Assembly (NCBI GenBank): GCA_036172245.1
Contig: JAYWIR010000016.1
Span: 1,488,001 to 1,552,000 of the forward strand
From: Raillietiella orientalis
Lineage: Eukaryota
Length of the DNA stretch: 64,000 nucleotides
Direction of reading: 5' to 3'
Positions within the stretch are counted from its first letter, which is position 1; each line of letters starts with the position of its first letter. The position numbers were made by a program, and so were the translations under genes. Under the pieces are notes generated by a model. That model had not been told where the DNA came from, ran no database searches, and saw only the letters and a list, made by a program, of their open reading frames with translations. This document shows positions 1 to 64,000 of the stretch, one piece after another.

Positions 1-689
1 TTCTATTTGGTCAGTTCCAGGAACAAACCTTCGCTCTCGTTGGGAATTTTCAAGCATTTTTTTTTTTTTTTTTACTTTGGATCTGAGTCTCCTTTTGATT
101 CAAGTAGGGACTCAATTTTGTTATTTGCTGCGCCAATTTTGCATACAAAAAAAGAGTTGGTACAGCCATTTTGTTGCTTTCATGTAGCGATGTCTTCAAG
201 GCTGTCATCATGAGTTTTCGAAGCCGAATGGACAACGTTTTAGAAGGGCCATCCTTGGCGACAACGATTTTGGTTGGCATCCTTGTTGCTTCTTTCATTT
301 CGGTTTCTCCGTAAGATTCACATCATCCGTGGCACATTCGACAATCAGTTTTAAAAGTCTTTTTCCAAATTAATTCCGGAAAAACTACGACGAAATCTCA
401 TTTTATAATGGCGCAGTTCATAAGATAAGGCTTTGCATAACTGTGCGAAGCTCATCTTCTACGGCATGACTTTTTGCTTCGTATGAAGTTTTTCACTGCT
501 GAAGTATTGCTGCTACACGATATAACTGACTCAAATAAAAAAAGGTTCTCAATTCACTTTCCAATGACCCTCAGTTATCTTTTAAGGCATCAATGAGATA
601 GGTTTGAAACAGCATACAAAAATGACAATTTGCACATCTGTGAAGCATGCTGCCGAATGATGTTTCCTCCGTTTTCTTCAGTGCTCTCT

Positions 690-1130
690 CTTCCGGGTTG
701 AGAGCATTGTCCAGGTCATCCGGTTGGGCTGCATTTTTCCTTCTTACATGCGTTGCATAGATGCTGCCTGAGAAGCGGATGCAGGTGGCTGCCATCCGCT
801 GCCGTAGCCTTATCAGCTGCTTCTCCGGAATTCCTAGGTATTGTAGAACGTTGTCGTTTTGAGGATCCCATGCTCCAAGTGGGCGGACAAGGATCGCCTG
901 TACTTTGGTTATCTTCCCAGCGTTTCCGAGTTGGCATGGCGACATCCTGGTATCTGGCCTCCTTTATTTACCTAGATGTGGAGAACGCCTCCTTTCCGTT
1001 TTCAAACGGGCAGGAGATGTCCAGCACACAATGTACAGTGGGGTGATCACAGCTGTAGTGTTGAAAGGGATCACTCTTTTTCTAGCATCTCCAATGGTGT
1101 TTTCTAAACCCAAGAGTCAGGGATGGGTAG
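690..1130 (-). mobile_element. 3' fragment of RLE-type non-LTR retrotransposon (NeSL/Utopia/R2-supergroup), restriction-like endonuclease domain, degenerate
   Basis: Minus-strand translation, with frameshifts and a stop: VLDISCPFENGKEAFSTSR*IKEARYQDVA ... AILVRPLGAWDPQNDNVLQYLGIPEKQLIRLRQRMAATCIRFSGSIYATHV. This matches the D-x-x-x-PFENG...K..Y...LGAWDP.N...IY..H C-terminus of NeSL/Utopia-like RLE domains. Confidence 0.8.
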
Positions 1131-1559
1131 GAAGCATAATCTAATAGTTGCTCAGGTAGGTAAAACAAACCTCGAGTATGTATTACGACCAGAAAGGAAA
1201 TCAGGAATACATTTGACAGATATTTAAGATAGCTACAAGTCCCAAGGCTCTCCAAATGAAATGTTGTAAACCAGGTGTGCCAAACTCATTTCAACCACGG
1301 GCCATTTCATGCGACTCAAGAGCGGACCACATCACATTTACAAAAGCTTCTTAAAATTATATTTTGAAGTGAGGATTCAGGAATATCAATAGGATAATTA
1401 AAACACATTATGCAATGAAGTGAATTTAGTGTAATAATACATAATTGCTATATTAATGCTTTTATTTAAACATTTATTTGATTTGATGTATTTATAAAAC
1501 GAAATTTCATTTTTTTTACCAGAAACTTGCCAGTGTTTCCCTCCTACTAGTTTTTCAAG

Positions 1560-2610
1560 ATTTGGATTCAAAGACTAAGAACAAACAATCTTCACTGTGG
1601 CAGACAGATGTCTATCAGTTAATCTTGATCTGCAAGCCGTTTTACTCAATTTCATGCACGAGATTTCATGCACTCAGACAAGTGCGTACTCCCAAAATAG
1701 CGCAAAATTTGTGCGGCAAACTTTTTCATTTCCGGGTGTTTTTCACCTATATAAGAATATATTTTGGAAACTCCTACTTCCCCTTCCTACTTTCGGAAAA
1801 TTACAAGATGAATCTGGATATTCATCTTGTAATTATCCTGTTAGTCTTGACACGAATCCTTTCGTTTCACCCGTCATCGATTGGGCGCCGTCAGCTGTTG
1901 TCACGGAAACGAGCCATTTTTCTAAAATGCTCCATACGGCACCAAAAGTATCTTCACCAGTTGTGGTTCCGTGAGGAGGATTCAAATTTCCTGCAATTCT
2001 TCGGTGGTCCCCCATGTTGCCATCGCAACCACGGAAGAAGGAGGAGAAAAACAGCAACTCGTGCAACATCTCTTACATCCGCGCCTTCATCAGTCGCCAT
2101 TGAAAAGAGCTGGACTTTGCTAGATATTTGCCGTGGTTGTGCACTGACGCTATCTGCCATTTCAGTAATTCTGTCTGCCACCGTGTTTCTTGATGCTGAT
2201 ACATCTAGATATGATTGTACAGCCAAATTCGGCAGCTTCTACCATACACTCCTTGATTAAAGAACCATCAGTGGATGATTTTGCACGTTTTGCTAATGAA
2301 TAGCTTAATTCGCTCTTGTTACTAATTCATTACTTTTCATGAATTTTGTAAGCACTCGTTGCTGGCTGTTAAGTGAATCCTTCCTCGTTTTCCACTTTTC
2401 TTCTCTTAGGATTCCTTCGAAGCACGAAAACTGTTCTTCGTGATTCGTGCTGTAATGACGCTTCATGTTGTATTCTTTAGCGACACGAATTGATTCTTTG
2501 CAAATTTGGCATGTAATTTTATTGCTCATTTCCACACAAAAAAATAGCTCAACTCCCACCTTATCTTGAAATCTTCTTCCCTCGTCATCAATCTTGCGTT
2601 TTTTATTTAG
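1560..2610 (-). pseudogene. hAT transposase pseudogene (GTF2IRD2/EPM2AIP1-like), frameshifted and internally deleted
   Basis: Fragments ITCQICKESIRVAKEYNMKRHYSTNH (N-terminal zinc finger), SASRNTVADRITEMA...FSMATDEGADVRDVARVAVF (first catalytic D region) and FGSTHLSE (C-terminal dimerisation motif, about 1670-1700). The middle of the DDE domain is missing. Confidence 0.8.
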
Positions 2611-2777
2611 CGTTGAAAGTAACGTTTTCCGTATAAAAAATGGGAGTTTAAGGCAAATTTTAAAAATTCAAATAACCGCAACTGCTTGCATTTTTTTAAA
2701 AAATAAGTTATAAAAGAAACACAGTCCGAAAATCCTTGGCACGCCGAAAGGGACAAAGAAACTCGCGCAAGTGCCTT

Positions 2778-2802
2778 TCGGCCTTTTGGCTAAGATCAAA
2801 GT
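2778..2802 (+). pseudogene. U2: U2 snRNA 5' fragment (3'-truncated pseudogene)
   Basis: TCGGCCTTTTGGCTAAGATCAAAGT corresponds to U2 nt ~9-33 (ATCGCTTCTCGGCCTTTTGGCTAAGATCAA(A)GTGTAG). It is followed by TTAGAA-like simple repeats, not the rest of U2. Confidence 0.75.
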
Positions 2803-4917
2803 TAGAATAGAATAGTTAGAAGTTAGAATTCGAAGAAAATGTAACAAAAACTCGCGTTGTTTCTATCGCTGCATTTGGCACTTCTACTGGTCTCCCACGG
2901 TTGACCAATGCATGGCGGATGCCATAGCAACGACGCGACGGTCACTTGCTATTTTCTTCGTAACTTTTTCTTTTTTACATCTTAATTCAGAGCATCGCGG
3001 GCCACATGAAATCACATTGAGGGCCGCCAGTTTGACACCCCTGTTGCAAACACATGCTGGACCCAATTTACTATTAAGAATGCACATTTCAAAAATAAAA
3101 GTTCCAACTTGAAAGGCTAATGCCTTCATCCTACACAAAAAATAGGATGGGAAGAAATTTCAATGCAAGTTGAAACGATAGTCTGCCCCCAAAAGCGTAC
3201 TCATGACTGTTACAAAATTCAACTATAAATATCTGATGTTATTGGTAAATTCAAAGTCCAGTGCTCATTCATGTGCTTACATATGACTTGTGGAACCTGC
3301 CACCTTCCTGTATGTCACATGTTCATGGATTCTTTCCATTCTTACTTAAATTCGGACCTATTTAACAAAATAATTAATTGGAATTTTGGAGGAACTTCTT
3401 TTGGAAGATTTCATTTCTTATATTTCAGCTTTCTTGATCTCCAGTATCAAGAGCATTATTTCAAAAAATTTTGCAAACAGAAGAATATATGTTCTTTTGG
3501 TCATAGTTACTAAGAAATGTATATTTTGGAAATTGTTTACATTTGTAGGATGTGAAAAAAATCTGTTTTGGATCATTTGCTCTTTGGTTATGACGTCCAA
3601 ATTGCACATTTGTGGTTTTTTTATTCTCAATCTTATCAATTTCTTCCTAAATTGCAGTATATTTAAAGTGCTCCCTCCACACTTTTACAATCTGGAAAGC
3701 ATGTCAAAATATTACATATTTTTGCACCCATTCCATCCATTTTTTTCTCAATCTGAAATATATTTTCACTCTCTAAATCTGAATTGCAGGTGGCTAAGGA
3801 GTTTTGCATAAAGGCTGAATAAACACAATTGCACATTTGCATTTTTGTATATATTCATTAAAAAAATAAAATAAAATGCCACACTGCACAACTGTTTTAC
3901 TTGATGCTTGTAAAAATTACATTACCTTAAATAATATAAACAAAGTACTTCTCTGTAACAACCAATATGGGATGCAATTTATTTTTGAAAATAAACTTAT
4001 TATCACTGAATAGAGTTACAGACGTTTAGCAAGGTTGCAACAATAGTTTGCAAATTTATGTGAAGTAATGTCCTATACACTGCATACCAAGAATTTCACA
4101 GGTGGAATAATTCCTAATACTTCATCTCAGAAAACCAGTATCAACCCATTTCAAATAATTAAGAATACAAAGTGCTGGCAGGGCACTGTCACAAGAGTGT
4201 ATGGAACATCAAAGCTTTTGGAAAATAATATAAAATGTACTCATTGTATCACTGCAGTGATTTTAAATAACATTCAACTTTTAGTGGAAGTTGCTATTTA
4301 ATTTTACAGCATAAAACGCATTTCAAAATACTTTTCAGTTGACTAACATCTAAAACAAATAGAACCATTAAGTACAACAATACCAATCACATTTTTGATG
4401 GTAAAGTCATCAATTACGAAGACGCCAAGAAGGTAAAGGGCTAAACAACATTCGAATTATTAAATGAGTTTAGAAAATCTGATCACAGTTCCTCAATAAC
4501 TGAAAACACAGATGTCATATTCAAAAGCGTCCTTAATGCTAAGATGACGTACTTTAAAAACATTTTGAAGTACATCTAAACTTCATGCACATTCTGTGGT
4601 GAAAATGGGCCAAATATGGTGAGAAATGAATTTTGGAGTCAACATTCCTTTGCATTATGAATATGTCTGTAATAGGGAAACAGCATACACATACCAACAG
4701 GTTTCCATCCCAGTTATTTCACTGTCATGTTCAGAACGGATGCATACAAAATATACCATAATACCGGCTGTAATACTTGCCTCACTGCCCAAACAAACTT
4801 CAAACCCGAATGATGCATGATGCACATGAACACATGCACTACACCTACATGAACGTTGACCAACGAAAAACCTTGTGTGGTCACTCTCAAAACCGCACTT
4901 GGGGCGTCAAAATCGCT

Positions 4918-5259
4918 TTATTTCGAATATCTCGACGGCTGCACATGTTTCTGCTGTTGGAAGGGTTTCCCACCTCTTTCAGCAAAACGATGCTGGCGGT
5001 CAAAAGGTTTCCAACAGGTTCTTGCAGTGTTGGCTTTCCATGGGTACTGAACTGGCGGTGGCTCACTCAAGGTTTTAAATTCTCGATATTCTTCATCTTC
5101 ATCCGTGTACCTCTTCAGAAACATCTGGTTCAAGATCTTCATGGTTTCACTGGCCGAACTATGCGGTTCCTCGGTCGAAGACGCACACGGTGCTTCTCCT
5201 TCCGGGCCGCTTGTGGGATTCACCTCACGAGACATACAAATTCGCTGTTCCTCACACAT
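4918..5259 (-). CDS. RAMAC: RNA guanine-N7 methyltransferase activating subunit (RAM/FAM103A1)-like small protein, intronless
   Basis: LNQMFLKRYTDEDEEYREFKTLSEPPPVQYPW resembles the RAM core (EEMFASRFTE.DKEYQEY...PPIVE.W), followed by an R/G/Q-rich tail. ORF is intact; start is ATG 5259 or 5235. Confidence 0.75.
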   Translation of the reverse strand: MCEEQRICMSREVNPTSGPEGEAPCASSTEEPHSSASETMKILNQMFLKRYTDEDEEYREFKTLSEPPPVQYPWKANTARTCWKPFDRQHRFAERGGKPFQQQKHVQPSRYSK

Positions 5260-6174
5260 CAAACATCAGCGTCTGGGATTTCCGAGACGTAAACAACGGA
5301 TCTCTCGTAATTCCCACTGAACTCTGGAATTTTCGTACGGCGCTCGCATTTATCTCGATGACACTTCGTGGAAGCAGGCCCCACAGGCGCAGGCAGGCGA
5401 CCTATTTCGTGAGCTGCACGACATCCACGCGGTGGCAACCTACGGCTCCCACGCGATTCCTTCCCGTTGGTTAGGAGTTGCTTCCCCCTTGCACTTGCCA
5501 TGTGTACTGTTTCCTGTTTTTGTTTTTCTCCTGCTGTGCCGGCTATTTGTGTACATCCGTGAACTTTCAGTGCACTGTACAAAAGAGATCGACAGTCACT
5601 ACTCCAACACAACAAAGCTGAACACTAAAGAAAGAACACAAAAAGAAAACAGCGAACACAAAGGATGATAACGATTTTTAAACTCGTGAAGGTGGCTTAT
5701 TTCACTGAAATTTATCACTTTGGAATTTATCTTTGAGAAGTTGCACTGTATTGAAGATTGAGAGTGTGAAGAAAATTTGTATCGAAACGAAAACAATCGT
5801 TTTAGTGTTATTATACATGCATAAGGAATACTTGTAGTATGTTTCAGAACAGCTTTGAACTATACATGATGTATCATTAAAGCGACAAAAAAATCTTTAT
5901 TTCTGAAAGCTAATAAGATGCTTGTGTAGAAAATAAGCACTTTCGCCAATGACCGAATTATAACTTTTACGTAGAAATGGTTCTCGATAACGTCATATAC
6001 TACTGAATTGCATAAACGAAAAATTAGCACAGAGGTGCAAAATAAAATGTACAATCAACTAATAGGTATTTTATAAAAATTATTCATATATACATATATA
6101 AGTATATAAGTTTTATAATTACATATATAATTAGAAAAAATGTATCTTAATTTGATACGAGATGGTCATTCACG

Positions 6175-6218
6175 TTTTTTTCAACATATATATATATATA
6201 TATATATGTTGAAAAAAA
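6175..6218. repeat. Perfect 44-bp palindrome centred on an (AT)n microsatellite
   Basis: TTTTTTTCAAC-(AT)11-GTTGAAAAAAA reads the same on both strands. Confidence 0.85.
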
Positions 6219-9200
6219 ACTGCAAATGTATAAATGAAATCAGTATCAATACAACTCCTCACACTTTGCACTTCTTCTCAGTTTAATTCAATCTACTCTT
6301 ATTATTATCTACTAAAATTCAAATGTAATGTTTGCTTGGAAATTTTCGAAATGACTGCGAGACATATCTGTGATTGAGTACGAAGACCGAATTTGGCCGA
6401 AAAGAAATGAGATATTATTTTTTTCACTTCAAATCTTGCGTGCTATTAAACTTTGCATCATTCACATGAAACAGCACAAGAAAAGATACTCTTTTCCATC
6501 CGGATCTTGCCAGCTATCGGGAGTTTAGAAAAATTCCCCCTTACCCATGTTGATTAATACCACCGGCAAGGGAGATCAAATCATAGAATCAGTTTTATTC
6601 AAGAAGCAAGACTGTCCAGTGGGGAAAACAAAGGAAAAAAAAAAAACCCTATGCGTCTATAGTTTAAAGTTATATCGATCAAGGATTTTCTTTCAGCTGA
6701 TCCCGATTCCTCCTGACGAAGAGCGCCGAGTCAAAACATAAGCAGAAACACTAGGGAGGAAGGCAAACGCTTTTCAAAATATTTCAAAATGCCTTATTGT
6801 ATGAACTAATTTATAGTTCGTGCAACAGTTTCTCGAGATTGTGAGATTCGATTCGTAAGACTTCGAAATTCTTGAAATTACCGAGCGATGCAGACAATTT
6901 TTGAGAATAACACTGCATTGTATTTACTGTCAAATGCATTCCACATTTTTTTCACATAGGCTTAATCTTACTTAGGGAAGCAAACATTCAATTTAGATAG
7001 ATTTCGTTTTTTGTTGGGAAAAAAAAAAAAAAAATTACAATTCCTCCTCTATTTGTCCAGCCAGACTATGAAGTTCAGCGCCATCTGTTTCTAGCGTTTC
7101 TTCAGTCCGCTAAAAGGCATACCAAATTAACAAGCACACTATGAATTCAGACATTTTACATCGAGGATATTTCCCTTATGCAAGTAAAAGTTTTGGATGA
7201 TATTTATGATATGGACTTCTATATTGCCAGTGTATCAACATAGCATTAGATGGAAGTTCGGAAAAGTCAAGTTTCTCAATCTGTTTTACTGCCAATTTTT
7301 TACTTGCCTTACTGTTTAAAAAAAAAAGCAATCTGTCATCTGGATAATAAAATTAACTTCTGATCTCTTGTTTGCGAAACTCAAGCAATATTTCAAATGA
7401 ATTTTTGACCTAAAATGAGCGCATTGAAATCAAAGCAAAAAAATGCAATTTATACGAATCATATCTTTATGGTGTGCTATGTGTGGGGGGAGAAGCTTAT
7501 GCACCTGATCCTATTTTCACCTACAGACGTTTGATTCTATGCTTTTAATTTCCTACCAAGAACTCGACGTTATCAAAGCAGTATTCTGCTTCTATCGTGC
7601 TAAACCTTATGAGCAAACACTTCAATAGCTTGCCCGTGTTCTTTCAACTGACAATAAAGAAAATTTTGTGAGCAACTTCACTTCGAAGACATTTCAGGAG
7701 TTCTTTAAAAATCCACCCCGATTCCCTTCCATTAAGTTTTTCCATCTGCTGTAATATGACGTGAATTTTAAATTCTGGATCTCGCTGCCCTTGGCTGGTT
7801 GCTGTTCTTTCCTTCTGTGTCTGGAAACTTAAATTTGACCCTTTTGCTCGCCTACAGACAACGAGTTCCACGTTAATTTTGATGACTCCAAGACACGTTT
7901 GCATTAACTTTCAAAGCAGTCTGCTAGTCATTAGGACAGTGATCCTCTGATATATTTACCAGGGGAAAAAGCGGCAGCAGATGAATCTTCTAGGATGCTT
8001 CATCTGAAGGGACATGTATTAAGCACTTTTGACGTATTCACTGGGCACAATTTTTCATCGTTTTTCCTTTTAGAATCATGCAGTTCCAAGTTTCAAAAAT
8101 TTGCATCTAATTTATACCTTCATAATCTTGTAAGCCATGTCTCAGTTTTTCCGGAGTCGAAACAATTGGCTCCAACGAACTTTATTAGCAAAATCAAATC
8201 ACCAGATTCGGAAGCTTTCATGTAAATCTGTTTACATTTACTGAATGCACAAGAGCTTTTTCCGTAAGAATACATACCAAGATACGTTTCGAAATCGTAA
8301 ATTTCACGAAACCATCATACATTATGTAGACCAGCTCTGGGAACTCAGGAGCGACTCCACAACCAAAGTCCATACTGAGATTTAGCGAACAAGAGAAAAA
8401 TACTACAGGAAACGCAAGCTTTTATTCATTTTTACTATTCGACTTTCACCGTATCCACAAGAAGTAATTGAAGTCTGCCACTCTTAAGCTACCAGCGAAG
8501 GTAAATGGATTTCTTCGCGAGGGCTCTCGAGAAGACCCTGCTCACAGTATATACACAGTCATCAGTTGTTCATACAGTGTATAAATCCTTTACCTTATTG
8601 AACCGAGTCCTGTGAAGTTAATTATGTAACACAGATTCGAAATTGTAACCAATGATCATGCCTCGTATTGTGGACGGATAACATCAAATAGATAGATCGG
8701 ATATAATGCTTACTCGAAGTGCTCCTGCTGGCTAAGAGACTAAGTTGTAAATAACAGAGTGCAACACTTAGAAGGGAAAAAAAAAGATTAAATTGCAAGT
8801 GGGCTAAACACTGTTTACTGAACGTGACCGAAGCCTCAGTTGATTTGATAACAACTAGCAACTACTACTCAATGGATAAAAATGCCTTCGCAATTCGGCA
8901 TTTGCCTAGAGCGGTGTGCTGATGTGTTTACAAGAGGAATGCATACGTACATGCCTTAGACCCCAGGAATCTGGATTTATGTTGTACATATATTTTCATC
9001 TCCATCTACTCTTTTAAACACAGGTGTGTTTTGAGAGGGAGCTTTGCATATGTAGCTACCAAAAAGTAAACCATTGAGATTTTTAGGATAGTAGACAAAT
9101 TTTTATTTCACACACCAGGCACCAACTAAACTCGGTTGTTCCAACTGTATGCTAGAAAACACACTTTTACATAATCCACAAACATTATACCCGTGGATTA

Positions 9201-9745
9201 CGTTTTAAAGGACATTTTGATTTCAAAGATTCAATCCAGGCATTCCTCATACATGCATTAAAATTTTAATCCTCATCCCATGTAAATTACACGAAGTTAA
9301 TTGTAAATCCCAAGTGCCATCAGCATCCAGTCACAATTCATCGGGGTTAAATCCTGAGCACAAGCAAAATTCCAGTTAACAAATTCAGTTCTAGTATGAA
9401 GGTTATAATTTTTCTAAAGTATTGATTCAAAAAATCATTGATTCCATGTACCAGCAAATGTAATATTTAATATTCAAACTGCTTTGGAAGCAAAGGCATG
9501 ATTATTTAGTAATGGATGTAAAAATCAGATTTGATCTATAAAGGTAATGTAAAACATTTATTTAACTTTATTCCTTTTCTGGGTATAATTAGATTTTTCT
9601 CATTTTACATACTCTAGATGTACAGCATCAACTGTAAAGAATCAGTCTTACATAAATTCCCTTGTAAAGTAAGGAAGTCTTGCAAGTCTACTCCACTTGC
9701 ACTACTTTAAGTTCAGATTTCCTTATGTGACAACTCCATTGCAAC

Positions 9746-12317
9746 CTATTCTATTGCTTTGATTTGTAAAAGGAGGGCATTTTTAGCAACACTATCACCA
9801 ACACGAAACAGTACTTTCTCAACTATCCCACTGGCTGATGCACGCACCACATACTAAAAAATTTCAAATCTCATGACTGAATCAGTGCAAATGCCTTACT
9901 TCCATCTTCATTGCAATAATCACTACCAATGGATCACCAACATGAACTTCATCACCTTCCCGTACCTCAATTTTATCTACCACTCCAGGCATAGGGGACA
10001 CTGCCCCTCCTTTCTGGGTTTCTTGTTCCACAGGTTTTAAAAATTTTGGGACTGGAATGGAAAACCAACACACATCATCCTAAAAGAATACAGCACTCAT
10101 ACATGAATATACATGAACCACTTGAATTTTTGTTTACCTCTTCAAAGACAATTACATTGTCTTTGTATACAACTACTTGAGTTTGGCCCATATTTTCATT
10201 TATTGTATGCTTCAACAAATTATCATGCCAAGATGCACGAATGTGATATTTTTCATTGTCTAGTTCCATAAGGTATGCACTTTCATTCTGCCACAGAGTC
10301 ACATGGTAAGCTAAAAAAACAACAGTTCTCTTTTTGATGTCTTAAAAGATTACCATGATCCCGATGAAGTAAATGGCATATTTCTTTATGACTATAATTG
10401 AACCGTTCAGAAGATGCTGAATTAAATGGATCTGCAGATTTGTTAAGATATGCTTTTCTCTGCCAAATAACATATGCTGCAGCAGCCTTCAAAATGCTAG
10501 TAGGGGCTGGTTTTTTTGCCAACATCAGTTCTTGCATATGCTCACTGATGAAACCAGTATGCACCTGGGCCTGCTCAAATGAAGGATGACCAGCTAGTTT
10601 TAACAGGAAACCAACATTTGTGCTCAGCCCTGCAATCTTTATAAACCACTTAGCATCCCAGCTAGAAACTTCGTTTTTTATCACCTGATAGTGTGCTAGG
10701 CTATAAGCTAGCTTGCGGAGAGCACTGTGTCGATCCTCTCCCCAGACAACCAGCTTGGCAATCATTGGATCATAATGTACTGACACTTCATCTCCTTGGC
10801 GTACACCTGCACAGCAGTTTGCATGAAACTTCGATGGTCTAATAGGAATTACCAGTTTCTATCCTGACATCTGCACTTGGGAAAGGGCACTTGAGATATA
10901 CTAGAGGACCTGCTCTTGGCAAAAAATTATCATTTGGATCCTCTGCATAAATCCGAGCCTCAAATGCATGACCATGCAATTTGATTTGTTCTTGAGATAG
11001 AGGAAGTTGTTCTCCACTTGCTACCTATTATCCTACTGAAAATGATACTGGTTCTGCAAATGGCTTACTTTAAGCTGCCATTCAACCAAGTCAACACCAG
11101 TAATCATTTCTGTTATGGGATGTTCTACCTGGAGTCGTGTATTCATTTCCATGAAATAGAACTGCTCCTTAGAATCCATAATAAATTCAATGGTCCCTGT
11201 GATGTAGCTGCTTTTATGCATTTGTTCTTTCTAACTCTTTCTCACCTGCTCCTACATATTTCACGGCTTTTGCTGCTTTACATGCTGCCTGTCCTAGTAA
11301 TTTTCTTGTAGTTTCGGAAATCCCAGGCTATAAGCACAATTTATAAGAGCTCATGTAATCTTGAAGCTTACTGCAGGTGCTTCTTCAATGACTTTTTGAT
11401 GTCTTCGCTGCACACTGCAATCTCTCTCAAATAAGTACACATAATTGCCATGGTGATCACCAAAAACTTGTACTTCCACATGGCGTGGTTTTTCCACAAA
11501 CTTTTCTACTAGCATGACATCATCTCCAAAAGACTTCATAGCTTCTCTTTTGGCTGAATCCAGCTGGGATTCAAATTCTTGTTCAGTGAGTGCTATCCTC
11601 ATACCCTGAAGGTATAGATGTTGGGAGAACTGTTGGTGCATACTTTACCTTCCCACCACCTCCTCGAACAGCTTTTAGCATCACTGGAAAACCAATTTTC
11701 AAAGCTTCTGACTTCAATGTATCAATGCTTTGGTCTTGACCATGATAACCTATTATTACAGGTACACCTGCTTCAGACATCAACAGCTTTGAAGTACTAT
11801 TAAATACTGCTCATTTTTTTCAGCTTTGGCTGTGGTAAGCACCTATTTACCTTTTGATCCCCATATCTCTGATTGCTGAAGATGGAGGCCCTATAAAAAT
11901 GATGTTCTCTTTTTCACACAGATCTGCGAATTCTACATTTTCAGAAAGGAAACCATAGCCAGGATGGATAGCTTGTGCCCCTGATTTCTTTGCTGTAGCT
12001 AAAATTTTTTCCTTTTTCAAATAGCTTTCTTGTGATGGAGGGGGGCCAATCCTGTATGCTTCATCTGCCTGTTGCTCTTGTGATAGCTATCCAAAAAAAA
12101 AAAGCATCCAACTAACCATTTCAACATGCATGCTGTTCCTATCAGCATCACTAAATATTGCCACCGTCTTTATTCCCAATCTTTTTGCTGATCTGATGAT
12201 TCGACATGCTATCTCTCCACGATTAGCTATCAAAATCTTTTTCAAGTGAAGGGTCATTCTATTGAAAAAATTTTTGCTTTCTATAACTTACAAACCTAAA
12301 AAGGAAGGTGCTGACAT
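9746..12317 (-). CDS. MCCC1: Methylcrotonoyl-CoA carboxylase subunit alpha (biotin carboxylase + biotinyl domain), about 13 exons
   Basis: Spliced motifs [113 protein letters not shown] and IIAMKME (biotin lysine; the IAMKME context is typical of MCCC1). About 12 GT-AG introns of 33-57 nt, e.g. 12116-12069, 11850-11797, 11648-11606, 11371-11328, 11245-11197. Stop TAG at 9748-9746. Start is uncertain (12317 via a 33-nt intron, or 12257). Confidence 0.93.
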
Positions 12318-12544
12318 AATCAAACAAAATAACATTTCTGTCCTATATTACATCGACGTTAACGCATGACGGTGGCGATAGAAATGCAAAGACAAATTCA
12401 GCTGAAATGACTACTTCGGATCCACTATGTTCACATCTTTCGGTTACATTCGAAAGTTTCCTGCTTTGCTTAACGCAGTTGTGAAATCAATGGTAACATC
12501 CATATAAGAACGCGGGACTCGAATCTTACTTTAAAAAGGCTACA

Positions 12545-13000
12545 GATGCGATCCATACATTAACTTTATTCCTGGCTACGTGACAGTGATATATTGAAAA
12601 CCGGCGGATACTGCACGTGGAAGTGCAAGCATTCACAATATTTTGGCTTACACGCATCCGGTGACAGAAAAAAAATAAACGCTGGCATACAAGACTCTCG
12701 TGAGCTCTTGAGGTATCCATTTCGTGGTCGCAATGTTCCCCAAAACTTGATCCACAGGGCAAAGCATGGGCTGCATGCGCGTGTTTCACAAAAAGTCATC
12801 ATCGACCTCCCGTGCTCCGCACCCTTTCCTTTTTGAAATTGTATGTAAGCCGATACTCGATATTTTTCCTTCAGTGCTTCGTGATTTTCTTCGTCTTTTC
12901 CGAACGAGGTCGTTCACACTTGATCTGATCATGCGTCAATTCGTTGAGGGATGCTTGCCGGTAGGGAAACACGCCAGGAGCGATAAGGAAGAAAAGATTA
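12545..13000 (-). mobile_element. Highly degenerate RLE-domain 3' end of a non-LTR retrotransposon
   Basis: Minus-strand fragments in RLE order: SFGKDEENHEALKEKY, FWGTLRPRN, IVNACTSTCSIRRFSIYHCHV. Compare the clearer copy at 690-1130. Confidence 0.4.
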
Positions 13001-13261
13001 TCGGCTGTTCCGATTAAGTCAACGTTGGCTGCTGTCCAAGCCTTCATTAGCACTTCGCGGAACTGCCAAGTTCCGTGCATTTGGTGAAATTTATTTTCGT
13101 GAATACGAGCCCCATAAGCAGGCTGTAATCACTTGAGACACAGAGGATTGCTGGTGGCATTGCCATAAGCACGCGACCGCTAATCTTTGTGACAATTATC
13201 AAATGATTTTAATTAATGCTTTGTGCGAATCACATCTGCCATTTGTACTAAGGAGCCAAAA

Positions 13262-13523
13262 TGTAAATGTTTAATTTCCGGTTTGGTTTCTGAATGCTCT
13301 TCAACTTTTCCTATATTAGGATGCCATTCCTCTGTCGCCATACCTTATTCTATCCATCCGTATGAGAAAGAACATAACATGTGCAAAAATAGTAACTGGC
13401 AGGTTTCAAAAAACAGGCATATGTTTTCCTTTTTTGAGCTACCGCAGCAATATAAACTTTGAAGGTTTTTACTCAGCCTTTGCCTGTGAATCCCAGTTAG
13501 TGCTAGTAAATTCGATAAGTTAC
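13262..13523 (+). repeat. 262-bp inverted duplication, arm 1 (probable donor)
   Basis: TGTAAATGTTTAATTTCCGG...TTCGATAAGTTAC is the near-identical reverse complement of 14861-15122, with only a handful of differences. The ORF track shows the same peptide KIVTGRFQKTGICFPFLSY on opposite strands. Confidence 0.92.
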
Positions 13524-14761
13524 AGAATGAAGGTTTTCATAACTATGTAAAAAAAAAAAAATCAGATTGCTAGCACAGTTTTTTCATGGACAAGATAATA
13601 TATGATAACAAGATATAAGTGAAGACAAATATGCATTTGAATCACATCAGAATAGAAACCGAACTCTTTCCTTAGTTTAAAGGTCTTGTTTCAAGGAACC
13701 ATTAATGAATTTTCAACGCATTTCCACAAACGTTCTTTTTGCAAAAACTCCCTTGGTATCCCAGAAAAACGAAAAATTCCTTCTTCTTTAGACATTTATT
13801 CCTGCACATGCTAAAAGTTATGAAATGATTTTGAAAGAATGACGTGATAAATTCAGCTGTCAATAACAGACGGAGCTTATAGGCTACTGAGGAAGAAGGG
13901 TTAAGATCACAGAGCTGTCGAGAGAGGCAACAGAAAAACTATGAAAAGCAAATAACGGTTACTTCTGCACGAGGGCAATCAGATAGTGTTCAATGCAGTC
14001 TTTACTGCACTGAACACTAGAGCACTTGTTCACCAAAAGACACGAAAATAAATTTTTAACATTTGTAACCAGGGAAGAAAAGTACATAAGCTACCCTTCA
14101 ACTATTTATGCAGGATCTTACAAAGGATCATCTAGTAGTTTGTGTGGTCTCAGAAGATCTAAGAGAGGATCTTCTGAAATCTTCTCAGGAGAAGAGATCT
14201 CCTTTGCCGCTCGTAAGCACCAATATTAATGAAATTTGAGTGTTTCCAAGTGAATCCAGTCGAGGTGGCATTTCAGCTGGAAGAAAGACCGTGGTAGTCT
14301 TGACTGCTGACGATAACGGGTGGGAGCTCCCAGAGAGGTGTGCGTGTGTGTCTAGTTTTTAACACCTTCTATGGATTGCCTGACCACAGCATGGTGGGGG
14401 TTCTGGATTCTGCTATGCTTCAAGATCTCTCCATTTTTCTTCTCAAACTCCAAATTTTGCCCAATTGCTCTCTGAATCATCTTTTACCTCTACCCGGTAC
14501 TACATTAATTTTTTTGGCTCGCCTAGGATGGAGGCACCTATTGTCGCATACTGGTCCTCTTCTGGTTCGGTACGTTGACCCTCGGTTGCTTGGCACTACA
14601 CATTGACTACTCTTATTAAGCCTCTGCGCTGCAATTCCGGACATGAACGACCTCAGAGCTGCTTGTGGCAAGCCCTCATTGACAATCACAATCTGAACTC
14701 TCCATGTGTGTTGTGAGTGGTCACGAATGTTCATGAGGTTTATCACCCGCTCACACCGGCA

Positions 14762-16335
14762 CGTTTATTATAAAAAATAAACGTATATGTATAGGGCCAT
14801 CGGCCCTACATAGTCCGAAAATGCTTGGAAGCTGCTGAGTAACCGGCACGCACACCGGCAGTAACCTATCGAATTTACTAGCACTAACTGGGATTCACAG
14901 GCAAAAGCTGAGTAAAAACTTTCAAAGTTTATATTGCTGTGGTAGCTCAAAAAAGGAAAACATATGCCTGTTTTTTGAAACCTGCCAGTTACTATTTTGC
15001 ACATGTTATGTTCTTTCTCATACGGATGGATAGAATAAGGTATGGCAACAGAGGAATGGCATCCTAATATAGGAAAAGCTGCAAGAGCATTCAGAAACCA
15101 AACCGGAAATTAAACATTTACACTTCGGCAGCGAAGGGGGAGGGGGCAAACAAAAATAAAACAAAAAAAATATATACAAAAAATTGGGAGAGTTAGATAG
15201 GGATCATTGTCCGCTGGAAGGCGCCCTCTGAATCCTTTCCAGGATGCTGGCAAGTTCCATCAGAATATGCCACAAATAGGGCCATCTTGCTGCCGTCCTC
15301 ATGAAGCGCAGGGAGTAGCAAATAGCGTCCCTACTGCGCAGTCCTCCTCTCGCATAGCTTCAGGCCTCCGCCAGAATCCCGCGTAGGCAGCAAAGAGCTG
15401 CTAGGGATGCGGCAGGAGAAAGGGCATCGCGCACGAAGAGGCGCTTTATCACGTCCCTGGAATTGTCCGTTGGTGCACCAAGGCCGTTGCGCAACGCACC
15501 CACGGGGGCCGGAGGGCCACACAGTCTACAAGAAGGTGCGGAAGGACTTCCATTCCCCCCACCTGCAACAGTTGGGGTGCACAGTCCACTGGGTCCGGTG
15601 AGACCGGCGGGCGTTGCACGGGATACCCCAGTGCAAAAGCAAAAGTGCCGACTCCTGCCACTTCAGGGGGAGGGCCCGGTTGTTCTTCAGATCTGAAGAC
15701 CACTTGAGGCTCTTCTGTAGGATTCCCAGCAGATCAACTCAGCGCAATAGTTCTCTCGGTGGGTCACTTGGGGTCGCAGCGTCCGTGAGCTGGCCCGCGG
15801 TCCAGCCACTTAATTCCTTGGTTCTACCGCCGATCTCACATCGGACCTCACATTTGACCGGCTGGTTACTGCCCAAGTGCTCCCTGAGAGAGGGCAGTGC
15901 CGCGGCTAGGGAGGTTCTTTGCACCCACGTACGATGCCGTCCTGCCGCGAGCGGTTGTTGTAGGAGTGCAGCAGTCGCTGTTGCATCTCCGGGCTCGCCT
16001 CGTTGTTACTGGCCTACGAGCAAACGATTTCCTGCAACCAGACACTACCGTTCTCAGGCCGGTAGAAGATCCAGTTGTTGGTCCTGGTCAGCTTGGACAG
16101 TCCGCAGCTGGACACGTTGCGTCTGCGCCGCCGCGCCAGACAGTGACAGTTCCGCGTAACCGCTGGCTCGCTTGACCAGGTATTGTGCAGGCTCGCACCA
16201 GTTTGTGCTCCAAAACTTCGCCACTAGGGCGAGTGTCCTCGACCGGAGCTGCCGCTCCAGGAGCTCCGCCGTCAGGAGGCCGAGGTCTCCGTCGCGATGC
16301 GGAGCGCACAAATCCTTCAGGCAGACTCGAGGTCT
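14762..16335 (-). mobile_element. 5'-truncated Tx1/L1-clade non-LTR retrotransposon (post-RT region, zf-RVT/CCHC, 3' UTR)
   Basis: RVCLKDLCAPHRDGDLGL (L..P...GGLGL motif), ALPLKWQESALLLLHWGIP and PNCCRW/..EVLPHLLVDC...W (zf-RVT-like). T-rich 3' UTR at 15150-15185 and AATAAA near 14764-14769. The 3' boundary is inferred. Confidence 0.65.
14861..15122 (-). repeat. 262-bp inverted duplication, arm 2 (probably inserted in the retroelement 3' UTR)
   Basis: Reverse complement of 13262-13523. Flanked on the minus strand by CTGCCG-containing sequence on both sides. Confidence 0.92.
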
Positions 16336-16439
16336 CTTTGTGCCCACAGGGCGATTCTCAGGCCCTTCGCCCGACTCTTCATACTGCTCGGGGGGGGGGA
16401 ACAAAAAGAAGGACGCGGAAGAGGGGAACCACGAGCGTG

Positions 16440-17150
16440 TTTCACACCGGTTCCATGCCACCCGAGGGTGGGTAATTCTTCAAGGTAGAGGTTACCCGGG
16501 GAGGCGTCGGCCCTATGAATCCAATAAGGACTCGGAGTCCGTCCCTCTCACGCCTGGGGAGGGATCCTCGGGAATGGAGATCACCTCCACCCTGGTTGTC
16601 TCCGAAGGGGAATCCAGAAGGGGAATCCTCCTTCCTTATTCTCTCCGAAGAGACCCTCGGAGGGGCCCGCTCCATTCTTTCTTCTCTGAAGGGAACTCGG
16701 AAAGGATCCAATCCTGAAATTTCTTCTCCGGAGGGATTCGCTCCTGTTTTTACTCCTATGAAGAGAATCCAGAAGGGACGCTTCCGAAATTCAGAAGGAC
16801 GCAGCTTCCCCGGAGGGATCGGCTCGCGTCTCTTCACTCTCTGGAGAGGTGGTGGCAACGCTCCTACCCTATCAGTACGACGCGGAGGGTCCCTCGGAAT
16901 GGGGGATCCTCTCCTTTACAGCCAGAGGGGAGCTCCCACTCCGTGATTCTTGGAAGGACCCGGAGGTCGACTTCCATTTGTCTCGGCCCTAATCGGGGGC
17001 ATCCGGTTTGAAACGCTACCAATGCCGCACCCGGATGAATGCAGGCCAGCGAGAGTCATCCTATGGGGTGAACTCGGAACCCACGACGCACTGAGTCGAT
17101 TCCTTCGGAGTATTCGAACCCACAACGCATGGTGCCATGCGCGGTGACCA
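16440..17150 (+). repeat. Unclassified interspersed repeat family, copy A
   Basis: Shares GTAATTCTTCA.G...CCCTATGAATCCA..AAGG.CTCGGAGTCCG...CTGGTTGTCT.CGAAGGG, internal ~40-nt CCGAAGGGAA subrepeats and GGTCGACT.CC...ACGACGCA...GTATTCGA.CCCAC with the other copies. Confidence 0.75.
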
Positions 17151-18124
17151 CTGTAACCACACGACCTCCGACGCGGACCGTTCCGGAAAGAGAAACTCGC
17201 CATCCTGGAACGGGCCGATCGCCGACCGTGCCTTCTGGAGCCAGTGGACCACACCTCTGCCGGAGAATAGTCCCCCATGAGTGGTCGTGAGTGGTCTCCA
17301 GCAGTCAACCATGCCTTGCCAATGCAGATCTGTGTAACGGATCTGAAAGTAATAAAGACATGGGGCGATGCGAAGACGCGCAATGGTCTTCATAGTGAGA
17401 CCATCCCTTCTTACCAAGGCTGAAGAATTTCTAATGGTTAACTCTGTTTGAGAAGCGTCTGACATTTGCTTTTCTCCGTCTTCTTCGTTGCCAAGGTGTC
17501 AGCAGATCGAGCGTTGCGGAGCAGTGCACGATTCGGGTTGCAAACTTCTCCGCAATGCCCGTGAAGGAAAAGGGACCTCAGATGGGCGGTGAGGAGCCAT
17601 GCACCAAGTACCGTGACCTACTGGGGAGCCCCACCTCTCGATCCCAGCAACATAGCGGCAGCGACAATGTCGGGGCAACGCCATTTCTTTTCTCCTTCCT
17701 ATCCCCTTCCCTCCGCTGATTTCCTCTCGTTGCCGGAGCTCACATGGGAGCTCGACTCTCATCACTTCTCTTCGGTTGGGAACTTCATTCTCAAGAACGG
17801 TGAGCACCTCTGAAGTCTGCTGGGTGGAGGTACCCAGCAGACTTTGGTTTCCGATGCTCCAACTAGAGAGAGAGTCGCAGGGAGACCAGGGACTACATGC
17901 GTGCGAGTCCGAGGAGCACCATTGAAGGAAGACGAAGTACCTCTGTGCAGAAGCGATGACCAAAACTGGAGGTGGCTTCGGGTATCCGTTGGAGGTATAC
18001 ACCAGCACCCCCTGTAGGGCTATTGGTCTCCTACTCTTTGGACCATTAGCCCTGCATCGCGCAGGCCAGCAGCTCATCAATTCAATGAGTGGCAACAGCG
18101 GCGAACATTGCTCTGGTGCCAGAG

Positions 18125-18370
18125 GAGAGGGAAGAGGAAAAATATGGAAAAATTTCTCTGGAAGGAGAGTCCTTCCGGAAGGATCACTCAGCAGGGAACC
18201 TTTCGTGGAAGAGGAAGAAGGGAGGAAGGGATGGTGAAGATGATGAAGAGGAAGGGAAGATGAAGAGGAAAGAATGAGGAGAAAGGGAGGGAGATGAAGA
18301 GGAAGGGAGATGGAGGAAGGAAGGATGAGGATGAGGAGCGAAAGAATGGATGGAGGTGAGGGGTAGGGGA
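18125..18370 (+). repeat. Purine-rich (GA) low-complexity tract
   Basis: GAGGAAGAAGGGAGGAAGGGATG... almost entirely A/G. Confidence 0.7.
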
Positions 18371-18564
18371 AGCATGCAGTGACTGCACGAGGAGAGGCAA
18401 CAAGGAACCAAAGACGAGAAAATAAAGCGAGCTGGGAGCTTCCCAGCCAACGCGAACACAGGGAGGAATCACCAGCATAAGAGCCACTCAACAGAAAAGG
18501 AAAAAGCCCATTCTGATTTCGAAGACCATGGGGGCTCTTGGCATCCCGTCAATCCAGCACCCAC

Positions 18565-18742
18565 TAACAAAAATGACTCAAATAGGATTTCTCAAAACGT
18601 CATCATACCGCCATAATAAGAACCAGGACTCATGGAAAATTACGAAACGATCGTTCCCGATCCATTCCATGCCAAAATGATACTCACCATCCTCCCACTC
18701 ATAATTAATGACAGCATTCCTACCACAAATCAAAACACCACA
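18565..18742 (-). pseudogene. Probable NUMT fragment of mitochondrial nad5
   Basis: G+T-rich minus strand. In the invertebrate mitochondrial code it reads VFWFVVGMLSLIMSGSMVSIILAWNGSG and, after frameshifts, SYYGGMMTF(L)SN.I. Compare ND5 FVLSM..LI.S......LGWDGLG...S..GGM.T.LSNRIGD. Confidence 0.55.
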
Positions 18743-20639
18743 TGCACAAGATACCTCCTTCGATCCAGATCTTCAGAGCCCGCAGAATCCGAGGGCGCGG
18801 TTTCCTAGGGGGCCCTGACAAAGCAGCGGAAAGAGCGGTATTTCGACACGGGCGTCGAGATTCAGGCACAGACGACGACCTGGTCCGAGATCTTGCTGCT
18901 CTTGGAACAAGGGCTGGAGACGTGGGAGGAGAACCGGGAGCTGTTGGGACGGGAGCAACGGGGAATAGGGGGAGCGTGTGGCTATCGAAACGGGACGGGG
19001 CCCTTTTCTCCAGAGCGCCTGCATCCTGCCTAGTCTTCCGTTGCCTCTAGGAAGAGAAAGAGGCCTCCTCGCGAAAAGGCGAAATGCGGTCTCCCTCAGA
19101 ATCTGGAGTCCAGCGCGGCTGGATCTCCGTCGCTCGTGCCAAGATTTCTCACCCAGTCACGCTATTCTATGTAGGCATTCTATGTAGATTATACAAAATA
19201 AACCAGTTGCGACTCGTGCCGAGATCGAGCATCCAGTTGGCGGTGGACTCGCTAGGGAGTAGGAGGTGCCGTCCGAGCTTCCTGTTCCGAGCGAGGATGG
19301 ACACGCAGGTCAGAGAACCTCGAAGGACTCTGTTGGAAGACTTGAAATCGGGATAGCATCTCCGGATGCACATCCGAAGATGTCCATCTGACGAGATGCT
19401 GTCCCAACTGTCTCAGTCATTAGTAAATCTCCTTCCAATCCGCTCTGAATCCACCCGAAGACGCGATGCCAATCTTTCGGATGTCTCGTCTACCCTGATC
19501 CAGTTCCTGCCCATTCCATTTCTATACGGGTTTGTCCCAAGGTGCGCCCTGCGCAAACTGCGGTTTCTTCCTCGCTCCTTTCGCGATTCGCTGCATCCGC
19601 CAAGTGCTGCTCACGCTGATGATGCTTTCATGCGATTCCCAGGGCGCTTGGAAAGAAGCGCTGAGGTTTTCAGAGCGGACAGGAAGCTACTGGTCGCGGC
19701 ACTTCTTGCAGAAGACTCCACGCCACCCATGACTTGGACAGAATGCCCGACGGATGTCTCGGTGTTTGGGAGGCTCACCACCGTGCACCCCGCGAGATCT
19801 GCACACGTGAGAGTGATGCATGCTGCCACTCTGGGTAATGCACTTCCCTTCAAGGGAGTTGGCGGCCCGGATTAGGGCTTCCCGTTCGAGGGGCTCTCCC
19901 TGGACGAGAGTCCAGGTAGCGTGCGATGGCACAAATCGAACTCCTCAGGGAACAGAAAGCGGAACAGAAGCACCCGACGCACCTCAAGCAGCAAGCAGAT
20001 CGGATCCTTCCCACGGTCTCGAACGTTCGAGGAGGAGGAAGAGGAAAGCGCAATTACCAGGAGCGTGATCGTGGAAGGCCGCTCCTTCGTCAAGAACCTT
20101 CTCGACCGACCAGCTCCGGGAAGATGGGGCTGGGAAGGAGAGAGAAAGTGATGCTGATCTTACTATCGGTGCCTGAGGTGGGCGCGAGAAGGCCACTACG
20201 CATCCTGGTTGAAACGCGCGTGGCGTCTTCGTCTCTGTACCAGGAGGCACGATGACCTGATGTATAGAGTCTCGAAGGCGATGCGTGGATGGCGAGAAAT
20301 CTTGACCTGCAACCCTAAGACCTCCATCTCAGGCACCGGCGGCGAGTCACATTTCTGGTGCGATGTGACTCGCCTTCAGAAAAGAAACCAAGTCACCACG
20401 CTTCGACTCATGCGCTGTACTCGTTCCTCCACAGTAGGGCCCGTCCCGTGCTCGACGAGTCGGCTGGGTCTGGTGTGTAAGTTGCGGATCGAACATGCAG
20501 ATTGTAGACAACGTGCGCTGATCTGCGAGTGCAGCCAAAGGTCACACCTGGAGTGAACTTACTTTTGCGATTTGACCGCATCCTCGGAGAAGGGAACCCG
20601 CGAGAAGACCCGCGTCGGAGGTTTTGTGGTTAAGGCTCC

Positions 20640-21600
20640 CACGCGTGGTACCATGCGTCGTGGGATCGAATACTCTCGAAGAAACTGATGCCACTGCGTC
20701 GTTGGATTCCGAGCTTCTCCTGCAATGGCGCTAATTGGCCGAGACATTCGGGCGTGGCAGCCGGAGGCCCCCGATGAAGGCCGGAACAATGGGAGTCGAC
20801 CTTCGGGTCCTCCCAGGAATCAAGGAGTGGGAAGTTCCCCCTCCGGTCGTACAACGGAGAACTGCCCCCCACACCGGGGGACCCCTCCGGTTCAAGATGG
20901 ACCAGGAGCCTTCACAGACACCTCTCCAGTTGTTTAAAGGAGCAGACCCCCCCCTCCTGTTGCGATGGGGACTCTCCGAGTCTCCGCCTCTTCGAGAGTG
21001 CAAGGAAGCAAGCGAGAGAGATTCCCCGCGGGAAGCTGCAGCGCCCCTTCTGAGTTTCGGAAGTGTCCTTTCGGAGTTCTCTTCAGAGAAGTGAACAGGA
21101 GCGGATCTATTGAGGGTTCCCTCCGGTGAAGAAATTCCTACTAGCGGATCCTTTCCGGGTTCCCTTCGGAGAAAATGAAATGGAGAGGACTACCCTCCCC
21201 ATTAGGAGGTGTCCCTCCGGAGAGAATGAGGAAGGAGATTCCCTTCGAGGTTCCCCTTCGAAGACAACCAGAATGGGAGGTGCGATCTCCCTCTCCGAGG
21301 GGGATCCCTCCCCAAGCGTGAGAGGAACGGACTCCGAGCCTTTCCTGGATTCATAGGGCAGACCCTCCGTCCCGGGGTGCCTCCTATCCTGAAGAATTAC
21401 ACGCCCCCCTGCGGGTTGCCGCAGGTGGAGTGGCGTGGAAAAAAAACATGTGTTTAATGTTTAAAAAGAGCCACGTGCGGCGCGAGGCACGCGACCATCT
21501 CTTGAGGTGCTTAGCGAACCAAAAAAAAGAAAACCCGAAAGAAAAAAGCGGGAAGGAAAACAGCGAAGACAGAAGAAAAATAACCCAAGGATTTCCATCA
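20640..21600 (-). repeat. Unclassified interspersed repeat family, copy B (longest)
   Basis: Reverse complement aligns by eye with 16440-17150. Its 21465-21580 part aligns with 55610-55700 (TCTGTCTT.GCTGTTTTCCTTCC...TTTTGGTTCGCT.AG.AC.TCAAGAG). Confidence 0.75.
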
Positions 21601-21639
21601 TCTTGAAGATGCGAAGGCGTGTCGCCCGTTCAAAAGCGT

Positions 21640-23750
21640 ACCGGCAGCGTGCAAGAAGATGCGAGCAAGATTTATCCATGCTTGTATTTTACAACTGCTG
21701 TGCCGGACGGTGCCGATGGCCGGTGACCATGGGAGCCGGCTGCCCTCCCCGCTACTCGAGACTGCGGTCTCTCAAGGGTGTTCCTCTGTCCCGGACGGTA
21801 GTCCGACCGATGCCCCCAGTGGTATACCCGCGAGCGGCGGCGGCAGATCTTGGAGGACGCGCTGTCTGCTTGATCAGGGATCTTCCGATGACTTCTCTGC
21901 GTGACGGAACCGGCGGCCCCAGTGGTCCTACGACGACGGCCCTGGGTGTGTTCCGGCACTCCTCGGTGTCCTCTGCTCCTGCCCTCCTTCATTCACCTTG
22001 CCTCCTCTGCTGTGCCAGCAGAGGATTCGCAGGGATGGAGACGACGTCCGCCTTTTTCCGCCTCCCTCGAACCCTAGACCCGGGCGAGGTCATGGAATGC
22101 CTACCGGGAAGGAGCTGATCGGAGGCCGCCATTTTCCACTTTTCCAGCGCCTCTCCCTCGCTTCAGTCTGCCAGTCCGGTAGTCATCTCCCCGTTTCGTG
22201 GATGAGGACGTGGTCAAGGGACTCCTCCCACTCCTCACCCCACCCTCCCTACGCGCGCTTACCTTTAGGGAGCTCCCTGGTCATGGACTGCGCTTCCCGG
22301 CACGTCGTCTGCAAGCGCAGAAATGGACAGATCCAACAAGATGAGTTGGACTGGTGGGCGCTGGTTAGAAGCTGGGAGGCGGTGTTCCGGCAGGTGCGCG
22401 AAGGAAAGGATCACGGGCTCCATCCCTTCTGCTCTCAGGAACCCGCGTCCGCTGGCACCTGGATATCCTGGGATCTCGCCAATCGATGCTTCTCTGCAGA
22501 AGCAGCGGCTGCAGGAGCTGGGAGGTCCAGGAGTGCCCTCCGGCTAGCCTTGTTTGCGAGGTCAACGGAGTCAGGAGACAAGGTGCACAAGGTGACGGAG
22601 ACAAGATTAAGGAAGGAAGCAGTATCGTCCAGCATCCATTGGATGTGTACACTCCGGGAAGTCGCCAAGGTGAGGTTGCATATTCCAGGAGCTTCCAGCA
22701 TAGCAAAGGTCGCCTTCAGCAAAACCGTGTCCTTGAAAACGACCGTTTCGCAGCACTGGCAGCGAGATCAAGACGCCGATCGCTTCTTCCCCGGTATCCT
22801 CGGAGACCAGTTGCCCCGCTGACGCGCCAAGGACACAACCAGCTTGTACACCTCCGACCAACCCTACCGCTGCGACCAAGAGCGGATCCATCCCCGGTGC
22901 GACACCGGAAGGTCAGCAAGCCTTGTACAGAAACATCGGAGTGCAACCGAAGAGGCCCGACGCAGAGGCGAAGACGCGCAGCGGTGTCAGCCATCCGGAT
23001 GCGAGTTCGACGAGAGGCGGCGAAGCCCCTCCTCACCACAGAATGCCTTCGCCCCATCTGTCGCGAGGCAGGTCACAGGCAAGGGTTACTGGAAACGACG
23101 GGAAGTGCCGCGAATCCAACCCTTGCATTGCTCAGGAACGAGCGCTTCAGACCACGGACTGTCCCTCGCGCCCCTGGGGAATCCACTAATCGGGTCCAGC
23201 GAATGCTGACTCCTTGAGACTATAGGGGAGCTTCAGAGAAAGTCTGGATTTCGGAAAGGTCAGGGTTTACAGTCGCGGTTCTCGGGAGTTGAAACGAGAG
23301 CTCCCAGGACGCCCTGGTAAGGGAGCCTGCAAGAAGCGAGGCGGAAGAGCTGCTTATTGCCTCTTCCTAGAATCCGGCGGCGTCGGGTTCTTCGGGAGCT
23401 TCCTCGTTGGATCCACAGGTTGTGGCGCCGCCACAGATCAGCACTGCGCCTTCCTCCCTCTCGTCGCCCTTCCGCGTCCAGGTCTGTTGGGCTGCAGATC
23501 TCCCGGAAAGAACGTGCAAGAGAAGACGCAGGCACGGATTGATTTCCGTTCAGCCACCACCTCCATCACTCGGGTCTCCATAGCAGCGCGATCCATCATC
23601 ATCCGGTGCCGTGATGAGCAGAGAGCGCATCCCGTCGGATCTTCCGCCGTGGCCCACACGCGAGACGTGTAGCGCTGACGTGCGCCATCGGCGCTGACTG
23701 ATGGAGGAGATAGCAGCCTCCGCGGTAATTGCGGGCCGCTCCGTCGTCCC
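21640..23750 (-). mobile_element. Degenerate RLE-type non-LTR retrotransposon relic (RT domain)
   Basis: Motif remnants in RT order on the minus strand: ..RRRRILG, DSPG, SEVYKLVVSLA, QCCE, LTLATSRSVHIQWML (cf. LDLANAFGSVPH), ISALADDV (cf. YADD), LAGIPLG, SRL.PW. Confidence 0.6.
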
Positions 23751-24681
23751 CGGCAACGCGGGAGGAGCGGGCATCCCTCGCGATCCCTGAGAGTGTCAGC
23801 TCGGCTGCCATCGCGAGGAGGCGCCACCCTCATTACGCCCCTGGCTGGGCTGCAATTATCCGGGAGATTCCTCGAGGGAAGTTCCCGTCGCTGCTGTGCC
23901 ACGCAACGTGCCATTAGAGGGGGTGGGGGGGAGAGGAGATCATTTCAGACCGCACCCCCGGCCGGGATAAAAGGGCTGCCGGCATCGGACGTCAGTCATC
24001 CCAGCGACCGAGCGGTATGCGACGCGGCACCCACCGGAGGAGCGGGGAAGACTTCCCGGGAGGTGGCGGATCGACCTCCGGGAACACACTCGTGCACGCA
24101 GCGCTCCTGGAAGGGCTCCTGTGCCGGCGGCGGGAGCGCGCGCCCGCGGACGAGGGCGAGCTGCCCGCCAGGATGGAGGGCGCTCGTGCGGAGGAGGAGG
24201 ACCCAGATGCGGCCAGGCAGCAGCACATCCTGCTTCTCGGTGAGACTTTTCGATTCCCAAAGAGGCCTGGGGGTCCAGTCCGTGCTTCTCGGGAGGAGAC
24301 TTTTGCCCGGAGCAACAGACTGGTGGCGGCGGCAACCCGCTCCCACAGCGTGCAGCAACGCCGGTTCCCGTTGCCTGCGTTCGGAAAGTCCTCGGACGCA
24401 GTTCGCTGGGCGATCCGCAGGAGGATCTCGGGATGTAGCACCGGCGACGTCGCGGGCCGCTCGCTCTTCCTCACCCTCCGCGCTCAGTCTTGCGTTTTCG
24501 CTCCCTTCGGGAAGAAGAACGGGGGAGAATCGCCTCCTTCCCTTGGGGCAAGGCGTGGATCGCTCCACCCCCTCCCGACACCACATGCGTTCCTCCGCTC
24601 CTCGCCGAGAGCCCTCTAGGATTCACCCGTTCGGGCGCGCAGGGCGGCGCGTGCACCTCATCATCTGTTTCCCCATTCCAG

Positions 24682-24767
24682 AGAAGGTCCAGAACCAAGG
24701 GAGGAGTGCGTTCAGGAGGCCACCGTTTCCTAGCGACGGTGCATTCATAACCGAGAAGGAAGCCAAG
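24682..24767 (+). CDS. MINDY4B: MINDY4B-like exon (first identified)
   Basis: ttccag|AG AAG GTC...KVQNQGRSAFRRPPFPSDGAFITEKEAK|gtacgg. The phase-0 join gives ITEKEAK-ELRLVCFG (cf. MINDY4 IDLSVAKEIKTLLFG). The acceptor is less certain than the donor. Confidence 0.65.
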
Positions 24768-27700
24768 GTACGGGAAGGCGCAGGTGGGGGTAGGGGGGCG
24801 TTTCCGCCGTCTTTTTCGCGCCCTCATCTCCAGACGAATCCCTCTCTCCCCCTTCCGGGGTGAAACTGACCCCGCTGACCTCATCCACCGCCGGTCGGGG
24901 GGGGGGGGGGAGACCACCTTGGGATTCCTTCCGACTCCCTGCCACTGTGAGGGAGGACTGCAAGACGGTCGCCCGGGTGACCCTTCCCCTCCGAGCCCTC
25001 CCAGGTGTCTGGGAAAGCGGGCAGGAGGGGAGTGTCCCGGACCTCGGAGGAAGGGAGTGAATCGCGCGCTTTCGGTTCGTCACGTGGCCGCAGCTTTCAT
25101 GTCCGGCGGGATCACGCGAGCGGATGCCGCGCTTCCCGACTGAACCAGCCGGAGGTCGAATCGGCACCGGCGAGAGACCTGGTGGAGGTCGCCAGCGGGA
25201 GATCCTGCTCGCCCTCTGGCAGTCGGAAGCGAGAGGCATCCCCACTGCCTCGCAGAGGGCTGCGTCGTCTCTGGGGCGATCCTCCCTCTGGCAGCAGATG
25301 GAGCCGGAACGGGTGGGCGGATCCGCGCTCGGCAAGCCCCGGAACTTCCAGCTGAAAAGGGAAGGTGCTACCGGCTCAGGGAAAAGCCGTAGGTGGTTTC
25401 GAGGTTGGGGATCTGCAGTGATTTGGACGCGCAGGTGGGTCGCGGAAGGCAGGGCGGAAGGCGGAGCCACACCACCTGGTGGCTGCCGACCACAACACCC
25501 CTCCCACGTCTCACTCGGTGAGAGAAAGGGTGGGGGCAGGGAGGCAGCCGACAAACGAAGCGATCCAGAGATGACCTCTGCCTGTCCTCAAACTTCGAAA
25601 GGGTCAGCAGTCCTTCCTGCTACATTGCTGAAAAACGGATCCACGAGCGCCACTGGTGGGCCACTTTTGGTGGGTGGACTCGGCGCTGCGGGAGAAGCGC
25701 CCGGAGCAATCCTCCCTGGCGAATCGAGCGGAAAGCGCCGGTTGCCGTGGGTGGCGGGAGGGCAGCCGCTCGGAAGTGCCGCAGGCAGTTCTCCCGCTGA
25801 GCACTTCCTGCCCGCCGGGGGCGTTCGAGCGTCCTCCCTTCCCGAAACGCTGTCATTCCTGGAAAAGCAAGTCAGCGTAGGCTGCCGTCCCCCGGGTGCA
25901 ACGAGCTCCCATCTTCCTCCTTCCCCCCGCATATGTTACGCCCCAAGAGTGAGAGCAGGGAAAACCGAAGGTCCCCAGCATCCGGAGGGTGTCGGATCAA
26001 GATCTCAGGGTGCACCGAGTGTGCGTGCGCGGGCCGGTGTCTCAAGGTGTCCTCGCTGCGGCTCGCCCACTTCTTCCTCTTGATGAGACTCCGCGATCTC
26101 CATCCAATTCCCGTCTACTCCTCTCTTCCTAGTCCTCGACTTTCCTCCACGCGGGACCCCTATGTGGGAGAGGAAGCGACCGGCGTTATTCCCACGGAAT
26201 CACCCTCGTCCGAGATTCGTCTTTGAAGGCACTACCTGCAACCGGTGTGGCGAGTGTGGGGCGTACATCTCGCTCCGCCGCTCAGGCCGTGACCTGAGCT
26301 GCATCCGAGCGGATGCCCGTCGCGAAGACCTCCCCACACCCGAAGGACGGGTCTCCCGCTGAAGGGAAGCAGGATCTCCAGAGTGTACAGTCCTCCTTTG
26401 TCTGGAAGATCCTCGGCGTCTCCGAGGGCACCGGCTCCTCCTCTCCAGTGCCTGCCGGCCTGGTGCTTTCCGGGAGCCCAGAGGCACCAAACTCTCAGTC
26501 GGGCCGTTATTCGAAGACTAGGTCGCAGCTCCCGATGCTCTTCCGCAGGGAGTGCGAGCCGGAATCCTGCAGAGGAGGGTCCCAAGGAGGAGGGAAGCCT
26601 TCTGTGCATTTCCAGGGGTGCCGAACCACTGCGTTCTCGCTACGCATGGTCTCTTTCATGGTGCTGCCATCTCTCAACGATCTGCCGAACCGCCGCGTTC
26701 GCTTCCTGCGCCCGCTGTTGCTCTCCACTGCTCTCTCGCTGCATCTTGCCCAATGTTTCCTTGGCAACTTCGGACCCTCTCTTCTGCAGCGTTCAATCCG
26801 AAACGGTCCTTCGCGAAGAGAATTCCCAGGAGGCTCCCCTCGTTGCAAAGAGTCTCTGGGCAGGGAAACGGTCCGCAGCGGCTGGTTGCCGGTCTCACGA
26901 GGCGGGGTCACCTCGCATGCAGGGAGCGGTCCTCGTGTTCTCCGTTTCGACTGCAATCCACGCCCTCTAGACTCGGTCCTGACCCAGGCGGGCTCTCCAG
27001 GAACCTTCTCTCCCCTCACTCTTCCTATTTTTCTTTTTTTTTTGGCACCAGAAATCCCGGCCGGCTGCGCATAGAACGGGAGCGAAGTTTCTCCTCGGTA
27101 TGGAAAGTCTCGATCCCAGAACACGCCGTGCATGGACTGCAGGCCCCTGGAATGCCTCCAGAGCCTCAAGGGATCCTCCTGCTCTTCGCACCTCGTTTCC
27201 GCTCTATTCCGCCCGCTTCCGCGGGAGAAAAGCTGACCGGCAAGCTGAACACCAACAACTTTCTCCCCACATCCGAGGAGGCTGCAAAGAAATCTTCTGC
27301 AAAGAAAGTGAGGATCTGGTTGCCCTTCTCTCGCCACCGTCTTTCTTCTCGATGTCTTCCCTGATAGAGGAGCGAAACTCCCGAGGTCTGCTGCGGTTAA
27401 GCCTTTCTAACAGAGGATTCTTCTTCTTGTCCATGCTCATTGTTTTCAAAGCACTCGAAGAAAGGCAACAGTGGGGAGTGTATGTGTGGGGGGGAGTTAC
27501 CTTCTCTGAGATCCACCCGGCCTCTTCATCTCCTCTTCCTGCCGACCCCGCTCCTCCAGGATCCAGGCGACCCTGGAGATCTGCTGCTTCCAGGGTAGCC
27601 AGGTTCCGGGTACTGGCCCAGCTTACGCTTCGAGTGTACGTCTTGGGGCACCGCACGCTTGGGCACACATCGTTCCTCCCTTGGTGAGCCTCTCCCGTCT

Positions 27701-30700
27701 CCTAACAGCCTTGAACTTTCCACGTTGCCACTTTCCTGATCCCACGTGTCGAAGGATTCCGCACAAAGCAGAGTGCACATCGATGCAGGTGGTCTTCCAG
27801 CGACGAGAAGGACAGCCGACGCTCACCCCCCTCCTCTCCCTCGTCTTCTCTTGAGCCCACGCTGGTGTTCTCTTCGCTCTTCGATCTCCGTAAAAGCATC
27901 GCATCTCTTTCTAGAGTGGGCTGGTTCTTGAGGTCGTCATCGGTTCTCCGATGTCTCTTCCCGCTGAGGTGTTTTCCGCTGAGCCCTAGATGCTTCCGCA
28001 AGAGTGTCTCCTTCTACCTTGTTGCCAGGGATACAGTCCAGCTGGGGATGGGAGCGCTGGCTTTGCCCTTTAAAAGAACATCTGATCCCGTGAATGTCCT
28101 GGGACTGGGGAAGCATCCTGCTTGACGCCATCCTTTCCCTTGTGCTCTTCAGACGATAAGACGTGCCCTTCAGGCTGCCGGCGGCCGTTTTGTCACCCGA
28201 GAATTTTCTTCGTCAGGAAACCTCGGAAGGTCTCGTTGTCGCTGCTTTATTGGCTTTCGGGGTCACCGAGCCTGCAAAGTTGGCTCTTAGGTTGCCGCTT
28301 CTGGCGCTGTTCCTTCGTCCATCACACCTGAAATTCTTCCCGGACTTCGTGCTGCACTCGGCAGCCTCGAATCTGCGTTCTGGCTTGTCCCTATCTTCGG
28401 TCTCTGCTCTCACAGGATGCAGATTTCCAGCCAACACGTATCCGCGCCGAGGTGGCATCGTGCCTCGGACGGACTTTCTTTGTCCCCCTCGAAGGAAGAG
28501 GGAGGGATGGTGGAGCATTGGCACTCTGCCTCCAATGGCAGACCAAAGAGGCCACGGACCAAAAGAGTGGCGTCCACCTCGGTCCGCAGACAAAGGACGG
28601 CCTTCCCAGAATCCGCGCTGCTTGCTCGAGAGCGCACGCGGCAGGAACCGACCGCCCGAGCTCTCCTCCCGCGACGGTAGGGACGGTCTGATCGACTTCC
28701 TCAGCCCCGCCCTTCCTGCCCTTCTTGTTCCGAGATCGGTCGCGCCGCCATTCGAGCCGCAGCGATCTTTCATGGCGGCCGCGTTTTCCGGTGCGCAAGT
28801 CTCAGTGTTTGTCGTCACGCACCGTTGTTGCCACGGCTCTTCCGTTCTCTCGGAAACTCCGATCTCCTCATCCCTTCGGTGGCGATGCGAGTATCCTTCA
28901 AGGAAGAGAGAGATGGGCCTCATCATGAGAGAGAGAGAAAGTGATGACGCTGCCTGTATCCATGAGACAAGTTGCCCGGAGGCAATTTTGCGCACACTCC
29001 ACAAGGAGCAGTCACTTGAGGAAATGAGACCCGAGGAGGATGTGGTGTGGCAAGTTACCGAAGCATGGAGAGAGAAAAGGGCTCGTACCAGCAGCCCGCC
29101 GGGAAGGCCTCCAGGTGCAAGAAAGGGTGCTGTCCGCCCGCTGCTGTCCTCTACTGGGATGTTCCTCCAGTCTTTTCGCAGTGGTTCCCAGTTCTTAGGA
29201 AAAAAAACACACATACAATAAAAAAGAGGTGCCCATATGCAAAAAACCGTGAAGAATTTTCCCTGTCTGGACCCTTCTGCGGTTCCAGGAGACTGCTCCT
29301 CGGAGATTTCTTGGTACGAGCCGTGACGTGGTGAAGGTCCCCGGGCAGAAAAAACGGCCGTTCAATGATCGGATGCGAGAGGCAATGGCTTTTCTAGAAC
29401 CACTTCTCTTCCCCCTCGCTGCAAGGAATCTCGGGATACTGCCTGTGGCCTCCCTCGGCTTCTCTCCGAATCGTTCCGGGTCCGCCCGCTCCGCCGGTGC
29501 TCACAGGTCGATGGACAGAGTGGGCGCATGCGTTGAAGAGCGAGGGATTCCCCGGGGTGCGCTTAGCTACTCCTAGGATGAAGTGGTCAAGGAACCGCCG
29601 TTTTCTCTTTGTTCCGTGTCCTGGGGCTCTGCTTGCCCCCTCAGGATAAGCGGTCCTGCTTTCTTCGACGGGATGTGTCGAACCAAGATGGCGGCTTTCC
29701 TTCCGCCCTATTCAAGGCAGTAGCCATCGAAACGCCCAAGTGGTTACCCTGCATGGAGTTCACTCAGCTGTGGAGGGGGGCGCTGGAGATGGCAGTGCCC
29801 GGGATAGCAAGGTAAGCGCTCCTGGTGCCCCAACGCGGCCTTGGAGAGCAGGGCACGGCTGTAGGGTTGCATGGGCGCCCGGTAGCGAGCCGCTTTGTTT
29901 CGCCGCTTCCCGAATCTTCCTCCGTGGAATTGCCGCGTCGTATCCTCAACAGGCTTCCGTGGGTGAGTCCATTCTTGCGGACGGGGTCGCCTCGCGGGAA
30001 GTGGCTAGGGTGATCCGAGAAGGATTGCTGACAGGAGGGCGGCGCAGTGATGCGGACGAGCCAGCGGTGGGCGTCAGGGTTTTCGAGGATTTCTGCTTTT
30101 GGCGAATGCAAGGGCGCGGGATCCGGGTCCAAGAGGCGATGCTCCAGTGGGGTTCGAACAGCCGCGCCCAGACCCTTCCTTCTTGGTCAGGCCCCGTAGG
30201 ACGGGGCCTGCCCGGCAGGACCGAGTGGTCTCGTTCGACGTGGTCTTTGGGAGAGAGCGGGAGAGGAAGGAGGGAGCACGGACAAGTGAGGCAGGCTGCG
30301 ACCTAATAGACCCCGGACCCAGGAACTGCTGCTTCCTTCTGGGGTTCCCCGCTACGACTCTCAGGAACCGCCCACCTCTTCGGAGCGTTCCTCGACGATG
30401 CCATCATCGCGTACAGGGGGGCGATACGGTCAGCGTCGCGCCGAGGGTACATGCCACCAAGTGATCCGAGTCGAGGGTTGTTTGGATGACGAATGGACGC
30501 AGTCCGTTCCTCTCCTTCCTCTCCCTGGGTGTCTCCGAAGAGAGCCTCTTCCTCGTTCTCTCCGGAGGGATCTACCGGAGGAGGTCGCTGCTCGTTTCCT
30601 CCTCCGAGGGGATCTCTCCCTGAGAGAACGAGGAGCTTTTGACGCTCCGGAGAGGCAACCCCCGGAAGGGGTGTCGCTCAGCTACATGGGAACGCTGCGA

Positions 30701-33700
30701 GGTAACTCCCTTCTCCTGAGAGGAGGGGAGGGGTGGATCGGCTCGACTTGCACGACTGGAAGGGGGGAGGGGAACCACGAAGGTAACAGTGATTCCTGGA
30801 AGGATCCCCCCTGTGGGTCGACTTGTGATCCCGGACAGGAAACGGCGGCATCAAGTCGAGTCGCTCACCGCAAGGCATCCTGGTCGCCACGCCCAGCGCT
30901 GGAAGGCATCGAGCCCCGGATCACCCCCCCCTCTGATGCTTTCGGCTCGCAGTCGGACTCATTTGCGAGGCGCGACTCGACCAGCGCCGCCTGCCGAGGG
31001 TCGCCATCCGCCAGGAGCGACCCCAATCGCCTATGCAGGAGCTGCGAACGTGGTGGGGGATCTCTGGGTCATCGCCTCTCAGAAAATGAGCCAACAGCCA
31101 TAGCGGTCGCGAAGAGACAAAACGATGTTGCCAATCCTGAGCCACTGGGGGATCGGCAACCTCCACGCAGGCAACGCCGGGACAGAGAGGAAGCTCCTCG
31201 GAGTGCTCCGAGGGAACCGTCCTGGACATCCCTCGACCGCGCTGGGGGAGACAGGGCAGGAGAGGGGGAGCGAAAGCGTCATGAGGAAGACCCCCTCTGG
31301 AAAAGGAGTGACTGCAACAACAGGAGCCATCCCAGCAGGGCATCTCGGGATCCGGGAAAATGTCGAGGAAATCGGGAACTTCCATGAAGCAAACGAATGC
31401 TCATCAGGAAAGAGATGGACTGGCTGAGGCCTTGAAGAAGCAGCTCCAGGGACACCGGTGCGGCGCACTTGTGCCTCGGAAACCGGATACCCCCGTTTCC
31501 TGTCCGGGATCACAAGTCGACCCACAGGGGGGATCCTTCCAGGAATCACTGTTACCTTCGTGGTTCCCCTCCCCCCTTCCAGTCGTGCAAGTCGAGCCGA
31601 TCCACCCCTCCCCTCCTCTCAGGAGAAGGGAGTTACCTCGCAGCGTTCCCATGTAGCTGAGCGACACCCCTTCCGGGGGTTGCCTCTCCGGAGCGTCAAA
31701 AGCTCCTCGTTCCCTCAGGGAGAGATCCCCTCGGAGGAGGAAACGAGCAGCGACCTCCTCCGGTAGATCCCTCCGGAGAGAACGAGGAAGAGGCTCTCTT
31801 CGGAGACACCCAGGGAGAGGAAGGAGAGGAACGGACTGCGTCCATTCGTCATCCAAACAACCCTCGACTCGGATCACTTGGTGGCATGTACCCTCGGCGC
31901 GACGCTGACCGTATCGCCCCCCTGTACGCGATGATGGCATCGTCGAGGAACGCTCCGAAGAGGTGGGCGGTTCCTGAGAGTCGTAGCGGGGAACCCCAGA
32001 AGGAAGCAGCAGTTCCTGGGTCCGGGGTCTATTAGGTCGCAGCCTGCCTCACTTGTCCGTGCTCCCTCCTTCCTCTCCCGCTCTCTCCCAAAGACCACGT
32101 CGAACGAGACCACTCGGTCCTGCCGGGCAGGCCCCGTCCTACCGAAGCTAGAGAAGGAGGAACATTCCAACTTTGAAGAAACGAGCGCCCAAGGGGCCGC
32201 CTGGGGCCGCAGGAGCGGAGAAATCCGGAGACTTCCTCTGCGCCGAATTGCTCAGACTGGAAGGTCCTCTGGCATTCCGGACCATCTGCCGCAACTCACG
32301 CGAGAGCTTCCGTCCGCCGTTTCGGCAGCATCGGGAAGGGTGGCGGATCCCAGCTCTCCCGCCCGCGGTCATCCAAGCTTGGTGCACCACGGCTCCCTAC
32401 TTCGGAACGGTGCCTCGTCAGAGGCGCACCGTCGCGTATTCCCCCGAGGCACCCAATTCAATGATCCAGGTTCCTGACATCATTGTCGGGGCCACGTGGA
32501 TGATGCCGACGTGGACGATGGTAACTCCCTCTGTTTTCTGGCAAGTCGCGTGGGATTCTCCGAAAGAAGGCGACTCTCGGTCGTCCGATCAGGACAGACC
32601 GCCGATGATGCGTGCCCACGAGAGCAAAAGGCATCTTCTCACAGTCCCCTTCTAAACTCATGCTCGAGGACACAGACAGAATGGTCAGCTCCCATCACAC
32701 CCCAAATCAGACGAGGTCGACAAAGAATGTTCAGCCAGGGTTTGCTCCCTTTCGATGCGAAACGGATGCTGGAGAATCGATTCTTGAACGACTCTGGTCC
32801 AACGGCAATTCCTTCATCCGCGTTGCAATCCTCATTTCTTCTGCTGGAGTCCTTGCGATCTGCGAACCTGCGGTGTGGACGCGAAGACTCGAGTCTCCCG
32901 AGACGAAACCCTCAAAGCGCACACAGTTGGCTACTGATGCTAAGGGCCAGTGTGCCGTGTTTCTATGGCAGAGAACTGAAGTTATCCTCTAGAAGGCTTC
33001 GTTGTCTCTGGCTTTGCCCAAAGCACGAGAGTGGTTCTTGCTCGTAGAACGAGGATTTTGAGATCGGTGGAAGGTGTGGCGGTAAGTGCAAAGAGCGGGT
33101 ATCCAGCACTGGGAATGCACCTGGTCGTCCATCTCAGCGGCGTATTAAGCAAGACCAAGGAAAAAAAGGGGACCCATTCGGGCAAGTGAATGGACCAACG
33201 ACCTCGAGGAGTTTCCTTTGAAGAGCGAGCATCTTTCCTCAGTAACAACAGCTGAGGAACTTGCCTCAATGGATGCCAAGCAACTCATCCGTCATTGAGC
33301 AAAGCATCTTTCTTCCTCCTGAAAGGGAAGGGAAGGACTCAGAGTCACGTACGCTGCTTTCGAACATCAAATCTTCCTTGTTTCCCAAAAGACCTTGCAA
33401 TTTTCTGGCCTATTTGGTTCCTCGAATGATCCGAAAGCAGCTCTTGGAATGAACTTTTTCTTTCAACTGTCGATCGTCCCAAACGGCAAGCTAAGGTTAC
33501 CTTCGAAATTATCTGGACCCATTCCCATTGCCGATAGGGTTCCATTACCAAATTTTTTACAAACAAATGGAGAAAATTATCTCGCCACCAACCGAGGTAT
33601 TGCTAAACAAAAGATTGGGAGGGGATGGGGAGGAGAATCACAGAATTTCAGTCTCGAATCTAAAGATAGAATCGAATGGACCGAAGGAAGAATGAGTCTC

Positions 33701-36700
33701 GAAGTTCTTGAAGCATCAGATGAAGAGAACATCAATATTTCGAAGAATACTAGACAAAGAAGATTCGCAGTCAGGATGCTGGAAGATGATTCCACAGCCG
33801 AAAGAGAAGCCGAGTTTTGTGAGCCACGAGGCAGGCAAAGAGGACTCGGTACCAGTCGGTTTCAAAGCGAAGATCTCCCAAGCAACCGTGCTGAAATCAC
33901 CCAATCAAGAGAATGACGGCATGACAACCTTGGACGCTATTATAAACTGCACCCTCCAAGGAACAGAAGATGCACTTCGAAAAATACTGGAACCACGAAT
34001 CGCACCCTCCAAACATGTACTGAATGGCTTAGAAAATCAACAGAGGTGCGAAGACCGAATTCAAAAGAACATCGCATTCTTCTTCATTCGCTGCTTGAAA
34101 ACTTTTTCTGGCCCCGAATGGGCTTCTCTCGACTCGGGTCGACAAGGCAACGCCGAATCATGGAGACGGACAGTCCGTGCTTGCTGCACTTATCAACAAC
34201 AGTAGGCGGGCTTGGATTATAAGAACCAGGAAACGCACACGAAAGAAGCTGGGCGTCCAGGAATCGAGGCATAACGAATTCTTGTCATCTGTCTAGGCAC
34301 CAACCGTTTACCAAGTCCTCGAGCTGAATCGCCAACGAAAAAGATTCTCAGCAATCAGATCTCGAGGCTGACTTTTCGGTCCCCATGGTCACACCGAAAG
34401 CGTCCAACCCTTTGGCAGCACTCATTTGTTTCCACGTGACCAGTTATCGACGTCCATTTGACTTCCCACGAATCCGTAGGGAAGCGCGCCTCCGTCAGCA
34501 CCATCAAGCCCCTCGTTGCCTGCCGGTGAGGTGGTAGCATGACATCACGAAAGGAACTCGAGCTGTTCCCTCTTGGAAGGCGCACGATATCTTGGTGAAG
34601 TTTATTCGGTTTGCGCGAAATACGTGCTCGAAGGTGCGAGTCATCCTCATGCTGACGGTAGAGGAAACAGAAATTTGAGCCGAAATCATGATAGATCTCC
34701 AGGCGGCCCTCCCATTCACATGGTGCTTTTGAGTCAGAGGCCAAACTGCTCTTAGCTAAGAGGAAGGCAAAACTTCAGTGCTGAAAATAAGCTCGAGTTT
34801 AAGAATGAATGAACTGAACTCCACAAGGATGTGGTACGTTGGCAACTGATATCAACATCGTCCTCCGCATCATTTTCTAACGATGCAGGTGATCTTTTTT
34901 TTTTTTTTTTATTGGTGTTTTAGTTATGGCATTTAAGATCTAATCAAGCGATGCTGCCGAACCAAGTTGAAATCCGGATGAAGAGAACCTTCTACCTGCT
35001 AAGACCAAATCCTTTTCCATATCTGGTTGCGATGGACGGCAACCCATCGGTAAACACATCAACGTTATACCCTAACAAGCTAAAGATGCAGGCAGCCCCA
35101 ACTTGTTCTGAGCAGTAAAAGCGTTTGCAACAGTTGATAGGATGAACTTATTGCTCTGGTTTCAATCCGAGCGGTGCATTATGGACCAAGCACCTCGCCG
35201 TTTCTAGTTTTAATAGCTAACAAAAGTGAAGAGAACGGTTTCTTGATCCTTGAGAGCTAAAACATGCTTGGGAATAGTTCAAACATCTGGCAAAACTCTG
35301 GTAGATGTCAAAGATATCGCCACTGTGCTGAAAAGAAGTGAACTTTGGCTTTTCTAAAGCAAGCCAATGCTTATCTTTGAAAATCAATCTTTGGATGAAA
35401 CAACTGTTCAAGTCATTTCTAGCTGGAGCTTCACACCAAAATTGGCAAAGAGAGCTGAGAGAGAGAGAGGGAGAAAAAAAGGAAGCTGTCTTTTTTTTCT
35501 GATTTGTTACCTGTACACTCACTCTTGAAAGCAGAAATGGCACACCACCAGCCAAAGCAACAAAATAAGCACGAAATGAGCTAACAGTTTGTTAAGTTCC
35601 TTTAAGATCATTTATGTATTTTGGGCTCACTCATAAAATCATTCTTGCACTTGATAGAGAGTAAATAGAATATTTCGATCTCGTGTTGGATCGTCTTCCA
35701 CTTCACCTATCCTACTGGCTATTCAGAAAGTAACAATTTAATAGCCGTACATACTTATCCTACTTAATAACCCATTAATAATTAATTATGGGTCATTTCG
35801 AATAATTTGGAGGGCACACCATTTTAACGAATCGCTCAGTCTGTTAAATAAACGGAACAATCATTTCCGCTTTCAAAGCCCTGACTCGCACTTTGCCGTC
35901 TGTCTCGCCACTTCAAGGTAGCAAACTGCTAACGTGCTGCCATCTCCGGTTGCATCCTCTAAGTTCCGCATGAGTGCCCGCCGCAGTAACTTGCTTACTT
36001 GGAAAATTTCACGAGACCCTGTGACATTCTCGGTAGCACAGCGGTCAGTATTTTTCTTGCCATGCGGGAGACCGGGATTCGATCCCCTGCAGACGCGGAG
36101 GACTTTGCTTTCTCATTCCTTCGTTGATGGAAGATTGTTAGCATACTCCACGGTTGCGCCCATCCCCTCGTGGTTGCTGGGTGGATGGCGACGGAGCTCT
36201 TTCTAAGCCTATGATACCAAATCGTTCAGTCTCTCTCACAAAGCAGTCGTCTACAAAAGTGGGTAGACAGGAGAGCTATTGTTCTTTTCTGGGCGTAGAT
36301 ACTTCAGCTCTCGCCGAGCGCATCGTCTCGAGTCTGCGGAAAGTGAGTGCGGTTTCTCATTCTCCCCATCAGCGCGAACAACACATCGCACCAAGGCACT
36401 TCGGTTAATCTCGGTAGAGATTCTGACTGTCTCTGCTTGGCTCCCACTCTGACCACCAAGGAAGAATTGCGCGAACCAGCTCAGCGGAAGTGGCCCCGCT
36501 CCGCAGCAGCAGCCCTCGCCAGTCTCGCTCCTCCTACCAGTGGAAAGCCGGCTCCGTTTCGAGAAACCAGCCGCGCACGAGTAGAAGAGTGAGCCCCAGG
36601 AGCCCTACCTGTAGTGGACCCCGTAAGACGACAACGAAGTAGGGGGACGCGTTCGCTGTCTCGCCAATTCGTCTTCCGCGGAGGGTCCACCACGGGCGCT

Positions 36701-39700
36701 GATTCTCTTTCAAAGGGAGGAGAAAGGGAGCAACTTTGGCTCCAACGTTTACGCCAGAGGAAGAGGGAAAGCTCACCAGCCTTCTGAAGGAGAGGTAAAA
36801 AAGGAAGAGAAGAGAAAGAGGAAGGAAGGAAGAGGAGGCAACCGAAGTGAGGAGGAAGATGCTTCAAGAGGCTTGGTTCATTACATTCGCTGCTCACCCT
36901 TCCAGTTCGAACCTCTGCGACGGGAACCATTAAGACTGGTGACGTGGCACGTAGAACGTACGGGTTGAATTTGCTGGTGATGGGTTGATGGCTCCAAAGC
37001 TCTGGAGGCCATCATCAACGGATGGCCATCACTAGGCTATCCCGTCTGCGTGAGCTGATCGGATGGACTGCGAAGATCGACCTAATAGGGTCTTCCCAAT
37101 CGAGAGAGTGTTTCGGTCCGCGGACAAAGCTCAGACACGCATGTGAGAGTGCACGTTCCTTCCTTCCTTCCCTATCTCTTGCGCCCGTACCTATTGGAAC
37201 AAGGCTCTGGAAAATGACGCTTCCAGCCTCGGAAGCTGCGGCGTGAAGGCAAACAGCAGCGCAGTGAGATGTTCCGGCGAGGATGCAGTTACCGTTTCCG
37301 GGGGAGGGAGCTGAGGTCGGGAGAGACGGGGAAGGGTGCTGGGGAGCACATCACCAACGGTGGCACATGAGGTGGAACCGGTCGTGGCAGCGCTCTACGG
37401 CGCTAACGGAGAGTGCCTTTAGACACTCTCCTAGCCGCTTGTATCGCCTCAGCGAGTGATTCCGTCACAGCCCCTCCCTTCTTTCCCCCCCTTGCGGTGA
37501 GAAGGTTCTCGGCAGAGAGGTTAGGAAACCTTCGGGAGCCAATGGTCGAGGTGGGTCCCCGTAGAGCCATCGGCGGACAGCCACCCGCAAGGAGTGAGTT
37601 CGCTCCCTTTCTCTTTCTTCCTCCCTCTCCAGAGGCAGGAAACTCCTTTGTCAGTAGTCAGCTCTTCCCCACGGTCCCTGCAGCTCAGCTTTTCCTGGTC
37701 GTTTCGCGGGCGCCCGTTCTTCTCTTTCCATCTTCTTCTGCTGGAGGTCTCAATCCATCGAACTCCATCAAACGGCGCCCTCTGGAGGCTGAGTGCGTCG
37801 CCTCCGTCTCCTCCCGCTGTGTCCCAAGCAGCAGGAGATCCAGGTGGATCGGGAAGGAGAGATGTGCTCGCTATTTTTAGAGCGCCACTGGCTCCCATGG
37901 CATCCCCCAAAGAAAAGATCTGCTTCTCGCCGGAGGACGCATCTGGCGGAGCTCACGAAGAGGAACCCGCGAGAGCGAAAACCCTGGGAGAGAGGGAAAG
38001 AAGTCGGGGGAGGGAGGGAGAGCGCTCAGGAAGACGGACTGGGACGCTGCTGCCCTCTGCAGGAGTGCGCGGAAACGCGCCAGACGGTTGAGCGCGCGAC
38101 GAGGCGACGGGAGTTGAGGGCGATCCCAGCGACGGCGGGCAGAGGCAGGGAGCTCATCTCGAGAGAACCGTCGGGTGGAGGGAGGCGCGCGCTCCACTTG
38201 TGAGAGGGGAGCAGCCGAAGAGTGAAGAGGAAGGGAGGGAAGAACGCGCTCTCTCTCCTGAGAGCACGGGAGATGATGAGGGCGTCGAGAGGCGGAGGCG
38301 AAAGGAGCGACCGTCCAAGCAACGTCGGGATTCCCTCTTCCGGGAGACGAGGGTTTGGATATGCCTCTGTCGCCACTCGTTCTCTTTCCAGGAGCTGCGT
38401 CTCGTGTGCTTCGGACCTCAAGTTTCCAGGGTTCCTGAATGGCTGAAGTACGGTTTCCTGTTCCGGGAGGATTCATCGCCACTCTCGTATGGGCTTCTGG
38501 CTCCAAGGACGCCCGCCCGGGGCCTGCTATCGATGGTCCAGGCCTACTTCTTGAAGCATCTGCTCTTCGGCAGAGATTTTCCGGGATCCAAAGGAAGGGA
38601 GCCGTAAGAACTGCAAGGGGAAAAGGGGAAAGGGAGGAAGGGGAGAAGGAATCAGTGGTAGAAGGTGAGGCACACTCCAAGCTTCCCGCTGGCGGGCGCC
38701 GTGCCTTTGGGCTTCGGGAGCAAAAGAACAAATGCAAGAAGCGGGGAGAGATAAGGAGCGCAGAATCGGTGTCCCTTCCCCTTTCTCCGTGACAGGGGGA
38801 GGAGAATTTAGCCAGGGAGGCTCCGCAAGACCTTGGAATGCTAGAATGGGGGTGGGGAAGAGGTAGGAGTGGGTTGAAGGGGAAGGAACGCACGCTTGCC
38901 GTTCCTTCGTTTCGCTCTGCAACGCGACATCAGCTCGTTGGGGGTCCTCATCTTGTGAAATAGTGCCTAGGAAACGCTCCAGAAGCAGAGTGCAGCAGCA
39001 GCAATAACAGGAAAAAAGAACAAGGCGCAGAAGAGAAGATGAAGAAGAACGGATGAGGAGGAGGAAGGGAGGAAAGAAGAAGAAAGGAAGGGGGAGGAGA
39101 AAACTCCAAAAGAAAAGAACGGAGTTCCACTGGCACGGTCCGCACACCAACTCAAGGGAACGTCGCTTTTCCTTCCTCGTCTCGAAAGCCCCCCCTCGCA
39201 GAAGGTCCGCGTCCTCTCTCGCTTTTCCCTTATCGAGACAAGAGGTAAATCTGTCAGAGAAGGAAGAGTCGAAAGAAACGTATGTTGGCAACTTCCGATT
39301 GCATACGAATCAGGGGTGGCCAGAGACACAGCCACGGGGTCTCGGGGTGCTCCAGAAGGAAGGCGTTTTGGGCGCCTCCGGCTCCAGATCTGCTGCGTCG
39401 ACGTGTTCCCCGTGTTTTCCTGGCCGGGGTCTCTGCGCCTCGTCAGAGCGCGGATCCCCTTCTGCTGCTGGTCCCCCGTGGAAGGGCAACCAGCGGCGAT
39501 CACTGTGAGATGCCGCATTTGGGCGGACGCGCCATCTAACAATCATCGGCATTGCGTCGATGACACTCCGCGCACTCGGCGATCGGCGGACAGAAGAGAG
39601 GTGAACGCCATCTCCGCCCATTCCCCTGCAATGTGCCACGAGGAGACCGCCGGGACGGCAACAGACCTGTCCGATAGCGGCTGGCGGCAAGGCACTTTGG

Positions 39701-42700
39701 TTTCAAGAGCGTCCCGCCAATCCTTTTTCCGAAGCATCTGCGTTCCTCCTCACCTTTTCTCTCGAGTGGTGCTTCTCGAGAGAGAAGGACCGCGCCTTCC
39801 GAGACAAATTACCCTGCAGGCGCCGCCATCCAAGAAGGTTCGCGTGCCGCTGCGTGAAATGGGGTGCCCAGGAGCGAAGGATATGATTGGAGTGGTCCAA
39901 ATGCTCGTCTCCGCCTCACGAACATCGATCTCGGGCTGCCATCACTGGCACCGCGCTGAAGAAGGGTCGTGAGCGTGACCTCTTGAAGCCGAGCACCTCC
40001 TCCGGCACGATCCCACCCCATAAAAGGGCACGCACCGGCTCTTCGAATCCGCGTCCCTTTCGCAGCACCATGTCCACGCCATCGAATTTTTTTGGAAGCG
40101 CCTAGGATGAGCAGGAGGAGGGAAAGTGGTAGCCTTCGCGTCGCTCCCTCTTTTCCATGGTTGCTAGATCGCAAAACCGCGCGCCTATTGTCCCCGGGGA
40201 ACTCATCCTCGCAGCGCAGAGCTACTCCGCTGCCATCCCCCGTCGTCTGCTCCACTCGTTGGTCCATTCTGGGTCTTCTCTGTTCCCCTTCGCACAAGCA
40301 TCTCTCTCCCTCCTTCTCTCGCTGACAATGTTTCGTGTTGCACACGATGGCCTTGCAGGGCAGGAAACGTTCTAGTGCTTTCCTGCTTAGAAGGCGATCC
40401 TTCCTTCCATTCCTGCAGAGTTCATCCTGAAAGGAGCACACCGCGGACAGGAAGGGTTTTCCTCTTTTCTTCTGGTTCTCAAGAAGTCCTGAAGAACCGC
40501 TCGCTTCCTCAGGAGGGCTTCGGAAAGAATTAACGATGCCGCCACATGGAAGGCCACAAAGCTCTTTAACGCCAATGTGTTAATGGTGCTGGTGGCTCAG
40601 CTAGGGGTAACCCCGTAGAGACCACCCAATCAATCCAGGAAGGCTCCGAAGGAAGGAGTCTATTCCTCTCTTACTCCTGGGAATCTCTTCCTTATTTTTT
40701 CCGGAGGGAACCCGGAGAAGAAATTTCCTCTCTTTGTTTCCTACTCTGAAGAGAACTCCGAAGTAACGCTTCCCATTTTTTTCTGAAGGGCTCTCCCCGA
40801 AGGGAGAAGCGCGCTTCCGGCACTCTGAAGAGGAACCCCCGAAAGGGGTGAATCAGCTCCATGGAACGCAATGGGGATCCCCCTGCAGGGAGGCACCGGC
40901 TCCATTTTTCACAACTGAAGTTCCGGAATTCCAGAAAGGGTCCCAGAGGGTCGACTTCCAGTCCCGGCCAGTCAGCAGGAGCATCCGGGGGATTCTGGCT
41001 TTCACCGTTCCGCATTTCCCCGTGGGCCATCCTGCGGGGGGGAAATCGAAACCCACGACGCACCCCGCGTATTCTGGGCGTCGATCCCCCACGTGGGAAT
41101 TCGAACGACGTTGGGTGCGAAGCGAGGAGACCGCAGACACGCCCCCCCCCTCCTTCGGGTTGTCGTCGGCAGACCGTCTGCAACCTCCCGTGAGGGTGGG
41201 GTGTCTTCCCCTCATCCCTGGCCTTCACGGTGGGATTCGAACCCGCTACGCCAGGTGCCGCTCGCGGCAACCGCAGCCACACGGGGCCGCCGACGAGGGG
41301 GTTCAAGAGGTAACCCTGCGCTGGCCTCGTTTCATTCTGACCTGGTCTGAGTCCCCAGTCGTTTGTTCCTCTCCCCCTTTCTCCCCGACTTCTGCGGAAG
41401 CGTGGTGGCAGAGCGAACTCGATCGTCTTTCGTTCTGAGCGGCTTCCGCTGCCATGGCGACGGCGCCCGGATCGGGTTCTGCTTCGACGATCCTCTTCAA
41501 GACGACAAGGGAAAAGAAAAAAAGACTTGAATTTTGCATCGATGGCGAGCGGCGAGGAGCCAATCCAAATTACGCAGCAGTCAGAAATGTCGGAGCAACC
41601 GGCGAGGGGATTGCGAAGCGAGCAAAACCGGGAATCTGAACGATGCCAGGATGCCCTGAGTTTTCTGGTTGCAGAAACCTCTCGAGGGAAGGAATCCTCC
41701 TCCCGAGTTCCAAGTCCAGAGAAAGGGGAAAATGTAACCAGCACAAGTTTAGGGGATGACTCCAGAGATTCCGCAGAGCGTCGGACGAAGTCCGGGATCG
41801 TTCAAGGCGACGTTTCTTGCCAACGGCAAATAACCCTTTTGTTCCATTCGAACCTCCGGACGTTATGGAGCCTGCAGAACGGCAGCGCCCCCGACGCGTG
41901 CAGGCACACGGTGAAAGCCCGAGAGAACGCGAAATGCACAATCCGACGAATGATGAAGATGGCCACGCGTGCAGAGAACACTCGCAGGATGTGTGTCGCG
42001 AGCGAAGTGTAGGGGCGGCGTGTGATACGCTTGCCCTCTTTCAAACACGAATCGCGCGTTAATTCGGGTACCATTTCGCGGTCACTGGTTTTCTTGTTCG
42101 CGGACGACCATCTGAATAAGGGAAGCCCTCCGCGACTCCCCGTACAAAGCAACTCTTACTTCACGTTTCCCAGAGCAGCTCGAAGCGCTGGCCGTCCTCC
42201 TCCTCAAAGAGCTCCAGATTCCCCATCGTGCGCGCCCACTGCTCGGAGGAAGGGGGCTTGTGTCTCTGGCGAAGGAGCGTCCAGCCGAAGGTGCCCCTTC
42301 TCCTGGTGTCAGCCGCGTGCTTGCACTCGCTTGGCCACCGTGAGGCCGTGGACGCGAACCGTGTGCCACGCACAGGTTCAAAAGGAAAATGCTGACCTGT
42401 CCATGGAACTGCGGGTTTCCCGCGGTGAAACTGCGCTCCCCAAGCGCCCAGCTGCTTTGCCGGAGCTCCTGTTGATCCCACCGAATGATCTCGCAAAGAG
42501 TCGTGGCGATTGCAGGCAGGCCTGGCCGACATGGCGCCGCTTGCTTGGTGCGTTACCTTGGTGATCCGCGTCGCATGCCGGGCAGCGGGATTGTTGTCCG
42601 CCATTACAAAACCCCTATGCAGAGCCATGCTACATCGAATGCGGACCAGCAGATGTCAGCAGCTGCTTTCTCATCGCGCGATCTGGGAGGCAGCTTTGCG

Positions 42701-45700
42701 TGTTCGCTCCCAGGGCACACAAGTCCTTGGAGAAAACACTTGAAAGCCAAGCATGGAGCTCGATCCACTATTCGTCCAACACACAAAGGATGGGAGCACA
42801 GTTCCGAATCCATCCACAGCTTTGGGAAGTAGTTTTTCGAAACCTCCTGCTTCAAGGTGGACAACAAATAAATATCGACTGCCTGCTCAGCGCATTTGTC
42901 CACCCGTAGAGAGACAGATAGAAGGTTTTTTTTTTCTTTCTTTCTAGTTTGCAGTTTGTAAAAAGATTCGGATGTGGTGCGTCAAGATGTTTATGCGGTT
43001 AAGTAAGAAGAGTGGGTCAGCTACGCTGGCTCGGTCACCCGTGGCTTCCACGGATGCTTTCAGCGGCGCACGGAGTGTTCCGCGGCCCCTGTCCAGAATG
43101 CAAATGCGAGATCAGTAGGTGATCGCAGCCACCTTCTCGGGCACTCTGGCACCGGGTGCGGTTAGCTGAGCGGGAAGGAACGCACGGTCAGTGTCCCCGA
43201 AACGTTTTCGGTGGTGACGGGCCAAGGTACCAGCAGAGAGGTCGCCTCCCGTGGAAGCAGGGAATTTGTCTGCAGGCAGTGAGGAAATGATCGGAGGAAA
43301 CTGGTGGAAGCGAACGTAAGCGATCGCCGGCTGCTTGAGCACATGTGTTGGTCTGTCCACAACCTCCGGCAATGCGCTGCCCCGATGGGACCGACCATTC
43401 GCCACCAAAGGTGGCTGCAGTTTGTGAGCAGCACCTTCGTAGATTAGGCGGCTCACGGGTCCCTCAATGGGCGTGGAGCGAGCCCTGGACGACGTCTCCG
43501 CGCTTGCTTTCCTTGCTTCCGCCGCGAAGGTGGTGGTGGTGGTGGTGGGGGGGTCAGGTCGAGGGAGGAGGTTGAAACCCGAGTACGGGTCGCGCCCGGA
43601 GAGGGAGGCTTTCGAAAGAACCGAGCCGGGAGCATTCGAAGGGCGGTGTCCTCCTCCTTCGAGAAACCTTACGGTGGTCTCAGCGGTCCTGGAAAACTTT
43701 TTTTCCCCGGCCGTCGAAAAGTAACAACAACACACGGCAGTCTCCTCTCTTTTCTCTCCTCCTTCTCCCTACCCCACTAATAAACCCAAAAGAAAAACAA
43801 TAGGTGTGTGTGTGGTGGTGGTGGGGGGAACAGTGCTTTCATTTCTATTCCGTTCACTCCAGCAGTGCGTGCGTTAACGAGAGTTCACGACCCACTAAGG
43901 GATCACGAAAATCTCTTCAGTGGGTCGACAGGAAAGCAAGAGCAGCAGCGGGAAGATTCGGTCCTACCAGCACCGTCGTTCGGAGATCGAAGGAAACAAG
44001 GGAGAAAGGGATCTTGGGGAGGGCGCACGCGCTCCCCGAAGTGACGTCGTGAATTCGAAGCCAACGCCGATGCTTCTCGCGAACGGGCGTGGCTGCTGGT
44101 CACACGGTCGTTTTGAGGGAAAGGTCGAAGAATGGGGCGGTTGACGGCGTAGAGACCATGGAGCCCGACTGCTACTTCTTGCACCTCCCACGGGAGGTCC
44201 GCTGTCTTTCTTTCCGAGATGGGAGTTGCGGAAGGAAGCACGCGATCCGGAGGAGAAAGATGAATGTCATTCTACAGGATATGCCTGAGGGAGAAGGGAG
44301 TGAGTGGACCTTTTTTTTTTGTGTGTGTGTGGGGTCGTCCGCGATGCGACCATCGCTCGGCTGGTGGTGTGTGGGCAGAGCATTTCAGGGTCTTTGTGCC
44401 CGCTTTCCCTCTTCCTCACCTGACGACGTAATATTCTGACCCCCCCCCCCCCTTCTTGGGATATGAGTGGGAGAACAATGCGAACAATAGCATCAGAAAG
44501 CTCATTCATACATGAGTTGTTGTCGTCGTCAATGCTGCTGCTTCTGATTTGTTCTCGTGAATTCCTTCCACGCCGCGCCCTGCAAGATTTCCAGGAGCTC
44601 GAGGTTTTCTGCCCCACCCGTCCTTGGCACCACGGCGGGTGCCGTCGGGAACATGCACGAAGGAAACTGGAGCTTGCAGCCCACACCTTCAGAGGAAAAG
44701 GCTACCGCCTGCACACGGGACCAGCAGCAGGGCGGCCACGTCAGAAGCCTCGGCTCGCGGTCCAAACACTGCGTTTCGGAGGAGCTCGAAGGAGATGATG
44801 AGCGGCGAAGGAATTCTTCCGATCGGATCGCCTTCCTACCTGAGAACTATGATCCCAGTAAGGGGCTTTCGAGAGCTTCTTTCCGGGATCTTCTCCCAAA
44901 CCGAGCCTTTAGGAGCTTTCCGTAGTACGAGTGGGTGATTTGCTGCTGGAAGGGAAATTTGGAGAAAAGATCGATACCGACGATGAGACTAGGAAGAGGA
45001 GGAGGAGAAAAGGAGGAGGAGGAGGGAAAAAAAGGAAGAAGGAGAGGAAGAGGAAAGGAAGAGGAAGAGAAGGAGGAGAAAGGGAGAAGGAGAAGTAGGA
45101 GGAAGAAGGAGAGGAGGAGGAAGAAGGAGAGGAAGAGGAAAGGAAGAGGAAGAGAAGGAGGAGAAAGGGAGAAGGAGAAGTAGGAGGAAGAAGGAGAGGA
45201 GGAGGAAGAAGGAGAGGAAGAGGAAAGGAAGAGGAAGAGAAGGAGGAGAAAGGGAGAAGGAGAAGTAGGAGGAAGAAGGAGAGGAGGAGGAAGAAGGAGA
45301 GGAGGAGGAAGAAGGAGAGGAGGAGGAAGGAATATTCTGTTCCAAAGGTCAAGAAGGCATTCGGAGTCGGTTCACCTCCGTTGACCTGGGAAGGTCCCTC
45401 TTCTGTCCACCCCCTCACCACTGATTGTGGAGTCGCGGACGAGACAACCAATGTCAACGTTCTAGGAAGTCGCCTCTTCCCGGGGTAGGGCGATTCCTCG
45501 TTTTCACGGAAAGAGATCGCTCGCGTGGGGGATGATGGCCCCGCGCTTGTGCCTAGCCTCCCCACGGACCATACCCTATCCTCCCGTCCATCTTCAAGCT
45601 TTCTGCCCCCTCGATCTCCCGCCCACACCGCCAAGAGGAGCGGATGAGTAGCAGGAGACGAGTACGGGTGTCCCCCTAACAGTCCCTCTCAGAAGAGGAT

Positions 45701-48700
45701 CAGGAGGGACGCCTGGGTGCTGCATCCCTGCTGGAGAGTCCTTTCCGAGACGGGTTGCCGTCGGCCTCATCCCTAGGGCCCATGGGGAGTCCTCTGAGTC
45801 GGTGCCGCACGCGCGTTCCTGTCTTCCGCTCGCTCTCATCAGTCCATCGACCCTCTCCTTGGCCTACAGGGGAACCGTGTTTCCAGCTCTCCTCCTGGAG
45901 TCAGTAGGGGGGAGAGAGGCATTCTGTTTTCTCGGCGCAGAGGGAGGAGCTCAAAGCGGGAGGGCACCCTTCCCCACCTGCTCTCCGAGACCTGCTTTTT
46001 CCATTGTCTGCTTCTGCTTTCCAGGAAGGACCGGCTGCAACCCAGCAAGGCAGCCCAGCACTTCTTCCTGGCTTGCGCCATCAAGGACGTCCTCTGGAAG
46101 ATCTCTAGCAGGTGCAAGCAGGAGTGCGTCGTGGCGCTTTGCAGGGACACCCCGTCCTTGGTCCCCGACGACGACGGGACTTACGTAGCGGACGGCTGCA
46201 CGGAAAAGGTAGCCCTGCTCGAGGAAGGGGGTTTCCCTGGGCTGACCTTCCGGAAAACGGGATCAGGGGTCCACTTGCTTCCCCATCCCTCCGTCCTCTT
46301 CCCTTCTATCCCCTCTCCGTCGCCTCCTCAGGCCCACATACCACGCGGATCCGATGGAACACTATTGGCTCCTTCCGTCCCAGCCTTCCCTCGAAGGCGG
46401 TGGCAGGGACTAAAGGGGAAGGAGCGCGCGGTCCACCTCTTTAGTGTTTCCTCCTGTTCCTGCTTTCCTAAATTCCGCCTTCCGCCTGATTCCCCTCCTC
46501 TCCTCCGCCCTTCCTCCCGCCTCCTCCCTCCTGGAGCCGCTTGCTCCTCCTGAGGCTCCCTCTGCCGGTTCTCAACCGGAGTCCTTGCATTGAACTCGGC
46601 TCATCTCAGGGTAGGGCGCAGCCACGCTTCCTGCTTCCTCTCCCATCTCCCCCTTTACTCTTTTAATTCGCCGAGCCCGAGGAAGGTAGGAAGGGCCCGC
46701 CATTCTTGGAGCTGGCGTAGTCCCGGGAGCTTCCCGGACCTTCGGAGAGAGCAGGAGGATGCGCTCCGAAGGGGTGCTGCCAGCCAGCTGACCTGGTCCG
46801 GTCTCAGCACCAGGGAGCGTAGAGTCACCTCTGCCCGCAATCCAAATGCCCACGCTCTCGGTTGGAGGTCGTTCACCTGAGCCGGCGTCGATCCTTGACT
46901 CAGGCGCATGGGGGCTTCCTAGGGCTACCTCGAGGGATGACGAGCGGATCCCTTGACCTTAGGATGTCCACTGTGCCTGTGACGGAAGAGGACCTCGGGC
47001 GCACTTCAGGCTCCGAGTTGTTCAGGCTCGCCCTGTCTGTGCCCTGGGTCAGGACTTTGGCGCGCGCTCTCGCCCTTACAGGCAGAGGAGCCTCAGGATG
47101 AAGGAGAGGGGGCGCTGAGCTTCATCCCCACTCACAGAGCCTCCCTGCATCTTCCTGTCGCAGCTGGACCACGCATCCCGCGCATTTTTCCATCCTCCTC
47201 GGTCCGTCCGCCTGAGCCCTCCTGACCTGTCAGAAGCCTCTGGGGCGCAGAAGGGCGTCCTTCTAGATCACCTCAACCCTTAATCTTGAGGCTCTACCCC
47301 AGCCTCTCGGCCTCCTCCAGGAAGCGGAAGACCTTAATCCTGGAAGCTGCACGGGAGAGATCGGTCTCCCGGAGGATGAGCGATCCTCCGCGGATGCTGG
47401 AGCTCCCTCCCTGCGGGCGGAGAACACGTGGGAAGAAGAGCGTCCACGGTTCGCGCGCGCGTGGGGTCGGGCGGCCCTCCAAAGATGGCGACTCTCCCGC
47501 GTACTTTCGAATGGGGATGGTCCTGATACGGCAGCCCAAAGTCTCGGAGCACCGCGGTTTCTCCTACGAAGGGAAGGTTCCTGCCAGACCTCCAGCCGAC
47601 AGGGGCTTCGATCCGGTGAGGGGTGGAGTTTCCTCGGAGGCGCACCGCTGCTTCCCCTTATTCCCGCTGGAGGACGCCACCGGCGTTCCTCCTGACGTTG
47701 GGTTCCTACTGGGGCCGCTGGAGCGCGTCGAGATGGCGGGCGAGGCGGCACAACCGGGAGGGCCCGCAGCAGGAAAGTAGGGCCTCGGATGGGGCGAGGA
47801 GACAAGAGAGGGGGGAAGGAAGATGTTCTTTCCCCTTCATCCAGATGCTCCAGAGAGGATTCCCTGCTCCCTCCTGCCTGGAAGGGAGAGACACCTCTCT
47901 CCCCGCCGACCACGAGTACACCCCGAGGGCCTTGGCCCGTGGCTCTTTCCCGGAGGATGTGCCCACCACAGTCTCTCTCCTTCTCGGGTCTAGAGAGCAC
48001 CTCGCTTCCCGAAACATCCCGAAGAAGAGTAGGGATGACACCCTCAGGACGTCTCGGAGGAGCGGAGCCTCTGTTCTTCGAGGGGCATCGCCCCTCATGC
48101 CGGATCCCACCTTCTGTCCCAACTCGGCTGAATTGGTGTGGTCCAAGGAAGCGCTGCAGCCCTCCTCACGTCACCTTCTCAACCTTTGCTCCAGGAATCG
48201 GTGGTTTGGGGAGGAGCTGCCTGCGGAGGCAAAGGGCTGTGGACCACGAGCGGGCCGGTCAGAGCCGTCTCCATGACAAATTCACTCCCAGATGCTTCTC
48301 GCCACCAATCTGAACCTTTCTTTACATGCGTCTCCCGTTACAGTTCCCGCATCCCTCGTTTGCCCGCGGCGAAAGCACGTTATCCTGGCAACCGGTCCCC
48401 TCTCTGAGCTTGCTCGGTGCCCGTCGCTCTCGTGGGCAAAGTGGGACCGAAGAAGGAAGCAGAATGCCTCTCTCGGCTTCTCCTGAGCACCGCTTCGCTG
48501 AGGGTGTGCCAAGACCGCCACCAATGCTCTCCCCGGGCCATGGCGCTGGACCACAGATGAGCAGCGGGCAAACCTTTGCGTATCCACGAGCAGGGGTCCC
48601 TCTCACCCATCATCACGAATGGGGAGGGGGAAGCAGTCGATCGACAAAACCCCCCGAAGAAGCTCGAAAGGGAAGGCAGGAAGGCAGGATGACCTTCAGA

Positions 48701-51700
48701 GAAGGGACTCGAGTGAGGAGGGGTCCTCCCCCCGTCCTCTCTAGGGCCCGCGAGTGATCGGCGGCGCCCTTCCCTCCTTCCTGCATTTGTCCTCCTCCGA
48801 CTGTTCGCCCAGATCGCACGCGGGACGGGTATCCCGAGGGTCGCCTTAGGGAGCACCTCTCCTTTCCCTCTCCCGCTGGCGTACTCCGGTTTCTAGGGCG
48901 ACTGGCCGTGCCACGCTCCCCTTCCTCTCTTAGCAGGAGGGAAAGGCAGCTTCAGTCCCTTTACATGGGTGCACCCCTCCCAGAGCGAAGGAGGCGCGAA
49001 GAGAGGGGATGGAATGAACGACCGAATGTCAGCACCTGCGCAGCCTCCAGCACCACCTCCAGGATCCTTCCTGGAGGCGAGCGGCTTCCCCGTTCCGCTG
49101 GAGGAGGAGAACTGCCGTTTCTCTCCCTCCGCCCGGATGAAGGTGGGCCGCTCCGGCAAGGCCTGAAACCGGCTCGTCGTGCAGCGGGGAGTCTCGGGCG
49201 CACCTCCCCTCGCTCCAGGCCCTCTCGCATGACTTGGTTCCTTCTCCATCCCTTCCTCCCTTCCCCCCTCCCCTACCTCGAGACCTTCCAATTCGTTCTG
49301 CACGCTGCGCAGATGATGTTCTTCAGGTTCTCCGACGAGGACAACATCCAGAGATTCCTGGAGCAGAACATCGAAAAAGTAAAGAAAGGGGGAGGAGGGG
49401 TGGGAGGAGGCATACTTCGTGGGCGCTGACGGACGCCGGGTGCGGGCGGCGTTTCAGTTCACCGAGGAGAGGGGATGCGGGCTGCTGATGTTCCTGTACA
49501 GCTTGGTGATGTCCAAAACGACGGACAGGTTCGTAGACTTCCGGGGAGGGGAAGGAGGGAGAAGTCCCTAGCAATCCCGCCGCTGCCCCACCCTTTCCCT
49601 TCCCCCGGGGGAAATCCTCTTGAGGGGGAAAGGTGGAGCGGACTCGACTGCCCCTCTCCCTCCAGACCGCTACTCCTACTGGAGACCCTAGGCTCCGTTT
49701 GCTGTCCCCCTTTTCATCCCCCCCTTTCATCGCCCCGTTTCCTCCCCTTCCGGCCAGCCGGGGAGGAAAGTTTTTCGAAGTCCCCAGGAGGTCGCCACCA
49801 TCATCCTTCCCTTCGATACTCCTTCGTTCCTCCTGCTTCACAGCGGGGGAGGAGGCGCTCGCCAGCGGTAGCTACGGCAACCGGCTCCGCCAGCTCTCCC
49901 CTGCTCATCTGCTCTTCCCGGAACGCGGTCGTGGCTCTCGGTTCGAGCAGATCTTCCAGAACATGAGTCTTCCTCCACTCCTTCCACTCGCGTCCCCTCG
50001 CTTTTCCTCCTCCCTTCCTGCGTTCCGAAAACCCGGGAAGACTCCTGAAGGCTGCACGAACCGCGCGCTCGCCCCAGCTCGAGGGCTACTCGGAACCACC
50101 GCATTCCTCGGACGCGTTTTCAAGGAAATGCCTCACCTCCATGAGCGACTGGAGAGGGATCGGCGGAGTCGCGAGATCTTCATGCTCGGTGTTCCCGCGA
50201 AGACGTGCGCCTGAGGGGAGAAGAGAGAGACATTGCGGGAACCTGGAGCTTCCGGCCATGAACTGCCAGGCTCCTCGAATGGGAGCCTTCCGAGGAGGAA
50301 GCGAAGGAAGGCGGAGTGCTCCCTTCCAGTAGTCAAGGGATCTCCACCCTGCACCCTTCCTGGCAGCGGCAGGTCTCCAGAAAGGAACCTCCGGCACTGG
50401 GAGGCGCTCGCCTGCCTGCCGAGCTGCGCTTATCCACAGGAAATCCCGGCGGGCTCCCAAATGCAAAGATCCTCCGGTTCGAATCCCCTGGTACTTTGAG
50501 GGTTTTTTTCCTGGTGCGGAAGGTCCGCTGCGCCATCCTGAGACACCCGGATAATGGCTCCCCGAAGCGGCGGAGAGAGAACGGATGAGGAAACAACGGA
50601 GTCTCTTCTGAGGACGCGCCGCCGGGGTCGCTGGCTCGGTGATGCCCCTTATCCTCACCCTCGGGTCAGAGATGCAACTGTCTTTTCGCCAAAGGATCAC
50701 CCCTTTGTCGCCTGCGCGCTCCCTCTGCCGCCACCTGAGTCCTCGTGGCGCAGAAAAGGGACGTCGTTCACCGAGACTCCTGTAGTGGCCCGACCTCCGG
50801 TCGCCCTGCCGCTCGCCGAGGCTTGAAGCTGAGGTGAAGCGACTGACCGCGAGGTTCCGCCGCCCTCTGTTGAGGGGATTCTAGTAGGGAAGGGCGAGTA
50901 GACTAGGGAATGGATCAGTCTGATGCCCCCCTTCCTGTGGGAGAGAGACCGGTTCCTTGGAGGCTTGTTCGAGGATGTGGCCGACCTCTGAGGAAAGCGA
51001 GACGAGGAAGAGTAAGCAGGGAGCACTGTGAGCCCTCTCTCCCAATGGAGTCGACCCAAGGCGGGAACTTCCCTTTGTGAACTGCCCCTCCCTCCCCTTC
51101 TTCCCGAAACGGAAACGGAGTGCTCGGCGTTCCCTCAGGGAGAGGACGGGAAGCTTCATCGCACCCGAAGTCCCAATTGGTGGCGCCGCTCCATTACTGG
51201 AAGCCTGATCTGCCCCTGCCTATTCCTCGCTCGGTTGGCTTCGGACGGGTGGACGCATGCTGGGGATGACCTCCGCGCCGGAAGGTCATGCGGTCCCCAG
51301 TAAACCGGGAGGGGAAGGCTTCTCGCGTGAAGATGCAGGTAACCAGGCGATCTCGATTCGCTTCGTAAAAGGGGAAAATGGGGCTGAGGGAGGGAAGCGG
51401 CTGGCGGGATAGGGCTCGCAATCGGATGGAGGGAAGACCACAGTCTTCCTCCCTCCAGAGAAGGGCGACGCGCGAAGGGAGCGAAGCGGCTGGCGGGACA
51501 CTCGTTTGGAGCATCTTCGAGGTGGGTGGAAAGCGAGCGGCGGTTCCCGGAACGCGTCTCGGCGGAGTCCAGTCTCGGGAAGGGTTCAGAAGCTGACTGC
51601 TCGGCGGACATGTCGCCTGCAAATGCCGAGGATGGAGGGGGGACGGATGCTGCCCCCTCGGCGGCTCTGCGTCCGTGCGAGGACAGGGGGACCAGCCGCC

Positions 51701-54700
51701 GTGCTGCGGCTCCTCGCAGCACGGCGGCTCGTAGGGTGTGGGCGTGGCCGAGACGTTTTGCCCAGTCAGCGCTCAGTCCAGCCGGTTTGGAGGAACTCCG
51801 GGCTCCTTCTCGAGAGGCCCTTCCCTGACGGGACACCCCTGCGCCTTTCGGACGCCAACCCGAAAGATCAAGGGAACCTCAGCAGGATTCCTGGAACTGC
51901 TGGTGCTCACGCGCCCACGGAGGGAGGAGGCGAACTCCGACCTTGAATCCGGGGGGTTTCCATGGCCACGGTTCGCAGAGTGTGTGGCGAGATCAGAGCG
52001 AAACGATGCAGCGATCCGGAATTTTGGAACATCGGGAAGGAGAAAGGAAAGAAAAAGCTTCCCTGCGGATTGTAGGCTCGGCGGGAAGATACTGAGTTGT
52101 TTCCCCCTTCTCCCATGCACTTCCCTCAGAGCTTCCTGCCCGTAAGACTCGAAAACCCTCCCGAGGACGAGAAGAGCTTCTTGCCGTGTGCGCCTCCGTC
52201 CTTGGACGGCAGGCGCCTGACTCCTATCTGCGATGCGGACGAGTGGACGGGCCTTCTTGCTGGCTCGAGGTGACGACAGGTGATCAGGGGAAAGCGTTTC
52301 TACGCCGGAGGGCCTGAACAAAGCGGGTCACCCGGCCAGACTGGAAAGCTGCGTTCCTTCAGTCCCTCTGGTGCCAGGAGAGAACAGAGAGGAGTAAATG
52401 GGATTGGTGAGAGCAGGAAGGGGGCTGCCCTCATGCTCCAAAACCTCAGTTGCCTGGAGGAACGGGGAACCAAATTCTACCGCGCTGTCTCGTGTGGAGA
52501 AAGCTCCTGAGGAGGAAGGAGGAAGGGATGGCCAAGCAGGCGGTAGATGGTCAACGGCGATGCGGTCGAGAAGCGGGTAGATGGCGTTCAAAGGAAATGC
52601 AGGGCCTCTTCCGTTTCCAGGGAGACGGCGAAAGGCACCCAAGAAGTTTCCAGCGAGACCAGTTTGCTGGATGGACGATGAAAGCTGCTTGATGTCTCCG
52701 TAGAGAAGGCACGCGCACCAGATCCATGACAGCAGAGCATGTCCGCTTCCCAGCTGCTGCCGGCACAAGAGAGAAGTCCCCTGAATTCTCACCTTTGTGA
52801 TCCCGGAAGGAAATCATGGTGGCTGGAAGAAGAGGCGTGAGGTTTTGGACCACTGGCTCGCGAGCCTCATTAAGAATCCGACGCCATCACGAGCTGCGAG
52901 AGCGGCGTCATTGGTGGTTTCCTCGAAACGCCGCGCAGAGCTCCGAAGAACTCCGCCTCGACGGCGGAGTTCCCCGAAGAACGCCCCAGGGAGTCTGGAT
53001 GCACCGCAGAAACGGGAGAGCTGCCTTGAGGAGAAACCCAAGGTCGCTGGGCAAGTTCCATGGTGGTTGCGGGCGGGAACCTTGAAACGAAAGACGGCGC
53101 GGCCGAGAACCAGCGAGTTCCTCGGTAGGCATCTCGGCTGAAAACTCTGTTGAAGGAAGGAGCACAGAGTTCTCCTTTCTTTCGTTGCTATGGCGCGAAG
53201 TGAAAATCTGATGAACGCCAATCACAGATTCGGAAGATCTCGCCTCGTTCTCGCCGTGCGTCACTCAAAGTCGCGGCAAGGATCGTTTGTTTTGTCAGAG
53301 AGCTTGGGGATGAGCGATCCTTGAAAAATGGGGGACATCTCTGCCTCATTTTTTCGGGTGTGTGAAGGAGGCACCCTCTTTCTGTGCCTTTTTGCATTCT
53401 TCTGCGAGCACCGATCCGAGCAAGCATCTCGGGGTTCTATCCGGTCTCCCAGAGGGGCCAGTTTTTGTCCTTCGTTCTGAAACAGGACAGGAGAGTGCCT
53501 GCGGACGCCGGAGGAAGATGGACCACACGAAGTCCGCACCCTTCTTTCGAAACCTGGCTGCCCAAGCGACGCGCCTGCGCCCTCGAGGACCTCTCTGCAA
53601 CCAGTCCGAAATTCCGGATGTTTGCTGTCAACAGCGATGAAACCAGTGGCCGCCAGAAGCATCGTGGCCACGCTTCAGACCACAAAGTGAGGACAATCAC
53701 CTTGGTGCTTTCAGGGGATCCGGAGTCTCAAGAGCTGGCATGGACTCCTGCTGAAGATTCTACTTCGGGCTCCAGTGCTTCAGTTTCTCAAGATGCCACG
53801 AATTGTTTGGGAGAGCTGGATCAGAGAGATCCTCTGCGGTGGAAGACACACTGGAATTCCCGTCCTCCTGGCGAGAAGTGGCCTCGATGCAGGATGCAGC
53901 TAAATTTGTAGATGAGTCCTTCGGGCAGCCCGTCGCGGCCACAGTTGCAACGTCTGTAGAAAATCACGTGTGCCCCACTCAATTTGATGGAAAGTTCACA
54001 TCATCAGCGAACGATGGCAAGAAGGGTCTCAAGAACGTGTGATTGTCAGCTCTTAGGCTTGACTAAGAGTTCCTTCGAATGCCTGTCCGTTCCACCGCAC
54101 TCGAATTTAGCTCGCAGCTTCCTGTTGCCACCCATGATGACTCTCTCGTCCTTCCCCTTTGAGCTGCTAGCAGGTGTCATTGTACACAGTGATGGACCAT
54201 CGAGTCTCTGCGTGCGACCGACGTAAGGTCGCGTGCGCGTTCTGATACATTTGAAGGGACCGTGTAGAGATACCCTTAGGCTGGCCATTTGCGCCCTTGC
54301 AAGCTCCTCTAGAGAGATTGTAGGTAAAGCCAGGTCCACACTGCTTGCTGTTCGCGTGCGAAAGTAGCAAGTGGCAAACGATCGTTCCGAGAGGAGAGGT
54401 TTGTTTCTCTGGAGCCAGGAAGCACCATGATCAGCAGAAAACGAATGCGAAGACAAGAAGAAGACGAAGATGATGACGAAGAACAACAAAAAGAAGATAG
54501 CGTGGGTCTCAGCGAATGCGGAATTATAGTGATCTCCCATCACCCCAAAGGGTGGCTGTCGTGACGACAGCGGAGCTGGCGGTCGGAGCGCATCGCCTTC
54601 CCCATCGTTCTCCTCCTAGCTCCAGCCTTTGGCCCCTCAGAGTGAACTTCCTTTGGGATCTTCACGTCAGTTTCTTGCAAGTAGTGCCGAAAGGTCTTTT

Positions 54701-57700
54701 CCGTCGGATGAAGAGCGGGATTCTCCATCATGAACCACGGTCTCCCCTTCTCCTGCGGTAGCATCTGCAGTTCATGCCGGGTTGCTTCTACAGCCGACTT
54801 GCTTCTTCCAATGGATGCTGCCAAAGTTCTGAACTCTGGTCGTTCAGCATCATCTCCCCGGTGCGTTTTCGCCTTCTTTCTCGGAGGATCTCAATTCTTG
54901 CAGCACCGCAACTTTTCCTGGATCTCAGAATCGCGAAGGTCCTACGAACTCTACCTGCGCCGAAGACAAGGACACCTTTAGACGAGAGGTGGCGAACCGG
55001 ACCTCAGAGCCTTCTCTCTTTCCGTTGTTTCGCTTTTTCCCAGAGCCGTCGGGAAAGGCCTCAAGTAAGCAAGTGGAGTACAGTTCCGAGATTCTCCCTC
55101 GCCTTGCCTAGGCGAGGGAGAATGGGGGTCCACTTCACTTGCACGGGTCCACTCCTCCCCATTGTTCCTGCGAAAACCTCGACTCGCAATCCTGTCGCAC
55201 TCAGCCGGAATTGGGTTCCCGTCGAAGACTCAGGGGTCCAGGGTGTGAGGGAGCGCGACCCTTCCGATGCTTTCTCCATATTTTCTGTACATCCAATTCA
55301 CGTCGTTCCCGTCGGACACGGCCGGTGGGAGCGCTGCGCTTAGCCAAGTCTCCGGAATGAACTCGCGTGACCCTCCGGACTGCACGCACTCTCCTCCACA
55401 GAAGAAGAGGAATGCTGTCCAGCTAGGTGAAAGGTCTTCTTCCCGTGGTTTCTGAGTGGCCCGTGGTATCTTAGAGACGACTCCTCCTGGCGCGTTTCGA
55501 TCACACGAGTTTCCCTCCGAAGGTGGCTCAAGGATGATTGTGTGCGAATTCGCCTTCTCTGACAAATGCTTTCCAGCCTGTTGCTCCATCCAAGGGTCCT
55601 TTTGGCCTCTTTTCTGTCTTTGCTGTTTTCCTTCCAGCTTTTTTTTTTGGTTCGCTGAGTACTTCAAGAGCCGTCGCGAGCCTAGCGGCTCACGCGGATC
55701 TTCAACACCACCGGAGGGTGCGTATAGTTCTTCAAGACAGGGGGTACCCCGGGAGGGGAGCACCCTATAAATCTAGGAAGGACTTCGGAGAAGGGAGTCC
55801 GTTCTCTCCCGTCTTGGAAGGAATCACTGAAGGGAACAACACCTCCACCCTGGTTGTCTCCGAAGGGAACCTCGAAGGAAATCTCCTTCCTTTTTCTCTC
55901 CACCGGAGGGATCCCTGGAAGGGTCCGCTCCATTTTTCTTCTCCAGAGGGAACCCGCAAGATAGTCGTTCTTGGTTTCCTTCCCCTGAAGAGAACCCCGA
56001 AGGGACGCTTGGCGGTCTTGGCGCCGTTGCTGGTTGCTCAGCAACAACACGTCTTGTTACAGCTCCATAGTGGTGCTCATCCAAGGGAGAGGGGCATTGC
56101 GACGTCTCCCTGCGTGGGTTGCACTTTGGGTTGCGCAGTCGACACGTCATGCGGGCTTCGGGCTGCAGACGGTGTTGCTGCACCTGCACCTGAGGTGGGG
56201 TCTCATTTGCTGGGTACGGGACGTCTGATACGCGATGTCTGGTCAGAAACAGGCGCAATCTTTTTTTCCTGGGATAGCAGAATACTAGTAGACGGCGGGG
56301 TAAAACAACAACAACAACAACAACGGAGGAGAGGGCCAAAAATAGGACAGAATTCGTCGCGAGCAGCGATCCTCATTGGACCTTGAGGCATTGGCGGACA
56401 GAAGGCCACGAAACTCGGAACGGGAACAGCGAGATTCGGAGATGCGTGTCGCGGAGGGCAGTTGGCAGCGGTTGCAGGAAGCACCCTGCTCTACAAGCCC
56501 GAGGTCATGCGCCAGGAGTCCAGCTGTCCCAGAGCTGGCTTTGCTGCGTTTGCGGTGCGCTCGAATGGCGAGAAATGGTGTTCGAGAATTTTCCATCCAG
56601 CCCCTCTCGCGTCAGACGGGCGAACGGGGCCCGCCTCGCCCGGTGGCCGAGCCTCGCTGCGCGCGTTCCGGTCAACTAGTTCGGCCGAGATCGAAGCTCT
56701 CTCAGGTTGGCAACTGACGCCACTGCAGGGCCTCGCGCGGCATCACCGTGCAGCAGTGGCAGTTTCCTGCTTCTCGTCCATGTATTTAATCTTACTTTAC
56801 TCTATTTTAATTTTGCTCTCCAGAGGTCATCAACTCGGGGAGGAAGTCAATTCAGGGCTACCAGCCCTTGAACTGACGTTCGTTACAAAAGAACAACAGT
56901 TGAGTCATCAGCTCGGAACGAAAATGCCATGCTTCCCCCCCCTCCCTCTGTATCTTCCTGATGCAGTTTTGGTGGGTAATTTGATGCGAGTTTCGTGGCG
57001 GCAGCAGCAGCAGCCTTGTCGATCTTGAATGGCAGCGCTAAGCGCCGGCATCCGCAAAACATCTCGTAAAATAGGTGCCGTTCGCAGCGCTCTCCACGCA
57101 AGGGCTGCCGTATGACGTTACCGGAGGTGGACCGTTCCCCTCTGCGCTTGGCGGGGGGGAAAGGACAGAGTCATTTCGTCTGAGATGTCCCTGTGGTCCA
57201 GTGCGGGTCCACGAGGGTTCGGGACACGTCGCATTCGCATGAACCCGTCGTCAGCGACCTTCTGGTAAGCCGGTTCCGCGGGGCCGGCGGGGAGATGTCT
57301 CCGGGGCAGCCCTAGCAGCCCTCACCGATCTCCGGCAAGCGGAACATCCCGCACGCGTCTGTAAGGGAAGGCTGGGTCGGAGGGAGCAGAGTTCCTGAAT
57401 CGGAAATTTTTTTTCCGGGACAAACTCCGCTTCTGGCACTCCGTTCACACCTCCTCTGCCGCTCCCTTTCCTCGAATGGCCACGTGACTTTCCCTTTCCC
57501 CCCTTTCGCTTGACACGACCGGCTTTTCGTTCTGGTTCTGGGCGGAGTGACAACGACGCTCATCCACCGAACCCACTGAACCAGAAAGCAGCAGCAGCTG
57601 CAGTGCAATCTGTGCTTCCTTCAGCCCGCGAACCTTTCAGACTGAAGGAGGAGCTTCAAGACGTCGACATCGAGGTCCTCGTCGAAGCGACGTCAGCCTT

Positions 57701-60700
57701 CATGCACCGCCTGAAGAGCACCATTGCTCTGGTGACCTTGGGCATCACGGGGATGGCCACTCCTTTCTTGCACAATGGCATCATTTACAGCTCGGAGGAA
57801 AGTTGCTATGTAAGTTGAGAGCCTCCGCTGCGGATCTGCATCTCCAGCACACGCTCGTAATTAAAAACCGTTCGTTCCGGCTGCTGTCAATACGTGAGTG
57901 TTTATCAGGTCGGCAAACAGCGCATTTGTCCATCGGTAAAAACACACACACACACACAGACACAAACACGCGTTGGGTGTCGAGAAAAAACATAGAACGT
58001 TTGAAATAAAACTGGATCACGCAAAAGGTCGAGGCGTCTGGAGACTACTCCAGAAATCCCCGGAGTAAACCAAGGCACAACCCATATTTTATTGCTCGGA
58101 GGGGAAAACCAGAAAAAAAAAAAAAAAAAAAAAAAAGGTGAGAAAATACGATGAAGTTCTTCAAACAAAACACTGGAAGGTAAACAACACGAAATTTTGC
58201 AAAGGAAACAGTTCAATGTAAACAAAGCATGAAATTCTGCAAAGAGAACAGTCCAATGTAAACAACATAAAATTCTGTACGCGAAGCAGTCAATGTGGGT
58301 ACACGAGAGAGAGAAAGAGAGAGAGACAGAGAATAGAAGAAAAACAAAAAGAAAAAAAATACACGGATGGTGTTTTTCAGGGCAGAAAACGAATAGGGAT
58401 ATTGACCCGTTGTGAAATTGGTTTCCTGTTAACCAAGCAGGAATACTCTTTCAAGGACAACAAAGAGTTGGTAAGTTGTTTCCTATTTCAACGCGTGCCG
58501 TGTGTGTACCTGTCGTGTGTCGTGTCCTCATGTCGTGTGTGTACTTGTTTGGGGCGTGTGCATGTTGTATGCTGCGTACTACTGTGCGTAGTGTGCTCAT
58601 GTCGTGTGCATGTCGTGGTTGTGTGCTCATGTCGTGTCTTGTGCCCATGTGTGTGTACCTGTCTTGTGTCGTATGCATATTGTGTGTTGTATGCCCATTT
58701 CGTGTGTCGTGCGCCTTTCGTGGTTGTGTGCTCACGTCGCGTGTCGTGTGTCTATCGCGTGTTGTGCACCTGTTGTGTGTACTGTGCCTGTAGTGTTTGT
58801 GGCTACCAAGCGTGTAATTGATGAAACAAAAAGAAAGAAAGAAAAAAAAAAAGAGGAGGAAGGGGGGGGAAGAAGAAGAAAAACTAAAGAGTTGAACTTC
58901 GAACTGAGCGGATTCCCTTTCCAAGGTGGGGTCACGTTTGAAGGAACCATTCTTCCCCATCTGGATCGTCTGCGTTCAGGATCAGTTCGGGGTCCTGTTC
59001 AAGCTGAAGAGGGATCTTCTGACGAAAGACTGCGAGGAAGAGAAGGGATTCGACCTCCACTATTACAACTGCACCTGCTACCAAACGACCGCGGTCACGC
59101 TGACCATCGAGCGGCACTTCCAAGCTCACGAAGACAAAAGAATACCTCCATTGGAAGTGCTCATAAGAACGAAGTAAGTCGTGGGATGCGTGAGCCTCAG
59201 GATAGAGAGGAGCCACCCTCGGTGCCTTCCAATCCTCCTTCCGTGGTTCGTCCACTCTCGACGTACCCGTCCAGCCCTTCTTTCCCACTGACGCGAACAC
59301 CTGCCGAGCGCATCAGCCGAAGGCAGATCCTTTCCACCCGAGTGTTGCACGAACAAATCCTGCTCAAAGATGACACGCACGAACAAATCGTGCACGCACA
59401 CAGGGATGCTCGTGATCCACTGGGATGCGACGCTGGCTCTTTTTTCTTTTTCTGCCACAGGAAGCGCCGCCATCCTCCGACTCTTGGAGAGCGCGTGCGG
59501 GATGGTTTTGACGAAGCCGTGGACTGCGGTGCACAGGTCTTCGCAGCGAGCTTCGCCCGAATCAGAGAGCTGCTGCCCATCTGCTCATCCATTGCTAGGA
59601 CGGCCAGCTTCCTTCCCCGTTTTTTTTTTCCCCGGATTGTCTTCCGTTCCTCGGGATAATGGACGAGTTTACTGAGTTCCGCTGGTCATGTGTCATCGGG
59701 TCATCGATTCGCTCAGTTTCCGCGTTGGCAGATGCAAGTTTCACCGCGTCGGAATCTTCACGGAAATCTCCAGTCCAGCGCTGTCCCCCAAACCCTGCTT
59801 TATTTCTCGGGATGCTCTCTAGAAACTCTCTCTCGTCCCTACTGAACTCCTTCTCGTTACTTTGGAAACTCCAACTTGATCCCTAAAGCTCCAAGCGGTC
59901 CACCGTTCCTCCCTTTCCAACTTGCTGAGCCACAGGTTGCTGTTGCCTTAGCTCTTTCGTTTCCAACGGGAAGTTTCTCCATGGGTACTCTCCGGCGCTT
60001 CTCCGCCTCCGTGATGCTCGCCCGGACGAGAACTCAAAGAGCTTCTGCTTCTTTTCCTGGAAACCGGAGCCTCAAGCTGAAGCTGTGGCGAAGTGCCCTC
60101 CAAATCCTTGGATCCATTTTCCCTTCGTCCCCCCTCCCTACGTGGACTACTCGGAGAGAAGGCGAAGGGATCTTCACGCGCCTCGTGGTCACTGATCCAA
60201 GACGAAGCATCTGCAGCAGATTCCGCTGTTTCTCGACGCTGATGCCGGACGTGGGTTTCTCCCAATTTCCAATTTCCGAGGAGCGAGGCTTCCGCGTTGC
60301 CGGGGAAGGGCCACTGCACAAAACGGCGGGGTCCAAGAATGAGGTGTTCCTTGTTTCCGGGAAGGCTTTGTCGGACTGTGCGGTCCCCAACCTTCCGTTG
60401 ACCCTTTCATCGCGCCAAGCCTCTTGGTCTGGTTCCTGCTGTCGCTCGAGGCTGGAGGTCTTCCCCTGGCGTCTCGACACTCCTCTCGGGAGGTGTCCTA
60501 GATGCTGCTGTCACTAGGTCATACGTGTTTCGACTTCTAGAGGCGAAGGAGGTTGCGATTGCTATCACTGGGGTGTGCCACAGCTTCCTGCGCCCAGCAT
60601 CTGAGAGCTTTCGCATGCAGCCTAGAAACGTCTTCCCTGGCTTCTCTTTGGAGCTGGAGATTGCCTGCCACAGGAGGAGGAACCTTGGTCGGGGAGCCTG

Positions 60701-63700
60701 GGAGGGGGAGGCAAGCCGGGAGTGGAAGAGCCCCCTGAAAGGGTTCCTCCGGGAGGAGGCGAGGCGTTTTTGCAGCAGCCTCTCGGGAGATGAGCTCCTC
60801 TAAAGACGCTGTCGGTGGCTGCTTCCGCTGCTTTTCCTGAAACCATTCTTGTCCAGTAGTTGGCGCAGGAGACGTTCGTTCGGAGGCGTGGGGACGGAAC
60901 TGCCAAGGGTGGGAGATCAGATCGCATTTGGGAAGCCACTCTGCCGCAAAACAGAGACCTGGACACTCGCCACACACACGCTACAGATGAATCAGATCAG
61001 ACGCATGCGGAAGAAAAATAAAGTGCCACAGCCACCGCTGCATGGCGACCGACACTCTGGACCAGCAGTGCTGTCTCCAGATGAGCCCTTCTCCCCTTTG
61101 TTCCCGGAAACTTCGCATAGCAGAACTCAGCAATGTTCCGGGAATGCTGGATCAGTGCCTTAAGTATGGTGGGAATGCGTCTCGGGGAAGATGCTCCTGC
61201 CATCCCCATCCTGCGAGGAGGGAGGCGCCCATGCTTTCCTGAATCGAGAAGAATTGCAGGAAGGCAAAGACGACAGCGAGGGCGGCCGGGAGGCGTCGAT
61301 TCCGGCGGGTTCGGAGGAGGCCTCTTTTCCCGGTACCGCGACTGGCACGCCAGACGGGAGATGCGACAAGAGGCCGTCGGGAGCCATGCCGACGGCAGCT
61401 AAGCCGTTTGCTCCTCTAGACGGCCATCTTTTTGTCGGACCCGCCTAGGAACGCCGAGCCGAGCTCGGGAACGCGAACGAAGAGGGCGGGACGTGGGAGG
61501 AGGAGGAAAAAAAAAAAAGAAAAAGAAAACGCGTTGCCTGGAGATGACCGTCGACAGAGAGGTCACCTGCTAACGGGAGAGCGGCAGACCTCGCTTTCGC
61601 TCCTCGACATCTGCGCTGCCAGCAGGAAGAGAGAAAGGGAATAAACATCTCCTCGCGGCTTGCTTCCCTTCCCTTCAGCTTCTTCCCTCCGCCACCAGCG
61701 CTGTCGGCGCCGAGCTCCACGGAGCCTCTGGAAACTGCTCAGCTGCTCCAGAAACTGGCGCAGCTCTCTTCTGGGACCGATCCTCCCTTCTATCCTCTTC
61801 CTTATCGGGATATCGCCCTTCTTCCCGTCCTGTCCTCCTCCTTCCGAAGAAAAGAGTCCTCTGCTTGCGCTCCAAGCGGGTCCCGTTTTCTGTTCCCGGA
61901 GGAGAGAGGAAGAAAAAGGCAGGGGGGAGGGGGGAAAGAGGGAAAGGGGGAGGCGAGAGAAATCGTTCTCGGAGGCAGGGAAAAAGCTATTTATAGGTCC
62001 CTGGCTCCAGTAGGTGGCGGCGGAGCCCGAGGAGGCATCCCCCGCGAGGACGCGCTCGGTCTGCGCTCTCCTGCCCTCAGCGGCGGCGACAGCGGCAGCA
62101 ACGGCTCGAGGAAGATTTATGTGCGCTCCGGCGCGAGGGAGGGGGAACCCTGCGAGGAAGAGGCGCACGCGTTCAGGCGCGCGCGAGCCACTTCCTGCAT
62201 CCTGCCGCCGATCATACCACGGGCGTCCACGCGCTACCTGCTTCCTCAATTAGCAGGAGGGGGCAAAGGAGGAGGAGGAGGAGGAGGGGGGGGGGAAGGG
62301 GAGGGCCAACCGCGCACTATCGCTCGATCTGACCTGAGCCTTCCGCGCGTCTCTCCGGGAACCTTTCCCTACGCTCTATCCTCCTCCTCCCCCAGGTGCG
62401 TCCGTCCCCTCGCACACGAGAGTAAACGCTCGCGAGAGAAGGAAGAGGAGGAAGATATCTCTCCTCGGCCTTTTGGCTATGATCAAGGAGGAGGAGGAGA
62501 AAGGTGGGAGGGGGAAGACGCCTCCCGAGGTTTCGCCTCCCCTCCCGACGACCCCACCACCCTCCGATCCGTTCCTCTTCCCTCCTTCCCTCTGCCTCCT
62601 TCTCTATTTTCGGCTGCTTCTCGCGGAAAGCGCGCGTCACTCTGCGAATTCCCGGTTCTCGGAAATCGAACGCGCGCGCGGACTCGGGAGGACTGCATCG
62701 CCGCGTCACACTCCGGAGAGCGGCACAGCGAAGGTCCCAGGCAGGGTGGGGTTGCGCTCTCTTCTTCAGGAAAGGGATGACGGAGCCCTCGCGAAGAGGA
62801 CATGGGAGGAAGAGGAAGGAAAGAGCATTCCGATTTTCTCCTTTCCCTTTCTTTTCCTTCCGTCTTCCTCCTTTCCTTCCCTTCTCGCTCCACTGCCTCT
62901 TCTTCCTGCCCCCCTTCCTCCCACATCCGTTTTCTGGGCGAGGAGTCTGGACGGCTCGGGACGAAGTCGCATCCTCAGTTCCCCTGCCGATCTTTAGGGG
63001 TCGCTTCTCCCGTTTTCTCTTGCGCCACTCCTCCCTTCCGTCCTCCTTCGTTCCCCATCCTCTTCCCATTCGCTCCAGGAAACCACGTTTGGCTGGAGAG
63101 ATCTTTTGTAGGGATGCTGCTCGGAGAGGAGGTGCGAAATCGGGAAGGGAAGAAAGGGGGAAGAGATTTCCTCCCCTCCCCCACTGTGCGAACTTCTCGT
63201 CCGAAGCGATCGCTACGGGCTCTGCAGGTGCCACCGCTTCAGGTGCGGTCGACCTCCGACTCTTGGAGCTACTTCGAAGCGACGAGGTGGCACGCGTGCC
63301 ATGCGCTCCTCTGGGGGATCCAGGAAGACGTCCTTCTCTACTCTCCCTTCCCTGAGGTCCTTCCATCCTCCCGAAGGCGGGCGCATGGTCTCGACGTGGG
63401 CGCGCCCGCTTCGCTGCCTCGAGCCGTTTGCGCCGCGGTCCCCCCCCCCCCTTCCTTCGGCTTGTTCGTCACCCGCTCTCCGCACGGAAGGCTTTCCCGG
63501 GGTGGTGAGCCTCGCGGGCGATCAGTCATTCCCTTCCCTGCGGGCCTCCGGAGGGGTTATTCCGGAAAGTAAGTCGCACGGGTGTGAGAGAGGAGGAGGG
63601 ACTGTCGCGGCCGCCGGAAGGGGGCGCTTCCGGACCCGCGGGGCGCGAGTGATCGCCCTCTTCCTTTCCAGGTGGGAAGACGCTTCCGTCGGCTGGAACG

Positions 63701-63720
63701 GATGCAGCCCATGCGTCTGA
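24682..63720 (+). CDS. MINDY4B: MINDY4B/FAM188B2-like (MINDY-3/4 family) probably inactive deubiquitinase; at least 9 exons over about 39 kb, 5' end unresolved
   Basis: Exons 24682-24767, 38392-38603, 46025-46208, 49313-49378, 49458-49528, 57641-57809, 58381-58470, 58926-59173, 63672-63720. All are AG/GT bounded and phase compatible, with no internal stops, giving about 391 aa. The protein follows MINDY4 domain order: ITEKEAKELRLVCFG...VQAYFLKHLLF...DVLWK...ADGCTEK...GLLMFLYSLVMSKT...ITGMATPFLHNG...EIGFL...VGSRLKEPFFPIW...FDLHYY...PPLEVLIRTKWEDASVGWNG. Confidence 0.85.
27500..29230 (-). mobile_element. Degenerate RLE-type non-LTR retrotransposon relic (pre-RT and N-terminal RT)
   Basis: LFLRGGQRKSVR, PSEV...KTAAGSLKGTSY (cf. 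F+..EV...TAPGPDG++Y), IPSW and CIDV..A occur in order on the minus strand. Confidence 0.45.
30196..30845 (+). repeat. 650-bp inverted duplication, arm 1 (probable inserted copy)
   Basis: Near-identical reverse complement of 31493-32142. The ORF track gives identical peptides on opposite strands, with one visible difference (SSFSQG vs SSFPQG). Perfect hairpin CAGGCCCCGT-AGG-ACGGGGCCTG at the outer junction (30188-30210). Confidence 0.95.
31493..32142 (-). repeat. 650-bp inverted duplication, arm 2 (probable native position)
   Basis: Reverse complement of 30196-30845; spacer is 647 bp. Confidence 0.95.
33280..34620 (+). pseudogene. Decayed SNF2-family (CHD-like) chromatin remodelling helicase pseudogene nested in a MINDY4B-like intron
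   Basis: Fragments in helicase order across frames: NFLAYLVP, YLDPFPL, KILEPRIAPSKHVL, GFSRLGSTRQR...LLHLSTTVGGLGL* (cf. FLLSTRAGGLG), LEADF, VIDVHLTSHESVGKR (cf. V.IYRFVTR.SVEER), SRKELE. Several stops and frameshifts. Confidence 0.45.
36027..36100 (+). pseudogene. tRNA-Asp-like pseudogene or tRNA-derived SINE head
   Basis: TTCTCGGTAGCACAGCGGTCAGTAT...TGCCATGCGGGAGACCGGGATTCGATCCCC resembles tRNA-Asp (TCCTCG.TAGTATAGTGGT.AGTAT..C.GCCTGTCACGCGGGAGACCGGGGTTCGATTCCCC). A and B boxes are visible; acceptor and anticodon stems are broken. Confidence 0.6.
37600..38380 (+). mobile_element. Possible degenerate non-LTR RT fragment
   Basis: FSPED...AKTLG and ALSPESTGDDEG..E weakly recall RT domains 0-2; very decayed. 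Confidence 0.3.
38392..38603 (+). CDS. MINDY4B: MINDY4B-like exon
   Basis: tttccag|ELRLVCFGPQVSRVPEWLKYGFLFREDSSPLSYGLLAPRTPARGLLSMVQAYFLKHLLFGRDFPGSKGRE CC|gtaaga. Confidence 0.88.
39270..40580 (-). mobile_element. Degenerate RLE-type retrotransposon relic (C-terminal RT to CCHC knuckle)
   Basis: GVKELCGL (cf. GVKQGCPL), SFQDEL (cf. YADDL), ALETKVPCRQ...VSSWHIAG, TQCR...HLTVIAAGC. Truncated by repeat copy C. Confidence 0.5.
40595..41110 (+). repeat. Unclassified interspersed repeat family, copy C (diverged)
   Basis: AATCCAGGAAGGCTCCGAAGG...CCGGAGGGAACCCGGAG...CTGAAGAGAACTCCGAAG...GGTCGACTTCCA...ACCCACGACGCAC. Confidence 0.6.
41450..44930 (-). mobile_element. Near-full-length but degenerate RLE-type non-LTR retrotransposon
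   Basis: In order on the minus strand: LHGLYAVNR, AHKL..LVANGR, LARHHRKRFGD..R (cf. WLD..NAFGS.PH), RVPE...ITY, RVDKC, SCLKEG, CRLHNV (CCHC/RHN), IPDFV...VLVTFSPF and IWIGSS (RLE). Confidence 0.55.
44991..45331 (+). repeat. Polypurine tract containing three exact 85-bp tandem units
   Basis: Units start at 45042, 45127 and 45212. The only T residues fall at 45096, 45181 and 45266 (85-bp period). Confidence 0.9.
46025..46208 (+). CDS. MINDY4B: MINDY4B-like exon
   Basis: tttccag|G KDRLQPSKAAQHFFLACAIKDVLWKISSRCKQECVVALCRDTPSLVPDDDGTYVADGCTEK|gtagcc. Confidence 0.88.
47150..49200 (-). mobile_element. Degenerate RLE-type retrotransposon RT/post-RT relic
   Basis: WIRKGLP/AKVCPL (GIRQGCPL-like), FAHE, SAELGQKV (cf. 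S.L.PWQK) and SLPS..GAGNPL in order on the minus strand. Confidence 0.4.
49313..49378 (+). CDS. MINDY4B: MINDY4B-like exon
   Basis: gcgcag|MMFFRFSDEDNIQRFLEQNIEK|gtaaag (66 nt, phase 0-0). Confidence 0.85.
49458..49528 (+). CDS. MINDY4B: MINDY4B-like exon
   Basis: tttcag|FTEERGCGLLMFLYSLVMSKTTD AG|gttcgt; cf. the family motif G+ +LFLYS+++S+. Confidence 0.88.
51900..53900 (+). mobile_element. Degenerate RLE-type retrotransposon RT relic
   Basis: GRRRKAPKKFPARPV (K.D....RPI), KKRREVLDHWL, FHGGC, SKHLGVLSG (KYLGV..G) and TWLPKRR in RT order. Confidence 0.45.
53950..55300 (-). mobile_element. Probable N-terminal zinc-finger region relic of an RLE-type element
   Basis: SLHGPFKC...GRTQRLDG resembles the GPF.C zinc finger seen at about 33190. 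Confidence 0.3.
55610..56010 (+). repeat. Unclassified interspersed repeat family, copy D
   Basis: TCTGTCTTTGCTGTTTTCC...GGTTCGCTGAGTACTTCAAGAG...TTCTTCAAG...CCCTATAAATCTAGGAAGGACTTCGG...ACCTCCACCCTGGTTGTCTCCGAAGGG...GAAGAGAACCCCGAAGGGACGCTT. Confidence 0.75.
57641..57809 (+). CDS. MINDY4B: MINDY4B-like exon
   Basis: tttcag|A LKEELQDVDIEVLVEATSAFMHRLKSTIALVTLGITGMATPFLHNGIIYSSEESCY|gtaagt. Confidence 0.88.
58180..58296 (+). repeat. Three degenerate ~38-40 bp tandem units (intronic)
   Basis: GTAAACAA(C/AGC)A..AAATT.TG.A....AA.CAGT.CAAT repeated three times. Confidence 0.7.
58381..58470 (+). CDS. MINDY4B: MINDY4B-like exon
   Basis: ttttcag|GRKRIGILTRCEIGFLLTKQEYSFKDNKEL|gtaagt. Confidence 0.88.
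58490..58800 (+). repeat. GT-rich degenerate simple repeat (intronic)
   Basis: GTGTGCTCATGTCGTGT-like units. Confidence 0.75.
58926..59173 (+). CDS. MINDY4B: MINDY4B-like exon
   Basis: ttccaag|VGSRLKEPFFPIWIVCVQDQFGVLFKLKRDLLTKDCEEEKGFDLHYYNCTCYQTTAVTLTIERHFQAHEDKRIPPLEVLIRT AA|gtaagt. Confidence 0.9.
59250..61050 (-). mobile_element. Degenerate RLE-type retrotransposon relic in the last MINDY4B-like intron
   Basis: CGEC zinc-finger remnant (~60970), then KIPSPSLRVVHVGRGDEGKMDPRIWRAL (IP..W....K....WRPI) and weaker downstream RT remnants. Confidence 0.45.
62457..62487 (+). pseudogene. U2: U2 snRNA 5' fragment (nt 1-31)
   Basis: ATCTCTCCTCGGCCTTTTGGCTATGATCAAG versus U2 ATCGCTTCTCGGCCTTTTGGCTAAGATCAAG, 28/31 identical. 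Embedded in a GAG/GAA tract. Confidence 0.75.
63672..63720 (+). CDS. MINDY4B: MINDY4B-like terminal exon
   Basis: ttcctttccag|G TGG GAA GAC... completes RTK-WEDASVGWNGCSPCV* (cf. MINDY4 RTKWKGASVNWNGSDPIL*). Confidence 0.88.
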
Positions 63721-64000
63721 TGGATCAAAAGCCTGGCTCCAGCAGCTTCTTCCGCACAGCATAGGACACCTCAGCCTATTGGGACGCCTCGCCTCCGTCG
63801 CTCTTGCTCCGAGGGAACGGCTCGAGGGGCGACTTCCCAATGGGACCACCCTCACCCGAGCGCCCCATCCGCACGCCTCCCTCTCACCTCGCCACCTTCC
63901 GGCTCATCTCCGAGCTAGAATGCGCAGCTTCTTGAAAATACAAAAGGAACATCAGGATGTCGTTTTCTTTTCCATCTGGTTTTTCCTTCTGGAGGAATGG

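Follow-up and report, generated by a model that had tools for sequence, protein, structure and literature searches.

The window analysed here comprises 64,000 nt of contig JAYWIR010000016.1 from the arthropod Raillietiella orientalis (assembly GCA_036172245.1). It contains, on the forward strand, a 39-kb locus (positions 24682–63720) at which nine exons and eight introns yield a spliced frame of 391 codons without a stop. The coding sequence amounts to 1175 nt, or 3.0% of the gene span, and the intron DNA of the model totals 37,864 nt. All eight introns are bounded by GT..AG, with seven CAG acceptors and one AAG. From 5′ to 3′ their phases are 0, 2, 0, 0, 2, 0, 0 and 2, with exon 1 entered in phase 1, and their lengths are 13624, 7421, 3104, 79, 8112, 571, 455 and 4498 nt. 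A sequence-only reading of the same DNA had proposed this stop-free nine-exon protein of 391 aa, with introns of about 13.6, 7.4, 8.1 and 4.5 kb; the splice sites, the compatible phases, the measured lengths and the colinear domain matches described below bear it out.

The exon peptides were compared with the Pfam family PF13898. Eight were scanned, as that of exon 9 is below scannable length, and six matched the family on their own, at successive positions along the profile (E 4.5e-24 to 0.1). Exon 2 (38392–38603; profile positions 2–60, E 1.9e-12) and exon 8 (58926–59173; 248–333, E 4.5e-24) exceed the 27-bit cut-off of the family with 47.3 and 85.5 bits, and carry the columns of the catalytic Cys and the catalytic His, respectively. 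Between them lie exon 3 (46025–46208; 71–125, E 2.8e-4), exon 4 (49313–49378), exon 5 (49458–49528; 148–169, E 0.021), which follows the sole short intron, exon 6 (57641–57809; 177–217, E 0.0044) and exon 7 (58381–58470; 225–242, E 0.1), which sits in an AT-rich simple-repeat patch (GC3 0.53, flank GC 0.44). Scanned singly, exon 4 and the internal exon 1 (24682–24767; phase 1 in, 0 out) gave no Pfam match. Exon 9 (63672–63720) supplies the stop codon, and the resulting C-terminus coincides with the ends of the homologues. When each of exons 2–9 was removed in turn, the score against a MINDY4B profile, built with the window sequence left out, fell by 26–126 bits (61 for exon 3, 27 for exon 4, 52 for exon 5, 59 for exon 6, 36 for exon 7 and 26.5 for exon 9). 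Because of these losses and the colinear PF13898 matches, we do not regard the model as a product of chance, and judged from its sequence the locus appears to be a real, intact arthropod gene. Breakpoints in homologue gene models coincide with introns 1, 3, 4, 7 and 8 and with the exon 1 acceptor; the counterpart of exon 4 is missing from the Papilio gene model. For annotation, the value lies in fixing the nine exons of a gene that would appear only piecemeal to six-frame or short-intron methods.

At the 5′ end, exon 1 spans 28 codons, and the matching segment spans 28–30 codons in seven homologues. A suitable acceptor at the matching length was found for 6 of 230 good donors. The acceptor lies where the isoforms of Penaeus, and likewise those of Bemisia, diverge, and the donor lies where two horseshoe-crab gene models diverge; the phase-1 junction predicted upstream of exon 1 by the earlier reading agrees with these isoform breakpoints. 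Another possible first exon, with its end at 35324, was dismissed for its poor donor and lower score. Exon 1 lies within an open frame of 394 codons (23679–24860), which upstream of the acceptor shows neither a credible Pfam match nor homology. Palindromes resembling the RFX X-box motif number seven, versus 1.1 in shuffled sequence, and are spread across the whole window, so that they do not pinpoint a promoter.

To place the protein, exon 8 was searched against sequence collections. A word-indexed homologue search returned no match; a HMMER search against 1.84 billion representatives succeeded, with 196 matches. Names were retrieved for ten clusters from the best 150 of these: the top cluster and four others carry MINDY-4B names, and that of Papilio is FAM188B2-like. 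BLASTP of the full model placed a Tachypleus ‘inactive MINDY-4B-like’ protein first (40% identity over 376 aa, E 3e-78); next came crustacean, millipede and insect proteins, with identities of 35–38%. A quick IQ-TREE tree of 68 rows, calculated without bootstrapping and excluding near-identical isoforms and fragments, puts the window protein inside an 18-row MINDY4B clade (SH-aLRT 99), apart from MINDY4 and MINDY3. Within it, a 13-row subclade (SH-aLRT 98) holds the window protein and all six named arthropod rows; the pairing of the window protein with Tachypleus is weakly supported (82), and its end branch is long (1.35). The clade is present in chelicerates, myriapods, crustaceans and insects.

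The window protein resembles the arthropod MINDY4B/FAM188B2 proteins (Tachypleus XP_076335696.1, Penaeus and Bemisia) in whole-length alignment (37–40% identity), an apparently short N-terminus, the same C-terminal end and the absence of the catalytic Cys, as well as in exon boundaries, as far as gene-model breakpoints indicate; its closest homologues are 380–460 aa long. It differs from them in a seven-residue insertion in exon 6 and in its longer branch, while the model is without a start exon. With MINDY3 and MINDY4 (FAM188A/B) it shares the PF13898 domain and the order of motifs, but it lacks the EF-hand insert of MINDY3, and the long N-terminal region of MINDY4 is absent from the model, in which the start exon is not included. 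A genome search with PF13898 produced seven candidates, all from two loci: the single MINDY4B locus described here and a MINDY3 paralogue on C5, in which Cys and His are both intact. The earlier assignment to the MINDY-3/4 family stands and can be narrowed to the MINDY4B clade, whose members are predicted to be catalytically dead; the locus would be the sole intact MINDY4B orthologue of this arthropod, encoding a predicted pseudo-deubiquitinase with a MINDY-3/4 domain.

A closer comparison of the active site supports this placement. According to PMC4942677, MINDY3 and MINDY4 are K48-selective cysteine deubiquitinases, and C51 and H287 are the predicted catalytic residues of human MINDY3; the solved MINDY3 chain 9rmd aligns in agreement with these columns. 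Unlike MINDY3 and MINDY4, the window protein has Arg at the catalytic-Cys column and Gln at the catalytic-His column, and in this alignment it thus appears to lack both catalytic residues of an active MINDY deubiquitinase. Across the 18-row MINDY4B clade the Cys column contains 17 other residues, one gap and no Cys, with Lys or Arg in 14 of the 17 ungapped rows; outside a 19-row group, Cys is present in 48 of 49 rows and the remaining row is gapped. The His is kept in 3 of the 18 clade rows, as against 49 of 49 outside the 19-row group; the insect MINDY4B rows retain it, whereas the window protein has lost it. One review places MINDY4B among the K48 cysteine proteases without comment (PMC8424594), an assignment that the alignment does not appear to support. 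The label to be attached to the gene is therefore a predicted dead MINDY4B and not an active DUB. A single-sequence fold of the window protein was uninformative (pLDDT 33).

The introns contain recognisable material of four kinds: tRNA-headed SINE-like pieces, a duplication confined to C16, a young inverted repeat and simple repeats. The duplicated segment (24724–25823) covers the 3′ half of exon 1 and the start of intron 1 and has three other matches, all on C16. Further along intron 1, the inverted repeat (30176–32162) consists of 677-nt arms around a 633-nt spacer, with short SINE-related pieces in the arms; the arms differ at 12 sites, nine of them within the outer 20 nt. The same intron holds an AT-rich island (34750–35850; GC 0.39), for which the genome search gave no second match; an Atlas search for its nested gene-like candidate on the minus strand (35220–35611) returned nothing at or above 0.9. 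In intron 2, a decayed SINE-like copy was located on the reverse strand by genome DNA search and alignment (40600–41299), and the intron also contains a purine-rich simple or tandem repeat (44991–45331). Intron 5 contains the 3′ part of the same tRNA-headed family, also on the reverse strand (55597–56010), for which the best 39 of 4239 candidates show 72–82% identity. Outside the gene model, upstream, lies a LINE/SINE nest (15121–21606), in which a LINE remnant (15121–17277) is broken by one SINE copy (about 16450–17172) and a second SINE copy follows (20606–21606).

tRNA-derived SINEs are marked by a head with a Pol III B-box-like element, high copy number, lack of coding capacity and target-site duplications. 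The family in the window is likewise dispersed, high in copy number and non-coding, with no Pfam match on overlapping ORFs, and is about 0.8–1 kb long, its 3′ end being rich in A and its head B-box-like in the four copies aligned. Its head differs from that of tRNA-derived SINEs in being unrecognised by ARAGORN or Rfam, neither of which gave a match over the window.

The setting of the gene was compared with that of two others. MCCC1, on the other strand 12 kb away, has 11 introns of 43–58 nt in its spliced-aligned part; the earlier reading had correctly called them tiny, its range of 33–57 nt being slightly off. MCCC1 has a GC content of 0.40, a GC3 of 0.30 and a CpG observed/expected ratio of 0.23, against 0.57, 0.74 and 0.86 for the MINDY4B span. 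The introns of MINDY3 range from 54 to 2809 nt, and kilobase introns thus occur in AT-rich DNA too. As the flanks of MINDY3 become GC-rich, its GC3 climbs from 0.18–0.48 to 0.64–0.87, which leads us to conclude that high GC acts on resident DNA; within MINDY4B, exon GC3 and flank GC are not significantly correlated (rho 0.21, p 0.59, n = 9). [quoted passage not shown] A compact, CpG-depleted housekeeping MCCC1 beside a long-intron, CpG-undepleted MINDY4B resembles these classes (PMC2975444). The present case differs in the extreme shortness of the short introns, the sharp GC difference over kilobases and the abundance of LINEs and SINEs in the genome, and the comparison is one of three genes. 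Given the MINDY3 introns and the honeybee pattern as presented there, the contrast in intron size is not peculiar to MINDY4B. The CpG depletion would, by analogy, point to a methylation difference between MINDY4B and MCCC1. Compact low-CpG and expanded high-CpG genes lying 12 kb apart provide a clean local example of the two classes in one arthropod genome.

Exon 1 is the weakest of the nine exons, and it might be a chance match within a low-copy repeat; exons 2–9 would then be real, the 13.6-kb intron would vanish and the gene would shrink to about 25 kb. Half of the exon does lie inside the duplicated segment, the copy about 100 kb upstream scores 9.1 bits compared with 8.9 for exon 1 itself, two cruder tests place the exon no higher than 4th (out of 1416 and of 901, respectively), and including it raises the score of the full model by just 4.5 bits. 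Against this, its HMM gain of 8.9 bits is tied first among 913 upstream donors and stands first among 172 good donors, under a good-donor filter picked after the data were seen. Control donors equalled it in 8 of 10,035 cases overall and in 0 of 1,927 good-donor cases. Its length and both phases fit the segment delimited by the Penaeus, Bemisia and horseshoe-crab breakpoints, its acceptor tract has 13 pyrimidines in 15 positions, and the duplicate is without the 5′ half of the exon. We therefore consider a chance match very unlikely. The duplicate, which repeats the last 44 nt of exon 1 and 510 nt of intron 1, also bears on whether the gene is alive: over the exon part, 2 of 44 sites have changed, each time silently, versus 85 of 487 in the intron part (Fisher p 0.03), a comparison to be read with the 26 of 443 overlapping intron windows that are equally alike and with a possible alignment-edge bias. 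A single-copy pseudogene, dying or only lately dead and caught before its first disabling change, would look no different from the locus. When a neutral copy was simulated with substitutions only, 43% of runs still had frame and splice sites intact once divergence reached 1%; 13 ATG-bearing candidates compared upstream yielded no start exon that stood out, the branch is long and the nearest AATAAA lies as far as 8 kb beyond the stop. At 5% divergence, however, 1.4% of 2000 neutral runs remained intact, and at 10% none of 2000. The frame and all 16 splice sites are intact, and codon-position structure is strong, with GC at 289 of 392 third positions (0.74) and 155 of 392 second positions (0.40; p 9e-22), compared with 0.58 in introns. 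Together with the silent exon 1 differences and the maintenance of the clade from chelicerates to insects, this makes a pseudogene very improbable. The purifying selection claimed in the sequence-only reading is supported indirectly, by codon-position GC, the neutral-copy simulation and the silent exon 1 differences.

The same reading held that the gene lies in decayed retroelement sequence, a description that suits the upstream 12.2 kb (12.5–24.7 kb), 26% of which is repeat in a BLAST test, and does not suit the introns, where repeats take up 4–13%. In that test recognisable repeats cover 1625 of 37,864 nt of intron DNA (4.3%), against a mean of 6.1% and a median of 1.6% for 40 random 10-kb pieces taken from 18 large contigs of the genome, and 7.4% for the 15 GC-rich pieces among them. 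The database, 675 kb of the genome, held loci selected for matching these introns, a bias that favours the introns. Pooling all searches, with the best 39 or so candidates scored in each whole-genome DNA search, raises the total to 4185 nt (11%), or 4835 nt (13%) including the inverted repeat. A functional gene that owes its introns mainly to inserted retrotransposons, by now too decayed to be recognised, would fit a LINE-rich genome (3358 RT candidates), some 1.8 kb of SINE-like pieces spread over introns 1, 2 and 5, the LINE/SINE nest immediately upstream and an intron GC close to that of LINE loci (mostly 0.51–0.56). Older copies would go unseen, since the visible repeats are already only 66–84% identical. 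Sensitivity to old elements is likewise limited, because the repeat test drew on 675 kb of the genome, the library used represents one part of LINE diversity and a search with LINE profile HMMs, which found nothing credible, also missed the upstream LINE remnant used as positive control; a search for LTR-type RNase H matched nothing anywhere, controls included, and is uninformative. On the other side, a second copy was undetected for 87–96% of the intron DNA. Pfam found no retroelement domain in any of the 245 ORFs of at least 100 aa from 13.5 kb on (561 ORFs of at least 60 aa in all), nor in 89 shorter ORFs at 32.9–36.5 kb. The 111 LINE ORFs of this genome gave two weak intronic matches only (E 0.014 and 0.036), and tblastx, which did detect the upstream LINE, picked up nothing in the introns apart from the SINE pieces and a single 140-nt match. 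The high GC of the introns needs no TE source, since resident codons have been made GC-rich as well. For all but roughly a tenth of the intron DNA, inflation by TEs as claimed earlier thus lacks support, and retrotransposons as the main builders of the introns seem unlikely; the introns should be labelled as long, not as a demonstrated TE graveyard.

We favour, with a probability of about 0.7, a sole intact MINDY4B orthologue and pseudo-deubiquitinase whose introns, mostly single-copy sequence, are long owing to a GC-rich, CpG-undepleted setting. MINDY4B would occupy such a compartment, and MCCC1 an AT-rich, CpG-depleted housekeeping one. Weakly or narrowly expressed genes in the GC-rich compartment may be under little pressure towards compactness, and the introns of MINDY4B could in this way have accumulated mostly single-copy sequence, together with a handful of SINE pieces as well as local duplications and simple repeats. 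What the introns are made of is observed directly; the cause of their length we infer. A 39-kb gene would then be unremarkable in a 210 Mb genome with compact housekeeping genes, and by analogy the long-intron layout appears ordinary for a tissue-restricted arthropod gene.

MINDY4B is little studied, and the literature found by searching mentions it mostly in expression lists. Published work reports enrichment in human and zebrafish hair cells (PMC12764537, PMC4619078), detection of the vertebrate protein in a cell-type pattern of its own (bioRxiv 10.64898/2026.05.26.727663) and retirement of a zebrafish MINDY4B identifier (PMC10299642). The window protein would most likely bind ubiquitin or serve as a scaffold, without catalytic activity, in a restricted cell type, and by analogy with the vertebrate expression data that cell type would probably be ciliated sensory cells or sperm. 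A bolder proposal, to which we give little credence, is that MINDY4B has since ancient times sensed or buffered unanchored ubiquitin in ciliated sensory cells, the Lys or Arg at the nucleophile position clamping the free C-terminal carboxylate of ubiquitin, and that the arthropod retains the dead paralogue as its sole gene of the MINDY4 type, with long, mostly single-copy, GC-rich introns that also contain a nested AT-rich gene-like island. If so, MINDY4B would be more than a decayed enzyme. The ubiquitin-binding role for this residue is speculation from one alignment column; a conserved basic residue at a dead active site is nonetheless a cheap and testable lead.

The same genome carries a MINDY3 paralogue of the gene under study on another contig (C5, 783716-790655, minus strand), comprising nine exons with both the catalytic Cys and His intact, and with an AT-rich 5' half and a GC-rich 3' half. 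In the alignment of the MINDY4B clade, the catalytic Cys column is occupied by Lys or Arg in 14 of 17 rows. The Trichoplax row keeps the Cys and lacks the His. In the Bemisia row the His is retained, and a Cys stands in the column just before the catalytic Cys position.

A partial copy of exon 1 and the start of intron 1 was found by sequence match on the contig that carries the window (C16, 1409668-1410231; positions 3669-4232 of locus L039). Overall identity is 76%, and the amino acids of 14 exon codons are all the same. The copy has its own upstream AAG, which could yield a 57-nt exon of phase 0-0.

Within intron 1 lies an AT-rich island (35220-35611, minus strand) with a GC content of 0.39 and a CpG observed/expected ratio of 0.20, indicating strong CpG depletion. 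A two-exon frame of 108 codons with a 68-nt intron can be drawn here, with a hydrophobic N-terminus and several Cys residues, and this is a candidate nested gene; Pfam and Atlas searches gave no support. At about 36025-36100 (plus strand), a stretch with A- and B-box-like motifs resembles a tRNA, by eye most like tRNA-Gly, and was not called by ARAGORN or Rfam.

Two young inverted repeats, at 30176-32162 (arms of 677 nt, spacer of 633 nt) and 13255-15129 (arms of about 270 nt, spacer of 1337 nt), have arm identities of 96-98%; each may be a foldback element, a local inverted duplication or an artefact of the assembly. A decayed LINE (15121-17277) is split by a SINE copy at about 16450-17172. 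The 1.07 kb segment at 21718-22785 is 94% identical to about 1377600-1378660 of C16, which adjoins another SINE/LINE nest. On the minus strand, 4921-5265 matches RAM/RAMAC, an mRNA cap methylation mini-protein (PF15320, E = 1.6e-7), and 1957-2667 matches the Spin-doc zinc finger (PF18658, E = 2e-5), the latter probably a DNA-transposon remnant. The whole window contains seven X-box-like palindromes, against 1.1 in shuffles.
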